In this document: positions 1 through 64,000 of the stretch, piece after piece
How positions within the stretch are numbered: position 1 is the stretch's first letter
How the letters are laid out: every line of letters starts with the position of its first letter
From: Guillardia theta CCMP2712
Taxonomy: Eukaryota > Protista > Cryptophyta
Direction of reading: 5' to 3'
Length of the DNA: 64,000 bases
NCBI RefSeq assembly: GCF_000315625.1
Contig: NW_005434590.1
Coordinates: 275,950-339,949, forward strand
Translations under genes and position numbers: made by a program
Notes under the pieces: generated by a model
The model's input: the letters and a program-made list of their open reading frames with translations, nothing else
Told to the model about the DNA's origin: nothing
Database searches by the model: none

Positions 1-184
1 AGGTGAGAGGGGAAGATGGATGGATGGATGGAGGGAGGGAGGGAGGGAGGAAGTGGGAGGGAGTGGGAGGGAGTGGAAGGGAGAAAGGGTAGCTAGGAAG
101 GAATAGAGCAAGGGAAGGAGGGAGGAACAGTAGGAGGTGGAGGAAACGATTGCTGTTTCCCCTTGACTTCACGTTTTTTGTCAG

Positions 185-882
185 TGAGAAATGTTCTGAG
201 ATTGGGAGTAACAAGGCTGCTGAGATCGCATGGTGCGATCGATGGTGTTACAGAAAGAGATGATGTTGTTACTTAGGTATTTCACGATTTCTCGTGAACA
301 GTTCAGAATCAGGTAAGACATGATCATTGAGATGAAGATTGAATGTACATTGAGTTGAGGATTGAAATGATGATTGAGATGATGGACCTATTGGTGGTGA
401 TGCTGGTGATGGTGATTACAAACAGTAGATTCCTTGCATGATATTTCTCTTCTCATTTGATTACAAGGGGACACCTTGATCTGTACGGGGAAGGCACAGA
501 AAATGTCTTGATGCATCAGTTGCGAGAGCAAGCGTGGAAGGTAAGTTAGAGATGTCATGTTGTTGTCTGCTGCTGCTGAGAGAGCTAAACATGCTCGACA
601 TGATTTCTTGTCTTCAAAGTGACGTCGTTGTTGTCTAACTTTATCTTCTCTGTTTCCCTCTCCCTCCATCCTTCCTCTTCTTCTCTCTCTGCTCTTGCCG
701 CCTCTTCTTCTACTGCTGCTGCTCCCCCCCCCCCCTCTCCTCCTCCTCCTCCCCCTCACCCTGTTCTTGCTTCTCCTTTTCCTCCCTGCCTTCTCTCTCT
801 CAGAACATGTCTGATGCTGCAAGGAATGGTTTCCTATGGCCAGGTGAAGCTCCTGCTCCTGCTCCTAAACCCTGCGCCTGCG

Positions 883-918
<36 letters not shown>

Positions 919-1340
919 TTTCCTGCGCCTGCTCCTGCTCCTGCTCCTGCTTTTCCTGCTCCTGCTCTTGCTCCTGCTTCGACCCTCCAACTTGAGGTCC
1001 TTATTCTCCAAGTCATTTTTCCTTTTGCGTCCTCTCATTCCCCACAGCTCCAGGAGCCTCGCCGGCTGCTGCAGACGATACGTTCCTCAACGTTGCCGCT
1101 GACAAGGAGAAAGTCTCGGAGAACTTCTCGATCCTGGTGAGGGGGGAAGGAGAGGAAGAGCAGAGAGGAGAGGAGAGGAGAGGAGAGGAGAGGAGAGGAG
1201 AGGAGAGGAGAGGAGAGGAGAGGAGAGGAGAGGAGAGACAAGAGGTTGTGATTCTGTTTCTGTCCGCTGCAGGTGTTTCATCCTCGTCATATCGATCATC
1301 TCGTCCTCAAGGGAAATCCACAGAGAAGAACAAAACATCA
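185..1340 (+). CDS. Pyridoxamine 5'-phosphate oxidase-related FMN-binding protein (Alr4036-like), spliced, partial at both ends
   Basis: GT-AG exons 185-232, 277-312, 468-540, 804-843, 1048-1136 and 1273-1340 join in frame to SEKCSEIGSNKAAEIAWYFTISREQFRIRGHLDLY...EQAWKNMSDAARNGFLWPAPG...SENFSILVFHPRHIDHLVLKGNPQRRTKH. This fits the family motifs WYF-x-x-x-REQFRI, W-x-x-x-SD-x-AR-x-x-F-x-WP-x-PG and ENF...DHL-x-L-x-G-x-PQ-x-R. Confidence 0.8.
851..978. repeat. Intronic (CCTGCT)n-type microsatellite
   Basis: Hexamer tandem run visible directly; lies in the intron 844-1047. Confidence 0.9.
1163..1237. repeat. Intronic (GGAGA)n microsatellite
   Basis: Pentamer tandem run in the intron 1137-1272. 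Confidence 0.9.
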
Positions 1341-1489
1341 GTGAGACAACGCATGATGTCTCCCTCCTCCTCCATCTCCATCTCCTCCTCCTCCTCCTCC
1401 TCCTCCATCTCCATCTCCTCCTCCTCCTCCTCCTCCTCCTCCTCCTCCTCCTCCTCCTCATCCGCCTCTTCCTGCACTTTTGAATTTTT

Positions 1490-2398
1490 NNNNNNNNNNN
1501 NNNNNNNNNNNNNNNNNNNNNNNNNNNNNNNNNNNNNNNNNNNNNNNNNNNNNNNNNNNNNNNNNNNNNNNNNNNNNNNNNNNNNNNNNNNNNNNNNNNN
1601 NNNNNNNNNNNNNNNNNNNNNNNNNNNNNNNNNNNNNNNNNNNNNNNNNNNNNNNNNNNNNNNNNNNNNNNNNNNNNNNNNNNNNNNNNNNNNNNNNNNN
1701 NNNNNNNNNNNNNNNNNNNNNNNNNNNNNNNNNNNNNNNNNNNNNNNNNNNNNNNNNNNNNNNNNNNNNNNNNNNNNNNNNNNNNNNNNNNNNNNNNNNN
1801 NNNNNNNNNNNNNNNNNNNNNNNNNNNNNNNNNNNNNNNNNNNNNNNNNNNNNNNNNNNNNNNNNNNNNNNNNNNNNNNNNNNNNNNNNNNNNNNNNNNN
1901 NNNNNNNNNNNNNNNNNNNNNNNNNNNNNNNNNNNNNNNNNNNNNNNNNNNNNNNNNNNNNNNNNNNNNNNNNNNNNNNNNNNNNNNNNNNNNNNNNNNN
2001 NNNNNNNNNNNNNNNNNNNNNNNNNNNNNNNNNNNNNNNNNNNNNNNNNNNNNNNNNNNNNNNNNNNNNNNNNNNNNNNNNNNNNNNNNNNNNNNNNNNN
2101 NNNNNNNNNNNNNNNNNNNNNNNNNNNNNNNNNNNNNNNNNNNNNNNNNNNNNNNNNNNNNNNNNNNNNNNNNNNNNNNNNNNNNNNNNNNNNNNNNNNN
2201 NNNNNNNNNNNNNNNNNNNNNNNNNNNNNNNNNNNNNNNNNNNNNNNNNNNNNNNNNNNNNNNNNNNNNNNNNNNNNNNNNNNNNNNNNNNNNNNNNNNN
2301 NNNNNNNNNNNNNNNNNNNNNNNNNNNNNNNNNNNNNNNNNNNNNNNNNNNNNNNNNNNNNNNNNNNNNNNNNNNNNNNNNNNNNNNNNNNNNNNNNN
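1490..2398. other. Assembly gap (N run)
   Basis: 909 Ns; must hide the 3' ends of both flanking convergent genes. Confidence 1.
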
Positions 2399-2446
2399 GT
2401 GAGGAGGAGGAGGAGGAGGAGGAGGAGAAGGTCTCATGCTTCACAC

Positions 2447-5356
2447 CCTGGAACCAACTCTTGTCGTGTAAGCTTTGACGACCCCAATTACCTTCCAGTG
2501 TACCATCAGCCCCTACCTCTTCCTTCCCCAATCCTCTCCCATCCACTTCCTCCTCCTTCCCTTTCCCGTCCTCGTCTCTCTCCTCCTCTCCCCCCCCCCT
2601 CCTCCTCTCCCCCTCCTCCTTCTCTCTCACCTCTCCGATCGCTGTGTGTGGAATTCCGAGACCCGTGAAGCATCCGCCTGCACGGACGAGAGTCACCACC
2701 ACAGGCACATCCTGCTGCTACTGCTGCTGCTCGCCTCCTCCTCCTCTTCTCCACTTCCTCCTCCTCCTCCTCCCCTCGCCCTCTCGTTCTCTTCTCACCG
2801 ATGGTGCAGTTTGACGAGGTCACGAAGGGATAAGTTCCATAGTCGATATCCTGCCATCTCATCATGCTGCTGCTGCTGCTGCTCCTCCTCCTTTTTCTCC
2901 ACACACACCCATCCTCTCCTCCGACCGTGCTGCTCACCCTTCTCCCTCTCCCTTCCCTTCCCCCCATCCCTCTCTCCCTCTCGATTCTCACAAGCATCGC
3001 CGCGTTGGCTCCCTCGATGAGGATTTTCTTGCCGGAAGCGACGGCCTCGTGGATGTAGTCCACTGCACATCATGTCAGCCCAGGGGCAGGGGCAGGAGCA
3101 GGAGAGAAAAGAGAACATGCGCACGACGAAGGGGAGAAGCACAGGAGGAGCTGATGTTAAGGGAGAGGAGAAGATGGCTTAATGATGATCGAGCATGAGG
3201 AGGAAGAAGAGGAGCAACAGGAGGAGGACCTGTATCGACGACATAGGGCTTGAGCTTCTGAGCATACTCTTTGTACCTGCTGCATCCTCAGACTAGCTCG
3301 TTCGCTCAACTTCGCAACCGCTGGATCTCCTTCTCGATGTCAATCACGCCAGTGGGAGCTCCCCTGCCATCCTGTCATGTCGGTCCGATACAGTGAAGCT
3401 CCTTTTCCTCTCCCTCTCCTCTTTCTCCTCCTCTCTCCTCTTCATCTTCCTCCCTCCTCTTTCTCTTCCTCATCCTCTCTCCCAACTATGTTCCTCATCT
3501 AATCCTTCTCCCTGTCATCTACATTTACCAACTCCATAACACATCACTGCTTCTGATTTTCACTTCTCCTCTCCTCCATGCTATTTGTATTCACCGCCAC
3601 TACCTCAACCATCCTCCCTTCTCTTCTCGTCCCCATTAGCTGTGCTGTTCCCCCTCCCCATCCCAATTTTCTCCTCCGCCTCCTCCTCCCACCCACATCC
3701 TCCTCTCCTCCTCCTCCTCCTCCTCCTCCTCCTCCTTACCTGTAAGTGGGATGCTCAAACTTTTGACCAAACCTGGGAGCATCCACGTCAAGATCCACAT
3801 CTTTTCTCCTCTCCTCCCCTACTGCTGCTCAAGGTCCGCAAGATTCTTCCTCTGCAACCCTCCAATCAGTTCCCAGCTGCGGCCGACCTCAACAGCTTCT
3901 CAGCTCACCAGCTTCGCCTCGAAGTACTCGAAGTCATACAAGTCTCCCACGCGCAGCCTTTCATTCTCTCACTTGCTCTGGAGCTCCGACCGCCATGACT
4001 CACCCCGTGCGATGTGCCTTGCTGCTGAGGGCAGGGCCGATGCCTGGACAAGCAAGTTAGCTGCGTGATGATGATGATGATGTTCATTATGATATTGATG
4101 GTGATGGTGATGGTGGGATATGGATTTTGGAAATGAATATGGATATGCACATGGAGAGATGATGTTGGTGACGATGATAATATAACACAAATGTCCACTT
4201 GTCTGTGTGCAATCTGCTTTCTCCTACCTCTCTTCGTGGTTCCGATGGCTGTCTTGCCGAGCATGGCTTCCCGGACCTTCTCCTTGTCAACTAGATCTTA
4301 TCCTCCCCTCATTCTTACTCCGTCCTCCCACTGGTGGTAGTCCAACACAAGGTGAGCTCTGATGAGCAGAGCAATTCAGAAAGCAAGCAAGGGGACGCAA
4401 GGACGAGGGGAGAGCAGGAGGAAGAGACAGGAGGGGAAGAGAGGCGGGAGAAGAGGGAGAAGACGAGAGGAGAGGAGGGCAGATAGGGCAGAGAGGCGAG
4501 GAGAGACGAGACGAGAGAAGAGAGGAGAAATGGGATTGGGGAAGGGGGAGGGGGGAGGGGGGAGGGAGGGGAGTCGACGAGGGGAAGGGAGCGTCACCTG
4601 CTGGAAACAAAGATCCTTCCTTCGACATGGAGAGGAGCGCCCCCTAGTGTACACCCATGAGGTCGACGACAAGGCAAGAAACCAAACGCACCGTCAGACG
4701 GGTTTGTGATGTCTTCAATCTCATTGAAGAAGGAGGGAATGTGAACAACCACTCCGTTTCCTGTCTAGCTCGTCAGAGAGCAGCTCAACAAGTCGCCCTC
4801 CGGATCTCTCAAACTTACCGATGACACAGGTCGTGTTAGTGTGGACAAGGCCAGAGGGTAGCTGGACATTCCATAGTGAGTGGTTGAGCTCACAAACAGC
4901 AAGTGAGGGGGATCATGGTGACAACAAGGATGAAACATTCGAGATGTTCCTACCAAGTGAAACTTGTAAACGCTGTTTCCAACCTAGAAGTGCGTATATG
5001 AGACAGTGTCGATTTTCCCTATCCCACTCAACACACCTTGATGGTATGGCCAGCATTGGAGCCTCCCTGGCATCGGGCTACGATGTCCATGTCTCTGCAA
5101 AGAACATCCACAATCTTTCCCTGTGCTCATTCACAAAAGTTAATCCAAGTAATGTGAAGGAACAAGCCTTCATTTCAACAACAACATCCAACAAAGCACC
5201 ATGGACGGGACATTTCACATCTTCTGGTCGTCATGTTCGCATGTGAGGGAGCAGCATTATCAAGTATCAAGCATGGATTGTCGTCAAAACTGCCATGTCG
5301 CTCCCCCTCACCTTTCCTTCGTCTCCCCATTGCGCGCCAAGAACGACCACTGCCAT
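2447..5356 (-). CDS. purA: Adenylosuccinate synthetase, multi-exon, 3' end lost in gap
   Basis: Minus-strand exons give [15 protein letters not shown] / [28 protein letters not shown] / IGTTKRG / [11 protein letters not shown] / [14 protein letters not shown] / TGLGIP / [14 protein letters not shown], all canonical PurA motifs in order. An upstream exon before ATG 5356 cannot be excluded. Confidence 0.95.
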
Positions 5357-6463
5357 GCTCACTGGCCCCCGTGTGCTCGGGAATGGGGGTTGCCTTCCAG
5401 CAGGGGTAGGTGGTCCAAACAACCCGGGTACTGTCAGAAAAGGGTGGGTACATCTAGCATAATCATTTTCATCGGGTAAACTTTTGAAATATTTAACGTA
5501 AATTTTCTATCACAGGTCATATTTTGAGAAGCAATTACGATATTTCATTCCATGGTCATTTGTTGACTCAAAGATTATGGTAGGGGTACATTATGTGAGG
5601 GTAGGGGTACCACAAGCAGGGGTAGTATGTGTTAGATCCTGGTGGGTCTACACCCTCCTCAACACCCCCTACCCCCTCAGTTCCTAGAGTTAAGGATCAC
5701 ATTTGGATGGATGTCGAGCATCACCTCTAGCTTTTCATTTCTTCAAATGGATCTATAATTCCAGATGCTTATCCTTCCTTGTTCTTCTTTTGCAGTCCGT
5801 TTTTGAACCACCCTGGGCACCACTACCCCCTTAGCTGTGATGTCCTCAATCACTCGTGCGGCCTAGGAATGTAACCGACACATAACGGTACCGGAGTCTG
5901 AGTTTACTAAGTTAATCGGGCGGCCCGACCCGGCCGCCCGGCCGCCGCAAGTCACTCCTGCTAGGCTAGCTAGTGCACAGGCTGAGATGAATGATCGGAC
6001 TCCTAGCAGAACAGCTCAACATCTACTCTCCGATGATGTGCGCAGGGCCGGGCTTAAGATCTTGGACACTTCGAACAGCTTCCGAACTCGCCGGAAGTTC
6101 CGGGCCACGGTCCACACTCAGGACGCGGGCCCGGCACCACCACCGTCCGTGACCTAGGCTTCCCACACTGGGGACTGCAGCACTTCGGAAGTTCCGAGCC
6201 GAGTGCTGCCACGGTCCCGGCAAGGGCCCGGCTGAGAGCACAGCAGACCAAAGACTGATACAAACACAACTGAGGCAAACACACCCGGCGCAAACTCAGT
6301 AGCCTGATCAAATCGGACCGTGACGCCATGCCAGTGGCATGCTGAGATCGGACCGGGTGCCAGGAGGCCCCCCGGCCGGGCGTCAACGTGACGGTGCAAG
6401 AGAACTTCCGTCGGACAGCAACAATGATCCGAAAGATGTCGATTGAAATCATTGATCATCGAA

Positions 6464-6523
6464 TTTCAAACTAGAGCCAGTGGTTCTAGTTTGAAATCAT
6501 TGATTTCAAACTAGAACCACTGG
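6464..6523. repeat. Perfect palindrome (23-bp arms, 1-nt loop) with a third overlapping half-copy
   Basis: ccagtggttctagtttgaaatca-t-tgatttcaaactagaaccactgg at 6477-6523; tttcaaactaga also at 6464-6475. Confidence 0.9.
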
Positions 6524-7674
6524 GCTCCCTGCCGCACGAGTCTCACACTGTTATGACCGGCGAGCCTTCGTCGGAGAGCGGCATGAAGCCATGAAGGTGT
6601 CAGAGCCAGGCACTCCGTCACTGAGCCGCGATGATCAGTGGCGGCAGATACCCTTATCGAGAGTCAATCTCTATCGGCCCGGACCGGCCTACTAGTCAAT
6701 ATGCCCGTGGCTCTGAGTGCCCGGGCCCGCGGCCCCGGCCGCAGGCTCACTGGCCGGAGTCAGGCCGGCGCCCGGCCCGGGCGGGCCGCCGTACCGTGAC
6801 TCTGTTTGGGAGAGGGGATTTCATTATTACTACCGTTGAACGATTTGCCATCAAAACTCCAAAGATTTAACTACCGAATAATTTTAGTCCATCAAACTTT
6901 GTACTGATAAATCTACATTGAAGTTATTAACTGAATATTTGTATGTGATTACATGACCCCCACTTGTAGAAATTTGCCGGTGCGGAACTCGAAAAGCGGC
7001 GTAGGAAATTCGAAGGGGTGGGGTTAGTATGAAGAAGAGGGGTAGTGACACTAGAAGAAGGGGGTGATGATTGAAGGGAAGATTGGCGGTAAGGTGGGGT
7101 AGTACCCAGAGCCACTGCGTCCCGGCCTAATCATATCGTTAACATGATGCGGACTGAGATGCCAAGAGCACAGAGAAGGAGGGAGAGGGAAGAAGGGAGG
7201 GAGGGAGGGAGGGAGGGAGGGAGGAGATAGAGGAGAGAGAGAGAGAGAGGGAGAAGGAATGGAGGGAGTGATCGGAGGAGGGAGGGAGGAGGAGGGAGAG
7301 AAAGAAGAAGGAGAGGGAGGGAGGGAGGGAGGTGGGGAGGCGTGCAGGAGGAGGGACAGATGAAGGGCAGTAGCCTGAGAATAGCTCTCACAGAAGCAGG
7401 AAAGATTTTGAAGGAGGGCAGGAGTGGGTTGAGCTTGCTACTAGAGATTTCAAGGTGATGGGTCTCATGACGAAAGGATCCAATCATAAAAGGCAGGAGC
7501 AGCATCATGCAGTGAGCAGCACAAGTTGTTTGAGTTGTTTCTCTGCATAATCGCTTGCTGCCTTTTACCCTACATCTTCGGATACGTTGAGAGAGAGAGC
7601 TCAGAGCAGTAGAGATCTGATTGCAGCGCTCTCTTGATATTGCTCCTGACATTCAGTTTGCTCCTTCCTCACAG

Positions 7675-9205
7675 ATCTACCTCAGACCTCAATGAGCTCG
7701 TCTCTACGTCTAGCCTCGGAGCCGGTCTCAGCCAGCTTTGTCTTCTCGGAGAAACAGCCCTTTCATCTTGGCCTCGGCAAGATAGAGTACTCCGATGACC
7801 CTCCTGCCCACAACGAGAGCCTGTCGGGTGACGGACCGGCGCAGCAAGAGTCGGTGGTGCATCGATGTTGGAACATGCTAGGGGATGGAAGTGAGGAGAT
7901 AGCCTTGCAGTCGCCCCACAAACTACATGCAGGAGCTCGGAAAGAGGTTGCTGGCACTCCGCAGAAGGGCAGCGGAAGGATCGTTGAGGAGGGGGAGAGG
8001 TCGAATGATCCTCCTCTGCAAGAAAGTGTGTCGTACATCAAGGTATGACGGCTAGAATCCGTTGTTGCCTCCTGTGGTTGGAGGTGACTTGCCTGGTGCA
8101 GACGATCTTGGAACATACCAGGCAGTCGCTGCAGCCGGCAGAGCATTCTGACTCGGTTTCTGAAGACTCTGAGGTTTCTTGTAAAGCCGTTGGAATCTGA
8201 GATCCTGATGAGTCGAGTAGCAAAATGACAGAGAGTTGAAAGAGATATCCATGAACAAACCTGCGCCCTCCGGAGCCAAACCAAGGAAAAACAAGAACAG
8301 AGACTTTGGGGATGGTATGGGAGGCTGCGTGAACATGGTCGAGGATAACCTGTTGCGTCATGACAGACAGCATTCTGAAGAGATCCAAGACGATTGAAGA
8401 CGCAGAGAACTCCCCTCCTTCTCACGAGGCCCTTGAAGAGGTCTGGGTCAGGTCGACCTCTGGTTCCTTCCTACTTGCTGTCGCTGAAAGTCTGCTGCAG
8501 AAGCGTGAGCACGCTCATCCAACCTCACATCGCCCTTTCCAACAAGCAGTACATCCTCGTGGCCCCAGACTCCCTCCAACCTCTGCCCTCCAGCGATCGG
8601 CGGCTGCAGAGCCTCAAGGTAGGGCCGTGAGAGGAGGAGAGGGGGGCGCGAGGGCTGACATGCCGGTTAGAAGGAGACGGGCACTCAGACAGACAGCAAG
8701 CCGACGAGACCAGACGGCATTTCATCGCAACCTCCTCTGCCACAGGCCCATCCATCACTGCAGACCCCCCAGCGACAGGCCCAGCAGACCCCCCAGCGAC
8801 AGGCCCAGCATACCCCTAAGAGTCAGGCCCAGCAGACCCCCCAGCGACAGGCCCAGCAGACCCCTAAGAGTCAGGCCCAGCAGACCCCTCAGCGACAGGC
8901 CCAGCAGACCCCTAAGAGTCAGGCTCCCCATCTTCTATCGTCATCCTCACCGATGCCATCGAGCTCAAGCACAACAGCGAGGACGCCCATGTCTCTTCAG
9001 CGACCCGCAAGGCCTGCGCCGAAGCTGCTTCCTCCCTTCACCCGGCAGCGCAAAAACTCGAGCAGAAGATCTTTCGGGGGCTCCACCTACTCCTTCATGG
9101 AGCTGTGAGTGCCCGGCTGCAGTCAGTGACTCAGTCCGATCGAGGCTCGGCGTTAGTCAGCCGCCGGGCCCCTCGCGGGACGGTGAAGTTTCCAACTTAC
9201 GGTAG
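7675..9205 (+). CDS. Hypothetical multi-exon low-complexity protein, boundaries approximate
   Basis: Successive open segments bounded by AG/GT (e.g. 7675-8042, ~8102-8172, ~8221-8313, ~8367-8440, 8501 onward); no recognisable domain. Confidence 0.45.
8761..8926 (+). repeat. 24-bp minisatellite, about 7 copies in two variants
   Basis: Units cagaccccccagcgacaggcccag and cagacccctaagagtcaggcccag (RPPSDRPS / RPLRVRPS). Confidence 0.9.
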
Positions 9206-9458
9206 TGACCGGGCCTCAAGTTAGTTATCAAACTTGATAGACTTGACCCTCAGTGTCTCACACAACGCAAGTACGCCGGGCCATGACATGGCCAAGCTCC
9301 CCGTGCAGGTCGGTCCCTGACTGCGCAGACTACTTCTTTCATTGCATTACGAGTGGCGGTGGCAATCAGTGGGTGGGTCCTGATACTCATTTCAGTCAGT
9401 ATTGTTTTCTTGATCCAACCAGCGATATATTCACCTTCTACTGTCTCCTATCCTGCAG

Positions 9459-10609
9459 TCTGATCGCCCCCTGCTCCTCCCACGATGTACCGGTCCTCTG
9501 TGTGACCTGTCAACCACAATAGTCAGCATAGCGCCGAGCTGAGCATCACATTCATGGATGACCTATCCTCCGGTTGGCTCGAATGCAAACAGTAGGCACT
9601 CCTGCATTGTATGTATGCAGCCTGATGAGCGTTACGCTCCATCCCTCATGTCAAGAGACAAGCAAAAGCCTAGCATCAGCCAAGGCGGAGTGAGATGGCG
9701 ACGAGATGCAGCAGAGGGTCATGAGTCGCTCTTAGTTATCAAATGATGCAACGAGGAGACCCATGTAACCTGTAAGCTGCATGGTTGCACTCTGCACTCT
9801 TTAGTCCCGCATCCGATGTTGAGGGGCAGATGAAGACAGATGGTTGCAGTGTTGGATGATGACATGCAACGTTGTAGTCGTCGATGGTCCCCTCCTCACC
9901 ATGAGGATGCAAACGTGATGGACTGGTTGTGAAGATGATGGACTGGTTTTGAAGTTTTTACATCTGCTTCAACATTATGGGCAAGGAAGCGAGTAAAATG
10001 CTGCTTCAGGCTGCTGCCAAGCATTTGAGACTGAGCCCTCACACACACAATCACCTTGTTTTGAAGAAGAGTGAGACAGGTAAATAGGTCAAGGCAACCT
10101 TTTTGGACACTGCAGAAAGCTTCAAGAACTGTTTTCTTCATTACTTCGCCTTGCTTCAACAAGGAGATCAGAGGAAATCGCATCGTGATGGCTTTTGAAA
10201 GTTGCACATGGCGATGGAAACACTTGGAAATCAAGTAAGCGCAAGTAGTTGTATGAGCGTATTACACGTTGCACTACCTCCCATCATGACACGGTTGATC
10301 AAGTACAACATGAAAGTGATCAACTAGGTTGCCTTTCAACCTCTACACACTACCCCTGCAAGTCTGTTCCACAGCATGTCGATCTCATCCTGCAGATATC
10401 AGCCTGATCGTCTTCCCAGCCCCTTTGCGACCAGCCGCCGCTTCTTGTCGGATCTTTGCCTCGCCTACCACACGCCTCCCCGGCTCATCCTTGCTAACGC
10501 CGGTGAGCTCACGCAATATCCATACCCGCTACCTCTGCCTGCCTCCCTTCCTGCCCTCCCTTCCATCCGTACTCCTCCAGCGCACCGCAGCCCTTGATTT
10601 TGCCTATCC
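9459..10609 (-). repeat. Dispersed duplicate of 56029-57170 (Crypton-like remnant + array spacer + last ~100 bp of the NTPase-nuclease gene)
   Basis: Near-identical sequence by eye; the same spurious ORFs (MTYPPVGSNAN, MISKCFHRH) occur at both places; gene fragment at 10509-10609. Confidence 0.9.
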
Positions 10610-11462
10610 ACTGGCTGTGTGTGTACCCCTTAGTAGCAGCCTTGCGGCAGTGCTGTGCAACCCTCTGGACGTCTTTGTTGCTGGAACCAAGTACTCGTTG
10701 GTGGCTTTCAAGCCAAGAGGACGGGTGTCTCTTCCCTACGAGAGAGCCAAGAGGACGGGTGTCTCTTCCCTACGAGAGAGCCAAGAGGACGGGTGTCTCT
10801 TCCCTACGAGAGAGCCAAGAGGACGGGTGTCTCTTCCCTACGAGAGAGCCAAGAGGACGGGTGTCTCTTCCCTACGAGAGAGCCAAGAGGACGGGTGTCT
10901 CTTCCCTACGAGAGAGCCAAGAGGACGGGTGTCTCTTCCCTACGAGAGAGCCAAGAGGACGGGTGTCTCTTCCCTACGAGAGAGCCAAGAGGACGGGTGT
11001 CTCTTCCCTACGAGAGAGCCAAGAGGACGGGTGTCTCTTCCCTACGAGAGAGCCAAGAGGACGGGTGTCTCTTCCCTACGAGAGAGCCAAGAGGACGGGT
11101 GTCTCTTCCTTACGAGAGAGCCAAGAGGACGGGTGTCTCTTCCCTACGAGAGAGCATGTTTTCCCCTCGAAGTGCTGATGGGATGTTCAACATCTAAGGA
11201 GGCAAGATTGTCAACCTTCATGCAGAGGTACACCCCTGCTTTTTTTAGCAAGGAGCACTACCGGTAGTCCTCTCCTTAGCCTATACAAGGATCAGCCTCT
11301 TCAGCTAGCAGGGTCTGTTCTCTCCTCATGTTGTATGTCTCGCTGATCTAGCATCGCTATTGAACCCGACGTCACTACGCTACACCTCTATGTGTCATCA
11401 GCGGAGGTGACTTGAACATTCGCTCTAGACGTCAGCAACCCGTAAAGCTTCGGGCTGTCACA
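10610..11462 (+). mobile_element. 5'-truncated LTR of a family related to the Gypsy element at 13198
   Basis: Collinear similarity with the Gypsy LTR (ggacggg..tctcttccct.cgagagagcatg; cacccct; ctata.aaggat); ends ...cttcgggctgtcaca versus ...cttcgaggtgtgaca. Confidence 0.7.
10711..11155 (+). repeat. 13 x 34-bp tandem array
   Basis: Unit agccaagaggacgggtgtctcttccctacgagag; one substitution seen, in copy 12; no spacers. Confidence 0.97.
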
Positions 11463-11822
11463 ACGTTACTTCGAACTTCAAGCAGAAGCTGTACCTTTTT
11501 ACATAGATCAACTCCCTCAATCGAGAATAGATTAACAAATCCGCGTCAAATCAATCAGTTAATCTGATACAATGAACTATGCTCACATATAAACTAATTT
11601 TGTTTTCCTTATCAGGTAGTAGTAACACATATCTTGTATAATGAGGTACAACAGATTTGTCTGAGAGCAAGATACGTGTAAATGTTGTTGATAGAAAATT
11701 TAACAATGTTCCCAGTATTTTCTTTATGATTTCCACGAAAACATTCAAAGATAACCCGTCTTCTATTGTACAGGATCTATCATTAAAATCTCAATTTTTT
11801 TAAATTCAATTCCATGTATTCT

Positions 11823-12137
11823 TCATATCATGCTCGCCGATGACAGATTCGCCATTGATACCCCTCGTCGCAGTACCCCCCTCCCCCTCGTCTCCTCCTC
11901 CCCTCTCAGCTCCGCAAGGTTCCTGTCGCTCTTCGACCTCATCATGAGCTTCGCCTTGGCATTCTCGATGTTGCTCATGAGCGACTCGCCGTCTGCCTGC
12001 ACCCGCCAGGAGCCTCGGCCGGGAGACGACGGGGTCGGAGACGCGGGGGAGCTGGAGCCGGTAGAGGCGAGTCTATCGAGGTAGGCTTTCTGAGAAGGGT
12101 TGAGGGTGAGCTTGACTTGGGGTCTTGTAGGCGCCAT
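11823..12137 (-). CDS. Small intronless hypothetical protein (104 aa)
   Basis: ATG at 12137, MAPTRPQVKLTLNPSQKAYLDRLAS...; GC-rich ORF followed by AT-rich 3' flank. Confidence 0.45.
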   Translation of the reverse strand: MAPTRPQVKLTLNPSQKAYLDRLASTGSSSPASPTPSSPGRGSWRVQADGESLMSNIENAKAKLMMRSKSDRNLAELRGEEETRGRGVLRRGVSMANLSSASMI

Positions 12138-13197
12138 GGAGAGGTGTGGATAGGAAGATGAATGTGGTCGAGAGTGCGTGTGGAGCTTGAATCCTCGATC
12201 CAACGAGTGACGAACAGAGGAAGAGAATCACTTAATAGCAAGACCGCAGGAGGAGGAGGAGGAGGAGGAGGAGGAGGAGGAAGGACGTGAGTGGTTGGTG
12301 CAGAAGAAGTAGACTTGCAGGTTATCAAGGGAGGAGATCGGGGATTCAGACTCATTCCTACCCTACCCTATAAATGACACATTCTCTTGGGGGTATTTGT
12401 ACATTGCGGGCCGTAAACCAGATACCAAACGTTGTGATATTCTCAGATATCTCGCGTCCGTGCCAAGAGGCTGCTGCCCGCATCGGTGTAAGACTCCGAT
12501 CGCGACCTAGGTCGAGGGACCGTGACCAGGGGTCTGTGGAACGTGACCGTAGACTGCGACGGTCAAACGGGCTCTGAAGAAGCCGCAGCTGACACCAGCA
12601 ATTTGTCACGGGCCTCGCAATTTGAGCCGCTACCCCTACCCCCAAGAACGACTGTTAGCTCAAGTGAGTTGGAGGGTGGCGGATCTGCCAGTCGGTCACC
12701 GGGTCTTGACACGTGGACGGGTGTAAGCCCCGGAGAGAACATGAGACGTCAGCTGACCGTTGCTGACCGAGGCGTCCGTTGGGAAGGGGTTCCATTGGTC
12801 CTTGACTAAAGATCTCAATACTATCTCTGGCATCTCTGGTTTTTAATGCAGAAGATGAAGCAGTACCGGCATTAAGAAGTTGAGTGAACATTTGACGGTG
12901 GTGCGGGCCCGCCCCCGCCGTGATTCTTGCGACAAGTTCATCGTTTGTCCGATCATGATGCGGCAGAGCGGACTGACACTTCAAGTCAGTGGAACCGTTT
13001 GATGATTGCGTACGGTATATAATACATGTACGGCCGTATGTGCCAGCCGCCGCCGCCCGGCGCTGACTGAGCAGTGACGTGTGACGATTTGGAAGCCAGC
13101 GTAACTTGTTGACGAAAGGGCCCTGCGGAAGGCTTGTGCCTATGCACCAAGGCTCGTCTGTTGTGTGACACGTTGTGTGACATGCACAATACACAAG

Positions 13198-13770
13198 TGT
13201 CAGAGCTCATAGGGACCGAGCCCGAGTCAGACAAAGGCCTATCAGGATGAAAGGACAGTTGGCTGTCTCGTACTCGTGTTTGAAGCTGACTTCTCCTGGA
13301 TGACCCAGGATACTCTACTCCAGTGTGAAGCTGCTGAAAGGACCCCTGTGGAGGCCTTTGTTGCAGCTACCGTGTACCCGTGGGGGACTTACAAGGTAAA
13401 CAGAAGGGGTGCGTCTTGTGGAGTACGACCCGTTGGAAGCAGCTTGCTGCCATGCAAGGACGGGGTTCTCTTCCCTGCGAGAGAGCATGGTATCCTCTCG
13501 AAGGTCAGAAGGGATGCTTGTCAACTTCTTGAAGGACAGGACACCCCTCCTTTCTGTAGCCAAGAGACGGCACCCCTGGCTCATTCCTCGAAGCTATAAA
13601 AGGATGAAACTCGTCAGAGCTAGGTGGTCCTCTTCCCCTTTCGTGTGTGTCCACGATTGTGTGTGTGTGTGAAAGAAATAAAAGAGAGTTAGATCTCCTT
13701 CTGTTTCACCGCTTTCCCTCTTAGTAGAGAAATCCAACGTGAGTTCTTATTGAACTGCGCTTGAAGGTCC
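13198..13770 (+). repeat. 5' LTR (lacks the terminal ~25 bp present in the 3' LTR)
   Basis: Matches 18938-19508 except for one small difference (tcaacttcttgaagg vs tcaacttccaagg). Confidence 0.95.
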
Positions 13771-13856
13771 GTGATCGGTGATAGAGCTCGAGTCTTCTCT
13801 CTTCCCCTCCCTTTCTCCACTGTTCTTCTGCTTCTTCCTACGCTTACGTCGCGTAG

Positions 13857-15656
13857 ATGTCCGGATACAATACTCGACTCGCAGCTCGCATGCTGGACGA
13901 GAATGCTACGGATACTTTGGAACATGACTGGCAATCTGCTGCCGGCATTGACGACGATCTTCGTCCCGAATCGACCGAGGATCGGTCGCTCCAAAACATG
14001 TCTGCCGCGCTGCTGGAGGTTCAGCAGCGGTTGAACGCTCTCGAAGCTCCTGCTTCTTCTGAGGCGGTCCCGCCCGCCGCTCTCAAGCCTGGACCGCCCC
14101 CCATCTCCTCGCGTGACGGTCCTCAGCTGGTCTCTCTGGCTGATCAGCAATTGCTTGCTAAGTTGCGCAATCTCCCCAAGTTGGATACTGCCCGCCAAAC
14201 TAGCGCCAACAATGTCTTGACATGGGTTCAAACCATTCAGTACTCCTTTGCAGTGTATGGTATTCCCCGAGCTAATTGGGTTGTCCATACCCTCGATTTA
14301 CTGGATGCTCCAGTCCGCCAACACTTCGTGGCCAAGTACCCGCCAGAGACCTTTCGCCGCATGGAGTGGGACACATTTTCGGAGGAAATTCGTGAAAAAT
14401 TCCTGCCTCCTCACCTGCTGTCGAACCTCATTCACCAACTCGACAATTTGAAATCAAGACCGTCAGGAATCTCTTGCTTCGTATGCTGCCCGAACCCTGA
14501 CATTAATCGAGCAACTTCAGCTCCTTCCGGATGGTAAATTATTTGCGACGTCCTCGCTGGTCTGCAGACGTTTCATTAACGGCATACGATCGCATATGAC
14601 TGCCTTACTCTTGAATCAGTGGGCAAGATCGACAATCAGACCAGAACCAAAGACCATTCGACGGGAGCAGATCACCACCGGCAGCTCTACTCCATGCAGG
14701 TGGGCAATCGCTCCTCTCCTTCCAATGATCGCAAGAGTCGTCCTTCTGGCAAGGCTTCGGCCTTCAAAGAGCGCCGTGCTGCTCGGCAGGACGCCAGGAG
14801 TGCGGGAGACTCCTCGTCCCCAAACACATCGACCAATGCCATCCGTTGTTACAACTGTGGCAAACTCGGACATCGATCGTCCGAGTGTCGTCGTACCCGC
14901 CGCAGTCAGAGTCCTGAACGTGAGCAGTCGTCCGACTCCTCCTCTCCGCCTCTGCTTGGCGCTGTTCAGACTTCCGACGACCGCAAGGCTGCTCCGTCCG
15001 TTGCAGCTAACAAGATTGCTGCTCGCTCAAAGACGCCTAAGCGCCGTCCTCAGGTGCATTTTGCTGAAGAACTGGGAGATGAAGTGCCTCTGGACGGTGA
15101 CGCTCTCGAGGTACACTTGCATCCGATTGCACTCCATGGATCGCTTCTCTATCTGCCCATTGTACCACTCACCTCTCCGGTGCCAGCTGCTACTTCCGAG
15201 ATCCTGGCTTTGCTTGACTCGGGTGCTGAGATCAGTGTGATCTCGCGTCAGGTTGCGCGACAGCTCCAATTGACCACACAGCGTATTCCCGCCACGCTCA
15301 CCGCTCAGTTCGCTCATGGCGACGCCAAGGTCGTGCTTCGTGAAACCTGTCTCCTGCCGTTTCGCATTGCAGGCACCAATGTTGAAACGCAAGAAACGTT
15401 CTTCATTTTGGACCCTCCAGCATCACTGCCGGCGATCTTGTCCCAACCGTTCATTGCCAAGATGAAAATGAATATCGACTTTCATTCCAAGCTCATTACT
15501 ATTCCAGCGCAGGATGGTACTGCGGGGCGTCAACGCCTTCCGCTCGCATTTCACATCCCTGGTCCTGGCTCCGCGGCTATGCGGCAAGCCCAGTGTTTGA
15601 TCTTTCCCTGGCATGCGGACTGGAACTCGGAACACGCTTCAGCCTCCTCCACCTGA
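13857..15656 (+). pseudogene. gag: Gypsy gag + aspartic protease, frame-disrupted
   Basis: ORFs 13857-14537 (capsid-like) and 14619-15656 with CCHC knuckle CYNCGKLGHRSSEC and protease ALLDSGA. Confidence 0.9.
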
Positions 15657-18600
15657 GGATATGATGCCCTGGGTCATGGCGAACGTGTCCTCGCCTGTTT
15701 CTACCAGTTCGTTGGTCTCTCAGGTCGCCTCGTCGGACTCGCCGCTCGCAGCTCAGGCCTTGCAGGAGCTACTCGAGGATTTTTCCGATGTTCTGGTAGA
15801 CGAACTACCAATCCAGCCACCTGTCTCGCGGGGGCAGTATGACGTTGTCCTTCGGGTTCCTGATGACGTTCGTCCAATTCGTCGTCGTCCCTACCGACTT
15901 CCTGCGACGCTCCAGGAGGAGCTCGCTAAAACGATCGACTTCTTGTTGGCACGTGGCATCATTGAACGGAACAATGATGTCATGTGGCAGAGTCCCGTCA
16001 TCTTTGTTCGCAAAGGTCTTTCCTCTGAAGGAGTCCCTCAATTTCGTTTTTGTATTGATTATCGAGGAGTCAACAATCACCTCCTCGACGACAGTTTTCC
16101 GCCTCCCGTCCCTACCGAGCTCATGGAACGGATCGGGCGGGTGCTCTCGCAGCGTACTGAGTCCAGTACGGATACCCTCTACTTCAGCAAGCTGGATATG
16201 GCCTCGGGATTCTGGCAGCTGGCTCTCACTCCTGACAGCTCTCAATATACTGGGTTTGTTACTGAACAAGGATCCTACCAATTCCGCGCTCTGCCCTTTG
16301 GTCTGAAAACGGCCACAGCTGCCTTCCCTGAGAAGTTCTCACAGGGCATCCTCGGTATGGCCAATGTCTTAGTCTACGTCGATGATGTCTTACTCTTCTC
16401 CATGGGTAATCCTCGTTCACACCTACAGCAGGTGCGTCTCCTACTGGAGCGCCTCCGCCACTGACCACCAGGTCTTCGTTAAACGAAGCAAGTGTGTGTT
16501 TCTTCAGACGCAGATCAGTTTTCTCGGATACACTTTGAATGCGCATGGGATTGCACCCGAAGCTAGCAAGGTTGCTGCCATCGAAGATTTTCCGCCTCCT
16601 GCATCTGTGAAACAACTTCGCCAGTTTTTGGGCCTCGCCAATTTTTATCGGCGTTTCATCAAGAATTTTGCCAACTATGCTGCACCTCTCTCAGATCTGC
16701 TGAAAACCAGTCAACGTCGCTTCGTGTGGACTCGGTCTGCTGAGACTGCTTTTGCCGCGCTCAAGACAGCTCTTACGCAGGCTCCAGTCTTGGCTCACTT
16801 CCGTTCTGATCGGCTGACCATCCTGTACACAGACGCTAGCGACCTGGCCATTGGAGCCGCGCTTCATCAGATCGATGAAAACAACGAGGAACATCCCGTT
16901 GCATTCTATGGCAAGAAACTCTCCTCCGCCGAACGCAATTACTCCACCTATGAGCGTGAGCTTCTTGCTCTCAAGGAAAGTCTCCGTCATTTTTCCTACT
17001 ACTTGATTGGTCGTCGCTTTCGTGTATGTACCGATCACCACAGCTTGATCAGATTGAACACCCAGTCTGAACTCTCTCCCCGCCTGGCTCGTTGGTTGTC
17101 TACCTTCCTTCAGTACGACATGGAGATCCACCACATCCCTGGCGAAACTAACGTCGTTGCTGATGCCCTCAGTCGGATCTCAGGCGACTCGCCTGCTCCA
17201 TCGTTCGCTCCCCAATCACCCGCTGATCTGACTCAGGCTCATGATCGCGCTATGCGCGCTGAAGACATTGCTCGGGATCTTCTTGTTGGTCTTCATACCG
17301 TTCAGATGCTTACGGATTCCTCGTTCGTCTCCCAACTGATGCAGAACTACTCCACCTGTCCTGATTTTCAGGTTTTATACCAATTGGGCAAAGACGGTGA
17401 ATTGCTCGGCCAACCGGGTTGTCGTCATTTTGAATTTTCGGATGACTTGCTCTACTATGTTGACTCTACCGGCAGGACGAGGATCTGTGTTCCTACCGCT
17501 ATCCGCGCTGCTGTACTACGCCTAGCGCATGATGATGCCGGCCATGTTGGTTCTGACAAGACCTACCTCTCACTTGTTGCCAAAGTCTACTGGAATAACA
17601 TGAAGCGTGACGTCGAAAATTACGTGCATTCCTGCCTCATTTGCCAGGCTGCGAAGAACTACAAACAGAAACCCATCGGTTTGCCCAAGAGTCATGACGT
17701 TCCTGCTGACAAATTTGACGTCATCTCCGTCGATCTACTCAGCGGACTTCCGACTACCTCCCAAGGTCATGATTCTCTTTTCGTCATGTTGGACTCGTTC
17801 TCGCAACATGTCACGCTGGCTCCAACTCACAAGTCTGCTACGACCCAGGAACTTGTGGATTTATTTCTCAGTCCAATACTTCTATCGCACTCGTGGTCTT
17901 CCTGCTGCGATCCTTTCGGATAATGGGCCAAATGTCTCCTCGCATTTTTGGGATACAGTATTTCAGACGCTAGGCGTTCAGGTACGCCACTCTTCCAAGT
18001 ACTATCCCCAGGCCAATGGTCGCGTTGAACGGATCAATGCAACCATTCTGGATATGCTCCGCACTAAACTTGCTCAGGGTTCATCTGAATGGACAGCCCA
18101 TCTTCCCTTCATTGAGTTTGCCCTCAATCATGCCCCCCGTCGTGAAACAGGGTTATCTGCCTTTCAAGTGGAATACGGCAAGAATCCACGCTCAGTTATG
18201 GACTTGACCCTTGATCAGGTTCTTCCTCAAGCCCGCACGACTGTCGACAACATACGTGCAGGTGAAAACCTTGTTCGAGATACCTTGGCCTCGCTCGCCA
18301 ATCGAGCAGAGACGCGTCTACTTCCTTCTCGCCGCCCGCTTCGCTGGCAAGTTGGTGATTTGGTCTGGATCGACGCGCGTTTATTCAATCAGCAGTTTGA
18401 AATTCGCAAATTTCGAGATCGATACATTGGTCCTTTCCCCATCACCGAGGTTTGCACCAACAACAATTATCGAGTTGATGTTCGCCAGCGCTTCCCTCGC
18501 ATGGATCAAGATGTTTTTAATGCCAAGTTCCTACGCCCCCATGTGCGCAGGAAAGATCATTTGCAACAGCCTGTGGTTTCCCAACCTGTCCCTGGATTCT

Positions 18601-18827
18601 ACGAAGTGGCCCGCATCATCAATCATCGTCAACGTAATGGTGCGAAGCAATATCTGGTTCGTTGGAAGGGATTTTCCTCCGCCGACGACACATGGGCACC
18701 TGTTGCCCATCTCTCGCGTACACCGGCGCTCCGTCAGTTGCTTCAGAAATATGAACAGCATCGCACGCGTCAAGATGCTTCTGCTTCTTCTCATGGGCAG
18801 CGGCAGCGTCGTGCGCCTCTCAATTAG
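15613..18827 (+). pseudogene. pol: Gypsy pol (RT, RNase H, integrase, chromodomain) in three frameshifted pieces
   Basis: RFCIDYRGVN, FSKLDMASGFWQ, YVDDVLL, YTDASD, ADALSR, H-H-C-C zinc motif, SDNG, NGRVERIN, YEVARIINHR...YLVRWKGF...DDTW. Confidence 0.95.
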
Positions 18828-18937
18828 GATTTTTACTTGCTGCGCCTGGAGCGTGTCAGAGGAAAAACAGATTTGACAAGCTGAGAAAGCGAAGTTTTCT
18901 GAGTCCTGAGCACTCCAAGAAAGCGCAGAGAAGAGCG

Positions 18938-19533
18938 TGTCAGAGCTCATAGGGACCGAGCCCGAGTCAGACAAAGGCCTATCAGGATGAAAGGACAGTT
19001 GGCTGTCTCGTACTCGTGTTTGAAGCTGACTTCTCCTGGATGACCCAGGATACTCTACTCCAGTGTGAAGCTGCTGAAAGGACCCCTGTGGAGGCCTTTG
19101 TTGCAGCTACCGTGTACCCGTGGGGGACTTACAAGGTAAACAGAAGGGGTGCGTCTTGTGGAGTACGACCCGTTGGAAGCAGCTTGCTGCCATGCAAGGA
19201 CGGGGTTCTCTTCCCTGCGAGAGAGCATGGTATCCTCTCGAAGGTCAGAAGGGATGCTTGTCAACTTCCAAGGACAGGACACCCCTCCTTTCTGTAGCCA
19301 AGAGACGGCACCCCTGGCTCATTCCTCGAAGCTATAAAAGGATGAAACTCGTCAGAGCTAGGTGGTCCTCTTCCCCTTTCGTGTGTGTCCACGATTGTGT
19401 GTGTGTGTGAAAGAAATAAAAGAGAGTTAGATCTCCTTCTGTTTCACCGCTTTCCCTCTTAGTAGAGAAATCCAACGTGAGTTCTTATTGAACTGCGCTT
19501 GAAGGTCCACTCGAGAATCTTCGAGGTGTGACA
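18938..19533 (+). repeat. 3' LTR (596 bp)
   Basis: tgtcagagct...gtgtgaca; TATAAAA and AATAAA inside. Confidence 0.95.
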
Positions 19534-19787
19534 ACAAGCAGAAAAAAAATATCACATTTACTATGTGTTATGTAGGTTAACTATCAAACACACAACAAAC
19601 CAAAATAATTGCTTCACACAAATCCTCATATCATGCTCGCCGATGACAGATTCGTCATTGATACCCCTCGTCGCAGTACCCCCCTCCCCCTCGTCTCCTG
19701 ACGACTTTCGGGAGGTAGGATCCGAACCGATGCCAGTTAGAACTACACACGTCGATCAGCTAGCAGCCATTTCCTACATGCGTCCAA

Positions 19788-20753
19788 CTAGAAGATGACA
19801 ATCGGGTGAATCTCCAACAACACACCGTTGTATCTTGGACGGAGAGAGAGTACCTGAAAGCAGTGGAGTGGGACGTTTTCTATCAGCGTGTAGCATGCAT
19901 GCTGGAGGAGGATGAAAGTGCGGCGAGCATGGGCTTGAAGACATGGAAGAAGAACAGGTCTAGACGAGAGAAGATCAAGCTGAAATACTACCTGGCTGGC
20001 GGCTCATGTCGGTTCATGTTCGAGACGCCCGCATCATTGGTGAAAGAGAGGCTGGATGAAGCTTTGAGTTTCTGTTCAAACCTAGAAGTCGTCTTCAGTG
20101 GCATCGTGGGCGACTCATCACCGCAGGCGGTAAACCACTTGATTGCGTGCTTCAAGTACAACGGGGAATCGAACTGGATGCCTGTGAGCAAGTATGTCGC
20201 GACGAAGCTTGCAGAAGCGGCAGAACTAGACACGCTGAAGAGGCTGTTCTCAAAGTACGGGGCAAGCAATCCGACTACAAGGGGCCATCTTTTCGAGCTT
20301 TTCTCTTTCAAGAAGATAGAGTGCGGGCTGAGCCTGAGGTATCGGGGATCTCAAGAGGTCAGGCAATGGGAGGGATGTCCAGTCATCACCTTTGATGCAA
20401 AGGGAGGCATGCAAACGCTTCCTGCAGAGAGAACTTGCTTGAAGCCCGTCAACCCCCTTCAAGGAGGCTACGACGCTATCATAGTAGAGCCTCGCGGGAA
20501 GTTAGTAGAGTTTGTGCAGGTGACAGAGGCAGACGTCCACTCTTTCAAGCTGGCTTTCTTCGCAGAGGCTCTCACGGGGCTAGGCATCCCAGCAGCTGGA
20601 TGGAAGGTGAGGGTGGTGTTCATGGTGCCGCAAGACAGGCTCGAGAGCTTTCGGATAGGCAAAATCAAGGGCTGCGGTGCGCTGGAGAAGTACGGATGGA
20701 AGGGAGGGCAGGAAGAAAGGCAGGCAGAGGTAGCGGGTATGGATATCGCGTGA
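19788..20753 (+). pseudogene. 5'-truncated copy of the Crinkler/RHS-type NTPase-nuclease gene
   Basis: Near-identical to the C-terminal half of 48589-50481; lacks Walker A/B; preceded by an inverted 36-bp piece of the same gene. Confidence 0.9.
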
Positions 20754-20824
20754 GCTCAAACCGGCGTTAGCAAGGATGAGCCGGGGAGGCGTGTGGTAGG
20801 CGAGGCAAAGATCCGACAAGAAGC

Positions 20825-21400
20825 ATAAGAATGGTAAGGAGAAGGAACAATGTTTTTTAAACATTCAACTGCCAGCTATGTTGGGTGTTGAATAACTTTA
20901 TTCGGGTGGTGCCGTTGACCCGCGGTCACCTCTAAAAACAGCCTGTTAGGATGTGATTGCTTTGAAAGCAATCTCTAATGTTTTCATTTCGAGGTGTATG
21001 CAAAGAGCACACCTCACAAAACAGCCTGTTAGGATGCGGTTCATTTAGGGTGAATAGCATGATCCACAGGGAGATCGTCAGAAAGGATATGAGAAGGGAT
21101 TAATGCTCTGTGTGCTAGCGCACACCGCCAGCGCTAGCGCGCTTGGCTATGCCACGAGCGACACTGGTGGCATCCAACGATGGTCATTGACACTACGAGA
21201 GGCACAGGTAGCCTCCAACGAGGATCAGAGACGCTCCATCTCCCCCTGAGCAGGATTCCTCTCCATCTCCCCTAATTGTTCAGATTGGTCACGAAGAAGT
21301 ACCCAGGGTACTTGGTCAGCATCCCACGTGACCAGTTCTGACATTTTTCCCTATATTTGGCATAGGTGGTCATATACGTCATATACACTTTACCGCATGC
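20825..21400 (+). repeat. Left outer direct-repeat segment X
   Basis: Start (ataagaatggtaaggagaa), internal aacagcctgttaggatgtg and the last ~205 bp are shared in direct orientation with 46401-47231. Confidence 0.88.
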
Positions 21401-21979
21401 GGCTTTTTGCTATCTAATGAGGGTCGGAGGTAAGCCCTGCGCAGCTGGGCGGTGTGCGCAGCACACAGAGCAAGGGATCCTTTGTCAGTCATCACATAGC
21501 AACCCTCCACACAATCACAAACCCTCCACAAACCCTACACAAACCCTACACACAGCCTCTCCCTTACCATTATCATCTTACTTTCTATCTATAATCTAGT
21601 CTAAATATATGTATTGTGTAGGGTGTGTAGGGTGTGTAGGGTTTGTGATGAGTTCATCAAAATAAAAATAATTTCAAAGGGGGTAACTCAAATCAAACCC
21701 TACACCCTACACACTCTCCACACTCTCCACTAACTAGTCTTCTATGTACTAGATGATGATCATGGATGTTGGCGGAGGCGCGGAGGCGCTACCCCAAACT
21801 TTTCTACATCCTTTAATCCAACCCCTCCTCGCCATATGAAATAGTTTGGGGTAACGCCTCCGCGCCTCCGCAGCCCCTCCTACCCCAACTATCACAAAGA
21901 TTCCTTAATAATTTTTCATAAATCTCTCTTACATCACATCAGGTATTCAATAGAGTATTTATTCATTCTCTCTATCTTC
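21401..21979 (+). repeat. Left long inverted repeat (~580 bp)
   Basis: Imperfect reverse complement of 45827-46398. Confidence 0.92.
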
Positions 21980-22554
21980 TCTCTATCTTCTCTCTATCTT
22001 CTCAATCGCTATCTCCATCAATGGGAACAGGGGAACATCTGGTAATTTAAGCGGAGCACCGGTAACTTACGGGAAACTAGGGGTGGTAACTTATCTGGAA
22101 CTGGGGGTGGGGTAGGTGGTAACCTATCTGAAGTGTGGGGGGTGGGGTCATATAAATACCCCCAAGCAACAGTAATAATTCCTTTGGTGGTCAGCACACT
22201 TAGAAAAGTGCTCTCTGATAATATCGTGAGATCGATTCCTACTGATTCCTGCTCTATGACCTGATGAACTGGCGGGCACCCAGTGATTCGGGAAGTGGAG
22301 TCGGATGATGGGGGGGCCGGTTGTCCAAAGCTTGACGTCCCGATGCTCACTGGCTTGTCAGTGGGGTGCCCCGTCGGGTCTGATGGTGATGGCGATCGGT
22401 CTGACCACCAAAGGCCCGAGTAGTACTCTGAACCAGCCGCAACCATACCCGTTAGCCTAAGCCGTATTCAAAATAAAAACCGGGCAATTTTGCTCGAATT
22501 ATCAAAAAAATGATGACCATCGGGCAAAAAAGCTCAAGCGCTAAATGGTACTAA

Positions 22555-23025
22555 ATGATAGAGATTAATCAACAAGTCTTAAAATGCCCCTCCACCAACA
22601 CGGACATAAATGAGATCATCTCACACATCTATTGGGAAATCAAAGAAACCTACGACGAGGTCTTCATCGATGATATTGATGATGAAGATGAGATTGAGCA
22701 ACATAAGCGTATCATAGAGAGGGATGACCAAGACCTTGACTATGAAATCCATATGGCCATTGATAACTATGTTATTGATGAGCTTGATGACAAACGCTAT
22801 GCTATCATAACACAAGGCCGTGAGCCTCTGCTTGTATTGATGGAGTACATTGAGGAGTACGGCCAACCAAACTTGGATGATGCCCTCCTTAAAGCTGAAA
22901 GACTAAGAGGCATTGTTTCTTATCAGATCATATACGAGCAAATCCAAGCCTTGTTTTGTCAAGAAACCATAACAATTGAGATATCATCTATGATGGAGCT
23001 CATAGATATCTTAGATAAGGATTAA
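22555..23025 (+). CDS. PLV hypothetical acidic protein (156 aa)
   Basis: ATG ORF with partial promoter motif aaaaaaatgatg at ~22504. Confidence 0.65.
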   Translation: MIEINQQVLKCPSTNTDINEIISHIYWEIKETYDEVFIDDIDDEDEIEQHKRIIERDDQDLDYEIHMAIDNYVIDELDDKRYAIITQGREPLLVLMEYIEEYGQPNLDDALLKAERLRGIVSYQIIYEQIQALFCQETITIEISSMMELIDILDKD

Positions 23026-23069
23026 ACTGACAAGAAGAATAATATGTATCTATATTTTAATATTGCTCA

Positions 23070-23084
23070 AAAAAATGATATAAA
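23070..23084 (+). promoter_or_regulatory. PLV promoter motif AAAAAATGATATAAA (also 28562-28576, 28884-28898, 29209-29223 on +; 47008-47022 on -)
   Basis: Five exact 15-mers, each about 23-60 nt upstream of an ATG on the same strand. Confidence 0.8.
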
Positions 23085-23995
23085 GGATTGGCATATATAA
23101 CCATCAAACCAAAAAGAATAAATATCTAAGCCTATATCAAATAGATGGCACGCGAACGAAAAGCTCCTGAGTTGTTCAAACCAACCAACTTCAAGGCTAC
23201 GGCCAAAAAGGCTCCGGCACGGAAGGCTCCAATCCAGCCTACAAATGTCGTTCGACCAGTTCGACCTATTACTGTTCAACGAGCATCGCCAGCCGATGTC
23301 CCAGTCTTGGCTGCCATCCCTATCGACGAGCCAGTTCGACCATCCAGGAAGCCTGTTGCTAAGGAACCGCCAACCGTGGCTGCTGCTTCATCATACTCTA
23401 AGAAATATAGGCATCCAAAGGACTACAAGGATCTTAAAATGGTCAATGACCAGATCACAAGAGATATGAATCTAGCTGTTCATAATGTTGTATTCAAGAG
23501 ATATAAAGATGATGAACTCGACTTCACAATCTATGACAAGGCTTTGAAACTACAAACATCTCTTAGCCCATTCAATGGCCCAAACTCCTGGACGAGCAAG
23601 GTTTGCGGTCTCGACTACAAACCATCACAATATGACAGCCTACCATATCTTAACAGGCCTACACTTGCCGAGATCAAGGACAATGTCTATGTTGGCGAGA
23701 AATTGAGTGATTCCAAGACCGCATCTAATCTCAACACTATCATTAAGACAACGACTGCCCAAGTTGACCCCAATGATCTAACAACCGTCTTGAAGCACCA
23801 CAGACAGATCATCTTGGAGATGCTCCTTTATGCTCAGGAAAACAAGAGGTCACCAAGCACATACTGGGACTATATAAGGGCCTTGACAAGGCTTGCGAGG
23901 ATCTGCCTCGGTGATGATAACGAGCTTTATAAGAAGCTGGCTAAGCTCGGAGATGACTTTGACAAGGCTGTCATCAAGAACATTGAGACAAAGAA

Positions 23996-24922
23996 TGTTG
24001 AAGTTCCCAGTAACCTTCTCTCCACAGACGGTGACACAGTCACAGTAGCAGTGACACTCGAAGTAGACAGTGATAGCACCGACTGCAAGTTTCTGTAGCA
24101 GTGGTAATAGATATCACGAATGGCCGCGCAGGAATGATATCAGGATACAGAGAACAAACGGAGGTGATAAGAGATTGGTATAGATGGTCAAGCTTGTTTA
24201 CTTCAAGCAATCCAGTCTCACAGAGACCATACACCTCGTTCTCCTTTCCCTGTCCTGCCAATGCGTGCGGCGCTTCTTCCTCTTCCTCGGTCCCTAAAAT
24301 AGGGGCTGCCCGGTCCTAGGAACTACCACTACCGGTACTCTACGCTTCTTATCTGCGATATGATTCTTCGACCGGTCCGAGGCCTGGTTCCGTACCTTGA
24401 GGGTCCCCTGAGAAAGAGTCATAGGCTTGACATGACGAGGTTTTCGATTCTCATCCAACGCTCTCTGTGAAGTTGATGTAGCTGCTCCCTTGACCTTGAC
24501 AGGTCCTGTGTCTCCGTAGGAGCATGCTTGGAGGTGGTCTCGTGCATTCCTTGTATGTCCTCCGCTAAGATGATCATGATAGTACTGTCTTCTTTGATCA
24601 GACCCCTTGTTCTCCCATGTCCATGACTTCAGGGGTGATACTTCCAATCTCCCCTTGAGCGTAGCCGTATTCTGCCACCGTGACGGTGTCATCTGCTGTC
24701 CTGTCGTGGACTGATATAAGCTGACTCGCTTATCTCCTGCTGCCATCCACGAGTCCTAAGTTCTTGCTGTCTTCTTCATGATTCTCCTACGTCGTCCTTA
24801 TTGTAGCTGTTGCTGTCCTCTCCAGGGATGCATTCCGAGGCTCTAAGCATCTGTGCACTTGAGCCACGTCGATTACTTGGCATTGTCTGAGGTGAAGCTT
24901 CCTCCTATCAGGTGCTTCAACA
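23996..24922 (-). repeat. 3' LTR of the Copia-derived element
   Basis: No differences seen from 26601-27527; the spurious ORF translations are identical. Confidence 0.95.
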
Positions 24923-26600
24923 CCCTCCCTTGGCTCTTGTGTGCCGATGCCAGCATTGTTACTTTGCCGCGCCTCCATTGACGGTGTCAGGCTTGTCAAA
25001 TTTGACTATGCCTTTCAAATGACCTGCTGCGGTTGACTCTTCGCGCGTCGTCGCCGCAGTATTCCCTCCCTTGCCTAGAGTAGGCGGGAGCTGTTGCTTG
25101 ACAGCAAGGTGGGCTCATGCTTGGTCTCTGGTCGTCTGCCTTGAAGCTGTATGGTTGCTCATCAGACTTGATATTCCTCTTTCCATAAGCGATCAGCCTC
25201 TTGACTTGACTTTCGCAGTAGGGCTGTGCATGGTACTGAAAGGTTCTCCTCAGCGCCCATCAGCACTGATGTGCCTGGCGACTTGGGACCTCCTTCATTT
25301 CTGCAGCATCATTTCATAACTTCGATCGAAGGTATGTCTTCATCGTCTGCTTCTTCGTCTTGCGAAGGCTTGGCGCTTCAAGCTGCCTTTCATTTCTTCA
25401 ACTCTGCTGTAGAGTTGGTTCGTCACAGTGTCATCACGTCGCCATCACAATATAGTGGCTTGTAACGAGGCTTTGGGACGTCTCCCTTCCTCGGTCTTCA
25501 CAACCTTCAAGCTTTCATCTGCCGTGCTCTAGGCTTGCCGCTTCAATCATCGCGGTGCTTGACCAGTGGAATCATGAGGTAACCCGGTCCTCTCCTCACT
25601 GTTGGCCACGTACAGGCTTTGAGGTTGGATTGAAAACAGCTCTTGTCACTTTTGACATTCAGAGCAACTTTGATCAGGACTGATCCCTCCATCATCGAGA
25701 TTTTCTCGCTGTCATGTCACCCCTCAGCTTCTTTGCCACACTCATCATCATGGTGGGAGAGCTATCTGGTGGCCTCGTCGTCATCTTGTGCGACTCCTGG
25801 CTCTGCTTGGCCCGGGGATCCCTGTGACTCGTCCATGTCACTTGACATAGGGATGATGCGAGGCTCGATGCTGATGTCATCATCAGATGTTCTCAGAGGT
25901 TCAGCCTGTCATGAAGTTCAGTATTCAGGTATGATAGTGAAAAGATATGATATTCCCTGATTTTGATTGTTCATTTAGTGAACCCTCCCTGACTGTCTCT
26001 GGTGTCGAACAGATGACCTCAGGCTGAAGTGGGTCCCCTGTGACTTCGCATCATCCATCTCCCTCCCTGACGAGGTGCAGGGAGCTTGGCTAGCTTGACA
26101 AGGTCTTGCATGAAGCAGCGGCGTAATGATGGTCAAACGGAGACCTGAGACATGTCGTTGCCGAACAAGAACGATGCTAGCTGACGAATTTTGGAGACTG
26201 GGCAGATCTTGGTGAGAATGTCCGCAGGGTTGTATGTAGTAGAAATCTTCACAGCGATGATTTCGTTTTCATCCACACTCGTTCGAGTGTACGGTGAAAA
26301 ACGGATTGAGCGTACCCCACATTTCTTCCTCCGTCTTAAAAACATTGTTGCCCGAATTTTCCTTAAGCTTAGTCAGGTCGATACTTGTTTTTGAGAAAGC
26401 TTCATGAATTTCCATTGCCATTTTGATATCAGAACCCATGTTTGACTCCAGGCTCAGCTGTTACTACCGTTGTCACTCCACAGATACTCTCCAACTGATG
26501 TCACTCCGAATGTGAGAGTAAGAGTCCACTGGTTGCCGTGATACAAGGTTTCTCGAGAAATAGAATATCTAGGCACTGATATTCTAAAAATTTTAGAATA

Positions 26601-27527
26601 TGTTGAAGTTCCCAGTAACCTTCTCTCCACAGACGGTGACACAGTCACAGTAGCAGTGACACTCGAAGTAGACAGTGATAGCACCGACTGCAAGTTTCTG
26701 TAGCAGTGGTAATAGATATCACGAATGGCCGCGCAGGAATGATATCAGGATACAGAGAACAAACGGAGGTGATAAGAGATTGGTATAGATGGTCAAGCTT
26801 GTTTACTTCAAGCAATCCAGTCTCACAGAGACCATACACCTCGTTCTCCTTTCCCTGTCCTGCCAATGCGTGCGGCGCTTCTTCCTCTTCCTCGGTCCCT
26901 AAAATAGGGGCTGCCCGGTCCTAGGAACTACCACTACCGGTACTCTACGCTTCTTATCTGCGATATGATTCTTCGACCGGTCCGAGGCCTGGTTCCGTAC
27001 CTTGAGGGTCCCCTGAGAAAGAGTCATAGGCTTGACATGACGAGGTTTTCGATTCTCATCCAACGCTCTCTGTGAAGTTGATGTAGCTGCTCCCTTGACC
27101 TTGACAGGTCCTGTGTCTCCGTAGGAGCATGCTTGGAGGTGGTCTCGTGCATTCCTTGTATGTCCTCCGCTAAGATGATCATGATAGTACTGTCTTCTTT
27201 GATCAGACCCCTTGTTCTCCCATGTCCATGACTTCAGGGGTGATACTTCCAATCTCCCCTTGAGCGTAGCCGTATTCTGCCACCGTGACGGTGTCATCTG
27301 CTGTCCTGTCGTGGACTGATATAAGCTGACTCGCTTATCTCCTGCTGCCATCCACGAGTCCTAAGTTCTTGCTGTCTTCTTCATGATTCTCCTACGTCGT
27401 CCTTATTGTAGCTGTTGCTGTCCTCTCCAGGGATGCATTCCGAGGCTCTAAGCATCTGTGCACTTGAGCCACGTCGATTACTTGGCATTGTCTGAGGTGA
27501 AGCTTCCTCCTATCAGGTGCTTCAACA
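26601..27527 (-). repeat. 5' LTR of the Copia-derived element
   Basis: Direct repeat of 23996-24922. Confidence 0.95.
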
Positions 27528-28608
27528 GAATCAACTCAACATAGACGAAGAGAGAAACTTCTTACCGTATTCATACCTGTTGAATATGATCGATGATATG
27601 GAGCAAAAATACCTTGAGGCAAAAACTAGATACGGTCCACAAGGCTATCATACATACAAGCTACATATGAACACTTTGATCTTAATGTCATATCTGTATA
27701 CGCCACCCCTGCGTTTGGAGCTATCTAATGCCCGCTTCACTAAGACCCTAAGAAATTTAGAACCAGGCAAAAACTACATATACATTCCGCAAAATGGCAA
27801 ACTGGTCAAGTATGTCCTGAATGAGATCAAGAAGAAACACAAACCAATCGAATATGATGTTGGATATCCTATGAATGATGATCCTTTGGCAAAGAGGCTT
27901 ACCGAGTTCATCAAGATGTCCCTTCGTGAGTATCCAAGGGAATACTTCATAACCCTTTATACTGACAAAAATAAGCCAGCTAAAAAAGCAATGACAACAT
28001 ATCTCTCAAGTATGTTCGCTGACCATTCCTTGAACGTGAATATGTTCCGCTCTTCCTACGTGAGTTGGTTGTACTCGAACAATGTTAGCACGAATATATT
28101 GGAAGAAGTGGCATTGAAGATGCGAACAAGCATCTTGACGTTTATGAAGAATTATAAGAAGCTGAATTCTGAACAGATTAGGGTCAAGAGGGAAAGAGAT
28201 GATGATAACAGACCTATTACAATCAATGAGGCGGATGATTCACCAGCGGCTCGGGGGCCTGTCGCAAATCCTATTGCTGCCATTCCACAACCACAACCAA
28301 GACAACCCCATAAGGAGTACAAAGACCCTATCGTCTTAAGACGCGCCAGGGTGAACCGTTACATTGAGAAGACAGGCGGTAGAGAGGCCTTCAATGAGCG
28401 ACAGAAAAAGTACTATAAAGAGAACAGCAAAACTCTATACATCAAGAAACTGTTGAGGATGTACAACACCACCAAGGAGGCAATAGATCCTATCCAACAT
28501 ACCATAAAGAAGTATAAGCTCTACAAGGAAGGGAATGAATGGAAATCTCTGGAGCTTGGGTAAAAAATGATATAAAACAGATATGATAAATATTATATTG
28601 ATAGAGTG

Positions 28609-28875
28609 ATGTTCGACTTGACTTTCTATGATAAAGTCCTTAAATGGTCCGATGAGTTGTCTATAAAACCAACACATAGCAGCGTATTATCTCGTCATCA
28701 AATGTGGTGTCTTAAAAAACGAGGGGATTGTGGTGGAAAAGATCACAGAGATATGGTCAATGATAGATTGTTTGGTCGGTACGTTAAGAGTTGGATGATT
28801 TACTTTGATATGTCATTAGACAAGATACATAATCCAAAAATGCCTTTGAAAGTGATTGGAATTGATAAGATATAA
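28609..28875 (+). CDS. PLV small hypothetical protein
   Basis: ORF downstream of promoter motif 28562. Confidence 0.6.
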   Translation: MFDLTFYDKVLKWSDELSIKPTHSSVLSRHQMWCLKKRGDCGGKDHRDMVNDRLFGRYVKSWMIYFDMSLDKIHNPKMPLKVIGIDKI

Positions 28876-28926
28876 AAAATGAAAAAAAATGATATAAAGT
28901 ATTTAGCAATAATATTATATGATCAT

Positions 28927-29142
28927 ATGAATAAAGAAGAAAAAAAAATGAGCGCATCATTAGAATGGTATTATAAAAAGAGAGAGAATGATCCTGAATA
29001 TGTTCAGAAAGAACGTGAACGTAAGAAATTAGATAATCATAGAAGATATCATTCATCTGAAGAGGAACGACAAAAACAAATTAAAAGATCTCTTGATAGA
29101 TACTATAGAATTAAGGCCCAAAAACTGGCCATCGTTCAATAA
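28927..29142 (+). CDS. PLV small basic helical protein
   Basis: ATG 28 nt after promoter motif 28884; Lys/Arg/Glu/Tyr-rich. Confidence 0.6.
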   Translation: MNKEEKKMSASLEWYYKKRENDPEYVQKERERKKLDNHRRYHSSEEERQKQIKRSLDRYYRIKAQKLAIVQ

Positions 29143-29263
29143 TTCATACAGTTTTTTTGAAAGCATGCTATATTTTACTATTTGTTCTCATTTTTTGTGT
29201 TTTGCCATAAAAAATGATATAAAGATTTCAGCCATAAAATTATCTAACCTAAGAATAAAGGCA

Positions 29264-31588
29264 ATGAACGGTTCAAGCGGTTTGAACAATTACCACTATC
29301 TTTTGAAGAAAGGCTTTGCTTTGACAGCTGTCCACCCCCGCAAGTATGAGGGCGATCGGTTTGTCAAGGGAAAGATCGACGGAGTTGATAAGCCTTATAT
29401 TGATGCTGGTTGGACTAAACAAGAAGTTAATGAGGGGAATGCTTCGGTAGTCTACAACATTATCAATGACAAACCATTCTATGCTGTCCGAACTGGTGAG
29501 ATATCAAACATTATCGGCGTTGACATCGATAGTGACAAGGCTGAAAAAGATGGTATCCCTCGCTCTTTGGAGTTTGAGGAGTGGTGTAAGGCTTCTGGTA
29601 CATATACCATCAAGTCCCCACACGGATATCATTTCTATTTCAGATATGATAAAGATATTAGTAAGAGCGGATCGATACTCGATCATATTGACATTCAATC
29701 AAATGACAAGTGCCTCTTTGCTCCAAATGTCAAACGGGTTGATGGTGTGTATGAAGTCATAAATGAAGCACCTGTAAAGGCAATGCCTGATAAAGTCAAG
29801 AGCTTTATTCTTAAGCATAAACAAACCAGAGATTGTGGGATGGCTGCCAAGCAAGAGAAGGCACCCGAAGCACCCGTCAAAGGTCCTAAAAGTTCAGATG
29901 GGGATGCTGAGGATAGTGAAATAGATGTTGATGATGTTAAAAAGTTGCTCAACCTCATCTCTCCTGATTGCGATTACAATCGTTGGATCAGGGTCCTCGC
30001 GGCAGTCAACAACACTCTCGGTTCTAATGATAAGGCCTATGATATCACCGATGAATGGTCCTCAAAATCTATCAAATATGACCCAAGATCATTTGGTCGT
30101 ATTTGGAACTCGGTAAGGGGCTATGAAGAGATTACAATTGGCACCTTACATCACTATGCTAAGGAAGAACAACCTGAACAATACAAGGAATTATTTGCGC
30201 ATAAAAAAACGAGCATACCAAGAGTTGATATCAGCAAATTGAGGAAATATGAGGATATCAAGGAAGCTTTTGAAAAAGATACGTTTATGGTTTGTATCCC
30301 TCCCGTATATTTTCATAAAAATCGCTATGGTGATAAATACACAGTTGTGAAAGAGGATGGCATCAAACAGGCATATAGGCATCTCAGGTATATCAAGAAT
30401 GTCGGAACAGATAATAAGGGTAATATCAAGACAAAAGAAGCAAGCTTCATCACTGACTGGGTTTCCGACCCTGATAAACGCGTTTATGAATCAGTGAAGT
30501 TTGATCCAAGCAGGAAAATAGATTCTGATATATTCAATACTTTCACTGGATTTGAGGCCGAAAAACATCCCGAAATTGATGAGACGCTTATGATGGAATT
30601 GGTACAACCATACATTGACCACTTTGATATGCTCTTTGGCAGTGATGCTAGAATATTCGTTATGAAATGGATGGCGAACATCATCCAAAATCCAACTCAA
30701 AAATCTGGTGTTTGTTTGCTTTTGAAGAGTGAAGGAGAAGGTTCCGGAAAGACCACACCATTTGAGTATTTCGGAAGAAAGGTGATTGGAAACAATCATT
30801 ATAAGAACACCAGTGACCCAGAAAACGACCTCTTTGGTAGATTTGCTACTGCGATTCACAACTCATTGCTTGTCCAACTTGAAGAGATTAAAGGTGTCGT
30901 GTTTCATAAAAACGCTAGTACGTTTAGAGATATGATAACCAAGAATACAGCACGATGGGAGGTTAAAAATGTCACTGTCAAAGACGATGATGAGAACTTT
31001 GCGAGCTTTATATTAACCACCAACAATGAGAACCCTATAACTGTCACTCCAACTGATAGGCGCTTCTGTGTACTAAATGTAAATGAAGCTATGATTGGGA
31101 ATGTTGAATACTTCGAAAGATTTATTGAAGTGGTAGAACATCCGTCTTGGGGCAGGGCGTTGTTTCAATATCTTAGAGATTTGGAAGGCGTGCCAAAGAA
31201 CATCGCCCAATTCCAAAACCAAAGATATAAAAGCGAGGCTTATGATGATATGCGAAAGCAAAACATCCCTAACTGGGCCAGGTTCTTGATCAATAAGGTG
31301 ATGCTCAAAACTTCTCTCATCAAGAACAACTCTGTTGAAATCAAACCAACAGAAGATGTAAAAGCTAGTAAATTATATGATGAATACGTTCAATACTGCG
31401 AGAAGACACGTGTTGAAGCTGCGACAATGAAACAGACTGGATTTGCTATAAAGATTAAGTCTGTTGAGGGGATCATAAAACAGAGAAGTAGATTATGTTG
31501 TAATTATACGATTGATTGGGAAGCTGTTGAAAAATGGCTTGTCAAAAAGAATTACTGGGATGATGATAATATCACAGTAGAGATATAA
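29264..31588 (+). CDS. Primase-polymerase + PriCT-2 + SF3/D5-like helicase fusion
   Basis: GVDIDSD and SPHGYHFYF (Prim-Pol); DYNRWIRV...DEWSSKS.KYD...ITIGTL (PriCT-2); GEGSGKTT, VQLEE, TTNNEN, DRRF (helicase). Start placed at ATG 29264, after the promoter motif. Confidence 0.9.
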   Translation: MNGSSGLNNYHYLLKKGFALTAVHPRKYEGDRFVKGKIDGVDKPYIDAGWTKQEVNEGNASVVYNIINDKPFYAVRTGEISNIIGVDIDSDKAEKDGIPRSLEFEEWCKASGTYTIKSPHGYHFYFRYDKDISKSGSILDHIDIQSNDKCLFAPNVKRVDGVYEVINEAPVKAMPDKVKSFILKHKQTRDCGMAAKQEKAPEAPVKGPKSSDGDAEDSEIDVDDVKKLLNLISPDCDYNRWIRVLAAVNNTLGSNDKAYDITDEWSSKSIKYDPRSFGRIWNSVRGYEEITIGTLHHYAKEEQPEQYKELFAHKKTSIPRVDISKLRKYEDIKEAFEKDTFMVCIPPVYFHKNRYGDKYTVVKEDGIKQAYRHLRYIKNVGTDNKGNIKTKEASFITDWVSDPDKRVYESVKFDPSRKIDSDIFNTFTGFEAEKHPEIDETLMMELVQPYIDHFDMLFGSDARIFVMKWMANIIQNPTQKSGVCLLLKSEGEGSGKTTPFEYFGRKVIGNNHYKNTSDPENDLFGRFATAIHNSLLVQLEEIKGVVFHKNASTFRDMITKNTARWEVKNVTVKDDDENFASFILTTNNENPITVTPTDRRFCVLNVNEAMIGNVEYFERFIEVVEHPSWGRALFQYLRDLEGVPKNIAQFQNQRYKSEAYDDMRKQNIPNWARFLINKVMLKTSLIKNNSVEIKPTEDVKASKLYDEYVQYCEKTRVEAATMKQTGFAIKIKSVEGIIKQRSRLCCNYTIDWEAVEKWLVKKNYWDDDNITVEI

Positions 31589-31611
31589 TTAGATTGATGG
31601 TTAGTCTTTCC

Positions 31612-31827
31612 CAACCCTACACAAAATCACAAACCCTACACAAACCCTACACACTCTATTTTCCTTACCATAACAATGTCATTATATTATTTTATTTAGT
31701 ATAAATAGACACTAGTGTGTAGGGTGTGTAGGGTGTGTAGGGTTTGAAATGAGTTGAGGGAAATAAATAAAATAAAAAAAAGGGTAACTCATTTCAAACC
31801 CTACACCCTCCACACCCTACACACTCA
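31612..31827. repeat. Internal copy of the ACCCTACAC iteron module (putative replication origin)
   Basis: Same forward-reverse-forward repeat layout and spacers as ~21500-21730. Confidence 0.75.
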
Positions 31828-31930
31828 GTAACAAATATAGAATGTTTCCTATAATAATCTTACCATCTCAGTCACATAATAGGAAATGTGGATAGTTTTG
31901 ATGAAAAAAAACAATCTCCCAACAATATAA

Positions 31931-32254
31931 ATGAGCAAGTATACCTATGCCTCTCTCTCTCCATCTCAAGCAAAGCACAAGAAGTACAAGTTAGTACTCT
32001 ATGACAAAGATCAGAAGAGGATCAAGACTGTTCAGTTCGGTGATAGTCGATATCAGGACTTCACACAGACCCACAATGATCAACTTAGGAAGTACTACAT
32101 AGCGAGACACGATAACGGTCGTGAGGATTGGTCGGTCCCTGATACCCCCGCATCCTGCGCAAGGTGGATCTTATGGGATCAGTACACAAAAGAGAAAGGA
32201 TTTGAGAACTACCTCAGGCGATTCCACTTGAAGCGCCTAGATCTGTCTGACTAG
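31931..32254 (+). CDS. Tlr6F-like (DUF5754-like) protein
   Basis: KHKKY...TVQFG..RYQDFT..H....R..Y..RH...ARWILW pattern typical of this PLV/virophage/giant-virus family. Confidence 0.8.
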   Translation: MSKYTYASLSPSQAKHKKYKLVLYDKDQKRIKTVQFGDSRYQDFTQTHNDQLRKYYIARHDNGREDWSVPDTPASCARWILWDQYTKEKGFENYLRRFHLKRLDLSD

Positions 32255-32780
32255 GATGGTTAGAATAGCCTCCGAGTATATAAGGAATATATCTATGTTT
32301 AGATATGACAGACCCCATATTACTCTTGATGAATTCTGGGATCCCATTCACAGACTCCATAAGAGTGTCATAAGACTGGATGTAATTATTCAGTTTGTCG
32401 GAACTAATATCCCTATTAGTTAAGGTCTGTTCAATGCTATGCTCTAACTTACTAAATTTGCTTGCGAGGTCGTAGTACAAACTCGCTTTTTCACTTATCT
32501 TCAATTGGCTATTTACACCTATTAATACAGCCGTGACCGTATTGAAAACGATATTTATAATTCTCATTATTTTATCGTCCTGAAAACTGCCATTTAAGAC
32601 AGCAAGTGATGATGATAAGATGATCAATGGGATCATAACTATCTGCTTCCACAGATTATACCATCCCGCGGTTCTATTACATAGGATGCTCATGATCCTT
32701 GCCATCTCTTTGTACTTCTGCCATAGCTCGTTCTCATTGCTTTCAGTTCGTTCCAGTCTGACATTGATGTCAGGCATCAT
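32214..32780 (-). CDS. Two-transmembrane (SLATT-like) protein
   Basis: Two hydrophobic helices (IVMIPLIILSSSLAVL; IINIVFNTVTAVLIGV) followed by a helical cytoplasmic tail. Confidence 0.6.
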   Translation of the reverse strand: MMPDINVRLERTESNENELWQKYKEMARIMSILCNRTAGWYNLWKQIVMIPLIILSSSLAVLNGSFQDDKIMRIINIVFNTVTAVLIGVNSQLKISEKASLYYDLASKFSKLEHSIEQTLTNRDISSDKLNNYIQSYDTLMESVNGIPEFIKSNMGSVISKHRYIPYILGGYSNHPSQTDLGASSGIA

Positions 32781-32981
32781 TGGTCCTTATATATACATTA
32801 GAAGAATATTGGAAACCTTGTAGTGTCCCATCAGCGGCCACATACTGCCTTCCCTCCATAATCAATCTAATGCTATGATTCAACGCATCCAGATGCTGTC
32901 GATTGTGTACTGAAGATATTATTTTTTCGTTGGCCATCCATCACTATAAGAATAGTCTAAAAAAAAGATAAGACGTGATGA

Positions 32982-33221
32982 TCACAAGCGTCGAAGCTGA
33001 TTTTCCATATTCTGGGCCTTCTCCAAGCCATTCTGAACCAATCCAACACCTTGGACAGCCTGCTTACTCAGCTCATTGATCTTTGCCCCTAAAGGGTGCT
33101 GTGTCAGTTTCCCTCCAAGCTCACGGTTGACGGCAGATCCAATCCTTCTAGCCATCACTAGACCTTGTCCCAGTCGCCTAGTGAAATTGAGTGCCTGTCC
33201 TAGTCTTGATGTAAGAGCCAT
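32982..33221 (-). CDS. Small basic amphipathic protein (possible virion core protein)
   Basis: 79-aa ATG ORF with repeated RLGQ, at the end of the structural block. Confidence 0.6.
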   Translation of the reverse strand: MALTSRLGQALNFTRRLGQGLVMARRIGSAVNRELGGKLTQHPLGAKINELSKQAVQGVGLVQNGLEKAQNMENQLRRL

Positions 33222-33314
33222 ATTCTTTTAACTATAGATAGATTTTTTTATAACCTTTTCCGCTTTGCGCAAAAGCTTAACCAAAAACAGCGGCGCCGGG
33301 GGCCGCAACCCCCG

Positions 33315-34166
33315 CTAATTAATGTTCATATACTGAGTTATGATCAGATACAGTTCCTGGAGATAGTCAACGATCCTCATCAATAATCTCAAAACCTTCT
33401 CTTGATAGATATTTGAATCATTCTTTACTTTCTCGAACCTAAGGTGTAAGAAGAAATCATTGAATCTTTCGAGAGTTCTATTTTCCTCATTCGTTAGCCT
33501 AAGCGTAAACTGATCGATTGTATCTGATTGAGTGTTTATTATAGACCTCCATCTGCTATCATAAGGAGCTTCATAATTGATAAGAGAATTGGGTGCTTGA
33601 TTCACGACAAATGAAAACAATATATCGTTGGGATAGAACTGATCGGTCTCGATATTTGCTAATCCACTCTGATTCAGCCCAATATCCCCATCGATCCTCA
33701 TAAATATAAGCTGATCCGATGTCATATTGATTGGGAAATCGCTATACACTCCATCAGTTGTAATAAGGATATCCTCATCATTGTTGAATCCTAAGAACTG
33801 TGAGCAGTTGACACACCTAAGAGTGACATTGTTTCCTGTATTGCTAGCAAAAAACCACTTGTTAAGCCTTGGAATATATGACACATCTATCTTTTCGTTC
33901 AGCTTGGTCTTGAGCTCCTCCTCCAGCTCATATATATTTGGGTTGCCCTCATCAAGTCTCACTAGAACATCATCAATCATAATAGTATCGTTGTAACCAT
34001 ACTGAATGTTCTTCCAAGAAATCACAGACTGGAACGAGACAACTGAGACTACCCACGACTGATTTCTTTTGCTTTGAATGTAACTGTTTGGGAGGTTGAC
34101 CATAACAACACCACTCGATTTAATACAGTTCTTCGAGTTAATGAAAAGATTAACCGTGTCTTCCAT
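33315..34166 (-). CDS. Minor capsid (penton-like single jelly-roll) protein
   Basis: LFINSK, NI..G.ND, GNPNIYEL and terminal F.LRLTNE...F.L.L.F patterns typical of PLV minor capsid proteins; position in the structural block. Confidence 0.75.
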   Translation of the reverse strand: MEDTVNLFINSKNCIKSSGVVMVNLPNSYIQSKRNQSWVVSVVSFQSVISWKNIQYGYNDTIMIDDVLVRLDEGNPNIYELEEELKTKLNEKIDVSYIPRLNKWFFASNTGNNVTLRCVNCSQFLGFNNDEDILITTDGVYSDFPINMTSDQLIFMRIDGDIGLNQSGLANIETDQFYPNDILFSFVVNQAPNSLINYEAPYDSRWRSIINTQSDTIDQFTLRLTNEENRTLERFNDFFLHLRFEKVKNDSNIYQEKVLRLLMRIVDYLQELYLIITQYMNIN

Positions 34167-34195
34167 TGAAAGCTACTTTTACAATAGTCAAATAT

Positions 34196-37100
34196 TTAAA
34201 GTATCTTAGTGATCTGCTCAGGGTCCCAATCCCTTGTATCCTCTTGTGTCTCTTGTTCCTCATCATAGACGATGAAATTGAGCAGCAGCTCGTCAAGATC
34301 TGCCTTTGTGCCATCAACAAGCCTCAAGCTCAGCCTCTGGCCGCCTTGAAGCAGCCTATCATTTACCTTGAAGTTCTTTTGGAACTTATAAGATGAGTTC
34401 TGATAGGTGCTTGTCGCATTGCTTTCTACCACAGTTGGTTGGATATCCAAAGCAACATTGTATATCCTTAGATCTTTGAGCTCACCGATGAATTCTCCGA
34501 TGACAAGCCCATCAACAAGATCGGCGGTGATAGCCTCTGAGCTATCGATTACAGTCTGTTCAACGCCATCGATGTATATCCTATTGACAGCCTGATCATT
34601 GGTGAACGCATAGTTATGCCAGAGGCCATCATTGATATATCCATTTGTGACAACCGAATAATAGTTGATTGAACTGTTCAGCTTGAATTCAAGATCGCCT
34701 GTGTCCTTCCCGCGAATCATTAGTTTATCGGTCTCATCACGCAATATAGTATCAACCCCAATACTGTTATAACCTGTAATCTTCAAATCAAAGGATATGG
34801 TAAGCCCAGTCTGTCCCTGACTGATAATGTAATATGGCACCTCAACAGAAGTAGACCTAGTCTTATCGGGTGTATCATCAAAGGATTGTAACACATAACC
34901 ATAGGGGCTTACCTCTGTGAATGTGAAATCATTGTAATATACCTCTCTTGTGTATTGAAGGACGACATAGCCATTGATTCCATCGGTCCCATTGAATCCA
35001 CCCTTTCCGACATCAGTGATTGGAGTGAATGGCAAGGGATCGGTAGGAGCTCCACTGGTTCCACCTGATGTGCTCTTGCCTGCTATGCCTCCTTTGTGGT
35101 CTAGCTTAGTCACTGCTGAGTGCCCCCAGTAGGAGGACCCACCACCACCACCAAAGAAAATTCCACCATTATATCCCGCACCACCACCGCCCCACCAACC
35201 AGCCCCGCCTCCATTCCCATATGAAGAATTAGCATCACCACCATAGAACTTACCTCCAATGTTTCCATCATTCATAGCATCACCAGCAGCTCCCCCTGCT
35301 GTCTGACCTCCACCGCCTCCGCATTTGATATCTCCATCTTTTCCTTTCCCACCATCTGCTCCTGTTCCATCATCCCAAGGACTGCCCTTCCCACCTCCAC
35401 CGCCAGCACAAACAGTATCTCCTGTGGTAAGAAAACTAGCATATCCCGAACCAGCACCACCACTTCCAGCAATTGCAAGAGCGGTGCTCGTGTTACCAAC
35501 CCTGTTGCTAGTTATTCCAATACTTCCACTAAAAAGTCCAGTCAACCCACCACCACCTGCTCCATGATCACCATTTCCATCGCCTCCACCTGTCCAAGCT
35601 GGATTATTCACTCTGCCACCCTGCCCAACCAACAACTTGATATCTGTCATATTTGTAACATCGACCTTACACTTCAAGAAAGCACCACCGCCGCCACCAT
35701 AATGGATATCACTGAATGTTCCTCCGCCACCACCAGCCCCCCAAACATAGGCCGTGATCTCGGTGACTCCCGAGGGAACTGACCAAGTATAAAGCCCATA
35801 ATCTGTGCCTACATCTGTTCTTGTGTCATCATACGTGAATGTCTCAGTGAAGACTGTCATTTGCTGAAAGTATTTTTGAACCGATCCAGTGTATAGCTCA
35901 GAGACTTGGTCGGCTGTCAGTTCTGTATTGTAGATGCGGAAGTCATCAACAAGACCATCAACTTGTTGTCGTACATCATTGAATCCACCTGAAATGTAAT
36001 AGACATCTCTTTGTCCTGCTAATGGATACTTTGCTGATGTGGTTGTATATTTAGAGACATTATTTACATATATTCGAATCGTAGCACTAGAATAACCACT
36101 AGCATCTCGTACAGAAGTTTGTTTAACATTTAAAACAATATGATTCCACGAATTATATGTATATAAATCATTGGCGCTTGTATTGCTATAAGGAGTGTCT
36201 GTATAGAATACATAATAAATTAAGTTTTTAATAGTACTGTCTGAGAGCAAAAGAAAGCAATTTCTGTAACTATTATCCAAGTCTTGAAAATCGAAAAGTA
36301 TTGGATATCTATTATCACCAGCACCTTTCATATAGACCCAAAAACTGACTGATACAGCTGTGTTATTATCAAACAATGTAGCAATTGGGTCACCAGCCTG
36401 TACATCCATCTCGCAATAACTAATATCACCAGCAACATAGTTCATATCCAGCGCTCCATTTCCCTTAACAGAGCTTGATGTGATTGTTGGATAATTTCCA
36501 GTGGTCCCCTTCCTCTTTAATCTAAGCTTTATCTGATTTGCGCTGTGATCAATGAAATAATTGCCATTGGCATCACTCTGTAAATCTTCTTGTTGGAACT
36601 TATACCAGACCAATGGATCGATATCATTCCCTGAACCATCCTTCAATACTACATAACCATTCTTAACGAATCCAGAGGGTAAGGCACTGACTCCATTGCT
36701 ATCTTTCAAGTCAATGCTTCCAGCTGTTGAGAAATCAATTGTGTAATTGCCAGAAGATGTTATGTTGTATGTGTTGGGCAACGTTGTATCACTAGGGAAT
36801 GTTAATTCATCGCCGATCCTTAGATAGGTTGTTGTTGTAGTGTTGATAGTCTCTGCTGACCAGACAAAGCTCTGATTCAATGGTATCTGGTTAAAGTCAT
36901 AATTATTGACACTATCAACATAGTTGTTGTTGAAGCTGTACTTTGCTATCAGATCGGTCTCGGGATACTGATAAGCAGAAGATGTTGAGGAAGCAAAGAT
37001 AGGAATAGCATAAAGCAAGGCTCCAAGACTAGACTTATAGAAGCTGTCATAAGCGTCTGTATCATCAAGGAACTGGTCAGCGTACAGCTTGATGTAGTTT

Positions 37101-37273
37101 TGCGATGTGTTCTTGGCCTGGACATTGTTCAAGACTATCCTGGCATTCTTTGATAGGACCTGTTGATTGGGCAGATTGAGATTCCAAGTGACAACATCTG
37201 ATTTGGTGCTTACATCATCATTAAGATCAAGATGTAAATCAAATATCTTTTTAGGTTTGAACAGTGATACCAT
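34196..37273 (-). CDS. 1025-aa putative spike: capsid-like scaffold with inserted LamG-like and glycine-rich domains
   Basis: N- and C-termini align with the 177-aa neighbour; LamG motifs SVSFWV, WNHIV, DDFRIYN and LWHNYAFT, DLRIYN; VWGAGGGGG...GGGGSSY Gly-rich domain. Confidence 0.8.
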   Translation of the reverse strand: MVSLFKPKKIFDLHLDLNDDVSTKSDVVTWNLNLPNQQVLSKNARIVLNNVQAKNTSQNYIKLYADQFLDDTDAYDSFYKSSLGALLYAIPIFASSTSSAYQYPETDLIAKYSFNNNYVDSVNNYDFNQIPLNQSFVWSAETINTTTTTYLRIGDELTFPSDTTLPNTYNITSSGNYTIDFSTAGSIDLKDSNGVSALPSGFVKNGYVVLKDGSGNDIDPLVWYKFQQEDLQSDANGNYFIDHSANQIKLRLKRKGTTGNYPTITSSSVKGNGALDMNYVAGDISYCEMDVQAGDPIATLFDNNTAVSVSFWVYMKGAGDNRYPILFDFQDLDNSYRNCFLLLSDSTIKNLIYYVFYTDTPYSNTSANDLYTYNSWNHIVLNVKQTSVRDASGYSSATIRIYVNNVSKYTTTSAKYPLAGQRDVYYISGGFNDVRQQVDGLVDDFRIYNTELTADQVSELYTGSVQKYFQQMTVFTETFTYDDTRTDVGTDYGLYTWSVPSGVTEITAYVWGAGGGGGTFSDIHYGGGGGAFLKCKVDVTNMTDIKLLVGQGGRVNNPAWTGGGDGNGDHGAGGGGLTGLFSGSIGITSNRVGNTSTALAIAGSGGAGSGYASFLTTGDTVCAGGGGGKGSPWDDGTGADGGKGKDGDIKCGGGGGQTAGGAAGDAMNDGNIGGKFYGGDANSSYGNGGGAGWWGGGGAGYNGGIFFGGGGGSSYWGHSAVTKLDHKGGIAGKSTSGGTSGAPTDPLPFTPITDVGKGGFNGTDGINGYVVLQYTREVYYNDFTFTEVSPYGYVLQSFDDTPDKTRSTSVEVPYYIISQGQTGLTISFDLKITGYNSIGVDTILRDETDKLMIRGKDTGDLEFKLNSSINYYSVVTNGYINDGLWHNYAFTNDQAVNRIYIDGVEQTVIDSSEAITADLVDGLVIGEFIGELKDLRIYNVALDIQPTVVESNATSTYQNSSYKFQKNFKVNDRLLQGGQRLSLRLVDGTKADLDELLLNFIVYDEEQETQEDTRDWDPEQITKIL

Positions 37274-37307
37274 TGTGACTGGTATATTTATAAAAAGAAA
37301 AATATTA

Positions 37308-37841
37308 TTATTTCAACCAATTAGGCTGGTTCGATTTGTTAGAGATAAGCTGATCAGCACTCCAAGGTCCCGTATCTTTTTGTAACTCGATCTCCTCGTC
37401 GTAAACCACGAGGGTAAAGAAGAGCTGTTCAATATCCACCTTGGTAATGTTCATAAGATTGATGCGAAACTGATTGGTTCCTGATAAGAAGTTCTCCTTA
37501 CACTTCCAGTTCTTTGATATCTTTGGGTTATAGTTTTGATATGAGACAGTCGCGGCATCTTTGCCAACATTGAATAGCACAGCACCATAGATGCCATTGC
37601 CCTTGCTATCAAATGTAAGGGATGTATCAACATCATTTGTATACAGATAGACGATATCTGTTGTGTCAACCTTCTTGATATATAAGGAATCCAATACAAT
37701 CCTAGCATGTTCAGACAGGATTTGACCGGTTGGATTCTTGATCTGCCAAGTTAGAGTGGTAGCCGAATCGCTGGTCTCTTGTACATCATTGATATCGAAG
37801 CTGAGGTGTATCAATTTCTTAGGCCTGAAAAGTTTAGGCAT
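37308..37841 (-). CDS. Putative small beta-rich structural protein (minor capsid-like), paralog of the 1025-aa protein termini
   Basis: Shared LF.PKK, LS..ARIVL, GA.L, YQN....KN.K, VYDEE and DT..W motifs. Confidence 0.75.
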   Translation of the reverse strand: MPKLFRPKKLIHLSFDINDVQETSDSATTLTWQIKNPTGQILSEHARIVLDSLYIKKVDTTDIVYLYTNDVDTSLTFDSKGNGIYGAVLFNVGKDAATVSYQNYNPKISKNWKCKENFLSGTNQFRINLMNITKVDIEQLFFTLVVYDEEIELQKDTGPWSADQLISNKSNQPNWLK

Positions 37842-37860
37842 TTATATAACTGGCATATTT

Positions 37861-38169
37861 TTATTCGATCACCTCGATGCCCTGAACTATGCCACTGATT
37901 TGATCAGCCTTGTCCTTCATCTCTTCGATCTCTTTCTTCAATTCTGGATCCTTCTCATAGTCTGGTTCGGTCTTATCTGGATGGTATAGATAGTCAAGAC
38001 AGGCTGTATAGAGGATTGATGGGGGGATGTCTGGATACATCTGGCTGATATTGTTCACCATTTCCATTGCCTCCTTATGCTTCCTGTCTCTCTCCTCCTC
38101 CTCCTCGATCTCTTGGAGCTGCTGTGAGACGTCGATGAATTCACTTCCGGTCATCTTTATTATAAGCAA
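37861..38169 (-). CDS. PLV hypothetical protein
   Basis: Tightly packed ORF downstream of the ATPase. Confidence 0.65.
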   Translation of the reverse strand: MLIIKMTGSEFIDVSQQLQEIEEEEERDRKHKEAMEMVNNISQMYPDIPPSILYTACLDYLYHPDKTEPDYEKDPELKKEIEEMKDKADQISGIVQGIEVIE

Positions 38170-38172
38170 CCA

Positions 38173-39084
38173 TTAAAATTCTAGGATTCTATCCCAACAT
38201 CTCAAGAAGTGGCCACCATCTGGGCACCTAGGGTGGTTGTTTACGGTAAGCCAGTTATACTTCTCTTCAATACAGTGTTCATATAATTGTTCAAACACCT
38301 CTGGTTTTACTAGGCCGCTGATCTCGTCATATATACCTTCCATAATCACCTTCTTGTTCATACATCGATATATCATATACACATCGATGTTGTTTCGTAC
38401 GATCTTTGGGATGGATTTGAGATTTTGAGTTGTGAATATCATATTGATGCCGTAATGCCTATGCTTGATTAGGAAGTTGCTAAGCTTGTTGTTCTTCTTT
38501 GTGTTGAAGGCCTTGTTATCTGAGATGAGATCATCGAAGACAAAGAACACCACAGGTGGCTTCTTGTATTTAAGATTGCCAAAGGCGACATCAGGCTCTT
38601 GGAAATCGTACTTATAGAGCAATTCAAGTTCATCCATTGTCAATCTGTCTTCACCGACCTTCATCCATCTGCTATAAGCCTTCTTATACTGATCATATTC
38701 CTCTATGTCCTTCTTTATCTGCTGGACCTCATCAATCTTCTCTTGGAGTTTATCCTCAGAATACTCATCAACAACATCATTCTCAAGGTCTAGCTGCTTG
38801 ACTGTCTCTAATATGGTATTGGATTTGCTCTGGACGGTAGGAGAGAACCACACCACCTTGATATCGATCTTCTTGCTATCCTCTGGGTCATAGAACGGGT
38901 ACTTTTCATAATGGTGGAATAATTTCGCTATCCCGAATGTTTTACCGCAATTCTTAGAGGCTACCGCAAGTATTGAACAGTACACAGGAGGCAGGAAAGG
39001 ATTATCGGAAGTTGGAAGCTTATTCTTCTTGTAAGGTTTAGGCTTGTTATCTAGCAATGGTATCTGGTGCTCTGTTATATCCAT
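38173..39084 (-). CDS. A32-like (FtsK-HerA) genome packaging ATPase
   Basis: Walker A ASKNCGKT, Walker B FFVFDD, RHYGINMIFTTQ, IPKIVRNN. Confidence 0.93.
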   Translation of the reverse strand: MDITEHQIPLLDNKPKPYKKNKLPTSDNPFLPPVYCSILAVASKNCGKTFGIAKLFHHYEKYPFYDPEDSKKIDIKVVWFSPTVQSKSNTILETVKQLDLENDVVDEYSEDKLQEKIDEVQQIKKDIEEYDQYKKAYSRWMKVGEDRLTMDELELLYKYDFQEPDVAFGNLKYKKPPVVFFVFDDLISDNKAFNTKKNNKLSNFLIKHRHYGINMIFTTQNLKSIPKIVRNNIDVYMIYRCMNKKVIMEGIYDEISGLVKPEVFEQLYEHCIEEKYNWLTVNNHPRCPDGGHFLRCWDRILEF

Positions 39085-39163
39085 TTACTAATTGATAAGA
39101 AATTAGTAATAGCTAGGCCTTAGCAGATCACTAACATAATTGAGGCGTTCCTGGTTGACCTTC

Positions 39164-39643
39164 TCACGCAATCGTTCGTTGATCGCGTTCAAGGCTTGTT
39201 AATCTTCCAAGATTTTTATCATCAGAACCATGGTGGGGATAGCGTGGCTCTGAGCGTTTGACTCTCCTAACCACAATCTCCTCATCGCTCTCTTCTTCGT
39301 CATCGCTCTCCTCGATAATGATCTTCTTCTTCTTCTTAACAATCTTAGATACCTTGGGCGGATCATTTTGCTCCTGTGCTGGTTCGACTGGTTTAGCAAC
39401 GAGCTTTTCCACAGTCTTATCAAACTCATCACCTTCCTTCTTCAAGGCCTCCATTTTGATTAATTTGTTAAACTTGCTCTTTTGATTCAACTTAGCTTTT
39501 TGCTTTCTTGCTTCCTCTGCTTTGATGCGCATTAATTTGAGACGTTCCAAAAGTTCTGGCGAGCACTCCTTTTTCTGCTTGGTGACCACCTGTGCTTGTT
39601 GGTCAACATCTGTCTCTTCAATGACCTTCGGTTTTCTTCCCAT
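39164..39643 (-). CDS. Lys/Glu-rich PLV protein
   Basis: ATG 39643, MGRKPK...LERLKLMRIKAEEARK...KKKKKIIIEESDDEEE. Confidence 0.7.
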   Translation of the reverse strand: MGRKPKVIEETDVDQQAQVVTKQKKECSPELLERLKLMRIKAEEARKQKAKLNQKSKFNKLIKMEALKKEGDEFDKTVEKLVAKPVEPAQEQNDPPKVSKIVKKKKKIIIEESDDEEESDEEIVVRRVKRSEPRYPHHGSDDKNLGRLTSLERDQRTIA

Positions 39644-39681
39644 TTGTAAGAAAGTAAAGAAAAAAAAATTACTTAAATTGC

Positions 39682-40026
39682 TCAAGGGCCATGAACTGGC
39701 CGAGCCATCTTTGGAACATCCTTAATATTGTGCTTAGTGTACATCACAGTAACATCACGATTACCCACCATCTCTTGAAGCATTGGTTGGAAATCCTCGT
39801 AGTTAACATCTGGCCTCGATTGCTTGGAGTTGTAGATGTCACGCTTAAAAGCTGTGTCACGCTGCTGATAATAGTTAGAACTGGTAGGATAGGGCATTTT
39901 ATTGATATCATCGTTTGGATGGATCCGCGGGTTCACAGTGTGATGATCGACTTTATTCACTTCGATATCTAGGAAGCTTAAATGGTTCTTGTAACCATAG
40001 CTGAACGTGCTTGGTTGGAGATACAT
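39682..40026 (-). CDS. PLV hypothetical protein (114 aa)
   Basis: ATG ORF directly after the major capsid gene. Confidence 0.65.
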   Translation of the reverse strand: MYLQPSTFSYGYKNHLSFLDIEVNKVDHHTVNPRIHPNDDINKMPYPTSSNYYQQRDTAFKRDIYNSKQSRPDVNYEDFQPMLQEMVGNRDVTVMYTKHNIKDVPKMARPVHGP

Positions 40027-40062
40027 TCTTCTTTTAATCTAATGCGAGATTATTTAGTCTAG

Positions 40063-41560
40063 TTAATTGATACTAATTTGGTTTCCTGAACCGATAGTCA
40101 AATGTCTTGTTTCACAGCAGATGATAAGAGGTAACCATACCTGGTCTGAGGAACTCTTACCAGATGTAACGCTTCCTCGCGTGGACCACTCGATAGAAAC
40201 AGGGAGCTGCCTTGTGTCGAGGCCTGAAATAACCATAGTGCCTCCCGCATCGCCAACGTGCGATAAACTAAGGGTGTCGCAGAAGAAGTACTTCACATAA
40301 TCGCTAATACTCTTATTCCCAGCATAAAAACCAAGATCAGCAGACTGATGAAGATTGAATGCTTCAACTGTGTTCTGAATACAGTTCATCAGATTGGATG
40401 GAACCTGTGGTAGCTTCTCAGATCCGATGGTCCATTGGCTGGTGACGAGCTCTTCACCATTCCTTTGGAAGTATACGGTTTGGTTGAAGGTGTTTTCTGA
40501 TGGTCCTAGGATAAGGGCCTCTCCAAGGGTTTTGTCAGTTGGTAGCACAAATCCACTCACTTTAGAGAGATCATCGCGGTCAGCCCTGATGAATGTCCCG
40601 ATCATATAATCGAGACTATCGCTTGCGATTGTGAACCGTGTCGTTTGCGACTTATACGGGCTTGCCTGGCCAAAGAATGTGGTATAGTTTGGAAAATAAA
40701 GCTCGTAATTTGTCCCTTTCATAAGCTGATTTTTAAGGCCCTCATAATACCATCCAGGCATATTGATTTTGGTCACGTTGGCTTTGATGTCGCTTAGCTT
40801 ATAGCTTGGGGCTGGAAATATATTCTCGCTTGCTGTTGTAGAAGTAGTTCCTTTAGAATTTCCCAAAACAGCAGCACTTGCAAATGTGATGCTGATCTGA
40901 ACTTGACCAATCATTGAAGTATCTATGACGTTAATGTTTCCTTGCTGTAGGACACCTAAGAAATTTTTGATGAAATAAGTTGATCTGTCCTTAACAAGAT
41001 TGCTATCAAGAGCTGTTGTGCTAACAAATCTTGCAAATCGTGCGTATGTACTAATGGTGCCATCATCATTGACAACGCTCTTGCTCGAGGGATCCACATT
41101 CAGACCACAGCATTGAGCGCGGCCCATAGCATCTTGGTTTAGTGCCACAATGTCAAACAAGATGTTCTGGATCATGGCATAATCGGTGATCACGGTGCTG
41201 AACCACAACGCCATTGAATTTTATTTGTATCTCTTGGATAAGACTGTAAGTGTTCCTCGGGAATCGGAGAGATGTCACAGATTGTGACCCAGATGCTCCT
41301 GATAGAACACCGTTTGTTGTCTCTCCAGTAAATTCCAAGCTAAAGGTCGACAGATCAAGCAATGAAGAGTAAGGCAACGTGATCTGGATCTTCTGGTTAG
41401 GTCCAACCGTGGAGGGCGTGGTAGGCGTGATTTGTATCTTGGTTTTCGACATGTTCGCTAACGAGCGCACCCGCCATTGTAAGTTAGTTGGAACGTACAT
41501 TCCAGCCGTTTCAGGAGAGGGCCCAGACATTGCGGCTTGCGACATTGCGTTTTGAAACAT
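40063..41560 (-). pseudogene. Major capsid protein (double jelly-roll, PgVV-like PLV type), frameshifted near 41190
   Basis: Two overlapping ORFs. N-part has ITLP..SLLDL.TF and FPRN..SLIQ.I.I..NG; C-part ends SGLDTR...HLTIG.G.QI. Removing 4 nt gives a 497-aa protein. Confidence 0.82.
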
Positions 41561-41607
41561 CTTTGCTTTTAAAAGACAGACAGAAAAAAAAATAAGATTT
41601 CAAATTC

Positions 41608-42417
41608 TTAATTTAAGCCGTATTTTTTCCTCAACATCATCTCATAATGTTCAAGGCTGCTTGGATGAGAAATAGTATTTGCATGATAAGCCCTCGATAG
41701 TATCCCCCATAATCCATACTTAGTGATGAGGTACTGCGATAGCTTATGGATAGGATTCGAGAATGAATGTTCAAGCTGTATCTTGTATTTTTCAAACAGC
41801 TCGATGAATCGAATCTGCCTGTTATAAGACATATTCGAGAACCTCACAATCTGGTCTCTTGTCCAATCGCTCAAGGCCACAGAGGGTATCTCTACTTGCT
41901 GGCCTGGAGATCTTGAACCGGCTGCCGGTGAGTTAACTTCATCTTGTGACATCGGTCCGCTGTCTTCAAATTCCGACTCGTTAACTCCTCCTGATCCGAT
42001 GCCTAAGGCTTGGTTCATAATAGAATCGGTCTGATTAAACGATTCACGCTCTGGTTTGATGACATCTGGGGCTAAATCTTGAACATTGTTGTCATCATTC
42101 GGTGCTAATTGTTGACTGACCACATCAGGATTGTATTGCGTTGGGATTTCAGTGCTCCCCTGTGGTTGGGTTGCCGCAGCACCATATCGAGATGGAATCC
42201 CTAACCCCTCGTTATTGTACATTGGCAGGCTAGGGGCCTTGTTCATATATGGTATAATGTTTTGTATGTGTGCCTGACTGGGTGGCTCAGGATCATCAGT
42301 GTTGGATTGGAGCTCTGGAATATATTTATTCTTCGATTGCTGATTGTTCTCATTTTTAATATTCACCTCAACATTTACACCTGTCTTCCTATTTCTTACT
42401 TTGGTCTTCACAGTCAT
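41608..42417 (-). CDS. PLV hypothetical protein (269 aa)
   Basis: Intact ATG ORF upstream of the major capsid gene. Confidence 0.7.
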   Translation of the reverse strand: MTVKTKVRNRKTGVNVEVNIKNENNQQSKNKYIPELQSNTDDPEPPSQAHIQNIIPYMNKAPSLPMYNNEGLGIPSRYGAAATQPQGSTEIPTQYNPDVVSQQLAPNDDNNVQDLAPDVIKPERESFNQTDSIMNQALGIGSGGVNESEFEDSGPMSQDEVNSPAAGSRSPGQQVEIPSVALSDWTRDQIVRFSNMSYNRQIRFIELFEKYKIQLEHSFSNPIHKLSQYLITKYGLWGILSRAYHANTISHPSSLEHYEMMLRKKYGLN

Positions 42418-42441
42418 TTATCTTATTGATTGAAATTATTT

Positions 42442-45400
42442 TTAACTACAATGATATGAACATCCTATGAAAACAGCTATATACTCAACTCCTTGGTAAG
42501 TCTCATATCGATGCTTAAAATTCTTGTAATACCAATCTGAATCTTCATCAATAAAATCAACTGAACAGCTTGTCTTGGCTACTGTATAATTATGAAGTAA
42601 ATCATCAGATTGCTTCATACTGTATCCCTTGATTGGACTTGAACATAGATAATCGCCATTCTCTATGGCTTCAACGCCATAATTACAGCACCATATAGCC
42701 CCCTCGCCGACCGCATTGATCATAACTCTATTGTTGTCAAGCTTAGGATATGAATAATGCCACCTTCCAGTCTTATAGATTCTTTTATCTCCTCCCTCCA
42801 CGTTGGAGATCACACCATACACAGCTTTGTCACATTGAATGTCTGTTAATTTGATTATTGGCAGCGAGCTATCAATGCGAATGTTAGAGCTAAAATCATA
42901 ATCTGTTCTATTCAAGTCTTGATAAAATCCAGTGGTAGAAACCAATAGACCCTGATAGTAGTCAAGGTTAGATGTTATCTCATCTAATAGATTTGAGGTT
43001 ACAGCAATACAACGATGAGAGCCCGTGAAGTCTAGATCATCATTGGCATTGTCATTATGTCTCAACCATTGCTCACCTGTATCATCTAAAGCACCATATT
43101 GAAACATCAAATCATTTGTTGCGCTGGTTCCTCCAAATGATACAGAATTCAATAATTTATAAATAACCCATTCTCCACTATCAACAGCACCAGAACCACC
43201 CTTGGGTATATAGATACGGTCCAAGCTTATTCCAGTACATTTGACATAATTATCTGTTATTCTTCCCCATTCTCCAAGATTTAAATAACCTTGATCATTC
43301 ATTGAAATACCTTTGTAAATAGCGCATCCACTAGATCGTCCATAAAGTCTTGTCCAAGTGCTGTCACTCTGTAAAATTTCAGTGCCTGAAATATGATAGC
43401 TCCCATCTGTTTCAATGTTGCCAGTAGATGAAATTGATGAAGGACTAAAAGCACCACAACTCAATGTGCCTGAACAAGTAACATTTCCTATCAAAAATGA
43501 TGTTAGGCTAACATACAAAGTGCCTGTGACCTCCAAATCATCGGCATAATCTGTGGCGACTAGATTCCCATTGACGGTCAAATCTCCCGAGCATGTAACA
43601 TTACCGGTAAAGGATGATGTGCCTGTTACACTTAGATTATTCCCACAGCTTACGGCTCCGGTTAAGGTTGATGTGCCTGATATGCTTAGATTGTTTGCGC
43701 AATTGATATTAGCAGCAAAATCAACATCAACGGTTATAGTTCTAAAATCAAAATTGGTTCCATGTGGATAAATCTTAATAACCTCTCTTTCTTTTACAAG
43801 AGCACCATATCCAGACATACCAGTTGCTGAAAATCCTTGATATGGATTTGCTTTATCACCTCCAAGTATTGATATAGAAGCATAAGTTGCTCCCTTTGTG
43901 ATTGTTTCAGTTGCTGAACCACTTGCCCAAGTTGATGAAGTGTGAACATGAAAAGCTAAGTTTGTTTTCCTATTTGTTCTTTCATCTGATGGTGTGCCTA
44001 AACTGTTTTGAATAACCAAGGATTTGCTTTCAATCCACGTATTATTGTTTGCTTCATCAAGAGCAACATCAATATTATTTTTGTACTTCCATCTATTATT
44101 GACATCGTCATAAATGCCCCATTCATTATTGCCATCATGCGTAAATACAACCCTGCCATCAATGCTGTATCCTTCCCAATTATTAGTTCCTGAACCATTG
44201 ATTTGAACACTGCCATATTGACCTGAGACAGTTGATAAATAGTTTGTATCGTTGATGTATAGATCCCCAACTCCAATGTTCAACCCATCAATATATTCCT
44301 TGGTGTAATAGTTCTCGTTAGAAGTGTCAATCTCGGTCTTGGTGTAATAATTGGGTAAAACAACATCATCAAGAAACAATGTCTTACCTTTGAAGATTGT
44401 TTTGTAGTCTCTCAAAACATTGATCATCTCAATAATACCACCAGAGGTTTCGCTTTCCTGTAGTGTAAAACCAAACACATGTTCATCTAATTCTGTTTGT
44501 GTCAGTTCATTCCCTAGTGTTAAGATCTCCTCGCCTTGGAATGATATAAGCCTGCTATCTAATTCAGTAGTAGGGTTTCCTTCAACATCGATCTTATATG
44601 TGCTATCATATACATATGCTTCGCCAGCAGCTAGATTGAGTTGTGATCCATCTGTTGTGTTGCGTGAATATATCTTGATTGCTCTGTCTTGATGAAGTCT
44701 ATGTATTATCTCTGTCTCTAACAGATTTATAACAGTGCCAATAGCAAGTCGTAAAACATTGATCCAGTTCAATAAAAACAAGCCATCGGCCTTGCTAGTA
44801 TTCAAGGATGAAGCTATCAACCCCCCAACAAAACCAGCACCAGCGGAAGCAAAGTCGCCCAGCCCAGAGAAGATATCGAATGCGCTATTTGCTGTATCAA
44901 CTATATCTCCAAGATTGGCTTCATCATCTGGGTTTGATATGCTGTTAACACTATCTACTAGTCCATTGATGCTATCAATGATGTCCTGAACAGTAATATA
45001 TGAGCCATCTTGCTTTCTCAAACTGATTGTATAGGTAGCCGCTTGATCATCATAGAGCAATTGGATCAGATCGGAGTCATTGTTGAACAGTGCTGTCAAT
45101 GTTTGATTGTTGGCATTCTCAGCTAGGTTTATGATAGATTGTAAGGTAGATATTGCGTTGGAGTTGTTTTCAACATCACTTGATAAATCTGTTATTGTTG
45201 ATTGTAAGGTGTCAATGCTCGTGGTGTTGGCATCAACACTTGTTTGTAGGGTGTCAATGCTCGTAGTGTTGGCTTCAATGCTCGTTGCGTTGGCTTGAAT
45301 GTTCGCTGCGTTGGCTTCAATGCTCGTTGCGTTGGCTTCAATGCTCGTTGCGTTGGCTTCAATGCTCGTTGCGTTGGCTTGGATATCATCTGTGTTTGTA

Positions 45401-45516
45401 CTAACAACACCCTCCAATGCTTTATGTGCCTCATCTAATTTGATGATAGCTGTTTTAAGAGAACTGATCTGATATTGAACTGTATCAACAGACAAGCCAC
45501 TGATCCAGGTGCTCAT
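42442..45516 (-). CDS. Fibre-like protein (1024 aa) with heptad coiled coil and C-terminal chaperone/autocleavage-like domain
   Basis: ANATSIE 21-nt repeats (~45205-45380), G.L.V.G beta repeats, C-terminal FTGSHRC...GEGAIW...NGDYL.SS...GC.YHC typical of large-DNA-virus fibre proteins. Confidence 0.75.
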   Translation of the reverse strand: MSTWISGLSVDTVQYQISSLKTAIIKLDEAHKALEGVVSTNTDDIQANATSIEANATSIEANATSIEANAANIQANATSIEANTTSIDTLQTSVDANTTSIDTLQSTITDLSSDVENNSNAISTLQSIINLAENANNQTLTALFNNDSDLIQLLYDDQAATYTISLRKQDGSYITVQDIIDSINGLVDSVNSISNPDDEANLGDIVDTANSAFDIFSGLGDFASAGAGFVGGLIASSLNTSKADGLFLLNWINVLRLAIGTVINLLETEIIHRLHQDRAIKIYSRNTTDGSQLNLAAGEAYVYDSTYKIDVEGNPTTELDSRLISFQGEEILTLGNELTQTELDEHVFGFTLQESETSGGIIEMINVLRDYKTIFKGKTLFLDDVVLPNYYTKTEIDTSNENYYTKEYIDGLNIGVGDLYINDTNYLSTVSGQYGSVQINGSGTNNWEGYSIDGRVVFTHDGNNEWGIYDDVNNRWKYKNNIDVALDEANNNTWIESKSLVIQNSLGTPSDERTNRKTNLAFHVHTSSTWASGSATETITKGATYASISILGGDKANPYQGFSATGMSGYGALVKEREVIKIYPHGTNFDFRTITVDVDFAANINCANNLSISGTSTLTGAVSCGNNLSVTGTSSFTGNVTCSGDLTVNGNLVATDYADDLEVTGTLYVSLTSFLIGNVTCSGTLSCGAFSPSSISSTGNIETDGSYHISGTEILQSDSTWTRLYGRSSGCAIYKGISMNDQGYLNLGEWGRITDNYVKCTGISLDRIYIPKGGSGAVDSGEWVIYKLLNSVSFGGTSATNDLMFQYGALDDTGEQWLRHNDNANDDLDFTGSHRCIAVTSNLLDEITSNLDYYQGLLVSTTGFYQDLNRTDYDFSSNIRIDSSLPIIKLTDIQCDKAVYGVISNVEGGDKRIYKTGRWHYSYPKLDNNRVMINAVGEGAIWCCNYGVEAIENGDYLCSSPIKGYSMKQSDDLLHNYTVAKTSCSVDFIDEDSDWYYKNFKHRYETYQGVEYIAVFIGCSYHCS

Positions 45517-45536
45517 TTAATTAGAATGAAGATTAA

Positions 45537-45770
45537 TTAAAAATGGAGATAGACAGTTTCCTTTCTTATGCCAACACGGCACCGTTTTTTCCTATATGTA
45601 TGGGTGAAGCTCGATCGCTCATAATAACTGATCTGTTCCTTAGTCAGAAGCTGGTTTTGAATGAAGAATTGTAAGATATATTGATTTCTAAAGATGACCT
45701 CAATAAGATCCTTGATGAATGTATTGTATTCTTTTTGTTTTATGCGATAGATATGTTGAGCCTCATTCAT
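45537..45770 (-). CDS. PLV small hypothetical protein
   Basis: 77-aa ATG ORF at the head of the structural block. Confidence 0.5.
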   Translation of the reverse strand: MNEAQHIYRIKQKEYNTFIKDLIEVIFRNQYILQFFIQNQLLTKEQISYYERSSFTHTYRKKRCRVGIRKETVYLHF

Positions 45771-45826
45771 TTATACAATATCAATAAAATAATCTGAGTG
45801 GGGGTTCCGCCCCCCAACGGCGGTGG

Positions 45827-46398
45827 GAAGATAGAGAGAATGAATAAATACTCTATTGAATACCTGATGTGATGTAAGAGAGATTTATGAAAAATTATTA
45901 AGGAATCTTTGTGATAGTTGAGAGGATAGGGGTATAGTTGGCGGAGACGCGGAGACGTTACCCCTAAATATTTCATATGGCGAGTAGGGGTTGGATCTAG
46001 GGGTATAGAAAAGTTTGGGCTAACGTCTCCGCGTCTCCGCCAACATCCATGATCATCATCTAGTACATAGAAGACTAGAAGTGGAGAGTGTGGAGGGTTT
46101 GGAGTGTGGAGGGTATGATTTTGTTTACCCCTTTGAAATTATTTTTATTTTGATGAACTCATCATAAACCCTCCACACCCTCCACACCCTCCACAATACA
46201 TATATTTAGACTAGATTATAGATAGAAAGTAAGATGATAATGGTAAGGGAGAGGCTGTGTGGAGGGTTTGTGGAGGGTTTGTGATTGTGTGGAGGGTTGC
46301 TATGTGATGACTGACAAAGGATCCCTTGCTCTGTGTGCTGCGCACACCGCCCAGCTGCGCAGGGCTTACCTCCGACCCTCATGAGAGAGCAAAAAGCC
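45827..46398 (-). repeat. Right long inverted repeat
   Basis: Imperfect reverse complement of 21401-21979. Confidence 0.92.
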
Positions 46399-46400
46399 TT

Positions 46401-47231
46401 ATGAGAATGGTAAGGAGAATGAACAATGTTTTTGATAAGAAAAGAGAACCCAACTAAGTTGGGTGCTGCTGAACAGCCTGTTAGGATGTGCTTGCTTTCA
46501 AAGCAGCGCGGGTCACCATTAACATTTTATGTCTTCTTGTATCTTGATGTCCTAAAAAGTGCCCTCTGCTTATAGACATTCCACATTCGCACGGTATTTT
46601 TTCTTTCATCATATTGGCATAACGGCTGACGCGCTCAGCAATCTTCTCCTTGTTCTCATCTCTATATTGCTTCTCAGTTCTTCCAGCGACAAGCTTATTG
46701 AGATTGCCAATCTCACGGATTAATTCTCCCTCTCTCTTGCGTAATTGTTGAACATTATCACAGGGATGTTCTTCGTAGAGTTCAATGTACCAATCATCCC
46801 AGCTGGTCTCACGGATCCTTTGATAGAGTTTCATATTGTAGCCTTTTTCATTAGGATCGAAGCAGTGCTGTTTATGACCTGCCCATCTCTTGCTAAGTGG
46901 TTGAATAGTAGAACCAACATATATGAGTGATGTATCAGATCGACATCTGATAGTATAGATAACCCCTTTTGAGTAATCAGGCATTCGTTTTTATACTTCC
47001 TGATACGTTTATATCATTTTTTCGACGAGAGGCACTGGTAGCCTCCAACGATGGTCAGTGACGCTCCATCTCCCCCTGAGCAGGATCCCTCTCCATCTCC
47101 CCTAATTGTTCAGATTGGTCACGAAGAAGTACCCTGGGTACTTGGTCAGCATCCCACGTGACCAGTTCTGACATTTTTCCCCTATATTTGGCATAGGTGG
47201 TCATATACGTCATATACACTTTACCGCATGC
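46401..47231 (+). repeat. Right outer direct-repeat segment X' (carries the GIY-YIG gene)
   Basis: Shares start and ~205-bp end with 20825-21400. Confidence 0.88.
46481..46984 (-). CDS. GIY-YIG endonuclease with C-terminal zinc-finger-like motif
   Basis: GVIYTI...IYVGST...KRWAGH...RE...LN; CECG...H....RH. Confidence 0.9.
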   Translation of the reverse strand: MPDYSKGVIYTIRCRSDTSLIYVGSTIQPLSKRWAGHKQHCFDPNEKGYNMKLYQRIRETSWDDWYIELYEEHPCDNVQQLRKREGELIREIGNLNKLVAGRTEKQYRDENKEKIAERVSRYANMMKEKIPCECGMSISRGHFLGHQDTRRHKMLMVTRAALKASTS

Positions 47232-48588
47232 GGCGGCTGGTCGTCAAGGGGCTGGGAAGATAATCAGGCTGATATCTGCAGGATGAGATCGACATGCTGT
47301 GGAACAGACTTGCAGGGGTAGTGTGTAGAGGTTGAAAGGCAACCTAGTTGATCACTTTCATGTTGTACTTGATCAACCGTGTCATGATGGGAGGTGGTGC
47401 AACGTGTAATACGCTCATACAACTACTTGCGCTTACTTGATTTCCAAGTGTTTCCATCGCCATGTGCAACTTTCAAAAGCCATCACGATGCGATTTCCTC
47501 TGATCTCCTTGTTGAAGCAAGGTGAAGTAATGAAGAAAACAGTTCTTGAAGCTTTCTGCAGTGTCCAAAAAGGTTGCCTTGACCTATTTACCTGTCTCAC
47601 TCTTCAAAACAAGGTGATTTTGTGTGTGTGAGGGCTCAGTCTCAAATGCTTGGCAGCAGCCTGAAGCAGCATTTTACTCGCTTCCTTGCCCATAATGTTG
47701 AAGCAGATGTAGCAACTTCAAAACCGGTCCATCATCTTCACAACCAGTCCATCACATTTGCATCCTCATGGTGTCTGGTGCCTCCTGGCACACAGTTCCT
47801 TCAGAGGGCGTGAGCAACTATAGGAGGGGACCATCGACGACTACAACGTTGCATGTCATCATCCAACACTGCAACCATCTGTCTTCAACTGCCCCTCAAC
47901 ATCAGATGCGGGACTAAAGAGTGCAGAGTGCAACCATGCAGCTTACAGGTTACATGGGTCTCCTCGTTGCATCATTCGATAACTAAGAGCGACTCATGAC
48001 TCTCTGCTGCATCCCGTCGCCATCTCACTCCGCCATGGCTGAGGTCTAGCAACAAGCAGCTCTTGCCCATGCCATGATCTTGTCAGCGATGAAAGCCATC
48101 AACGATGACGCATGAGGGACCTGAAGAGTAAAAGTATCACGCTCATCAGCTACACGTTCTGATCATACGAGCATTCGTCTCTCCTCTACTTGTAACATAC
48201 ATGTTGCTACCCAGCTTCAAGTCCACAACCTCCGTCGACCCTCGCGGCGCGCCATTCGGAGATGGCTCAAGTACCCTACCCCCTCTGACGACCCCTAGCG
48301 AGTACCGAATACCCCCTCGTGGGTGCGCTGGATGGCAGAGCAGGTCGGCAAGGCTGACAAGGAGCCGCTTGCTGAGGTCAAGATGCGCAGCCCGCAGAGA
48401 GAAGCAAGAGGGAGAGGAGCGAGGGCTATGGGCAGGGCTGTAGGCTTGATAGGCTTGAGCTCCATCATCATCTCGAGCGCGGTGGTGAGGAGCGACCTGA
48501 GGGTTGGAGGGAAGGTTTTTCTGAGCTGTGCTTGTAACAGGGAGCGTCATTTCCATGTCCTGGGCGATGTGCTGACTACAATCTGAGG

Positions 48589-50481
48589 ATGGCTTTGGGG
48601 GGAAGCTGCTTGCGCATACGAGGAGGGGATGCTAGGGAGGGAGGACGAGGTAATATCTCGAGTGGAGTCAAGGAAAGAAACAAAGGGGCGGGCAAGAGGC
48701 GGCGGGTGTGCTACTCTGGAATGAATGTGAGTAGGCAGTCTGCCGAGACTGAGGTAGAAGGAGAGGTCAAGCCTGTAGGAACAGGTATCAAGGGGGTAGA
48801 AGCAAAGATGGACCTTGTGGAAAAAAACATCCAGGATGTACTGCATGAGATCAGATATGAACAGGATCCCACGATGAAGACCGCCCTTGTCAGGAGACTC
48901 GAGCAACTTGGAGAAAAAGAACTTATCCTTTTGAGACAGAGCACCGGACCCCATGTGCCACCGATTGCTTGGAACGAGTCAGATGCAAGACTGGATCGGA
49001 TGGGCTTTTGCAACGACGACAAGTACTTTCGTCTCGATGCATCCTACCTACAAAGAGACGGAGAGCTCCTTCTCTACTGCCGGGAAGCTTTCAAGAGTCA
49101 GCTCTGCTTCTTGAGGGAGAAGGTGGTGGAGCAGCGAGCTTTTGGCTGGATCAAAGGCCCGCCGGGAACGGGGAAGACGACGACGACGCTAGCCTTCTGC
49201 TTGTCTCTTGACATGAGGGAATGGAGCGTAACGCTCATCAGGCTGCATATATCCGACGACGTTGATTGCATCCGAATCGTCGGTGGTAGGAGGAGATGGT
49301 GCAGGATTCCCAAGCGCTCCTCATGGGAAGGGATCAACAGAATGCTGGAAGAATGGCAGGACTACAAGAAGGGTTTGGTGGTCCTGGACGGGTTCTTGAG
49401 GCATGAGTCACACCACGTAGACTTTTTGGACGCATGTAGGAAATGGCTGCTAGCTGATCGAGAGAATCGACGGGTTGTAGTAGCGACATCGATGTCTTCT
49501 CGAGGAAAGTCACGACTAGAAGATGACAATCGGGTGAATCTCCAACAACACACCGTTGTATCTTGGACGGAGAGAGAGTACCTGAAAGCAGTGGAGTGGG
49601 ACGTTTTCTATCAGCGTGTAGCATGCATGCTGGAGGAGGATGAAAGTGCGGCGAGCATGGGCTTGAAGACATGGAAGAAGAACAGGTCTAGACGAGAGAA
49701 GATCAAGCTGAAATACTACCTGGCTGGCGGCTCATGTCGGTTCATGTTCGAGACGCCCGCATCATTGGTGAAAGAGAGGCTGGATGAAGCTTTGAGTTTC
49801 TGTTCAAACCTAGAAGTCGTCTTCAGTGGCATCGTGGGCGACTCATCACCGCAGGCGGTAAACCACTTGATTGCGTGCTTCAAGTACAACGGGGAATCGA
49901 ACTGGATGCCTGTGAGCAAGTATGTCGCGACGAAGCTTGCAGAAGCGGCAGAACTAGACACGCTGAAGAGGCTGTTCTCAAGGTACGGGGCAAGCAATCC
50001 GACTACAAGGGGCTTGCTTTTCGAGCTTTTCTTTTTCAAGAAGATCAAGCTCGGGCTGAGCCTGAGGTATCGGGGATCTCAAGAGGTCAGGCAATGGGAG
50101 GGATGTCCAGTCATCACCTTTGATGCAAAGGGAGGCATGCAAACGCTTCCTGCAGAGAGAACTTGCTTGAAGCCCGTCAACCCCCTTCAAGGAGGCTACG
50201 ACGCTATCATAGTAGAGCCTCGCGGGAAGTTAGTAGAGTTTGTGCAGGTGACAGAGGCAGACGTCCACTCTTTCAAGCTGGCTTTCTTCGCAGAGGCTCT
50301 CACGGGGCTAGGCATCCCAGCAGCTGGATGGAAGGTGAGGGTGGTGTTCATGGTGCCGCAAGACAGGCTCGAGAGCTTTCGGATAGGCAAAATCAAGGGC
50401 TGCGGTGCGCTGGAGGAGTACGGATGGAAGGGAGGGCAGGAAGAAAGGCAGGCAGAGGTAGCGGGTATGGATATCGCGTGA
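48589..50481 (+). CDS. Crinkler/RHS-type P-loop NTPase + PD-(D/E)xK nuclease-like protein, copy 1 (630 aa)
   Basis: GPPGTGKTT, LVVLDG, VVVATS, AGGSCRFMF; C-terminal G.LFE...P.NP.QGGYDAI...FVQVT...H. True start may be the downstream Met (MNVSRQ). Confidence 0.8.
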   Translation: MALGGSCLRIRGGDAREGGRGNISSGVKERNKGAGKRRRVCYSGMNVSRQSAETEVEGEVKPVGTGIKGVEAKMDLVEKNIQDVLHEIRYEQDPTMKTALVRRLEQLGEKELILLRQSTGPHVPPIAWNESDARLDRMGFCNDDKYFRLDASYLQRDGELLLYCREAFKSQLCFLREKVVEQRAFGWIKGPPGTGKTTTTLAFCLSLDMREWSVTLIRLHISDDVDCIRIVGGRRRWCRIPKRSSWEGINRMLEEWQDYKKGLVVLDGFLRHESHHVDFLDACRKWLLADRENRRVVVATSMSSRGKSRLEDDNRVNLQQHTVVSWTEREYLKAVEWDVFYQRVACMLEEDESAASMGLKTWKKNRSRREKIKLKYYLAGGSCRFMFETPASLVKERLDEALSFCSNLEVVFSGIVGDSSPQAVNHLIACFKYNGESNWMPVSKYVATKLAEAAELDTLKRLFSRYGASNPTTRGLLFELFFFKKIKLGLSLRYRGSQEVRQWEGCPVITFDAKGGMQTLPAERTCLKPVNPLQGGYDAIIVEPRGKLVEFVQVTEADVHSFKLAFFAEALTGLGIPAAGWKVRVVFMVPQDRLESFRIGKIKGCGALEEYGWKGGQEERQAEVAGMDIA

Positions 50482-51862
50482 GCTCAAACCGGCGTTAGCA
50501 AGGATGAGCCGGGGAGGCGTGTGGTAGGCGAGGCAAAGATCCGACAAGAAGCGGCGGCTGGTCGTCAAGGGGCTGGGAAGACGATCAGGCTGATATCTGC
50601 AGGATGAGATCGACATGCTGTGGAACAGACTTGCAGGGGTAGTGTGTAGAGGTTGAAAGGCAACCTAGTTGATCACTTTCATGTTGTACTTGATCAACCG
50701 TGTCATGATGGGAGGTAGTGCAACGTGTAATACGCTCATACAACTACTTGCGCTTACTTGATTTCCAAGTGTTTCCATCGCCATGTGCAACTTTCAAAAG
50801 CCATCACGATGCGATTTCCTCTGATCTCCTTGTTGAAGCAAGGTGAAGTAATGAAGAAAGAAGCTTTCTGCAGTGTCCAAAAAGGTTGCCTTGACCTATT
50901 TACCTGTCTCACTCTTCTTCAAAACAAGGTGATTGTGTGTGTGAGGGCTCAGTCTCAAATGCTTGGCAGCAGCCTGAAGCAGCATTTTACTCGCTTCCTT
51001 GCCCATAATGTTGAAGCAGATGTAGCAACTTCAAAACCAGTCCATCATCTTCAATACCGGTCCATCATCTTCAAAACCAGTCCATCACATTTGCATCCTC
51101 ATGGTGTCTGGTGCCTCCTGGCACACAGTTCCTTAAGAGGGCGTGAGCAACTATAGGAGGGGACCATCGACGACCACAACGTTGCATGTCATCATCCAAC
51201 ACTGCAACCATCTGTCTTCATCTGCCCCTCAACATCAGATGCGGGACTAAAGAGTGCAGAGTCCAACCATGCAGCTTACAGGTTACATGGGTCTCCTCGT
51301 TGCATCATTTGATAACTAAGAGCGACTCATGACTCTCTGCTGCATCCCGTCGCCATCTCACTCCGCCATGGCTGAGGTCTAGCAACAAGCAGCTCTTGCC
51401 CATGCCATGATCTTGTCAGCGATGAAAGCCATCAACGATGACGCATGAGGGACCTGAAGAGTAAAAGTATCACGCTCATCAGCTACACGTTCTGATCATA
51501 CGAGCATTCGTCTCTCCTTTGCTTGTAACATACATGGCTCAAGTACCCTACCCCCTCTGACGACCCCTAGCGAGTACCGAATACCCCCTCGCGGGTGTGC
51601 TGGATGGCAGAGCAGGAGTCGGCAAGGCTGACAAGGAGCCGCTTGCTGAGGTCAAGATGCGCAGCCCGCAGAGAGAAGCAAGAGGGAGAGGAGCGAGGGC
51701 TATGGGCAGGGCTGTAGGCTTGATAGGCTTGAGCTCCATCATCATCTCGAGCGCGGTGGTGAGGAGCGACCTGAGGGTTGGAGGGAAGGTTTTTCTGAGC
51801 TGTGCTTGTAACAGGGAGCGTCATTTCCATGTCCTGGGCGATGTGCTGACTACAATCTGAGG

Positions 51863-53797
51863 ATGGCTTTGGGGGGAAGCTGCTTGCGCATACGAGGAGG
51901 GGATGCTAGGGAGGGAGGACGAGGTAATATCTCGAGTGGAGTCAAGGAAAGAAACAAAGGGGCGAGCAAGAGGCGGCGGGTGTGCTACTCTGGAATGAAT
52001 GTGAGTAGGCAGTCTGCCGAGACTGAGGTAGAAGGAGAGATCGAGCTTGTGGAAGCAGATATCAAGGGGGTAGAAGCGAAGATGAAGCTTGTGGAAAAAA
52101 ACATCCAGGATGTACTGCATGAGATCAGATATGAACAGGATCCCACGATGAAAACCGCCCTTGTCAGGAGACTCGAGCAACTTGGAGAAGACAAGAAGCA
52201 GCTTGGAGAAGAAAAGAAGCAGCTTGGAGAAAAAGAACTTATCCTTTTGAGACAGAGCACCGGACCCCATGTGCCACCGATTGCTTGGAACGAGTCAGAT
52301 GCAAGACTGGATCGGATGGGCTTTTGCAACGACGACAAGTACTTTCGTCTCGATGCATCCTACCTACAAAGAGACGGAGAGCTCCTTCTCTACTGCCGGG
52401 AAGCTTTCAAGAGTCAGCTCTGCTTCTTGAGGGAGAAGGTGGTGGAGCAGCGAGCTTTTGGCTGGATCAAAGGCCCGCCGGGAACGGGGAAGACGACGAC
52501 GACGCTAGCCTTCTGCTTGTCTCTTGACATGAGGGAATGGAGCGTAACGCTCATCAGGCTGCATATATCCGACGACGTTGATTGCATCCGAATCGTCGGT
52601 GGTAAGAGGAGATGGTGCAGGATTCCCAAGCGCTCCTCATGGGAAGGGATCAACAGAATGCTGGAAGAATGGCAGGACTACAAGAAGGGTTTGGTGGTCC
52701 TGGACGGGTTCTTGAGGCATGAGTCACACCACGTAGACTTTTTGGACGCATGTAGGAAATGGCTGCTAGCTGATCGAGAGAATCGACGGGTTGTAGTAGC
52801 GACATCGATGTCTTCTCGAGGAAAGAAGAATGACCCTGAAGACGATGAAGTGAATCTCCAACAACACACCGTTGTATCTTGGACGGAGAGAGAGTACCTG
52901 AAAGCAGTGGAGTGGGACGTTTTCTATCAGCGTGTAGCATGCATGCTGGAGGAGGATGAAAGTGCGGCGAGCATGGGCTTGAAGACATGGAAGAGGAACA
53001 GGTCTAGACGAGAGAAGATCAAGCTGAAATACTACCTGGCAGGCGGCTCATGTCGGTACATGTTCGAGACGCCCGCATCATTGGTGAAAGAGAGGCTGGA
53101 TGAAGCTTTGAGTTTCTGTTCAAACCTAGAAGTCGTCTTCAGTGGCATCGTGGGCGACTCATCACCGCAGGCGGTAAACCACTTGATTGCGTGCTTCAAG
53201 TACAACGGGGAATCGAACTGGATGCCTGTGAGCAAGTATGTCGCGACGAAGCTTGCAGAAGCGGCAGAACTAGACACGCTGAAGAGGCTGTTCTCAAGGT
53301 ACGGGGCAAGCAATCCGACTACAAGGGGCCATCTTTTCGAGCTTTTCTTTTTCAAGAAGATCAAGTGCGGGCTGAGCCTGAGGTATCGGGGATCTCAAGA
53401 GCTCACGCAATGGGAGGGATGTCCAGTCATCACCTTTGATGCAAAGGGAGGCATGCAAACGCTTCCTGCAGAGAGAACTTGCTTGAAGCCCGTCAACCCC
53501 CTTCAAGGAGGCTACGACGCTATCATAGTAGAGCCTCGCGGGAAGTTAGTAGAGTTTGTGCAGGTGACAGAGGCAGACGTCCACTCTTTCAAGCTGGCTT
53601 TCTTCGCAGAGGCTCTCATGGGGCTAGGCATCCCAGCAGCTGGATGGAAGGTGAGGGTGGTGTTCATAGTGCCGCGAGACAGGCTCGAGAGCTTTCGGAT
53701 AGGCAAAATCAAGGGCTGCGGTGCGCTGGAGGAGTACGGATGGAAGCGAGGGCAGGAAGAAAGGCAGGCAGAGGTAGCGGGTATGAATATCGCGTGA
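51863..53797 (+). CDS. Crinkler/RHS-type NTPase-nuclease, copy 2 (644 aa)
   Basis: Same motifs as copy 1. Confidence 0.8.
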   Translation: MALGGSCLRIRGGDAREGGRGNISSGVKERNKGASKRRRVCYSGMNVSRQSAETEVEGEIELVEADIKGVEAKMKLVEKNIQDVLHEIRYEQDPTMKTALVRRLEQLGEDKKQLGEEKKQLGEKELILLRQSTGPHVPPIAWNESDARLDRMGFCNDDKYFRLDASYLQRDGELLLYCREAFKSQLCFLREKVVEQRAFGWIKGPPGTGKTTTTLAFCLSLDMREWSVTLIRLHISDDVDCIRIVGGKRRWCRIPKRSSWEGINRMLEEWQDYKKGLVVLDGFLRHESHHVDFLDACRKWLLADRENRRVVVATSMSSRGKKNDPEDDEVNLQQHTVVSWTEREYLKAVEWDVFYQRVACMLEEDESAASMGLKTWKRNRSRREKIKLKYYLAGGSCRYMFETPASLVKERLDEALSFCSNLEVVFSGIVGDSSPQAVNHLIACFKYNGESNWMPVSKYVATKLAEAAELDTLKRLFSRYGASNPTTRGHLFELFFFKKIKCGLSLRYRGSQELTQWEGCPVITFDAKGGMQTLPAERTCLKPVNPLQGGYDAIIVEPRGKLVEFVQVTEADVHSFKLAFFAEALMGLGIPAAGWKVRVVFIVPRDRLESFRIGKIKGCGALEEYGWKRGQEERQAEVAGMNIA

Positions 53798-54918
53798 GCT
53801 CAAACCGGCGTTAGCAAGGATGAGCCGGGGAGGCGTGTGGTAGGCGAGGCAAAGATCCGACAAGAAGCGGCGGCTGGTCGTCAAGGGGCTGGGAAGACGA
53901 TCAGGCTGATATCTGCAGGATGAGATCGACATGCTGTGGAACAGACTTGCAGGGGTAGTGTGTAGAGGTTGAAAGGCAACCTAGTTGATCACTTTCATGT
54001 TGTACTTGATCAACCGTGTCATGATGGGAGGTGGTGCAACGTGTAATACGCTCATACAACTACTTGCGCTTACTTGATTTCCAAGTGTTTCCATCGCCAT
54101 GTGCAACTTTCAAAAGCCATCACGATGCGATTTCCTCTGATCTCCTTGTTGAAGCAAGGTGAAGTAATGAAGAAAGAAGCTTTCTGCAGTGTCCAAAAAG
54201 GTTGCCTTGACCTATTTACCTGTCTCACTCTTCAAAACAAGGTGATTGTGTGTGTGAGTGGGCTCAGTCTCAAATGCTTGGCAGCAGCCTGAAGCAGCAT
54301 TTTACTCGCTTCCTTGCCCATAATGTTGAAGCAGATGTAAAAACTTCAAAACCAGTCCATCATCTTCAAAACCAGTTCATCACATTTGCATCCTCATGGT
54401 GTCTGGTGCCTCCTGGCACACAGTTCCTTCAGAGGGCGTGAGCAACTATAGGAGGGGACCATCGACGACTACAACGTTGCATGTCATCTCTCAATCCGAT
54501 CCGAACCTCCCCGCTTTCCTCTCATTGCAATTCATTGCCGACTGCAGAAGAGCTTTCAGGAGCAGCTGCATCTCCAAATAAACACATGTCTTGCCTTGCC
54601 TCTTTCATTTCTTTCATCACACTTGTATCATCACAACATAGTCTTGTTGTATGATTTGCTCTGACTCTTGTGTGTTGGGAACACGGTCCTCGACTTCTAC
54701 GCTGGGAGCGCCGTTCTGGTACCGCGATCGTGTTCAAGTGTCCTGGTTCTCGCCGTGCGCTTCATCCACGAGTCATTGTATCAGTTGTGATCAGAAGCGT
54801 ACAGTGTGGGTAGAGGAGAGGAGGTAGAGGAGAGGATGTGTGTGTGGAAGCAAGTAGAGGAGAGTAGGAGGTAGAGGAGATAATGTAGGTGAAACATATG
54901 TTTCCTTGATCAACATTC

Positions 54919-56180
54919 TCACTCCACAGTTATAAATCTTGCAACAAGGCTGCAGCATTTTGTCGTTCTTTCCCTATTCCCATCTGAAGACTCGATCGAG
55001 TCTTGTGTGTGATCCGGTTTAACTGTCGTCCTATCCTTCTCCGGGTGCAACTCATTGCAAAACGTGATGTAACTCAGCTGTACCCTTCCATCGATGTTTC
55101 TGACCCGCTCTTGATACCAATACGTCATCATGTTCCTGACTGATACTTTCTGTGGCCAATCGAAATCTGTAGCAACCATTTAGCGCTCTCCCCCCCCATT
55201 CGAACCAATCGCCCTCTACCTGGTCATCATTCAATGATTGTTCTTCACTATTCGACGACACATCTTCTTCCATGTCTGATCCTGATCTTGCTTCCGAGCT
55301 GTATATTTCCGAAAGCATTTTATTGTCTTGTGTTCATTCCCCCCATACACACCTCTGTTCGACCCAACTTCCGTCTCGCTCAGAATTGTTTGAATCCAAG
55401 GCAGATACCATGGTTTCATTTGGAGCCTCAGGTTCATTCACAACGGCAAAGTTCATCCCTGTAATCCTTCTCATTTGCATCAACCAGGTGTGAACATTTC
55501 TGTTTCATGTTCTCCTCTCTGCTATGCAGCTTCATCCAAAATCTCGTGAAACCTTGCCGTGTTTGTTTTGGGTTCTTCTTCAGTGTCTTGTTCATTGTGA
55601 ACATGCCTTCAATCTTGGATACTTTCGTCACCAGCTCCTTGATAGTATGAATGATATCCGTCATTCTTGGAGCCCCATGTGCGAGCATGCCACACTCTTG
55701 GCAACTGTGAACCTTCAATACTACTTTGTAACCTAGCTGATTCAATCTACTCATCGTGTCGTCCAAACATGCCAAATAGCGGAATTTCCCATATGGAGTG
55801 CTGTGGATCAGGGAACCATGCTTGCAGAGTGGGACGATGATACAAAATACTAGCCAGAAAGAAAGGAATACAATTTCTGTACCCCGCGGCAGTTCAATGA
55901 AACTCTTGATGAATTTGTCCCATCCTATTGCTTGTAACTCTCGCATCCCTTCGGGAGAAAAATCTGGTGGTAGCACAGCAAATTTGGCCGTGCTAGGATC
56001 GTTCCCTGCCAAACGTCTGCCACACATCTGATCGCCCCCTGCTCCTCCCACGATGTACCGGTCTTCTGTGTCACCTGTCAACCACAATAGTCAGCATAGT
56101 GCCAAGGAGAGCATCACATTCATGGATGACCTATCCTCCGGTTGGCTCGAATGCAAACAGTAGGCACTCCTGCATTGTAT
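54919..56180 (-). pseudogene. Degenerate 3' part of a Crypton-like tyrosine-recombinase transposon gene
   Basis: PTVCIRANRRIG-(intron)-DTEDRYIVGGAGGDQMCGRRLAG...FAVLPPDF, then FEWGGR and DFDWP.....MMTYW, spread over several broken frames. Confidence 0.7.
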
Positions 56181-57069
56181 GTATGCAGCCTGATGAGCGT
56201 TACGCTCCATCCCTCATGTCAAGAGACAAGCAAAAGCCTAGCGTCAGCCCAGGCGGAGTGAGATGGCGACGAGATGCAGAAGAGGGTCATGAGTCGCTCT
56301 TAGTTATCGAATGATGCAACGAGGAGACCCATGTAACCTGTAAGCTGCATGGTTGGACTCTGCACTCTTTAGTCCCGCATCTGATGTTGAGGGGCAGATG
56401 AAGACAGATGGTTGCAGTGTTGGATGATGACATGCAACGTTGTGGTCGTCGATGGTCCCCTCCTCACCATGAGGATGCAAATGTGATGGACTGGTTTTGA
56501 AGATGATGGGCTGGTTTTGAAGTTGCTACATCTGCTTCAACATTATGGGCAAGGAAGCGAGTAAAATGCTGCTTCAGGCTGCTGCCAAGCATTTGAGACT
56601 GAGCCCTCACACACACAATCACCTTGTTTTGAAGAAGAGTGAGACAGGTAAATAGGTCAAGGCAACCTTTTTGGACACTGCAGAAAGCTTCTTTCTTCAT
56701 TACTTCACCTTGCTTCAACATGGAGATCAGAGGAAATCGCATCGTGATGGCTTTTGAAAGTTGCACATGGCGATGGAAACACTTGGAAATCAAGTAAGCG
56801 CAAGTAGTTGTATGAGCGTATTACACGTTGCACCACCTCCCATCATGACACGGTTGATCAAGTACAACATGAAAGTGATCAACTAGGTTGCCTTTCAACC
56901 TCTACACACTACCCCTGCAAGTCTGTTCCACAGCATGTCGATCTCATCCTGCAGATATCAGCCTGATCGTCTTCCCAGCCCCTTGACGACCAGCCGCCGC
57001 TTCTTGTCGGATCTTTGCCTCGCCTACCACACGCCTCCCCGGCTCATCCTTGCTAACGCCGGTTTGAGC

Positions 57070-58962
57070 TCACGCGATATCCATACCCGCTACCTCTGCC
57101 TGCCTTTCTTCCTGCCCTCCCTTCCATCCGTACTTCTCCAGCGCACCGCAGCCCTTGATTTTGCCTATCCGAAAGCTCTCGAGCCTGTCTCGCGGCACCA
57201 TGAACACCACCCTCACCTTCCATCCAGCTGCTGGGATGCCTAGCCCCGTGAGAGCCTCTGCGAAGAAAGCCAGCTTGAAAGAGTGGACGTCTGCCTCTGT
57301 CACCTGCACAAACTCTACTAACTTCCCGCGAGGCTCTACTATGATAGCGTCGTAGCCTCCTTGAAGGGGGTTGACGGGCTTCAAGCAAGTTCTCTCTGCA
57401 GGAAGCGTTTGCATGCCTCCCTTTGCATCAAAGGTGATGACTGGACATCCCTCCCATTGCGTGAGCTCTTGAGATCCCCGATACCTCAGGCTCAGCCCGC
57501 ACTTGATCTTCTTGAAAAAGAAAAGCTCGAAAAGATGGCCCCTTGTAGTCGGATTGCTTGCCCTGTACCTTGAGAACAGCCTCTTCAGCGTGTCTAGTTC
57601 TGCCGCTTCTGCAAGCTTCGTCGCGACATACTTGCTCACAGGCATCCAGTTCGATTCCCCGTTGTACTTGAAGCACGCAATCAAGTGGTTTACCGCCTGC
57701 GGTGATGAGTCGCCCACGATGCCACTGAAGACGACTTCTAGGTTTGAACAGAAACTCAAAGCTTCATCCAGCCTCTCTTTCACCAATGATGCGGGCGTCT
57801 CGAACATGTACCGACATGAGCCGCCTGCCAGGTAGTATTTCAGCTTGATCTTCTCTCGTCTAGACCTGTTCCTCTTCCATGTCTTCAAGCCCATGCTCGC
57901 CGCACTTTCATCCTCCTCCAGCATGCATGCTACACGCTGATAGAAAACGTCCCACTCCACTGCTTCCAGGTACTCTCTCTCCGTCCAAGATACAACGGTG
58001 TGTTGTTGGAGATTCACCCGATTGTCATCTTCTAGTCGTGACTTTCCTCGAGAAGACATCGATGTCGCTACTACAACCCGTCGATTCTCTCGATCAGCTA
58101 GCAGCCATTTCCTACATGCGTCCAAAAAGTCTACGTGGTGTGACTCATGCCTCAAGAACCCGTCCAGGACCACCAAACCCTTCTTGTAGTCCTGCCATTC
58201 TTCCAGCATTCTGTTGATCCCTTCCCATGAGGAGCGCTTGGGAATCCTGCACCATCTCCTCTTACCACCGATGATTTGGATGCAATCAACGTCGTCGGAT
58301 ATATGCAGCCTGATGAGCGTTACGCTCCATTCCCTCATGTCAAGAGACAAGCAGAAGGCTAGCGTCGTCGTCGTCTTCCCCGTTCCCGGCGGGCCTTTGA
58401 TCCAGCCAAAAGCTCGCTGCTCCACCACCTTCTCCCTCAAGAAGCAGAGCTGACTCTTGAAAGCTTCCCGGCAGTAGAGAAGGAGCTCTCCGTCTCTTTG
58501 TAGGTAGGATGCATCGAGACGAAAGTACTTGTCGTCGTTGCAAAAGCCCATCCGATCCAGTCTTGCATCTGACTCGTTCCAAGCAATCGGTGGCACATGG
58601 GGTCCGGTGCTCTGTCTCAAAAGGATAAGTTCTTTTTCTCCAAGCTGCTTCTTTTCCTCTCCAAGCTGCTTCTTTTCTTCTCCAAGCTGCTTCTTGTCTT
58701 CTCCAAGTTGCTCGAGTCTCCTGACAAGGGCGGTCTTCATCGTGGGATCCTGTTCATATCTGATCTCATGCAGTACATCCTGGATGTTTTTTTCCACCTC
58801 AGTCTCGGCAGACTGCCTACTCACATTCATTCCAGAGTAGCACACCCGCCGCCTCTTGCTCGCCCCTTTGTTTCTTTCCTTGACTCCACTCGAGATATTA
58901 CCTCGTCCTCCCTCCCTAGCATCCCCTCCTCGTATGCGCAAGCAGCTTCCCCCCAAAGCCAT
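57070..58962 (-). CDS. Crinkler/RHS-type NTPase-nuclease, copy 3 (630 aa)
   Basis: Same motifs as copy 1. Confidence 0.8.
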   Translation of the reverse strand: MALGGSCLRIRGGDAREGGRGNISSGVKERNKGASKRRRVCYSGMNVSRQSAETEVEKNIQDVLHEIRYEQDPTMKTALVRRLEQLGEDKKQLGEEKKQLGEEKKQLGEKELILLRQSTGPHVPPIAWNESDARLDRMGFCNDDKYFRLDASYLQRDGELLLYCREAFKSQLCFLREKVVEQRAFGWIKGPPGTGKTTTTLAFCLSLDMREWSVTLIRLHISDDVDCIQIIGGKRRWCRIPKRSSWEGINRMLEEWQDYKKGLVVLDGFLRHESHHVDFLDACRKWLLADRENRRVVVATSMSSRGKSRLEDDNRVNLQQHTVVSWTEREYLEAVEWDVFYQRVACMLEEDESAASMGLKTWKRNRSRREKIKLKYYLAGGSCRYMFETPASLVKERLDEALSFCSNLEVVFSGIVGDSSPQAVNHLIACFKYNGESNWMPVSKYVATKLAEAAELDTLKRLFSRYRASNPTTRGHLFELFFFKKIKCGLSLRYRGSQELTQWEGCPVITFDAKGGMQTLPAERTCLKPVNPLQGGYDAIIVEPRGKLVEFVQVTEADVHSFKLAFFAEALTGLGIPAAGWKVRVVFMVPRDRLESFRIGKIKGCGALEKYGWKGGQEERQAEVAGMDIA

Positions 58963-60343
58963 CCTCAGATTGTAGTCAGCACATCGCCCAGGACATGGAA
59001 ATGACGCTCCCTGTTACAAGCACAGCTCAGAAAAACCTTCCCTCCAACCCTCAGGTCGCTCCTCACCACCGCGCTCGAGATGATGATGGAGCTCAAGCCT
59101 ATCAAGCCTACAGCCCTGCCCATAGCCCTCGCTCCTCTCCCTCTTGCTTCTCTCTGCGGGCTGCGCATCTTGACCTCAGCAAGCGGCTCCTTGTCAGCCT
59201 TGCCGACTCCTGCTCTGCCATCCAGCGCACCCGCGAGGGGGTATTCGGTACTCGCTAGGGGTCGTCAGAGGGGGTAGGGTACTTGAGCCATGTATGTTAC
59301 AAGTAGAGGAGAGACGAATGCTCGTATGATCAGAACGTGTAGCTGATGAGCGTGATACTTTTACTCTTCAGGTCCCTCATGCGTCATCGTTGATGGCTTT
59401 CATCGCTGACAAGATCATAGCATGGGCAAGAGCTGCTTGTTGCTAGACCTCAGCCATGGCGGAGTGAGATGGCGACGGGATGCAGCAGAGAGTCATGAGT
59501 CGCTCTTAGTTATCGAATGATGCAACGAGGAGACCCATGTAACCTGTAAGCTGCATGGTTGGACTCTGCACTCTTTAGTCCCGCATCTGATGTTGAGGGG
59601 CAGATGAAGACAGATGGTTGCAGTGTTGGATGATGACATGCAGTGTTGGATGATGACATGCAACGTTGTGGTCGTCGATGGTCCCCTCCTATAGTTGCTC
59701 ACGCCCTCTGAAAGAACACACCATGAGGATGCAAATGTGATGGACCGGTTTTGAAGATGATGGACCGGTATTGAAGATGATGGACTGGTTTTGAAGTTGC
59801 TACATCTGCTTCAACATTATGGGCAAGGAAGCGAGTAAAATGCTGCTTCAGGCTGCTGCCAAGCATTTGAGACTGAGCCCTCACACACACAATCACCTTG
59901 TTTTGAAGAAGAGTGAGACAGGTAAATAGGTCAAGGCAACCTTTTTGGACACTGCAGAAAGCTTCTTTCTTCATTACTTCACCTTGCTTCAACAAGGAGA
60001 TCAGAGGAAATCGCATCGTGATGGCTTTTGAAAGTTGCACATGGCGATGGAAACACTTGGAAATCAAGTAAGCGCAAGTAGTTGTATGAGCGTATTACAC
60101 GTTGCACCACCTCCCATCATGACACGGTTGATCAAGTACAACATGAAAGTGATCAACTAGGTTGCCTTTCAACCTCTACACACTACCCCTGCAAGTCTGT
60201 TCCACAGCATGTCGATCTCATCCTGCAGATATCAGCCTGATCGTCTTCCCAGCCCCTTGACGACCAGCCGCCGCTTCTTGTCGGATCTTTGCCTCGCCTA
60301 CCACACGCCTCCCCGGCTCATCCTTGCTAACGCCGGTTTGAGC

Positions 60344-62257
60344 TCACGCGATATCCATACCCGCTACCTCTGCCTGCCTCCCTTCCTGCCCTCCCTTCCA
60401 TCCGTACTCCTCCAGCGCACCGCAGCCCTTGATTTTGCCTATCCGAAAGCTCTCGAGCCTGTCTCGCGGCACCATGAACACCACCCTCACCTTCCATCCA
60501 GCTGCTGGGATGCCTAGCCCCGTGAGAGCCTCTGCGAAGAAAGCCAGCTTGAAAGAGTGGACGTCTGCCTCTGTCACCTGCACAAACTCTACTAACTTCC
60601 CGCGAGGCTCTACTATGATAGCGTCGTAGCCTCCTTGAAGGGGGTTGACGGGCTTCAAGCAAGTTCTCTCTGCAGGAAGCGTTTGCATGCCTCCCTTTGC
60701 ATCAAAGGTGATGACTGGACATCCCTCCCATTGCGTGAGCTCTTGAGATCCCCGATACCTCAGGCTCAGCCCGCACTTGATCTTCTTGAAAAAGAAAAGC
60801 TCGAAAAGATGGCCCCTTGTAGTCGGATTGCTTGCCCCGTACCTTGAGAACAGCCTCTTCAGCGTGTCTAGTTCTGCCGCTTCTGCAAGCTTCGTCGCGA
60901 CATACTTGCTCACAGGCATCCAGTTCGATTCCCCGTTGTACTTGAAGCACGCAATCAAGTGGTTTACCGCCTGCGGTGATGAGTCGCCCACGATGCCACT
61001 GAAGACGACTTCTAGGTTTGAACAGAAACTCAAAGCTTCATCCAGCCTCTCTTTCACCAATGATGCGGGCGTCTCGAACATGTACCGACATGAGCCGCCT
61101 GCCAGGTAGTATTTCAGCTTGATCTTCTCTCGTCTAGACCTGTTCCTCTTCCATGTCTTCAAGCCCATGCTCGCCGCACTTTCATCCTCCTCCAGCATGC
61201 ATGCTACACGCTGATAGAAAACGTCCCACTCCACTGCTTCCAGGTACTCTCTCTCCGTCCAAGATACAACGGTGTGTTGTTGGAGATTCACTTCATCGTC
61301 TTCAGGGTCATTCTTCTTTCCTCGAGAAGACATCGATGTCGCTACTACAACCCGTCGATTCTCTCGATCAGCTAGCAGCCATTTCCTACATGCGTCCAAA
61401 AAGTCTACGTGGTGTGACTCATGCCTCAAGAACCCGTCCAGGACCACCAAACCCTTCTTGTAGTCCTGCCATTCTTCCAGCATTCTGTTGATCCCTTCCC
61501 ATGAGGAGCGCTTGGGAATCCTGCACCATCTCCTCCTACCACCGACGATTCGGATGCAATCAACGTCGTTGGATATATGCAGCCTGATGAGCGTTACGCT
61601 CCATTCCCTCATGTCAAGAGACAAGCAGAAGGCTAGCGTCGTCGTCGTCTTCCCCGTTCCCGGCGGGCCTTTGATCCAGCCAAAAGCTCGCTGCTCCACC
61701 ACCTTCTCCCTCAAGAAGCAGAGCTGACTCTTGAAAGCTTCCCGGCAGTAGAGAAGGAGCTCTCCGTCTCTTTGTAGGTAGGATGCATCGAGACGAAAGT
61801 ACTTGTCGTCGTTGCAAAAGCCCATCCGATCCAGTCTTGCATCTGACTCGTTCCAAGCAATCGGTGGCACATGGGGTCCGGTGCTCTGTCTCAAAAGGAT
61901 AAGTTCTTTTTCTCCAAGCTGCTTCTTGTCTTCTCCAAGTTGCTCGAGTCTCCTGACAAGGGCGGTCTTCATCGTGGGATCCTGTTCATATCTGATCTCA
62001 TGCAGTACATCCTGGATGTTTTTTTCCACAAGCTTCATCTTTGCTTCTACCCCCTTGATATCTGCTTCCACAAGCTCGATCTCTCCTTCTACCTCAGTCT
62101 CGGCAGACTGCCTACTCACATTCATTCCAGAGTAGCACACCCGCCGCCTCTTGCTCGCCCCTTTGTTTCTTTCCTTGACTCCACTCGAGATATTACCTCG
62201 TCCTCCCTCCCTAGCATCCCCTCCTCGTATGCGCAAGCAGCTTCCCCCCAAAGCCAT
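60344..62257 (-). CDS. Crinkler/RHS-type NTPase-nuclease, copy 4 (637 aa)
   Basis: Same motifs as copy 1. Confidence 0.8.
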   Translation of the reverse strand: MALGGSCLRIRGGDAREGGRGNISSGVKERNKGASKRRRVCYSGMNVSRQSAETEVEGEIELVEADIKGVEAKMKLVEKNIQDVLHEIRYEQDPTMKTALVRRLEQLGEDKKQLGEKELILLRQSTGPHVPPIAWNESDARLDRMGFCNDDKYFRLDASYLQRDGELLLYCREAFKSQLCFLREKVVEQRAFGWIKGPPGTGKTTTTLAFCLSLDMREWSVTLIRLHISNDVDCIRIVGGRRRWCRIPKRSSWEGINRMLEEWQDYKKGLVVLDGFLRHESHHVDFLDACRKWLLADRENRRVVVATSMSSRGKKNDPEDDEVNLQQHTVVSWTEREYLEAVEWDVFYQRVACMLEEDESAASMGLKTWKRNRSRREKIKLKYYLAGGSCRYMFETPASLVKERLDEALSFCSNLEVVFSGIVGDSSPQAVNHLIACFKYNGESNWMPVSKYVATKLAEAAELDTLKRLFSRYGASNPTTRGHLFELFFFKKIKCGLSLRYRGSQELTQWEGCPVITFDAKGGMQTLPAERTCLKPVNPLQGGYDAIIVEPRGKLVEFVQVTEADVHSFKLAFFAEALTGLGIPAAGWKVRVVFMVPRDRLESFRIGKIKGCGALEEYGWKGGQEGRQAEVAGMDIA

Positions 62258-63677
62258 CCTCAGATTGTAGTCAGCACATCGCCCAGGACATGGAAATGAC
62301 GCTCCCTGTTACAAGCACAGCTCAGAAAAACCTTCCCTCCAACCCTCAGGTCGCTCCTCACCACCGCGCTCGAGATGATGATGGAGCTCAAGCCTATCAA
62401 GCCTACAGCCCTGCCCATAGCCCTCGCTCCTCTCCCTCTTGCTTCTCTCTGCGGGCTGCGCATCTTGACCTCAGCAAGCGGCTCCTTGTCAGCCTTGCCG
62501 ACCTGCTCTGCCATCCAGCGCACCCGCGAGGGGGTATTCGGTACTCGCTAGGGGTCGTCAGAGGGGGTAGGGTACTTGAGCCATCTCCGTATGGCGCGCC
62601 GCGAGGGTCGACGGAGGTTGTGGACTTGAAGCTGGGTAGCAACATTTATGTTACAAGTAGAGGAGAGACGAATGCTCGTATGATCAGAACGTGTAGCTGA
62701 TGAGCGTGATACTTTTACTCTTCAGGTCCCTCATGCGTCATCGTTGATGGCTTTCATCGCTGACAAGATCATAGCATGGGCAAGAGCTGCTTGTTGCTAG
62801 ACCTCAGCCATGGCGGAGTGAGATGGCGACGGGATGCAGCAGAGAGTCATGAGTCGCTCTTAGTTATCGAATGATGCAACGAGGAGACCCATGTAACCTG
62901 TAAGCTGCATGGTTGGACTCTGCACTCTTTAGTCCCGCATCTGATGTTGAGGGGCAGATGAAGACAGATGGTTGCAGTGTTGGATGATGACATGCAACGT
63001 TGTGGTCGTCGATGGTCCCCTCCTATAGTTGCTCACGCCCTCTGAAAGAACTGTGTGCCAGGAGGCACCAGACACCATGAGGATTCAAATGTTATGGACT
63101 GGTTTTGAAGATGATGGACCGGTTTTGAAGTTGCTACATCTGCTTCAACATTATGGGCAAGGAAGCGAGTAAAATGCTGCTTCAGGCTGCTGCCAAGCAT
63201 TTGAGACTGAGCCCTCACACACACAATCACCTTGTTTTGAAGAAGAGTGAGACAGGTAAATAGGTCAAGGCAACCTTTTTGGACACTGCAGAAAGCTTCT
63301 TTCTTCATTACTTCACCTTGCTTCAACAAGGAGATCAGAGGAAATCGCATCGTGATGGCTTTTGAAAGTTGCACATGGCGATGGAAACACTTGGAAATCA
63401 AGTAAGCGCAAGTAGTTGTATGAGCGTATTACACGTTGCACTACCTCCCATCATGACACGGTTGATCAAGTACAACATGAAAGTGATCAACTAGGTTGCC
63501 TTTCAACCTCTACACACGACCCCTGCAAGTCTGTTCCACAGCATGTCGATCTCATCCTGCAGATATCAGCCTGATCGTCTTCCCAGCCCCTTGACGACCA
63601 GCCGCCGCTTCTTGTCGGATCTTTGCCTCGCCTACCACACGCCTCCCCGGCTCATCCTTGCTAACGCCGGTTTGAGC

Positions 63678-64000
63678 TCACGCGATATCCATACCCGCTA
63701 CCTCTGCCTGCCTCCCTTCCTGCCCTCCCTTCCATCCGTACTTCTCCAGCGCACCGCAGCCCTTGATTTTGCCTATCCGAAAGCTCTCGAGCCTGTCTCG
63801 CGGCACCATGAACACCACCCTCACCTTCCATCCAGCTGCTGGGATGCCTAGCCCCGTGAGAGCCTCTGCGAAGAAAGCCAGCTTGAAAGAGTGGACGTCT
63901 GCCTCTGTCACCTGCACAAACTCTACTAACTTCCCGCGAGGCTCTACTATGATAGCGTCGTAGCCTCCTTGAAGGGGGTTGACGGGCTTCAAGCAAGTTC
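63678..64000 (-). CDS. Crinkler/RHS-type NTPase-nuclease, copy 5 (3' end only, cut by the window)
   Basis: C-terminal region matches the other copies. Confidence 0.75.
   Translation of the reverse strand, partial: TCLKPVNPLQGGYDAIIVEPRGKLVEFVQVTEADVHSFKLAFFAEALTGLGIPAAGWKVRVVFMVPRDRLESFRIGKIKGCGALEKYGWKGGQEGRQAEVAGMDIA

Follow-up and report, generated by a model that had tools for sequence, protein, structure and literature searches.

Directly oriented end segments outside the long inverted repeats of a PLV integrated in Guillardia theta: candidate attachment sites and a proposed route of integration

PLVs that encode a tyrosine recombinase (YR) and carry long inverted repeats (IRs) are by convention bounded at these repeats, and circular donors have only been proposed for them. 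A putative TSD has been reported for 10 of 232 YR elements, in one cryptophyte cluster (Bulzu 2025, PMC12220804). The bounds in that work are set at the IRs and TSDs are sought in 50 bp of flank only, so that segments of the kind described here would go unnoticed; circularisation is proposed there for YR-PLVs. Yutin et al. 2015 (PMC4642659) describe three elements integrated in Guillardia theta, each with a YR that is divergent and lies close to one of the ends, one of the YRs being disrupted by a Copia-like LTR element, and their text gives TIRs for these PLVs 1-3, with no direct repeats or GC core. The YR junctions of phaeoviruses are CC-CC or GC-GC, those of FsV-158 being GC-GC (PMC13236599).

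The current analysis concerns one integrated locus in one assembly of the cryptophyte Guillardia theta, within a 64-kb window that is the whole stretch of DNA analysed. The assembly gives the order host-GC-X-GC-IR-core-IR'-TT-X'-GC-host. X (20825..21398, + strand) and X' (46401..47229, + strand) are directly oriented end segments, and the long IRs, left (21401..21979, + strand) and right (45827..46398, - strand), are not terminal. A GC at the left host junction (20823..20824, predicted attL core) and another at the right (47230..47231, predicted attR core) enclose the element; inside it a GC separates the end of X from the left IR (21399..21400) and a TT, not GC, separates the right IR from the start of X' (46399..46400). 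The left flank ends and the right flank restarts at the identical base of a host repeat unit, and six sister units in the window are empty, each with the same single GC. One of these (50542..50561, + strand) serves as the pre-insertion reference, and this empty-site control yields base-exact candidates for attB, attL and attR.

The IRs lie 576 and 833 bp inward of the host junctions and GC is the sole repeated sequence, as an earlier note on this DNA had claimed on both points. Its observation of GCGGC at both junctions also holds: the five bases that come after the end of X read alike in the host and at the IR, and a 10-bp palindrome that runs from the X end into the adjoining bases has two occurrences in the 64 kb, at 21393 and 47224. 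The host junctions are formed by the start of X and the end of X', and both ends recur at the internal joints. Terminal IRs with a TSD of 5-6 bp, as in elements of the Polinton/Maverick type, are not found at this locus; a two-base GC marks each host junction and stands singly in the empty site, as in the phaeovirus type. The element contains no N letters, and all four junctions, host and internal, are those of the assembly.

The core encodes a primase-SF3 helicase (29165..31588, + strand; Pfam PriCT_2, 2.3e-17, and DUF5906, 5.4e-12) and a packaging ATPase-like (A32-like) protein (38173..39084, - strand; Pfam Zot, 9.3e-08, with Pox_A32 at 0.0035, below the cut-off). A likely major capsid protein gene (40063..41560, - strand; 100% to GUITHDRAFT_144246) has one frameshift near 41190 that splits it into two frames relative to the homologue P0002. 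Its eight homologues are all unnamed or hypothetical and no Pfam match was obtained, and we infer the capsid label from size, neighbours and published papers; two minor capsid candidates (33315-34166 and 37308-37841) also have no Pfam match. Genes with PF19058, SLATT and laminin-G domains occur together with the primase-SF3 helicase and no pPolB, as in the three published G. theta elements, and neither pPolB nor the rve integrase was matched among the 24 element ORFs scanned with Pfam. With its YR gene split by an LTR element, the locus is likely to be the PLV with the LTR-disrupted YR of Yutin et al. 2015, so that the virus itself is known and what is new is its ends. Table S6 of Bulzu 2025 (PMC12220804) gives no GIY-YIG (PF01541) for three complete G. 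theta PLVs, which implies that the published bounds likely stop at the IRs; Fig. 1 of Yutin 2015 (PMC4642659), which lies outside the scope of this analysis, may bear on these bounds. In viral contigs no related DNA was found for the X-end pattern or for the capsid, recombinase, GIY-YIG, ATPase and primase queries, and nothing related was found for the capsid and recombinase alignments in metagenome contigs or for the recombinase in phage records.

The tyrosine recombinases share the catalytic set R-K-HxxR-H/W-Y. The predicted YR gene of this element is in two parts, an N-terminal part (23145..23994, + strand; 47% to residues 7-287 of the homologue P0009 by tblastn) and a C-terminal part (27528..28563, + strand) with catalytic-like R, K, R and Y. 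These positions are invariant in all eight aligned sequences, and the two histidines are not canonical. In the Atlas the recombinase scores 0.96 to a cluster of which 57% is Phage_integrase, and for ResT/TelK the score is 0.94; a Foldseek search with its model ranked Cre first, albeit at an E-value of 0.064. A second model gave nothing clear, a VIA search returned generic helical bundles, and no match was found among Pfam, PHROG or PDB sequences. Confirmation of the predicted gene as a YR is weak. The two parts are separated by an LTR element (23995..27527, - strand) with 928-bp LTRs that are 100% identical, its Copia label being that of Yutin 2015 (PMC4642659). As this insertion splits the recombinase gene, the integrated copy is likely to be immobile in cis now; the other G. 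theta element has an intact recombinase (GUITHDRAFT_145933).

Three blocks in the same order are common to X and X': a start of 33 bp (93.9%), a block of 34 bp (94.1%) and an end of 210 bp (96.7%). This agrees with the shared start and near-identical end of about 205 bp claimed earlier; the middles of the two segments are unrelated. X is non-coding and has two internal duplications. X', its interior backed by contigs from two runs, carries a GIY-YIG endonuclease gene of 167 aa (46481..46984, - strand; Pfam PF01541, E 1.7e-07), an ORF absent from the earlier note. Upstream of this gene is a 13-bp motif (47009-47021), expected 1.2e-4 times in X' from composition, that is the motif of the recombinase and primase genes. 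All five of its matches in the 64-kb window fall inside the element, where they precede, or lie at the start of, the recombinase gene, the primase gene, the GIY-YIG gene of X' and two small genes. A 41-bp block of X (21104-21144) is related to the outer IR (score 49; none of 300 shuffles exceeded 30); the X' start and a motif within IR' are alike at a score of 27, below the shuffle maximum of 30, and this likeness is not counted. The closest named relatives of the GIY-YIG protein (62-65%) are from the cryptophyte Hanusia phi, which is also the source of capsid and recombinase homologues. The 13-bp motif, the IR-related block and the Hanusia phi relatives tie X-type DNA to the virus, and X and X' are likely to be viral DNA; together with the junction positions, the motif and the block speak for the earlier view that such DNA belongs to the PLV. 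A reading of X as an intron or structured RNA was dropped, because all 11 matches of an Rfam scan fall below the gathering scores and outside X and X', and the conserved X end folds no better than shuffles (z -0.25 to -1.2).

The left and right IRs are 90.6% identical over 585 columns. An internal partial copy (31612..31826, + strand; 78.5% over 200 bp), direct to the left IR, closes the recombinase-primase module, and the left IR follows this copy rather than the right IR at 14 of 16 informative sites. By these sites the IRs are of mixed origin. The identity and the grouping with the internal copy argue against frequent recombination between the IRs, and the invertible small arm of 2-micron type suggested earlier finds no support. 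The differences between IR and IR' and between X and X' are too large for decay after insertion: at 1.5-4.5% divergence about 11-32 new stops would be expected in 4,962 codons, and the decay seen amounts to one frameshift and one LTR insertion, the long ORFs having been picked by length, which biases the test towards intactness.

The empty host site matches the palindrome of the abutting IR ends at 15 of 20 bases, a score reached only by the six sister sites among 36,622 host positions; at a threshold of 13 of 15 bases, which the empty site attains, none of 19,040 control positions qualifies. The match is offset by 3 bp from the crossover GC, and in register it falls to 12 of 20, equalled or exceeded by 49 of the 36,622 positions; the motif was defined after the junctions were seen. 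The host site resembles this palindrome.

Our main reading, to which we give a probability of about one half, is a one-step integration of a circle whose closing junction would be X' end-GC-X start, with the predicted recombinase acting there on the two-base GC core. A single crossover at this junction would yield both host junctions. The circle would hold the IRs in its interior, with the tandem X'-X as the small arm between them, and the unit that bears the two recombination arms would be X. The joints within the element, X end-GC-IR and IR'-TT-X' start, may be older attachment junctions that arose when X entered the palindrome of the abutting IR ends that the host site mimics, and X' would have acquired a GIY-YIG gene that is under viral control. 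No lox-like symmetry is seen at the predicted closing junction, which offers a 6-bp palindrome and a 5-bp inverted motif with uneven spacing. The earlier suggestion that a YR integrates a circle through a very short core fits this layout and has a precedent in phaeoviruses (PMC13236599). Integration driven by homing was set aside, as the left X is without the GIY-YIG cassette. By read depth there are about three X-family copies vs about three close copies of the right part of the core, fewer than two X per element would require, and this argues against the one-step reading, as do the weak identification of the YR and the confinement of the data to one locus. A circle junction is likewise absent from the 12 joints and the read records listed, as are the four assembled junctions, though such gaps prove nothing.

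A broader and more tentative proposal is that X is a separable attachment cassette of the PLV lineage, moved by the viral recombinase, which can stand in tandem, carry cargo and lend the virus its integration site. Such a cassette would plug into the palindrome between the IR ends and pile up in tandem; its cargo might be, for example, a homing endonuclease, and solo copies in host DNA, with transcription, would also be possible.

The alternative that the earlier note preferred, in which the left X is a landing pad or scar, is not needed, since one crossover suffices, and we consider it unlikely, though the strongest of the rivals. A resident solo X would have received the circle IR-core-IR'-X', either through the shared 210-bp homology or through the YR at X end-GCGGC, like an IS26 translocatable unit. 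The identical five bases after the X end in the host and at the IR suit this route, and about three X copies suit one X per virus better than two. The X' interior is confirmed in two independent runs, in whose reads the X-type alleles have a depth of roughly one copy and include a third X allele elsewhere, which is transcribed and joins 46505 to 47025 (depth 74.7 vs about 90); RNA reads cover X-type sequence and not IR', and the RNA records listed include none of the core, which says nothing about its expression. Against this, the third allele is only a candidate solo X, two events are needed at one site whereas six near-identical sister sites are empty, and a solo X still requires the X end-GC-X start junction to arrive.

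An improbable variant has the circle IR-core-IR'-X' entering through the X' end-IR joint by a five-base GCGGC core, with a free X inserted later at the left junction. GCGGC is indeed present at the right host junction, at the X end-IR joint and in the empty site, and the left junction, being a hybrid, would look like the IR-end palindrome; the route nevertheless demands a second, independent insertion of X at exactly the left junction, and at the one locus no X-less left end is seen. Two alternative circle junctions are predicted, X' end to X start in the main reading and X' end to IR start in the landing-pad route and in this variant, and they are distinguishable from each other; X and X' differ near 47036, 47135 and 47184.

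There is similarly little probability of X being a host transposon foreign to the virus, with insertions at the two ends of an ordinary TIR-bounded PLV. The extra copies of X, the RNA reads, the short imperfect inverted repeat formed by the ends of X and its G+C (47.7%, above the 40.1% of most of the core) agree with this, but the viral-type motif on the X' gene and the IR-related block do not, nor does the lack of an Rfam match in X or X'; both copies would also have had to hit the PLV-host joints precisely and in the same orientation, with the six sister sites of the same left flank left empty. That X appears twice only through mis-assembly is very improbable: the region is repeat-rich, and no read record among those listed bridges a junction, but X and X' differ over most of their length, independent read sets contain both allele types at a depth of about one copy, and the element is gap-free with flanks that meet at the same host-unit base.

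The earlier note suggested that this would be an unusual PLV strategy. Circular integration of PLVs by a YR and YR-PLVs with terminal direct repeats are already published. No description of direct segments outside PLV IRs was found in the papers searched, in a scope that leaves out figures, bioRxiv supplements and subscription papers. If the layout is general, the bounds and gene counts published for elements of this kind miss their true ends, and we predict that TIR-delimited YR-PLVs without TSDs may be mis-bounded; if the cassette proposal is true, many of these hide their true ends.

The yeast 2-micron plasmid is a circle with the YR Flp and long inverted repeats that are identical and flip. 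The IRs of the G. theta locus, at 90.6% and of mixed origin, differ from the near-identical repeats of this type. The YR-PLVs of Tyrannomonas regina (PMC12747079) are close in their cryptomonad host, YR and primase-helicase, no clear TSD and terminal direct repeats of a few hundred bp (246 and 287 bp). Those repeats are 100% identical over their full length and replace the TIRs, whereas X and X' are diverged alleles with three shared blocks, one with a gene, outside long IRs. The cryptophyte cluster C1 and other YR-PLVs (Bulzu 2025, PMC12220804) likewise have long IRs and mostly no TSD. In phaeovirus proviruses of brown algae (PMC13236599) a YR integrates a circle with two-base homology; these viruses are giant and have one attP, the core of which shows clear inverted repeats, and no duplicated end cassette, and their circles are seen in reads, whereas at the G. 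theta locus the core symmetry is short and uneven and the circle is a prediction. KolobokP (PMC9587614) and IS26 units (PMC7986276) hold cargo between two direct end units that have their own ends and occur as solo units and multimers, and KolobokP has a homing endonuclease; they use DDE transposases, not a YR, and are not viruses. If the cassette proposal is true, the G. theta element would be a eukaryotic virus built like a composite transposon.

The Polinton-like virus (PLV) interrupts a 3.3-kb host repeat unit, with the left flank ending and the right flank restarting at the same base of this unit. The order along the assembly is GC at the left host junction (20823-24), end segment X (20825-21398), GC (21399-400), left inverted repeat IR (21401-21979), core, right inverted repeat IR' (45827-46398), TT (46399-400), end segment X' (46401-47229) and GC at the right host junction (47230-31). 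Self-comparison of the window has recovered both the long inverted repeats (90.6% identical) and the near-identical end of X and X' described in the earlier note, the latter as a direct 210-bp match (21195-21403 and 47025-47234, 96.7%). GC alone is repeated at the host junctions, as had also been claimed, and the window's six sister units lack the insertion and have a single GC each. X and X' further share a 33-bp start and a 34-bp block; their middles are unlike, and X' contains a GIY-YIG gene. Hairpin-forming inverted repeats inside IR at 21772-21871 and 21615-21722 (32-bp arms, 93.8%; arrays of 8-10 bp units) are possible origin elements.

At 100% identity, the likely capsid ORF matches GUITHDRAFT_144246 of Guillardia theta CCMP2712, which identifies this cryptophyte as the host. 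The 24 element ORFs scanned include primase-SF3 helicase, A32-like ATPase, PF19058, SLATT and laminin-G genes, with no match to pPolB or rve. A gene with seven longer homologs, labelled tyrosine recombinase (YR), is split by an LTR element (23995-27527) that has a short non-coding interior and 100% identical 928-bp LTRs; only 3 bases seem repeated at its ends, against the usual 4-5. In Yutin et al. 2015 (PMC4642659), three PLVs of G. theta carry a divergent YR, which a Copia-like element has disrupted in one case; we infer that the present PLV is this one. One frameshift (41190-41195), either an assembly error or a real break, splits the likely capsid gene relative to homologs of 474-482 aa. 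Contigs of sequencing run X1 at 44500-45300 are 96-98% identical at 2-3x single-copy depth; the large gene there is closely shared by other G. theta elements, though the other capsid recovered has just 55% identity.

Our own tests point weakly to a YR. R, K, R and Y-like positions are invariant in 8/8 aligned rows, the Atlas neighbours are Preplasmiviricota, Phage_integrase (0.96) and telomere resolvase (0.94) clusters, and Foldseek ranks Cre first (E 0.064). Further tests (Pfam, PHROG, PDB sequences, VIA search, a second model) gave nothing significant.

The host unit carries a gene for a Crinkler/RHS-like protein of 630 aa, and the insertion falls ~70 bp downstream of the stop codon in a truncated copy. 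When the two IR ends are abutted around GC, they form a palindrome that agrees with the empty host site at 15/20 bases, a value that only the six sister sites attain among 36,622 host positions; this register sits 3 bp off the crossover GC. In register with that GC the match is 12/20, equalled or exceeded by 49 of the 36,622 positions. A 13/15 sub-match is attained by 0/19,040 control positions given the same offset freedom. These matches suggest, without proving, that one enzyme made the internal and host joints. In the region 47230-64000, 3.3-kb units that each have a Crinkler/RHS-like gene of 630-644 aa form an array. Its layout is a large inverted duplication in which 47230-54401 pairs with 63608-56465 (96.2%) and a unique centre of 1.5 kb lies between. 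A chromodomain Ty3/gypsy retrotransposon (13197-19508; 574-bp LTRs, 99.5% identical) lies shortly upstream of the truncated unit holding the PLV. The window also has a near-perfect 68-bp tandem repeat (10711-11155) and, outside the element, an assembly gap of 909 bases (1490-2398).

We give a probability of about 0.5 to a donor circle closed at X' end-GC-X start. Such a circle would recombine at the host GC by a single crossover over two bases of homology, which would account for both host joints. The donor was presumably circular, with the YR acting on the X ends, and this closing junction is our proposed choice. Phaeovirus circles have been shown to integrate through two bases of homology, one with GC-GC junctions (PMC13236599), and the two-base GC at the present host joints is a phaeovirus-like feature.

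The earlier note had instead proposed a mobile circle IR-core-IR'-X with an invertible small arm, the left X being a landing pad or scar. The landing-pad route is a tentative second choice, and the unhomogenised IRs argue against active flipping of the arm. Divergence is 9% between the IRs and 3% between the shared X ends, and the long core ORFs are open apart from the frameshift and the LTR insertion, where decay of 1.5-4.5% would be expected to give 11-32 new stops in 4,962 codons. An internal IR-like copy (31612-31826) agrees with the left IR at 14/16 informative sites. The two ends of the element, the left one carrying the YR-primase module, therefore probably derive from different lineages, in keeping with published module-swap models. 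The internal copy, a partial third IR, and the left IR are in direct orientation and bracket the YR-primase module.

A route in which the circle integrated through GCGGC and X inserted afterwards is improbable. Like the landing-pad route and the circle closed at X' end-GC-X start, it treats X as an end unit of the virus and places the IRs internally.

Equally improbable is that X is an unrelated transposon. Viral signatures of X and X' link such DNA to the PLV. The 64 kb contain five copies of a 13-bp A-rich motif, a putative promoter, and every one lies inside the element. Two precede the YR (23071) and the primase (29210), two lie ahead of or at small genes (28563, 28885), and the fifth, on the minus strand in X', is 24 bases ahead of the GIY-YIG start (47021). 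Composition predicts ~1.2e-4 copies in X', for a motif chosen after its matches had been seen. A 41-bp block of X (21104-21144) resembles outer IR' (46327-46367) with a score of 49; the highest score among 300 shuffles was 30. The closest named relatives of the GIY-YIG gene are from Hanusia phi, also the source of capsid and YR homologs. The counts in Bulzu 2025 (PMC12220804) give 0 for PF01541 in three complete G. theta PLVs, and the published bounds therefore likely leave out X'.

A mis-assembled X duplication is very improbable. Reads were compared over one interval (44500-48500) in 4 of 24 listed runs. The GIY-YIG cassette is found in contigs of two runs with no substitutions (depth ~90 in run X1). 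Reads also show two X-specific features, the loss of one base at 47184 (depth 111 of 286) and a 41-bp duplication. In a third X allele, which lacks the cassette, 46505 is joined to 47025 (depth 74.7). RNA reads (6% of run X11) fall on X-type sequence, with a non-X' base at 47036 in 11/11, and 10 carry the third allele's continuation; within the interval none fall on IR'. Those at 46376-47179, from an X allele without GIY-YIG, are of one strand and low depth, seemingly confined to X, and possibly represent a small non-coding transcript. Summed contig depth, a poor copy measure, suggests that the X family has about 3 copies and the right part of the core 2-3 close ones. Among the read records listed none bridges a junction or a circle joint; the table is insensitive, because the X-to-IR joint present in the assembly is also absent from them, and the element junctions rest on the assembly. 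A contig of run X6 (freshwater metagenome; 45351-45797) leaves the core's right end into sequence here found only inside the left IR; inner IR bounds therefore vary among relatives.

This element has likely been described before. YR-PLVs without target site duplications and their proposed circular donors (PMC4642659, PMC12220804) are already known, as is tandem integration of PLVs. Gezel-14T has a GIY-YIG gene and direct repeats near its end, and composite-like units are described for KolobokP (PMC9587614) and IS26 (PMC7986276). The literature searched contains no account of direct end segments that have diverged, lie beyond long IRs and come with a two-base core. The YR-PLVs of Tyrannomonas have identical terminal direct repeats of 246-287 bp (PMC12747079), whereas the end segments of the G. 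theta PLV are diverged and lie outside long IRs; this arrangement, together with the two-base core, is what is new at this one locus.

Follow-up and report, generated by a model that had tools for sequence, protein, structure and literature searches.

A module of tandem and inverted repeats, lying directly behind the primase-helicase gene of a polinton-like virus (PLV) integrated in the genome of Guillardia theta, is probably the internal replication origin of this virus, of the kind found in the plasmid pRN1 and in SaPI. Judging from sequence, the module is likely to be bound by the primase-helicase, to start the copying of viral DNA. The origin reading is well supported by comparison, because the module is tied to a helicase superfamily and is not a common host repeat. 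This part of the original prediction is supported by comparison with related helicases; its second part, a plasmid-like replication of the virus, is weaker: the absence of a protein-primed DNA polymerase (PolB) is confirmed, but is an old finding for PLVs, and in this copy both the recombinase and the capsid gene are split.

The element and its repeat modules

The window analyzed is a stretch of 64,000 nucleotides of contig NW_005434590.1. The PLV, delimited by its junctions and recognized by its gene content, spans positions 20825 to 47232 and is 26.4 kb long, a nested insertion of 3.5 kb counted in. The host sequence that it interrupts is a 3.3-kb tandem repeat, of which it occupies one unit: comparison with the empty host units at 50552 and 53868 sets the junctions at about 20824 and 47232, with a 2-bp GC common to both. 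These lie outside two direct-repeat segments, A-L (20825-21403, plus strand) and A-R (46400-47232, plus strand), alike at their 5' ends and 96.7% identical in their last 210 bp; A-R, defined by junction comparison and Pfam, contains a GIY-YIG nuclease gene (46481-46984, minus strand). The left (21401-21980, plus strand) and right (45827-46398, minus strand) inverted repeats (IRs), of 580 bp and 91% identical, are subterminal. Modules are present in both IRs, as predicted, but the IRs are not the ends of the element, since the host junctions are farther out. Size and long inverted repeats agree with those of PLVs (15-40 kb).

The gene at 23145-28563 (plus strand) is split into two pieces (23145-23996 and 27526-28563), neither of which has a Pfam match; its conserved R, K, R and Y positions, together with a published description (PMC4642659), suggest a tyrosine recombinase. 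Intact homologues have 608-708 aa and include source-named cryptophyte proteins. Between the pieces lies a nested LTR element (23995-27527), with identical 928-bp terminal repeats, which is high-copy in the host according to repeat comparison and contig depth. An A32-like packaging ATPase is encoded at 38173-39084 (minus strand; Zot family, E 9e-8; Pox_A32, E 0.0035, below the cut-off). The major capsid protein gene (40063-41560, minus strand), in two overlapping frames, has no Pfam match: it is recognized by its Atlas look-alikes (0.97-0.98), whose clusters carry Capsid_N or Capsid_NCLDV on 10-18% of their members, as for a double jelly-roll protein. The ORF at 33315-34166, with no Pfam or PHROG match, is a minor capsid candidate by size alone. 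With both recombinase and capsid genes split, this copy of the virus is decaying. GC skew tracks gene strand.

None of the 22 element ORFs scanned matches the DNA polymerase families of Pfam. No unassigned gap exceeds 575 bp, and each of the 9 stop-free frames of at least 250 aa is part of another gene. The predicted lack of a protein-primed PolB ORF was thus borne out by both the Pfam scan and the survey of frames and gaps; the same 22 ORFs gave no Pfam match for the pair of protein-primed PolB and RVE integrase that marks Maverick/Polinton elements. The element is a 26-kb tyrosine-recombinase PLV, without room for PolB; PLVs lacking this polymerase are already, and have long been, known (PMC4642659).

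The word ACCCT(A/C)CAC occurs 26 times in the window, always within three clusters, at 21502-21712 (9 copies), 31614-31822 (9) and 46090-46297 (8), while 100 shuffles of the window contain 0.64 copies on average and 3 at most. The clusters define module copies L (also cassette 1; 21502-21727, plus strand), M (31614-31827, plus strand) and R (46086-46299, minus strand, inside the right IR), confirming the three predicted modules of about 220 bp, two in the IRs and one behind the primase-helicase. Each module features, in order, 3-4 forward repeats, a spacer of 70-78% AT, three copies of TGTG(T/G)AGGG, a gap and 2-3 forward repeats; facing repeats are separated by 55-56 nt, 72-76% AT. The forward, AT-rich, reverse, A-rich, forward arrangement is common to all three; a single wording is not. 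In L, 7 of the 9 repeats have the TAC and 2 the TCC spelling, and CCCTCCAC is found in 2 of 9 repeats in L, 1 of 9 in M and 8 of 8 in R. Identities are 172/214 between left and middle, 200/214 between left and right and 159/213 between middle and right copies.

Module M, the candidate origin, starts 25 nt behind the helicase stop (31588, first repeat at 31614), in line with the predicted spacing. Three reverse and three forward repeats surround its gap, 76% AT, and three further forward repeats are found upstream. Its 3' half (31711-31826), starting about 120 nt behind the stop, is an inverted repeat of ~115 nt with an A-rich loop of ~28 nt, at -67 kcal/mol as an RNA fold. Such a block, located behind a stop codon, may be a transcript-end hairpin of the helicase gene, a terminator or polyadenylation signal like the hairpins of mimivirus-associated elements. 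The 250 nt behind this gene do fold at -76.7 kcal/mol, compared to -30.6 to -70.9 behind 19 other element genes. The explanation is still highly improbable: no gene precedes the left IR module, bacterial phages, whose transcription machinery is different, retain the word, and a hairpin requires pairing, not a fixed tandem word with unpaired upstream copies; no Rfam family was matched by the module.

A second, similar array, cassette 2, is found in the left IR (21772-21871, plus strand), where two GCGGAGGCG-type repeats face two inverted copies, about 65 nt apart; in the right IR (about 45937-46040) all 4 repeats are respelled GGAGAC. Where the two IRs differ, the change falls at one shared position in all 6 aligned TAC repeats, and likewise in all 4 cassette-2 repeats; the 64-nt stretch separating the cassettes is free of differences. 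This concerted respelling, along with the cross-kingdom linkage to helicases reported below, argues against the modules being a repeat of the host, or copies without function left by slippage and duplication, an idea suggested by the repeat-rich host DNA around the element and by the decay of its recombinase and capsid genes. None of the 26 copies falls in the 37.6 kb of host flank, and depth on sequencing-run contigs, used in place of a genome-wide count, is 81-109 over the middle module and 78-92 beside it in run X1, against 330-2300 over the LTR element. This depth and the empty flank speak against a common host repeat, and the explanation as a whole, host repeat or by-product, is largely refuted already and scarcely credible. 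In the X1 contigs, read over the left half of the element, unique parts are even, at a depth of about 80, like single variants, and give no sign of amplification.

Recurrence of the word behind related helicases

Viral contigs were searched with the word alone, blind to genes, a permuted word serving as control. Raw counts were rejected as evidence, because the control is as frequent (44 loci for the word, 36 for the permuted word). Context, in contrast, sets the two apart: an exact inverted copy is present within 160 nt in 35 of the 44 word loci, a D5/NrS-1-type helicase within 4 kb in 22, and in 15 the word lies at most 300 nt behind the stop of such a helicase, each against 0 of the 36 controls. 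Counted by hand per cluster, a helicase is near in 12 of 22 and the word directly behind it in 9 of 22, against 0 of 23. For the right-IR spelling, 14 of 24 loci have inverted copies, 15 are near a helicase and 8 directly behind one. The matches include virophages and phages. In 29 of the 44 loci, the word is not directly behind a helicase, and 22 have none within 4 kb. Many loci lacking a helicase are contig fragments, and five are neighbours of terminase genes or belong to their clusters. In 18 records, mostly without a nearby helicase, a DUF5906 search, whose model misses D5_N types, gave 3 matches, in 3 of the 5 near-complete records. In a metagenome pattern search, a D5-type helicase adjoins 7 of 9 loci, 4 of these being one sequence.

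Starting from genes, an inverted repeat array was scored behind the stop of 8 of 16 helicases and of 11 of 120 other ORF ends (5 of 16 and 3 of 120 with a stricter cut); behind the other 8 helicases no module was scored. When the window's own helicase, or a close alignment, was used as query for gene-first scans, neither viral nor metagenome contigs yielded a relative, the loci of the closest ones (P0001, P0010-P0022) included; with P0003-P0005, four loci were found. Facing repeats, 55-56 nt apart in the window, are 62-93 nt apart in 59 of 62 measurements elsewhere. A blastn search of the module against phages gave short, weak matches only, and a scan for cassette 2 yielded six loci, GC-rich and bacterial-type, none with a helicase. 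PolB was matched neither in 15 motif-bearing records nor in their controls.

Recurrence behind related helicases, with no such case in the control, ties the module to this superfamily. Because virophages and phages show this word, in this layout, behind related helicase genes, the module is likely to be the site where the enzyme starts copying. Alternatively, the tyrosine recombinase might use it as an accessory (arm-type) site or for resolution: two modules are in IRs near the element ends, and an exact-copy search finds the motif CCTTACCA, located in the first AT-rich spacer of M (31663-31670, plus strand), elsewhere only in L, in R and where A-L and A-R begin, with CTTTACC at the 3' ends of these two segments. 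This role is quite improbable, given that the host junctions, about 680 and 930 bp from the modules, are without ACCCT(A/C)CAC, and that, in phages and virophages, the word is found behind the stops of helicase genes; a search for relatives of the window's recombinase at helicase-linked loci found none.

The primase-helicase and the proposed start of replication

The gene at 29264-31588 (plus strand) encodes a protein of 774 aa, or of 807 aa if the first ATG, at 29165, is taken as its start, identified by Pfam, PHROG, HH, structure model and Atlas. A PrimPol-type N-terminus is followed by PriCT-2, an NrS-1/D5-type SF3 helicase and, at the C-terminus, a winged-helix-like domain, at about residues 696-761. 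Pfam Prim-Pol is not matched at E<=0.01, and the primase call is based on PHROG primase matches and on the closest homologue, P0001; P0002 is at 55% to the primase half, but features a different helicase type. In an HH comparison, tails of the Pox_D5/RFX type match the C-terminal part (98%, E 1e-13, against 0.4% for a reversed control). Both NrS-1 (Z 26.7) and SaPI5 PriRep (Z 19.2, 372 residues) can be superposed with the model, through residue ~750; modelled on its own, the C-terminal domain gave no usable fold (pLDDT 38.5). Since the word accompanies helicases of differing N-termini, it points to their common C-terminal part. No residue rule was found, relating wing residues to the word.

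The repeats may also be priming sites for the PrimPol domain on melted DNA, rather than winged-helix binding sites, which would still make them replicative. The module words start with GTGT or GTGG, and the other strand of the spacer motif (TGGTAAGG) resembles the NrS-1 site: GTG is the priming site of pRN1 ORF904 (PMC4234260), and GTG/GTGG and TTTGGTTA are those of NrS-1 polymerase (PMC8718748). Moreover, 11 of 19 NrS-1-type loci and 0 of 58 others have CTTACC upstream of the tandem, at a distance of no more than 90 nt, against a background of 5%. Priming sites are nonetheless improbable: the word is also found behind helicases without a PrimPol/PriCT-2 match, and behind helicase-only genes, where the primase is a separate TOPRIM gene (L032, L043), and mutation of the GTG in the pRN1 stem-loop did not stop replication (PMC4234260).

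For the module as an origin, the winged-helix-like tail of the enzyme is predicted to read it. By analogy with SaPI and pRN1, C-terminal domains would attach to the tandem 9-bp repeats of the two arms, and two hexamers would load face to face; the A-rich centre would melt, or the inverted repeat would extrude, as in the pRN1 model. Synthesis would be primed by the enzyme's own primase, so that, as proposed, a terminal protein would be unnecessary. For excision and circularisation of an intact element, the recombinase would act at the outer ends, not at the IRs. The modules in the IRs probably arose when the gene-linked origin was duplicated into these repeats, and selection for binding probably still acts on them.

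A broader view, speculative and rather doubtful, may be drawn: PLV inverted repeats would be arrays of interchangeable origin cassettes; gene and origin would arrive as a unit, the origin being copied into the IRs beside the older cassette 2; co-resident elements with different tails would start each other's replication in trans; and one ancient word, GTG(T/G)AGGG, would be read throughout the helicase superfamily, be it in tailed phages, virophages or PLVs. This view is hinted at by the like geometry and different word of cassette 2, by the joint respelling of both cassettes between the IRs, by X1 and X2 contigs joining IR sequence across cassette 1 (21499 to 21767; 21535 to 21743) and by the different helicase type of P0002.

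Many PLVs and virophages have no protein-primed polymerase, and for the start of their replication the literature, in its accessible text, offers only a hypothesis on inverted repeats. A search of the accessible literature found no description of iterons in PLVs or virophages. The present case offers several things that can be tested together: a sequence of 115-220 bp, a defined word that also exists in natural respellings, and a domain of 110 residues. If the reading is true, an 18-letter search would locate origins in virophages, PLVs and phages alike, and the turnover of their replicons could be followed at the DNA level. Surprise is limited, because the design is already known from bacteria and archaea.

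Comparison with known systems

Phage P4, suggested as a model by the original prediction, has a second element, crr, and its origin, ori1, is located away from the gene end. Its alpha protein, like the PLV enzyme, combines primase, helicase and winged-helix origin binding at repeats, but its primase is TOPRIM-type (PMC4234260); the PLV protein has no TOPRIM match, featuring PriCT-2 and a PrimPol-type N-terminus instead. P4 is therefore not the closest model: pRN1, SaPI5 and phage phiadh are closer.

In SaPI (Rep, or fused PriRep5, plus ori), iterons directly behind rep lie around an AT-rich centre and are bound by a winged helix (PMC9371898). The PLV, similarly, has repeats 25 nt behind the helicase stop, with at least two opposed repeats on each side of an AT-rich centre, and, as in SaPI5, a fused primase-SF3 helicase with a C-terminal winged helix, indicated by HH, model and Atlas. 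It differs in being a eukaryotic virus with capsid genes, in its 9-bp tandem repeats, compared to SaPI 5-6-mers, in its two AT-rich stretches and two extra IR copies, and in a helicase closer to NrS-1.

The origin of the Sulfolobus plasmid pRN1 is a 100-bp stem-loop behind a PrimPol-SF3-winged-helix gene, and the same arrangement has been proposed by its authors for phages such as BIP-1 (PMC4234260). The ~115-nt inverted repeat of module M corresponds to this stem-loop. In pRN1, however, structure rather than sequence is conserved and there are no iterons, whereas the PLV arms are tandem repeats, with extra copies upstream of the stem, and the 9-bp word is conserved across distant elements. 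In Lactobacillus phage phiadh (AJ131519), according to the record annotation, a rep_origin directly follows the primase-helicase gene, and the word GTGTAGGG and its variants GTGTATAG face each other across an AT-rich centre; the helicase is D5_N-type, the phage is tailed and the stretch examined holds a single copy.

Among PLVs, those of the Guillardia theta type are likewise integrated and devoid of PolB, and encode an AEP-SF3 primase-helicase along with a distinct tyrosine recombinase; one is described with its recombinase also split by an LTR retrotransposon; unlike here, no origin is described in the accessible text (Yutin et al. 2015, PMC4642659). An origin role of PLV inverted repeats, serving the primase-helicase of a "replicative end module", has already been hypothesised by Barth et al. 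2024 (PMC11296320), who report, for Gezel-14T, a repeat of more than 300 bp in the TIR and behind the end module. In its accessible text, that work gives neither a word for iterons nor a layout of the origin. In the present element, the shared segment breaks down into individual repeats, and the ends used for recombination are found outside the IRs.

Repeat modules of the window

Three repeat modules are present at the positions first noted, as clusters of the tandem 9-mer ACCCT(A/C)CAC: two lie in the inverted repeats (IRs, 21401-21980 and 45827-46398) of the integrated polinton-like virus (PLV), at 21502-21712 and 46090-46297, while the middle one, at 31614-31822, starts 25 nt past the stop of the primase-helicase ORF (29264-31588, forward strand). 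The three clusters together make 26 copies in the window; shuffled sequences contain a mean of 0.64 and a maximum of 3. In the right module, all 8 repeats are spelled CCCTCCAC. The layout is also the one described: a group of forward repeats is separated by an AT-rich spacer from three reverse 9-mers in tandem, and these by a 55–56-nt AT-rich gap from a second group of forward repeats. The reverse 9-mers, the gap and the second forward group together make up an inverted repeat of ~115 nt, whose A-rich loop is ~28 nt long. That the module serves as a hairpin in a transcript is judged very improbable. Just behind the middle module, at 31931-32780, two genes converge, one for a DUF5754 protein and the other for a SLATT-like membrane protein with two helices.

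Association with helicase genes

The tandem word was searched in IMG/VR, with a permutation of it, equal in composition and period, as control; helicases were called by profiles that started from the window protein and proteins P0001-P0004 and were iterated over the ORFs pooled from all sets. The raw count is uninformative, since the permuted word is about as frequent (36 loci, against 44). The context, in contrast, separates the two: 35 of the 44 word loci have an exact copy in inverted orientation no more than 160 nt away, 22 have a helicase within 4 kb, and at 15 the word lies within 300 nt behind a helicase stop, all three features being absent from the 36 control loci. Counted by hand in clusters, the helicase is within 4 kb in 12 out of 22 and the word directly behind it in 9 out of 22 (control: 0 of 23). 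Of 24 loci with the right-IR spelling, 14 have an inverted copy and 15 have a helicase nearby; at 8 the spelling comes directly after the helicase. A module-shaped pattern was found at 9 metagenome loci: 7 adjoin a D5-type helicase, 4 of these 7 being one sequence.

The helicases of 30 helicase-adjacent loci fall into 19 clusters at 50% identity. Carriers include virophages (Sputnik-type capsid genes in loci L008, L022, L029 and L104), PLV-like contigs bearing an A32 ATPase, and phages. That the modules are a host repeat or a relic is the least credible explanation, and extremely improbable. Several copies are not special to the window's element, as the module occurs at least twice in several other records (L008/L013, L015/L016, L021-L023, L024/L038, L036). 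The helicases that the word follows carry PriCT-2, unrelated N-termini of TVpol-like type, or neither, which points to their common C-terminal part as the reader of the word.

At some loci (L013/L042, L030/L031/L037/L038, L089) the module instead precedes the helicase gene, by 240–960 nt. In some phages the tandem word is near terminase genes at contig ends (L001:4655, L011:4443, L003:207, L009:6001, L020:3011), with no helicase in the stretch; these copies are possibly detached origins, or used in the packaging region.

In the converse search, 16 helicases were chosen blind to the word: 4 from a gene-first scan with P0003-P0005 and 12 from phage records, hand-picked for diversity among the 80 matches listed; L124 and L125, having been drawn from motif records, were excluded. 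A generic detector scored an inverted array after 8 of the 16 stops and after 11 of 120 other ORF ends, from which ends with the motif had been removed; with a stricter threshold the figures were 5 of 16 and 3 of 120. The repeat words share one theme: GTGTAGGG (phiadh), GTGCAGGG (Mcat6), GTGTTGGG (Presto), GTGGA(G/T) (LP-030-2) and GTGTCTAC (L122). The phiadh stretch with GTGTAGGG is annotated as rep_origin in its record. No array was scored behind the other 8 helicases, those of K300 and ZP6 among them: the link is strong, not universal. A weak extra case is a contig of sequencing run X7 (depth 3.1), linking a related helicase gene's end to an IR-type module.

The primase-helicase and a probable origin

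The protein matches PriCT-2, DUF5906 and VapE-like families in Pfam and primase families in PHROGs; P0001, 50–54% identical to it, has Prim-Pol. The predicted structure of the window protein (pLDDT 77.7, alignment of 19 sequences) resembles the helicase part of NrS-1 polymerase (Z 26.7, residues 328–751) and SaPI5 PriRep (Z 19.2). Homology and secondary structure suggest a C-terminal winged helix; prediction of this domain folded alone failed. A profile of 146 such domains matches the tails of 28 D5_N-type helicases with 98% probability (reversed control, 0.4%); 3 of these tails match Pox_D5, one of them also RFX, and the Atlas comparison agrees with a Pox_D5/RFX-type tail. P0002 combines a primase half 55% like that of the window protein with a D5_N-type helicase, a domain swap; it is a candidate reader of a different origin word.

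The module is probably an internal replication origin. The C-terminal domain would bind the repeats, the A-rich centre would melt and the enzyme would prime its own synthesis, as may be extrapolated from SaPI (PMC9371898) and pRN1 (PMC4234260); loading would be as two facing hexamers. Some observations count against this reading: the gap between facing repeats is longer in 59 of the 62 measurements made elsewhere, no rule links wing residues to the word, and the depth of the element in run X1 contigs is even and single-copy-like. Plasmid-like replication would need a circular form of the element.

CTTACC is found a short way upstream of the tandem in 11 out of 19 loci of the NrS-1 type and in none of 58 others. 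The window has five copies of CCTTACCA, one in each of the three modules and one where each end segment begins; it is a candidate priming site or recombinase half-site. Priming sites, as an explanation of the repeats themselves, are unlikely; modules acting as accessory sites for the recombinase are somewhat less likely still.

The element, its repeats and known systems

Comparison of the flanks with empty units of a 3.3-kb host repeat puts the element's ends at ~20824 and ~47232, GC being common to both junctions. The IRs are subterminal, as direct-repeat end segments (20825-21403; 46400-47232, the latter carrying a GIY-YIG gene) lie outside them: from each end inward, the direct repeat precedes the 580-bp IR. 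In both end segments GGTAAGG stands close to the 5' terminus and CTTTACC close to the 3' terminus. Were the element circularised at the common GC, the circle would carry two imperfect 11-bp arms with a 6-bp spacer, resembling a tyrosine-recombinase site. Loose ends at 21402 in runs X1 and X2 suggest other insertion sites of the left end. Within the left end segment (21104-21132), 30 bp from the outer part of the IR recur in inverted orientation, perhaps as a rearrangement scar.

Left and right IR differ by 37 substitutions: 6 fall at one same position of 6 aligned repeats, and 4 at one same position of the 4 repeats of a second cassette, while a 64-nt spacer is unchanged. Such respelling is not expected from independent neutral change, but would be explained by selection on the word as a binding site, or by conversion between the repeats. 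The second cassette (21772-21871 in the left IR) is a 9-bp tandem in a facing layout like that of the module, with a ~65-nt gap; a search for its word gave only unrelated bacterial-type matches. Contigs of X1 and X2 joining IR sequence across the first cassette suggest that sibling IRs without it exist.

PLV-type genes include capsid, A32-like ATPase, fibre-like proteins, a SLATT-like protein and a recombinase-like gene, whose intact homologues include cryptophyte proteins. The recombinase-like gene is interrupted by a high-copy 3.5-kb LTR element (23995-27527), whose two 928-bp LTRs are identical and whose 1.7-kb interior lacks a long ORF; it is likely a recent, non-autonomous insertion. The major capsid gene (40063-41560) is in two overlapping frames, from mutation or sequence error. 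This copy looks immobilised. A Pfam scan of the element's ORFs found no PolB, and no space is left for such a gene. In the host array (47230-64000 and 19787-20824), three 3.3-kb units point one way and three the opposite way. Each contains an ORF of ~630 aa weakly matching AAA/STAND NTPases, and the virus is inserted in one of the units. A Ty3/gypsy retrotransposon with chromodomain, in several frames, lies at 14596-18827.

The origin design is already known in bacteria and archaea, and PLVs without PolB since 2015; PLVs of G. theta that have helicases of AEP-SF3 type and similar recombinases, one likewise split, are described in PMC4642659. The earlier hypothesis of IRs as PLV origins is put forward in PMC11296320, which for Gezel-14T also notes a repeat common to the TIR and the end module. 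Replicase mosaicism is discussed in bioRxiv 10.64898/2026.10.13.758929, in the available part of which 'iteron' does not occur; none of the papers listed in literature searches deals with iterons in PLVs or virophages. New here are one word common to phages and virophages, backed by a negative control and also matched in an annotated phage origin, and the respelled module copies and second cassette of the IRs.

Follow-up and report, generated by a model that had tools for sequence, protein, structure and literature searches.

A Polinton-like provirus of Guillardia theta with two iteron spellings and a primase-helicase predicted to fit one of its ends

The window, i.e., the whole 64,000-nucleotide stretch of Guillardia theta DNA analyzed here, contains a Polinton-like provirus with a total length of 26.4 kb. 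Its junctions with the host lie at 20824/20825 and 47229/47230 and not at the edges of the inverted repeats (IRs); they have a 2-bp core in common and are without target duplication. Six empty host sites are found within the window, at 10440, 50552, 53868, 56999, 60273, and 63607. The IRs are ∼580 bp long, and outside them lie direct-repeat modules of 576 bp (left, D1) and 829 bp (right, D2). D1 starts with ATAAGAATGGTAAGG and ends with CTTTACCGCAT; D2 has the same two ends. The modules and genes of the element are as follows.

20825-21400, plus strand: D1, a direct-repeat module lying beyond the left IR, without a gene, starting at the host junction (core GC)
21401-21979, plus strand: left inverted repeat, IR-L
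23145-23995, plus strand: probable tyrosine recombinase gene, 5' part, interrupted by an LTR element
23996-27527, minus strand: nested LTR element with identical LTRs of 928 bp each
27528-28563, plus strand: probable tyrosine recombinase gene, 3' part
29264-31588, plus strand: primase-helicase of 774 amino acids (reading frame open from 29165) with PriCT-2, an SF3/DUF5906 helicase, and a predicted C-terminal winged helix
38173-39084, minus strand: packaging ATPase (Pox_A32, E value of 0.0035, below the curated cutoff)
40063-41560, minus strand: major capsid gene, spread over two frames (41153-41560 and 40063-41214) that overlap
45827-46398, minus strand: right inverted repeat, IR-R
46401-47229, plus strand: D2, a direct-repeat module lying beyond the right IR, with host DNA from 47230
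46481-46984, minus strand: GIY-YIG gene within D2

The element is assigned to the Polinton-like viruses (PLVs) by its PLV-type major capsid gene together with the packaging ATPase and its subthreshold Pox_A32 match. PLVs are taken to have terminal IRs and a length of 14 to 40 kb, against 26.4 kb here with the IRs lying inside the direct-repeat modules. The major capsid gene has no match in the Pfam or PHROG profiles; given this, the call rests on relatives and on the available part of the account of G. theta elements in PMC4642659. The 3' part of the gene is 100% identical to GUITHDRAFT_144246 of G. theta, with further relatives in Hanusia and in metagenomes. The candidate for a minor capsid protein at 33315-34166 is likewise without a match in these profiles. 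The split gene around the nested LTR element is, by inference, a probable tyrosine recombinase; Pfam and PHROG searches gave no match for it, and the single-sequence structure model was unusable (pLDDT of 41). Recombinases are reported in G. theta elements in the accessible text of PMC4642659. Protein-primed PolB and the rve integrase, the marks of Polintons/Mavericks, are both absent from the scanned reading frames of the element. Composition, including GC3, shows no break between the modules of the provirus.

The two IRs are 90.6% identical, with 37 substitutions in 566 columns and a further 19 gap columns. Each contains a GC-rich dyad.

21772-21871, no strand: left GC dyad, (GCGGAGGC)x2 ... 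(GCCTCCGC)x2, a 100-bp hairpin
45941-46040, no strand: right GC dyad, (GCGGAGAC)x2 ... (GTCTCCGC)x2, with a perfect stem of 24 bp

The 8-mer unit of the hairpin is GCGGAGGC in each of its four copies in the left IR and GCGGAGAC in each of the four in the right. G21778, G21786, C21857, and C21865 of the left dyad correspond to A, A, T, and T in the right dyad; these four sites are symmetry mates at one common offset in the unit, and no second position of the four units differs. A preliminary description of this DNA had claimed that all four sub-repeats changed together, and this is confirmed: with 37 changes placed at random, the pattern has a chance of 5e-6 over the whole IR and 2e-4 within the variable 21772-21890 patch. 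Its view that random decay is unlikely gains support from these site statistics and from the rejection of CpG/RIP-like or context-driven mutation, as none of 13 CpG sites changed; the contexts that did change (GGCG, 2 of 4; CGCC, 2 of 3) all lie within dyad units. The further claim that the changes preserve symmetry holds for the repeat units and fails for the inner stem, where those at 21789, 21792, 21844, and 21847 are uncompensated, so that concerted change is limited to the units. Both dyads fold at approximately −38 kcal/mol (z of −9.6 and −11.8), a value equaled by none of 200 shuffles.

Other copies of the element are known from the read tables of public runs alone. Contig X5/15 shows no difference from the left dyad, and contig X1/8 shows 14 differences over 21748-21871, the same number as the right IR there. 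Assembly error as the source of the two alleles is ruled out by their presence in these runs. A third dyad spelling with both tandem units altered occurs in one contig of run X5 (one arm). Contig X1/6, with an apparent A-outer, C-inner recombinant, was set aside as a possible product of assembly bubble removal, and the small shares in runs X2 to X4 were given no weight.

Searches for the GC dyad pattern gave 0 matches in metagenomes and 127 in viral DNA, 33 of them with an inverted partner; the latter were judged unrelated, being GC-rich repeats of a bacterial type in which one A/G position is free. The AT-rich array loci L128 to L419 contain no GC-rich dyad of at least 12 bp, and an RNA family search with the left end gave generic hairpin matches alone, far below gathering scores. 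On the proposal that the dyads are functional, no binder or relative of the GC hairpin was found; the proposal fares better for the iterons described below, which lie behind SF3 genes and co-vary with a wing residue. The GC dyad is tentatively read as a second lineage-specific cis site, in which case it would most likely be a hairpin or a four-site operator of the ends.

Besides the dyads, the provirus contains three copies of an array of CCT-N-CAC iterons, one in each IR and one directly behind the primase-helicase gene.

21502-21730, no strand: left iteron array, made up of three clusters, a forward one with C,C,A,A, a reverse one with A,A,A, and a second forward one with A,A,C,C
31614-31822, no strand: internal iteron array M, a direct copy of the IR array with 8 A units and 1 C unit
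46081-46297, no strand: right iteron array, in which 9 of 9 units are C-type and which is shorter than the left array by one 11-bp unit

Array M lies inside the range covered by the preliminary description and is unmentioned there. Iterons had been described as mostly one word per side, which is correct for the right array, while the left is mixed, with seven A and four C units and spacers of 69 to 71% A+T. M starts 25 bp past the helicase stop (31588) and has the best-kept dyad among the arrays, its nine units being separated by spacers of 79% and 76% A+T; no GC dyad stands beside it. It matches the left array at 78.5% and the right array at 74%. Of the 14 sites that differ between the two IR arrays, 12 are the same in the left array as in M; at 45 sites, the two agree against M, which indicates that both ends are close kin.

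This arrangement resembles the origins of SaPI/PICI elements, in which, in the available text on the self-loading SF3 helicases Rep1 and PriRep5 (PMC9371898; 10.64898/2026.10.17.759575), 6 to 12 short opposed iterons with A+T-rich spacers directly follow the gene for an SF3 primase-helicase that ends in a winged helix. M shows iterons directly downstream of the rep gene, in number and opposition as in the SaPI type and around A+T-rich DNA, and the SF3 helicase of the provirus has a predicted winged helix of its own at the C terminus. Array M is likely the primary origin, and the left array is likely an origin as well. The provirus itself is not one of these bacterial phage satellites with a chromosomal att site and a helper phage, as it resides in an algal genome and contains a PLV-type capsid gene. 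In contrast to the SaPIs as described in those sources, it is a eukaryotic virus with capsid genes and the word CCT-N-CAC in place of TGCAACC, and its array, recognized here from sequence alone, is present in three copies, two of them inside IRs, and in two spellings.

The dyads could also act as extruded hairpins selected for pairing and not for sequence, like the origin stem-loop of pRN1. The GC dyad matches that origin in size (∼100 nucleotides, with a 21-bp stem), at which restored symmetry restored replication according to the accessible text of PMC4234260, and the left and right hairpins fold equally well. The single pRN1 protein, ORF904, is similar in domain order, with a primase-polymerase, an SF3 helicase, plus a winged helix. 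The pRN1 stem-loop, as described there, is GC-rich, lies behind the rep gene, and is without tandem units; the GC dyad of the provirus is found solely in the IRs and is missing from M, beside the helicase. Pairing requires no joint change of two tandem units, and iteron clusters outside any stem change as well, making this explanation very improbable.

CCT-N-CAC arrays are widespread in phages and PLVs behind the genes for SF3 primase-helicases. The nearest reading frames of matching viral loci contain D5_N, DUF5906, Pox_D5, or VapE-like domains in 32 of 56 cases. Among 100 arrays, counted with an SF3 profile seeded from 30 of those loci, 53 lie between −150 and +400 bp from the 3' end of an SF3 gene, and 69 have such a gene in the locus. 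Of 35 distinct non-A viral arrays, 31 have an equal base N in opposite arms. Prokaryote genomes, scanned without bias, gave 22 loci, two of them near-copies, and the arms agree in all 21 that could be parsed (7 T, 5 C, 5 G, and 4 A). Impure arrays occur as well (13/31 non-A; 14/46 in the A scan; cf. L153 and L221). Along with the mixed left array and M, they indicate a possibly loose specificity. In vitro, SaPI Rep1 showed weak discrimination, according to the available text of PMC9371898. C-type words in L190 were dismissed as coding coincidences. On a helicase tree built by a quick method, N is unclustered (14 changes, compared to 14.8 when shuffled), which indicates that switches recur.

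The probable reader of the array is the C-terminal winged helix of the primase-helicase. The model of the helicase tail shows helices at residues 701 to 732 and strands at 737 to 741 and 746 to 751, with a pLDDT of ∼70 to 88, and places Arg741 on the wing strand.

31484-31486, plus strand: AGA codon for Arg741, the residue tracking the iteron base, which closes the first of the predicted wing strands (E737-741)

Foldseek matched the helicase to NrS-1 (4e-14) and to SaPI PriRep1 (1e-8), the latter a further likeness to the SaPIs; a sequence search with the tail gave Cdc6 as the sole match (E value of 0.45). The wing of PriRep5 contacts iteron bases, as stated in the available text of 10.64898/2026.10.17.759575. 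Of 26 A-type helicases, 25 have arginine at the position corresponding to Arg741, as do 1 of 3 G-type, 3 of 9 T-type, and 0 of 7 C-type helicases. This column, chosen on the training set, is the best of 255 (P = 1.6e-7; next column, 1e-3), with a third clade of helicases (12 rows, none of them A-type) omitted because its wing does not align. Of nine independent pairs, 7.2 point the same way and 0.0 the opposite way (median P = 0.016); A against C alone leaves four pairs (P = 0.125), and the held-out set by itself is not significant (4/5 versus 2/6; P = 0.24). The four nearest relatives of the provirus helicase, P0016 (90% across the part that matched), P0001, P0017, and P0018, have lysine here. 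Lysine is found with C, G, and T arrays alike, so that it is no proof of a C-type parent. The arginine of the provirus fits the internal and left arrays and not the right one, and the helicase is predicted to be A-type and to fit one end only.

These observations bear on a neutral form of concerted evolution, in which slippage between tandem units and template switching across the dyad spread a base that is free to vary, specificity being equal. The differing unit numbers of the arrays and the existence of mixed arrays agree with such a process, as does a free A/G position (36, 36, 28, and 27) in the same 8-mer dyad of bacterial and prophage DNA. In bacterial dyads of like geometry, the symmetric units match each other in just 16 of 31 cases, so geometry alone does not homogenize them. 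Together with the inner-stem mismatches left uncorrected beside the units and the co-variation of the base with a protein residue over independent pairs, this makes the neutral account quite unlikely overall, though it may hold for the GC dyad. Their position behind SF3 helicase genes and the wing-residue co-variation give good support to the prediction that the iterons are functional binding sites, and each iteron is likely a docking site of the virus's own helicase. The preliminary description proposed checking whether variants follow recombinase or primase alleles; the variant tracks the primase-helicase, and no tie to the recombinase was found.

The IRs themselves are mosaic. Five identical tracts total 353 bp, a value reached in none of 200,000 random placements, and in the diverged patches 10 of 55 and 20 of 108 sites differ (∼18%). 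The preferred reading, held at about an even chance, is that the provirus is a chimera of two sister lineages, with an A-type replication module and left end and a C-type right end. The IR arrays would be copies of a SaPI-type replication origin behind the primase-helicase gene, with the A and C spellings as the recognition words of the two lineages and the predicted winged helix reading the middle base. Slippage and conversion would spread a variant through an array and selection would retain what the helicase of the lineage binds, so that one spelling would become fixed per lineage. A crossover or module swap would then have joined the two. The extra 11-bp unit of the left array sits at the C-to-A change and would be the expected trace of an out-of-register crossover. 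Later conversion between the IRs would have wiped most other differences, and the GC dyad would have been carried along within a diverged patch. The earlier proposal of two lineages with different specificity is strengthened by the A-type helicase facing an all-C right IR, by the lysine of the relatives, and by the mosaic IRs; the mixed left array, the close kinship of both ends, and the lack of a composition break between modules count against it. No parental all-A or all-C element was found, and helicase, ATPase, and capsid queries of viral contigs and metagenomes gave no relatives with readable ends.

A specificity switch under way in a single lineage accounts for the iterons as well as the chimera does. 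Here, a Lys-to-Arg change in the wing would have come to favor A, and the arrays would be undergoing rewriting from the helicase-proximal copy outward, with the right end behind. The share of A units falls from 8/9 in M over 7/11 in the left to 0/9 in the right array, the left array mostly follows M where the IR arrays differ, and the arginine is derived among near relatives, its codon being one transition from a lysine codon. This reading leaves unexplained why the GC dyads differ, why nonrepeat sites of the 21778-21885 patch have diverged by 18%, and why the D modules are unlike, and the wing shows four additional residue differences from P0016; such a switch is judged unlikely. Returning to the chimera, a broader form is advanced tentatively, as a possibility somewhat short of even: one wing residue of D5/SF3 primase-helicases may read the middle base of CCT-N-CAC from prophages to PLVs, keeping sister origins private, and the provirus would be a captured switch of origin specificity, its Arg/A replication module having entered a genome of the Lys/C kind and being no longer able to read the right end of that genome.

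For PLVs, which may do without a protein-primed polymerase, the hypothesis of IRs as origins of replication is published without a defined site in the accessible text of PMC11296320. The present analysis supplies a candidate site and its likely reader, points to one residue, and offers a matched and a mismatched case that occur naturally within one element. Should the code prove valid, sequence could suffice to pair the helicase of an unknown virus with its origin, and mismatched spellings could reveal where mosaic PLVs have swapped replicons. The origin design is already known from SaPIs, limiting the surprise. Among the papers listed by a literature search confined to open text, none names the CCT-N-CAC word, describes PLV iterons, or links a residue of the wing to the base of an iteron.

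Gezel-14T and the PLVs associated with entomopoxviruses (PMC11296320; 10.64898/2026.10.13.758929) resemble the provirus in having a recombinase (a probable one in the provirus) and a primase-helicase at one end, bracketed by a repeat that lies in the IR and again right after this module. In their available portions, these accounts propose PLV IRs as origins and tandem integration and module swap as sources of chimeras; unlike the provirus, the elements are described there with no named iteron word or tracking residue, no two spellings per element, and no modules outside the IRs. The G. theta PLV elements 1 to 3 share host, capsid, ATPase, probable recombinase, and IRs with the provirus; their account is silent on the internal structure of the IRs in its accessible text (PMC4642659), and the provirus is likely one of these three elements.

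The Polinton-like provirus (PLV) ends at 20825 and 47229, positions fixed by comparison with six copies of a host repeat that lack the insertion; the host junctions show a 2-bp core without duplication. Two inverted repeats (IRs) lie inside the direct repeats D1 and D2, which are placed beyond them.

Left IR, 21401-21979, 90.6% identity to the right IR
Right IR, 45827-46398, 90.6% identity to the left IR

Between the IRs lie genes for a primase-helicase and an ATPase, a two-frame capsid gene whose 3' part is identical to one Guillardia theta protein, and an LTR-split gene that probably encodes a recombinase, for which no profile matched and structure prediction gave no usable model. The LTR element inside it (23996-27527) lacks a long ORF; its two 928-bp LTRs are identical, and its flanks have only GAA in common. 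The provirus probably corresponds to one of three PLVs described from G. theta (PMC4642659). A weak SLATT_4 match at 32214-32780 (E 5e-4) falls below the cut-off; SLATT genes have also been reported from Tetraselmis PLVs (10.1101/2025.10.09.676808).

The GC dyad, a 100-bp hairpin of four 8-mer units in each IR (21772-21871 and 45941-46040), differs between the IRs at one offset in all four units: the left units have G where the right units have A, and the positions concerned are symmetry mates. The chance of such a concerted pattern is 5e-6 given 37 substitutions over 566 IR columns, or 2e-4 inside the variable patch, and both alleles are present in public sequencing runs. The symmetry-preserving change reported in the preliminary description is therefore real, and random decay is improbable, as argued there; methylation decay is ruled out as the source because none of 13 CpG sites changed. 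One contig of the public run X5 shows a third spelling, in which both tandem units of the single arm covered are altered. The dyad is restricted to the IRs and folds strongly in both spellings, with four uncompensated changes in its inner stem. Rfam gave no match for the left end, and a dyad-pattern search of viral and metagenome DNA found no viral relative; the pRN1 origin hairpin resembles the dyad in size (PMC4234260). Bacterial-type interspersed dyads (L006-L127) share the unit GCGGAGRC, and 33 of 127 matches have an inverted partner. Their A/G position is free and unmirrored (agreement 16/31), and geometry alone therefore does not force agreement. The GC dyad is most likely a second, putative lineage-specific site of the ends.

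The iteron word CCT-N-CAC, typed by its base N, also differs between the ends as first described, with seven A and four C in the left IR and nine C in the right. A third array, M (31614-31822; eight A and one C), is a direct copy of the IR iteron array, begins 25 bp past the stop codon of the helicase gene and, of the three arrays, preserves its dyad best. SaPI origins are defined by opposed iterons that surround A+T-rich DNA and directly follow the gene of an SF3 helicase whose tail is a winged helix (PMC9371898; 10.64898/2026.10.17.759575). M shares with them opposed iterons behind such a gene; the tail in the window is a predicted winged helix, and the helicase structure model matches NrS-1 and PriRep1. 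In Gezel-14T, a repeat in the IR likewise recurs behind the end module, and the IRs are proposed as origins (PMC11296320). The iterons very probably function as a replication origin, a design already known from SaPIs. A search of literature listings and of openly available text passages of PMC12220804, PMC9356565, 10.1101/2025.10.09.676808 and 10.1101/2022.07.28.501842 found no account of the CCT-N-CAC word, of PLV iterons or of a wing residue that tracks an iteron base.

Pattern scans place CCT-N-CAC arrays in phage, prophage and PLV-like DNA. D5-type domains occur in 32 of the 56 nearest ORFs scanned at array loci, and 53 of 100 arrays (77 distinct viral, 22 genomic and M) lie at -150 to +400 bp from the end of an SF3 gene, detected with a profile built on 30 of these same loci. 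When one unit was required to be non-A, base N is equal in the opposite arm at 31 of 35 distinct loci (44 in all). With both units free, the arms agree in 21/21 parsed loci of 22 and all four bases occur; the unparsed locus is all T. Pure arrays number 18/31 in the non-A scan and 32/46 in the A scan, the remainder being mixed. In two viral contigs (L141:8-3161, L156:2882-5881), arrays lie upstream of or flank the helicase gene, bracketing it as in the window.

The base N is tracked by one residue of the helicase wing. Among 46 training tails with an array purity of 70% or more (L130, L190 and L259 were dropped), Arg occupies one wing column in 21/21 A-type rows. The held-out set, 146 new loci reduced to 12 non-redundant rows (11 usable), has Arg in 4/5 A-type rows versus 2/6 others. 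In the pooled 45 rows, from which one duplicate and a clade of 12 rows whose wing could not be aligned are excluded, this column ranks top of 255, with Arg in 25/26 A, 0/7 C, 1/3 G and 3/9 T. On a quick tree, base N does not cluster, and nine independent pairs give 7.2 in the same direction and 0.0 opposite, the column having been picked on training rows; A versus C alone gives four pairs (p 0.125). That variants follow primase-helicase alleles, as raised initially, is thus supported by the pooled pairs (median p 0.016) but not by the held-out rows alone (p 0.24). In PriRep5, the wing contacts iteron bases (10.64898/2026.10.17.759575). The proposal that the dyads are functional sites is well supported for the iterons, a likely origin, by the array behind the SF3 helicase gene and the wing-residue co-variation; the GC dyad is a putative site. 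One Chloroflexota bin contains two close helicases (L268, L269) that offer a natural test pair: one has a T-type array and Thr at the wing site, the other an A-type array and Arg.

The window helicase carries Arg741 on a predicted wing strand; this residue would suit M and the inner units of the left array but not the array of the right IR. The protein sequences of all four nearest relatives have Lys there, one being 90% identical over the tail; Lys never occurs with A in the pooled set but is seen with C, G and T. The IRs themselves are mosaic: five identical tracts total 353 bp, not matched in 200,000 random placements, and two patches diverge by ∼18%. The left and right arrays agree against M at 45 sites, and at 12 of the 14 sites where left differs from right, the left array is identical to M. 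One additional 11-bp unit is located in the left array at its C-to-A change. A C-type genome may have acquired a replication module and left end of A type, with conversion between the IRs afterwards; such viruses have been proposed to integrate in tandem and to swap modules (10.64898/2026.10.13.758929). The mosaic, the mostly A-type left end and M against an all-C right end, and the predicted mismatch of Arg741 with the latter favour the chimeric provirus suggested earlier. A switch of specificity under way within one lineage also fits, but leaves the GC dyad difference unexplained. A chimera of A-type and C-type parts is the best among several readings, with about an even chance of being correct. 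A 21.9-kb viral contig whose two arrays (L153:2902-3163, L221:3951-4108) each mix A and T spellings is a candidate second switch.

D1 (20825-21400) and D2 (46401-47229) are alike at both ends and resemble recombinase cassettes in tandem; D2 includes a GIY-YIG gene. If joined, their outer ends would restore an att-like dyad, CTTTACC..GGTAAGG, around the GC core. At each D/IR junction, three bases precede GCTTTTTGC. At 21106-21140, D1 holds by eye a diverged inverted copy of the IR stretch ∼21440-21475. The sequence CTTACCAT (21563, 31664, 31859, 46247, 46414 and 20838) comes after the first iteron cluster of each of the three arrays, also forms the start end of D1 and D2, and is a possible recombinase or accessory site. 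In the public run X1, the D module occurs in several variants and at further host junctions. The insertion target (19787-20824 and 47230-64000) is a multicopy host repeat of ∼3.3 kb whose copies are arranged both in tandem and inverted; it contains a 630-aa ORF with weak AAA matches.

Follow-up and report, generated by a model that had tools for sequence, protein, structure and literature searches.

The window analysed here, a 64-kb stretch of Guillardia theta DNA, carries an integrated Polinton-like virus (PLV) bounded by long inverted repeats (left, 21401..21979, plus strand; right, 45827..46398, minus strand) that are identical at 532 of 565 aligned bases. Together with these repeats, a packaging-type ATPase (38173..39084, minus strand; Zot above and Pox_A32 below the cut-off) and a predicted double-jelly-roll MCP (40063..41560, minus strand), the latter encoded by two overlapping frames (41153-41560 and 40063-41214), mark the element as PgVV-like. 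A model of an MCP homologue, P0002 (pLDDT 60), matched capsid proteins in Foldseek with an E-value of 1e-14. PLV elements of this species are presented in the PLV passages of Yutin 2015 (PMC4642659), and no close relative was found by MCP or primase-helicase among the viral and metagenome contigs searched.

On the plus strand, an acidic protein without a detected family, orf156 (22555..23025; a family search gave no lead at 0.9), is followed by a divergent tyrosine recombinase gene (23145..28563). The latter is interrupted by a Copia-like LTR insert (23996..27527) with identical 927-bp LTRs (23996-24922 and 26601-27527), without which it reads as a single frame of about 630 codons. Its product is a predicted tyrosine recombinase, a label that comes from Yutin 2015 and from homologues in PLV contigs; a single-sequence model had a pLDDT of 38, and searches of PDB and PHROG gave no match. 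Downstream on the same strand lie orf88 (28609..28875; no family found), orf71, coding for a small basic protein (28927..29142), and a primase-helicase (29264..31588; PriCT-2, DUF5906/S3H), whose matches to phage primases at 22-23% identity were set aside as uninformative. A third, internal and palindromic copy of the inverted-repeat sequence (31612..31826; 175 of 212 aligned bases identical) comes directly after the primase-helicase and is likely an origin or a recombinase site. A similar repeat also stands 3' of the primase-helicase in a relative, L432.

The capsid-side block (31931..45770) comprises 14 genes, including SLATT, fibre-like, ATPase and MCP genes, all on the minus strand except DUF5754; calling 33315-34166 a minor capsid protein is a guess. 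The present copy is crippled by the Copia insert in the recombinase and probably by the split capsid frame. Beyond the inverted repeats, two outer direct-repeat segments are found in plus orientation: X (20825..21400), with remnants of the 3' end of a GIY-YIG gene only, and X' (46401..47231), which ends at the host junction and holds a GIY-YIG endonuclease gene (46481..46984, minus strand) with its candidate promoter. This gene is outside the inverted repeat, as an earlier note on this DNA had it.

A 15-mer ahead of the non-structural genes

Five exact copies of a 15-mer, AAAAAATGATATAAA, occur in the window, each ahead of a non-structural gene. Four are on the plus strand: the first (23070..23084) ends 60 nt ahead of the recombinase (YR) ATG at 23145, the second (28562..28576) overlaps the recombinase stop codon at 32 nt from the orf88 ATG (28609), and the others lie 28 nt from the orf71 ATG at 28927 (28884..28898) and 40 nt from the primase-helicase ATG at 29264 (29209..29223). 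The fifth, in X' on the minus strand (47008..47022), is 23 nt from the GIY-YIG ATG (46984). The earlier note had listed these same sites, as well as a partial copy near 22504, which we located at 22505..22519 (plus strand, 35 nt to orf156, PWM score 8.9) and which consists of the AAAAAATGAT core without the TATA extension. Allowing two mismatches added a single site (28874-28888), a weaker core overlapping the 28884 copy.

Chance hardly accounts for this repetition: the 15-mer was absent from 100 dinucleotide shuffles, an order-4 Markov model built on the element predicted 0.001 copies, shuffled intergenic DNA gave an expectation of 0.0006, and the host-like part of the window has no copy. Five of six non-structural genes have the motif upstream, and none of 14 capsid-side genes has a core site within its upstream 120 nt (Fisher p=4e-4), with PWM scores of 15.3-17.6 for the five copies and 2.7 for the best site upstream of the capsid side. 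The previously noted lack of the motif before capsid-block genes thus holds despite similar AT content in the last 40 upstream bases (0.65-0.85 for capsid-side versus 0.55-0.85 for motif-bearing genes). W4CT was tried as a late motif: on the capsid side it lies 6-26 nt before 8 of the 14 genes, where shuffles give a mean of 5.0 (p=0.07), and it shows no enrichment in the genomes of the giant-virus clade described below (20 of 96 versus 19.9 in shuffles); the late-motif reading was rejected.

The A/T run and invariant TG of the 15-mer correspond to the WWWWWTGW core of Nucleocytoviricota early promoters. The word could also have a non-promoter role, as a binding site of the element's own recombinase or helicase, as a Met-Ile-stop micro-ORF, since it contains ATG ATA TAA, or as a Lys-Asn-Asp-Ile-Lys coding constraint, two of the five copies sharing an uninterrupted frame with the gene that follows. 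Such roles appear most improbable when confronted with motif-gene spacings that span all frames, with a single orientation throughout, facing a gene, and with the absence of the 15-mer from the inverted repeats and junctions, which have repeated words of their own. Moreover, an ATG-less form, AAAAATTGATATA, substitutes for it at orthologous RPB3/11 sites of giant viruses (G018, G012 and G038 versus G014) and in GIY-YIG promoters (21 versus 20). Judged on its sequence context, the 15-mer is very probably an early promoter of giant-virus type.

Conservation in PLVs and the question of the polymerase

In IMG/VR, an ORF starts 20-34 nt downstream of the 15-mer at 26 of 115 loci among the matches listed. 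The reversed word gives 3 of 113 and the opposite strand 3 of 115, likewise among matches listed (p=4e-6). Such narrow, one-sided spacing before start codons is typical of Nucleocytoviricota early promoters. The earlier proposal of a search upstream of related PLV genes bore fruit, the core standing before the same gene classes in independent PLVs. In L432, the exact 15-mer precedes the primase-helicase (47 nt), a small ORF (26 nt) and a DUF5710 gene (36 nt). Across PLV relatives, a core site lies upstream of 2/2 YR genes and 3/3 small basic ORFs, and of 0/6 ATPase, 0/6 SLATT and 0/2 DUF5754 genes. Placement before replication and transcription genes rather than capsid genes thus recurs, with exceptions among the relatives' primase-helicases, as two of three related and three of three D5-type primase-helicases have no core.

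The earlier note had also taken the motif as tying X' to the PLV. X lacks the motif. In X', a copy does precede the GIY-YIG gene, but the motif supports this tie only partly because the host contains several copies of X-type DNA and GIY-YIG cassettes carry their own promoter: in related PLVs these genes sit at varied places, each with its own motif copy, and in 41 PLV GIY-YIG genes the motif-to-start spacing is 20-42 nt, for a searched window of 15-45 nt before the start. A stronger tie comes from the junctions together with the empty site in the host.

If the PLV were autonomous in the nucleus, TATAAA could be the TATA box of a host RNA polymerase II promoter, as its location 29-66 nt ahead of the ATGs would permit. 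TsV-type PLVs are autonomous, and cultures with no detected giant virus contain transcripts of some cryptophyte PLV capsid genes. We nevertheless regard a host promoter as improbable: the invariant A-run-TGA ahead of TATA is not a TATA-box part, the A preceding the searched pattern is kept in 41/41 relatives, and other PLVs exchange TATA for TTTA while retaining the core. A weak further argument comes from one short-read RNA run with the same species label, read to about 6% and without a host-gene control, in which depth was at most 0.06 over 23156-23819 and 28468-31787.

A TATA dialect in giant-virus genomes

We examined 30 giant-virus records, a non-random sample comprising 18 records chosen for carrying the 15-mer and not including Budvirus, AaV and TetV-1. 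AAAAAWTGA is followed by TATA at 11.5-18.4% of sites in G008, G012, G014, G018, G035 and G038, versus 0.7-5.7% in the 24 others, so that in this non-random sample a share above 11% is seen in 6/6 and 0/24 records, respectively. These six genomes form one clade (RPB3/11 identity to G018 of 64-67%, versus at most 50% or no match in the others), and four are on the Budvirus-neighbour list; the nearest tested neighbour, G014, has about 67% AAI with Budvirus, as read from a printed matrix. Among the matches listed, 5 of 27 distinct GVMAGs with the 15-mer are on this list, against 0/33 for AAAAATTGATTTAAA and 0/11 for the reversed word (p=0.015 and 0.006). In 160 kb of five dialect genomes, 14 of 16 AAAAAWTGATAT sit 15-45 nt ahead of a start, and clade genes with the dialect upstream include RPB2, RPB3/11, topoisomerase II, capping enzyme, dNK and RNR small; it was absent before the two capsid genes and VLTF3 seen in clade genomes. 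The dialect is not exclusive to the clade: AAAAATTGATATAA also precedes RPB3/11 in the non-clade G047, G048 and G050, and GVMAGs off the list also have ORFs with the exact 15-mer upstream. In L464, a PLV contig that was binned with a GVMAG of the Budvirus clade, TGATTTAAA is used instead of TGATATAAA.

The earlier comparison with the Mimivirus motif AAAATTGA is supported as to the kind of promoter, but the closer match is the Budvirus-clade AAAAA(A/T)TGATATA dialect. Since this dialect is enriched in Budvirus-clade genomes, a virus of that clade is likely to be the helper, a conclusion that we hold with slightly better than even confidence. A rather unlikely alternative keeps the early promoter but has it recognised by a helper of another family (AaV-like Schizomimiviridae, an unsampled lineage) or by any Imitervirales polymerase. 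The core is indeed common to several giant-virus families, AAAAATGATAT is abundant in G037 (77 in 1.06 Mb) although this record had no RPB3/11 match, and the AaV early motif (PMC5917014), [AT][AT][AT][TA]AAAAATGAT[ATG][AG][AC]AAA[AT] with its octamer AAAAATGA, resembles the 15-mer, both AAAAATGAT and the octamer being present in the G. theta PLV. All five copies, however, carry a T two bases past TGAT, a position that is A/G in the AaV pattern, and counts of TATA and TTTA following the core stand at 117:28 for the six clade genomes and 121:268 for the other 24. Budvirus (genome GCA_963556535), the only clade member with a known host, infects a cryptophyte (PMC10960955, Budvirus passages); cryptophytes of four other genera were not lysed.

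Proposed activation and comparison with known systems

Position, gene class, conservation in PLVs and use before giant-virus transcription and replication genes all support the earlier idea that the motif is an early promoter and that a helper virus reads it. Our main reading, at a probability of about 0.8, is that the 15-mer would serve the G. theta PLV as an early promoter, recognised by the RNA polymerase that a helper giant virus, likely of the Budvirus clade, brings in. A virion-packaged early factor may bind the A-run-TG core, as VETF binds the early-promoter core in poxviruses; a PF04441 (VETF large subunit) search matched 0/5 clade genomes, and likewise no control. Transcription would start some 10-15 nt downstream of the motif. 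Giant-virus infection would likely switch the integrated PLV on: in the first phase it would make recombinase and primase-helicase, then excise and replicate, while capsid genes would await a late signal. For the present copy, recombinase would have to be supplied in trans, and probably capsid protein too.

Cryptophytes hold hundreds of PLVs per genome, 706 being published for Rhodomonas lacustris. A dialect would offer a sequence-only way of pairing PLVs with helpers, and here it singles out the clade of the only sequenced giant virus of a photosynthetic cryptophyte, which allows a direct test in Budvirus and Rhodomonas lacustris PLVs. We suggest, tentatively and at somewhat less than even odds, that the early promoters of PLVs are written in a clade-specific dialect naming the helper, and that the G. 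theta PLV and estuarine 15-mer PLVs are wired to the Budvirus clade. If so, an unisolated Budvirus relative infects Guillardia, much of the Budvirus clade infects cryptophytes, and 15 letters could reveal the helpers of thousands of integrated PLVs.

The early-motif regulon principle is already known from Gezel-14T (PgVV-14T), and the new part is the TATA dialect. A literature search, covering material other than figures, bioRxiv supplements and the Gezel journal version, found no paper that assigns the 15-mer to PLVs of G. theta or to the Budvirus clade. In the preprint text on Gezel-14T (bioRxiv 10.1101/2022.07.28.501842), the early motif of the helper PgV-14T precedes Yrec, TVpol, pgvv05, seg2 and pgvv16; as in the G. 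theta PLV, recombinase, primase-helicase, an endonuclease and small ORFs bear it. A further likeness is the copy of a terminal repeat that follows the end module (PMC11296320, in part). The Gezel-14T core is the AAAATTGA of a mesomimivirus, whereas the integrated cryptophyte PLV has an invariant 15-mer matching an IM_12 subclade, and helper dependence is shown for the former and proposed for the latter. A loose screen of Antarctic PLVs for early-motif sharing yielded 19% of the PgVV clade (PMC11502894).

The Budvirus clade (Imitervirales IM_12) shares AAAAA(A/T)TGATATA(A/T) 20-40 nt before early-type genes with the PLV, although viral sites vary and the PLV fixes one form; the word 'promoter' is not present in the searched text of the Budvirus paper (PMC10960955). 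For TetV-1, of the same family as Budvirus, the motif given in the relevant passage is ATCCGGA (PMC12126595). The PLV passages of Yutin 2015 (PMC4642659), on the same host, include an element whose recombinase is broken by a Copia-like LTR, as here, and mention neither promoter nor helper. Finally, in the EMALE/mavirus-CroV system, as treated in part of PMC10945749, promoter type likewise predicts the giant virus that wakes an integrated element; those elements are virophages with a late motif, whereas in the G. theta PLV the motif is an early one and is confined to the non-structural genes.

A 15-mer upstream of non-structural genes

The 15-mer AAAAAATGATATAAA occurs in five exact copies in the 64-kb window, each where the earlier note had placed it (23070, 28562, 28884 and 29209 on the forward strand, 47008-47022 on the reverse), against a chance expectation of 0 in 100 shuffles and of ~0.001 under stricter local models. 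Every copy is oriented toward a gene, at 60 nt from the ATG of the tyrosine recombinase (YR), 32 and 28 nt from those of the small ORFs orf88 and orf71, 40 nt from that of the primase-helicase and 23 nt from that of the GIY-YIG gene. The partial copy reported alongside them proved to be core-only (the A-run and TGA part), 35 nt upstream of orf156, and the claimed absence before capsid-block genes held: a core site precedes 0 of the 14 capsid-side genes (31931-45770), whose upstream DNA is equally AT-rich. With a matrix built from 34 sites of the Budvirus clade of giant viruses, the five copies ranked top in the window. The 15-mer pattern is real.

The integrated element and its outer segments

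The Polinton-like virus (PLV) lies between inverted repeats (IRs) at 21401-21979 and 45827-46398, and this copy is probably defective. Its recombinase gene is interrupted by identical LTRs, and removing the insert yields a single frame of ~630 codons. The Copia-like insert (23996-27527) combines a short decayed interior, GAA on either side and 927-bp LTRs that are 100% identical, so the insertion is recent; the element was already published, since excerpts of Yutin 2015 (PMC4642659) describe a PLV of G. theta whose recombinase is Copia-disrupted. A frameshift at 41153-41214, which may be sequencing error or decay, divides the major capsid gene in two. A fragment of the capsid protein matches Guillardia theta GUITHDRAFT_144246 at 100% identity, and a full-length homologue has the predicted fold of a double jelly roll. 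Contigs of a freshwater metagenome are ~92-98% alike to the capsid-side block over 33337-39015, hence close relatives of this PLV exist outside culture. The window also holds an assembly gap of 909 N (1490-2398).

A palindromic repeat block directly 3' of the primase-helicase stop, found in the window (31612-31826) and on the PLV-like contig L432 (1000-1250), is a candidate replication origin. Each IR is flanked on its outer side by one of two related segments, X (20825-21400) and X' (46401-47231), arranged as direct repeats. The word ATGGTAAGG is a candidate for recombinase binding: X and X' each have it at their start (20831, 46407), each IR holds one copy (21562, 46240) and the internal IR copy another (31663).

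The PLV unit interrupts one copy of a tandemly repeated 3.3-kb host unit, other copies of which represent the empty site; only GC is shared at the junctions. The host unit forms head-to-head arrays and codes for a 630-aa P-loop protein (47230-64000, 19787-20824, 9676-10609). The suggestion that the motif ties X' to the PLV stands in part: judged from sequence, the GIY-YIG gene in X' uses the same transcription signal as the other 15-mer genes. Against it, GIY-YIG genes move together with their own promoter, judging by their varied neighbours in other PLVs, and X lacks both the GIY-YIG gene body and the 15-mer. X-type DNA is moreover multi-copy in the host: in one host DNA run its depth is four to eight times that of the PLV body, and its right end continues into other DNA. 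It possibly represents solo footprints, or else a small element mobilised by a recombinase. The junctions fit a model in which a circle IR-genes-IR-X' would recombine at the X' end, X being the leftover of an earlier event, and on their evidence X' rather likely (roughly 0.65) belongs to the PLV unit. Terminal direct repeats are reported on recombinase-bearing PLVs in Tyrannomonas (PMC12747079, in excerpt).

The word in related PLVs and giant viruses

A metagenome scan for the motif plus a GIY-YIG start returned 51 loci, and homologues of ATPase, SLATT, DUF5754 or YR accompany many of them. Across 41 distinct GIY-YIG promoters the flanks, which were not part of the search pattern, are fixed: all 41 have A before it and 38 have A after it. 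The exact 15-mer is present in 19; L432, with three exact copies, shows the regulon again. Counting only genes outside the selection criterion, after 90% dereplication, a core site lies upstream of YR (2/2), small basic ORFs (3/3) and related primase-helicases (1/3), and of none of the D5-type primase-helicases (0/3), ATPase (0/6), SLATT (0/6) or DUF5754 (0/2) genes. When only the GIY-YIG start was searched for, to avoid bias, 29 distinct upstream regions resulted: the core stands 23-40 nt before the start in 12 (in 7 as TGATTTAA) and the exact 15-mer in none. The dialect (core then TATA) therefore differs from one PLV to another, which is what one would expect of a signal that tracks helpers. 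PLV-like contigs with GIY-YIG, YR or primase-helicase, and SLATT-like genes are also binned in giant-virus MAGs (L464:1-6130 and L483); L464 is binned in the Budvirus-clade GVMAG-M-3300009164-67 yet uses TGATTTAAA, and this binning may reflect composition only.

An IMG/VR scan for the 15-mer found at least 120 loci, of which five near a locus end were dropped. Among the matches listed, an ORF starts 20-34 nt downstream in 26 of 115, versus 3/115 on the opposite strand and 3/113 for the reversed word. In 30 fragments, most without a match, the downstream ORFs gave clear Pfam matches to XRN1, dNK and cold-shock protein and weak ones to RPB3/11 and capping enzyme.

Budvirus infects the cryptophyte Rhodomonas, and excerpted supplements of PMC10960955 list 27 neighbours. 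Among the matches listed, 5 of 27 distinct giant-virus metagenome bins with the 15-mer (L054, L079, L089, L100, L109) are such neighbours, compared with 0/33 for AAAAATTGATTTAAA and 0/11 for the reversed word. AAAAAWTGA is followed by TATA in 18.4% of cases in G038, 13.8% in G018 and 12.6% in both G014 and G035, all listed neighbours, in 12.6% and 11.5% in the unlisted G008 and G012, and in 0.7-5.7% in the other 24 of 30 records; twelve low-share genomes had likewise been chosen because they carry the 15-mer, so selection bias is limited. An RPB3/11 search of the 30 records groups exactly these six (64-67% identity to G018), the next records reaching 50% and 39%, 12 lying at <=32% and 10 having no match. 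In the RPB3/11 tree (18 rows; G008 and G035, without the locus, left out), G012 is nested among listed neighbours (94/98). Across 160 kb of five clade genomes, 14 of 16 AAAAAWTGATAT sites fall 15-45 nt before a start, including those of RPB2, RPB3/11, topoisomerase II, capping enzyme, dNK, a helicase and RNR small; among the genes examined, none precedes two capsid genes, VLTF3 or an RPB1. Single promoters of the non-clade G047, G048 and G050 also read TGATATA, so the clade signal is statistical.

A probable early promoter and its known counterparts

The earlier note had proposed an early promoter read by a helper virus, and the position of the 15-mer, the split between gene classes, the conservation in other PLVs and the giant-virus clade match argue for it at the sequence level. 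A Budvirus-clade virus would supply the polymerase and early factor; the PLV would make its recombinase and primase-helicase first and replicate afterwards. The clade match gives a testable prediction of the PLV helper. According to excerpts of PMC6211774, poxviral VETF contacts the early element at its invariant G and A residues, and transcription from related yeast elements begins a median of 11 nt past the element; among EMALEs, the type of promoter predicts which ones CroV wakes (PMC10945749, in excerpt).

Early-motif sharing by PLVs is already known. In the literature searched, which takes in neither the logos of Extended Data Fig. 6 of the Gezel preprint nor bioRxiv supplements, no account was found of the invariant 15-mer, of its conservation in different PLVs or of its Budvirus-clade match; the word 'promoter' is absent from the main texts, as excerpted, of PMC12220804, PMC10960955, PMC12747079 and PMC11296320.

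The core matches the early motifs that partial texts give as AAAATTGA for Mimivirus, CroV, PgV and pacmanvirus and AAAANTGAAAA for vaccinia (PMC5294985, PMC11788076), and as AAAAATGA for AaV (PMC5917014). The closest parallel in arrangement is Gezel-14T, where, in the excerpts, a terminal-repeat copy follows the recombinase/primase-helicase module (PMC11296320), as the block at 31612-31826 does here, and the helper's early motif precedes Yrec, TVpol, pgvv05, seg2 and pgvv16 (bioRxiv 10.1101/2022.07.28.501842); as far as those excerpts go, the window PLV and Gezel-14T have the same early-motif regulon.

Follow-up and report, generated by a model that had tools for sequence, protein, structure and literature searches.

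Adjacent predicted penton paralogues, one bare and one carrying a nested LamG and glycine-rich insert, in an endogenous Polinton-like element of Guillardia theta

Introduction

Two neighboring open reading frames on the minus strand of the Guillardia theta CCMP2712 genome raise the question of why proteins of 177 and 1025 residues should share both of their ends, and what the longer one carries between them. The frames (37308..37841 and 34196..37273, respectively) are separated by 34 bp and lie in a stretch of 64,000 nucleotides of contig NW_005434590.1, referred to here as the window. The minor capsid proteins that Polinton-like viruses (PLVs) encode are hard to detect. A first-pass annotation had read the pair as a small capsid-like protein and its duplicate, expanded by nested domains. 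The reading favored here, which we regard as probable though well short of certain, is that the adjacent paralogues are pentons of an integrated PLV, a bare 177-residue form and a 1025-residue form that projects an attachment spike of 850 residues from an outward loop.

The Polinton-like element

Both genes belong to an endogenous Polinton-like element of 25 kb (21401..46398), bounded by terminal inverted repeats of about 580 bp (21401-21979 and 45827-46398; 90.6% identical over 585 bp). Its GC content, 0.42, is lower than that of the flanks (0.53 and 0.51), and it thus has the length (14-40 kb), terminal inverted repeats and GC content unlike that of the host by which PLVs are recognized. The element encodes a primase-helicase (PriCT_2, DUF5906) and the accessory proteins DUF5754 and SLATT; DUF5754, SLATT and PriCT_2 are described for cryptophyte PLVs as well (PMC12220804). 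A likely A32-like packaging ATPase (38173..39084, minus strand; Zot E 9e-8, with Pox_A32 at E 0.0035 under its cut-off) lies 330 bp upstream of the 177-residue gene. Beyond it is a gene (40063..41560, minus strand) in two overlapping frames of 135 and 383 codons, broken near 41190, which by its size, place and a motif we take to encode the major capsid protein; searches of Pfam, PHROGs and NCBIfam and of PDB sequences gave it no match. A 1024-residue fiber-like protein with a coiled-coil start and a beta-repeat middle is encoded farther along (42442..45516, minus strand; Bactofilin E 3.6e-6; tandem 21-nt repeats), and the gene at 27586-28563, which matched nothing in the libraries searched, is presumably a recombinase. 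Since the putative capsid gene is in two frames and the recombinase-like gene is interrupted, this copy looks decayed and may no longer form particles.

Shared ends of the two proteins

The N-terminal 100 residues of the two proteins form one aligned block (BLASTP E 1e-11), and residues 953-1021 of the large protein align with 97-165 of the small one (27 of 69 identical; E 8e-15). None of 500 shuffles reached the score of either half against the 177-residue protein (z 20.1 for the N-terminal half and 23.5 for the C-terminal half), while the insert gave z -1.6 in the same kind of test. The shared core is 34% identical (57 of 167 positions). The similarity of the termini is thus significant, as had been claimed, with the N-terminal part running to about 100 residues rather than the 90 first proposed; a BLAST extension of this block to residue 128 was rejected as chance (z 0.7; 127 of 500 shuffles).

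Homologues of the 177-residue protein were found (P0001-P0005, P0018 and P0019), and among these small forms P0005 carries 12 inserted residues at the site matching that of the large insert; longer relatives were not found by this search. The protein has no family in Pfam or NCBIfam and only two weak rows in PHROGs, its family and the 1025-residue protein had no useful match among PDB sequences, and its best score in an atlas feature comparison (0.78) gave no lead. A direct search with the 1025-residue protein returned nine proteins, which mainly have glycine-rich domains in common with it, and no full-length relative; P0008, a repeat protein matched by chance, was dropped. In a tree of eight cores the large forms separate from the small forms. 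The tree had no outgroup and is thus silent on the direction of change, which we infer to be expansion rather than loss.

Domain layout of the 1025-residue protein

The shared ends are predicted to be the two parts of a jelly roll, residues 1-100 (36974..37273; strands B-F) and 953-1025 (34196..34417; strands G-I and a tail), all coordinates in this section being on the minus strand. The segment that follows the first part, residues 101-140 (36854..36973), is assigned to the first strand region of an outer, split LamG domain, the remainder of which occupies residues 778-948 (34430..34942; Laminin_G_3 E 1.4e-10, profile positions 51-203). Between these lie a segment with no Pfam match, termed segment A (residues 141-217; 36623..36853), a complete inner LamG domain (residues 218-462; 35888..36622; Laminin_G_3 E 4e-15) and a glycine-rich domain (residues ~475-774; 34952..35851; 30% Gly; Gly_rich_2 E 3e-4, under the cut-off). 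The landmarks DLIAKYSF (starting at 107), DPLVWYKF (219), DDFRIYN (443), the glycine-rich stretch, LTISFDLK (824) and DLRIYNVAL (934) follow in the order described in the first-pass annotation, which had missed the roughly 80 residues of segment A. The nesting is two levels deep, the jelly roll enclosing the outer LamG and the outer LamG enclosing a tandem of segment A, inner LamG and glycine-rich domain, the last two of which, as far as shown, stand side by side.

Both LamG assignments exceed the PF13385 cut-off of 27.6 bits (inner domain 56.6, outer remainder 42). As the outer strand showed no significant likeness to the inner LamG when the two were compared pairwise, it was examined with a profile. 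Residues 106-127 matched LamG profile positions 3-25 at 10.1 bits, a score reached by none of 500 shuffles, with a whole-domain profile built from ten domains that had been chosen for a motif resembling the tested strand, a choice that favors a match; the same profile scored the outer LamG remainder of the orthologue P0020 (see below) weakly, at 3.6 bits. Together with predicted pairing of residues 107-115 with 932-940, this suggests that the first and last strands of the outer LamG close the domain. Segment A is likely a small beta-rich stalk domain; the idea that it is a glycine-rich core without loops was unsupported in six comparisons (z -0.7 to 1.2). With glycine-rich profiles of the ALK/LTK type (PF12810, PF21722), the domain in the window scores 21.3 bits against a cut-off of 24.3, and that of P0020 scores 36 bits with ALK_LTK_GRD, above the cut-off of 24.5. 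It is predicted to be a polyglycine-type bundle with variable loops. Carbohydrate binding by the LamG domains would be expected from their family.

Predicted jelly-roll fold and likeness to pentons

An AF2 model of the 177-residue protein, built on an alignment of eight rows, has a mean pLDDT of 72 and is all-beta, with a core of strands only. When the model was compared with 48,161 chains by VIA, the first six matches had Z values of 7.0-8.8: 6ncl_a6 (Z 8.8, rmsd 5.2, 139 residues aligned), 8h2i_bG (8.2, 4.6, 141), 3j26_N (7.9, 4.1, 132), 6g41_A (7.7, 3.3, 123), 8rbt_S (7.2, 3.4, 116) and 8roq_M (7.0, 5.6, 141). The search output names 6g41 as the mavirus penton, and we take 6ncl_a6, 3j26_N and 8roq_M to be pentons as well; the two best matches are presumably, judging from their length, the PBCV-1 P1 and P1v1 chains. 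For 8h2i_bG and 8rbt_S the chain lengths agree with those that PMC9617893 and PMC11006232 give for pentons. The seventh-ranked chain (Z 6.7) does not belong to a penton. Values of 7-9 are middling, as the tool itself remarks that unrelated models typically reach 7-8. In a Foldseek search the best viral match was a 161-residue adintovirus protein (E 7e-6, TM 0.53), and there was no match in the PDB at E <= 0.001. The models thus bear out the description of the small protein as capsid-like and sharpen it, predicting an eight-stranded single jelly roll (BIDG/CHEF) closest to those of pentons.

For the large protein, a co-folding prediction of residues 1-140 with 778-1025 scored 0.66, the best of three controls reaching 0.01; the mark used for this score is one that 51 of 78 solved complexes and two of 108 mismatched pairs attain. 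The runs agreed on at least 51% of contacts, with partner pLDDT of at least 58. Apart from the LamG pairing given above, the predicted contacts join residues 25-34 with 977-985, and 7-17 and 43-56 with 988-1006, which are the C-H, B-I and D-I contacts of a jelly roll. The termini are therefore predicted to co-fold, as the first-pass annotation had supposed, into a jelly roll plus a split LamG. Halves of split domains tend to pass such a complex test through likeness to solved folds, and the score thus speaks for likeness rather than assembly. A full-length single-sequence model (pLDDT 31) was set aside.

The D-E loop (residues 58-63) aligns with the 177-residue protein without gaps, and no insertion is found there. 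The insert begins after strand F, at residues 100/101, with strand labels taken from the models, and the insertion site is thus predicted to lie between strands F and G rather than in the DE loop, the usual site. In this fold, insertions at FG face the exterior (PMC9617893).

It is also conceivable, though we think it unlikely, that both proteins derive from pentons without forming the base of the vertex, and that they serve as decoration or cement proteins which still display the insert while docked to the penton or to some other part of the capsid. The penton would then be the adjoining 283-residue protein (33315..34166, minus strand), which from its size and place is a possible third and more usual minor capsid protein, and which may be the working penton. 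Its feature scores of 0.96-0.98 are to unnamed viral clusters of 295-383 residues, the mavirus and Sputnik pentons fall in its size range, and it has no significant likeness to the 177-residue family. Three vertex proteins would be many for a 25-kb element, and the middling Z values leave room for this alternative. Against it, the six best structural matches are pentons and stand above the cement and carbohydrate-binding jelly rolls (Z 5-6), and viruses with two or four penton genes have been described (PMC9617893; PMC13196603; 10.64898/2026.06.19.733378).

An orthologue with a different inner LamG domain

P0020 is a full-length orthologue of 1011 residues, 52% identical to the 1025-residue protein, with the same layout in an open frame. 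Identity by segment runs, in order, 57, 67, 83, 20, 78, 42, 89, 52 and 61%. The 83% segment covers residues 141-222, the outer LamG is 52% kept, and in the glycine-rich domain (42%) the glycine runs are kept and the loops differ. The inner LamG, about 20% identical between flanks of 78-83%, is 245 residues long in one orthologue and 212 in the other, and its core has 45 of 184 aligned positions identical. GC at third codon positions shifts at the same borders, from 0.41 in the rest of the gene to 0.26 in the inner LamG core (Fisher p 4e-5). A metagenome contig matched both flanks and not 35950-36637 (residues 213-442), this joint being read at 80% likeness without sight of the intervening letters, and another contig of the same metagenome run matched the inner LamG of the window. 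The joint possibly comes from the population of P0020 and may thus not be independent.

The sharp divergence is consistent with a cassette swap, judged from one full-length pair. What appears exchangeable is the inner LamG, and not the whole insert as had been envisaged in the first-pass annotation. Alternatively, the protein could be a penton spike without exchange, its inner LamG evolving rapidly under diversifying selection and its flanks held by structure. This would account for the LamG end motifs kept in both cores and for the varying loops of the glycine-rich domain, it is easier to entertain when there are but two full-length sequences, and in PBCV-1 capsid variants conservation is much lower in the exterior insertions (4-22%) than in their bases (PMC9617893). 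It fits poorly with the abruptness of the change from 83 to 20 to 78%, the unequal domain lengths, the coincident shift in GC3 and the fact that the two cores score little better than shuffled sequences (39 of 500 shuffles do as well), yet the outer LamG retains 52% identity, and we consider it improbable.

Related loci were not confirmed in scans of viral and metagenome contigs, nor matched by tblastn against GenBank phages, and the gene order in relatives is therefore reconstructed from contig pieces and from P0019 and P0020, which both list a longest contig of 7,653 bp.

Proposed role

Because every inserted part leaves the chain at a loop and rejoins it there, the anchor would stay intact. 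Under the penton reading, the jelly roll of the 1025-residue protein would enter vertex pentamers, and the bare paralogue would fill the other places, either in mixed pentamers or in separate bare and spiked vertices, which may leave room for the bulky spikes. The outer LamG and segment A would lift the inner LamG and the glycine-rich domain off the capsid, where these could bind surface glycans, a protist host being a likelier source of them than a helper giant virus. Where co-resident elements recombine at their conserved flanks, the inner LamG could then be replaced and specificity changed. A bolder version, which we put forward tentatively and would sooner doubt than assert, is that a penton has been turned into a self-contained, re-programmable receptor-binding spike whose lectin slot, two domains deep within the FG loop and flanked by nearly invariant anchors, is exchanged through recombination among co-resident elements, with a bare paralogue keeping the spikes apart in mixed pentamers.

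As to the target, the spike could instead attach to a helper giant virus by its glycosylated surface, allowing virophage-like entry by hitch-hiking. Insertion domains of virophage pentons have been proposed to recognize the host or the giant virus (PMC6048507), similar LamG domains occur in the giant-virus contigs L004 and L016, and the separate fiber-like gene of the element could do the binding to the host. Binding to the host cell is preferred and the helper alternative given a small probability, as this element has no known helper virus, Gezel-14T, the isolated PLV that has one, is believed to enter unaided (10.1101/2022.07.28.501842), and the LamG arrays of cryptophyte PLVs have been read as host attachment modules (PMC12220804).

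The 1025-residue frame is not an assembly artifact: one contig (run X1, which may be the source) spans 33000-42500 with no differences, a contig from another study likewise crosses the N-terminal junction without any, and the C-terminal junction is bridged by a metagenome contig that has 115 differences. An assembly chimera or one-off fusion in a dead element, which damage elsewhere in the element and the failure of the direct search to return a full-length relative might suggest, is refuted by these bridging contigs of three studies and by P0020, with its whole layout and open frame at 52% identity.

Comparison with known systems

The closest parallel is PBCV-1, in which a bare single-jelly-roll penton, P1, likewise has a paralogue, P1v1, with a large nested exterior insertion, domain II (210-367) lying inside domain I (59-203 and 370-385). 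P1v1 differs in that its DE insertion of about 330 residues is at one unique vertex of a giant virus and holds a separate spike, and the two paralogues are about 10% identical, versus 34% here (PMC9617893). The present locus has instead an FG site, about 850 inserted residues of LamG and glycine-rich type, adjacent genes in a 25-kb element and a varying inner module. The tectiviruses PR772 and PRD1 pair a bare penton (P31) with a homologous host-recognition spike protein (P5), as proposed here, and their vertex, a heteropentamer of three P5 and two P31, offers a working model for mixed vertices; P5 differs in being a bacteriophage protein whose spike is a trimerizing C-terminal extension, whereas here the cargo lies inside the jelly roll (PMC6750898).

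Jelly rolls split by inserted domains are also found in the pentons of virophages (mavirus, Sputnik), adenoviruses and adintoviruses, and EhV-201 (PMC6048507, PMC11071296, PMC11006232). The EhV-201 penton has a 538-residue insert of five domains, and adintovirus pentons include bare, duplicated and insert-within-insert forms. In the text consulted on these pentons, the insertion site is the DE loop wherever one is named, and no insert is called LamG or glycine-rich. Laminin_G_3 modules occur in the long modular LamG-array fiber proteins of cryptophyte PLVs, which are read as attachment proteins (PMC12220804). A looser analogy is the T-even adhesin gp38, in which a glycine-rich bundle is a stable platform for variable loops that determine prey specificity, although gp38 sits at the tip of the tail fiber (10.1101/2023.11.25.568672).

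The design of a bare plus an expanded penton therefore has precedent in PBCV-1, the tectiviruses and the nested adintovirus inserts, and is less new than was first assumed. Neither the FG site nor the lectin cargo nor the apparent swap turned up in the literature searched, although the drawings of Fig. S6 and the per-gene tables of PMC12220804, or bioRxiv supplements, may hold this layout.

Significance

A protein of 1,000 residues that would be annotated as a LamG fiber can, on this prediction, be a penton split by 850 residues. Length-limited searches miss pentons split in this way, and such pentons may therefore be under-counted. The pair provides a named and testable determinant for host or helper-virus recognition by PLVs, with two natural versions of one 240-residue domain in one scaffold that could be expressed separately for glycan arrays or binding to cells. 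If the bolder version were true, the vertex of the capsid of a small eukaryotic DNA virus would contain a tropism switch like that of phage tail fibers, and the content of the lectin slot would predict the range of hosts or helper viruses.

Paralogy and fold of the two proteins

The ORFs for the 1025-amino-acid protein (large protein; 34196-37273, minus strand) and the 177-amino-acid protein (small protein; 37308-37841) are adjacent and share the same orientation. The first-pass annotation had proposed that the termini of the large protein align with the two halves of the small one, and this is borne out by two blocks of similarity (E values of 1e-11 and 8e-15), each terminal half outscoring 500 of 500 shuffles (z of 20 and 24). 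The insert showed no likeness to the small protein in the same comparison. When the small proteins are aligned jointly with the large one, they show a single clean gap across its residues 99-956, and 57 of the 167 positions in the shared core are identical. P0005, a relative of the small protein (41%), carries 12 extra residues at the insertion site. Expansion from a bare ancestor would be the parsimonious direction, although the tree of the cores has no outgroup. A contig of sequencing run X1, which is perhaps the sequence's own source, covers 33000-42500 without change, and one from another study crosses the N-terminal junction, likewise unchanged. Freshwater metagenome contigs bridge the C-terminal junction together with the gene for the 283-residue neighbour (33315-34166) and also connect the small gene with the beginning of the large gene. 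Both penton-like paralogues and the ATPase are bracketed by a 24-nt inverted repeat (88%), with one arm at the end of the large gene (34199-34222) and the other upstream of the ATPase gene (39118-39141).

The AlphaFold2 model of the small protein (pLDDT of 72, from an alignment of 8 rows) has predicted strands at residues 8-16, 29-33, 47-57, 64-68, 85-92, 98-102, 111-114, 124-130 and 137-148, an order typical of a jelly roll. Foldseek returned nothing from the PDB at E <= 0.001; the highest TM-score among the PDB matches listed was that of PBCV-1 chain 6ncl_a6 (0.42, rank 36). Against predicted viral structures there were 16 matches at E <= 0.001, the best being a 161-residue adintovirus protein (E of 7e-6, TM-score of 0.53). 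In an exhaustive structural alignment against 48,161 chains, ranks 1 to 6 were all pentons (Z of 8.8 to 7.0), of which 6g41 alone is so titled, two others agree with published lengths and the rest are presumably pentons. Rank 7 is a non-penton (6.7), and rank 8 is an iridovirus chain that we take to be a penton. The Z values are middling, and the penton assignment for this model draws its weight from the series of pentons in the leading ranks. The main rival to that assignment is that the 283-residue neighbour may be the true penton, or else a third minor capsid protein.

Domain layout of the large protein

The two jelly-roll halves (residues 1-100 and 953-1025) enclose the first strand of an outer LamG domain (106-127), segment A (141-217), which belongs to no family, a complete inner LamG domain (218-462; 56.6 bits), a Gly-rich domain (about 475-774) and the remainder of the outer LamG domain (778-948; 42 bits). 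The nesting originally described, with the outer LamG split around the inner LamG and Gly-rich domains, is supported, with segment A as an element that description had omitted. Because the Pfam model lacks the first LamG strand, a profile was built from 10 whole domains, selected among 12 frames that carry the motif in 19 viral loci. Residues 106-127 fit profile positions 3-25 with 10.1 bits, a score reached by 0 of 500 shuffles and the best window in the protein, and the choice of domains by motif favours this match. Residues 804-942 fit positions 51-203, and the corresponding remainder in P0020, an orthologue, scored weakly.

In an independent test, residues 1-140 were predicted to fold with residues 778-1025 (score of 0.66 versus 0.01 for the best control). 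Among reference cases, 51 of 78 solved complexes attain the mark, as do 2 of 108 mismatched pairs. Separate runs shared at least 51% of contacts, and the partner pLDDT was at least 58. Since split halves pass easily through likeness to solved folds, co-folding supports the layout rather than capsid assembly. The predicted pairings join 107-115 with 932-940 in the LamG domain and, in the jelly roll, 25-34 with 977-985 and both 7-17 and 43-56 with 988-1006. These fit strand labels B, C, D, H and I, and the insert would then lie between strands F and G. In PBCV-1 capsid proteins, FG is among the loops that face outwards (PMC9617893).

Variation of the inner LamG domain

P0020, found by a cluster look-up, has 1011 residues, the same layout and 52% identity. 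Identity is 57% and 61% in the N- and C-terminal jelly-roll halves, 67% in the LamG strand, 52% in the outer LamG and 83% in segment A; it is 20% in the inner LamG core (45 of 184 aligned) and 42% in the Gly-rich core, with anchors of 78% and 89% following these two cores. Although both inner cores are LamG domains, 39 of 500 shuffles reach their score. GC3 of the window's inner core is 0.26 versus 0.41 elsewhere in the gene (p of 4e-5, with borders drawn from protein identity). One metagenome holds a contig matching both flanks but not residues 213-442, and another contig matching the window's core, a joint that is weak evidence of a swap when taken alone. For this single full-length pair, the simplest reading of the sequences is that the inner LamG was replaced through recombination at conserved anchors; the rival is that the domain diverged fast in place, which would have to account for 20% identity between flanks of 83% and 78%. 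Of the exchangeable cassette proposed earlier, the inner LamG, rather than the whole insert, is the part that would have been exchanged in this pair. Similar LamG domains occur in other domain orders on viral contigs L017, L016 and L004, and the protein P0009 has a similar Gly-rich domain in a different order. The LamG and Gly-rich domains may be drawn from a shared pool of modules.

The element and its surroundings

Terminal inverted repeats (21401-21979 and 45827-46398; 90.6% over 585 bp) bound a 25-kb element with a GC content of 0.42, versus 0.53 and 0.51 in the repeat-rich flanks. The element encodes a primase-helicase (PriCT_2, DUF5906), a DUF5754 protein, a SLATT-like protein, an A32-like ATPase (38173-39084), a putative major capsid protein and a 1024-residue fibre-like protein. 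Its gene set and build match protist endogenous Polinton-like viruses as portrayed in parts of PMC12220804 and PMC4642659. The element is likely such a virus, a call kept at that strength because the putative capsid gene had no match in any library searched.

That gene consists of two overlapping frames (41153-41560 and 40063-41214) with a break near 41190, where run X1 has identical letters and a metagenome contig differs by 4 gap positions. An LTR-like insert (23995-27527) splits what is likely a single recombinase-like gene (ORFs 23145-24098 and 27586-28563). In this insert, 1.7 kb devoid of long ORFs is enclosed by two direct repeats of 928 bp, which are identical to each other and have TG...CA ends. 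The element looks decayed in its present copy. The hairpin-rich portion of the terminal repeat recurs internally (74-78%) at 31612-31826, in the gap that separates the primase-helicase from the structural block, and could act there as an origin or as a site where modules recombine.

The element breaks an array of host repeats in two, with a 210-bp direct repeat on both sides (21195-21403 and 47025-47234). A GIY-YIG nuclease ORF (46481-46984) lies immediately beyond the right terminal repeat, and host repeat resumes near 47025. From 47230 to 64000, units of 3-7 kb recur in both orientations with P-loop ORFs of 630-644 residues, which we assume to be Crinkler-like. The left flank (14619-18827) has Gypsy-type retrotransposon ORFs with a chromodomain (protease, RNase H, integrase, chromo).

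Relation to known systems and possible role

Published work already describes pentons that come as bare and expanded pairs, that carry nested inserts or that are duplicated, and also LamG fibres of Polinton-like viruses (PMC12220804). Searches of literature passages and of the supplement text of PMC12220804 turned up no penton whose FG loop holds an insert of LamG and Gly-rich domains with an inner lectin that varies. The layout first noted is real, and the FG site, the lectin cargo and the varying inner module would be the new part of this predicted penton.

The jelly roll would anchor the protein in vertex pentamers, with the insert projecting from the outer capsid face. Since five 90-kDa inserts would be expected to crowd one vertex, the bare paralogue may dilute spikes within mixed pentamers, just as a single heteropentamer of tectivirus PR772 contains both P31 and the host-recognition protein P5 (PMC6750898); alternatively it may fill other vertices, paralleling P1 and P1v1 at different vertices of PBCV-1 (sections of PMC9617893). 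In phage gp38, specificity loops are borne by Gly-rich bundles (10.1101/2023.11.25.568672, in part). The LamG and Gly-rich domains would target surface glycans or proteins. The 1024-residue protein (42442-45516) is a second attachment-like protein; its coiled-coil repeats are 7 residues long and its beta region resembles bactofilin. Two attachment systems may therefore be present in the element. Attachment to the host is weakly favoured over attachment to a helper virus.
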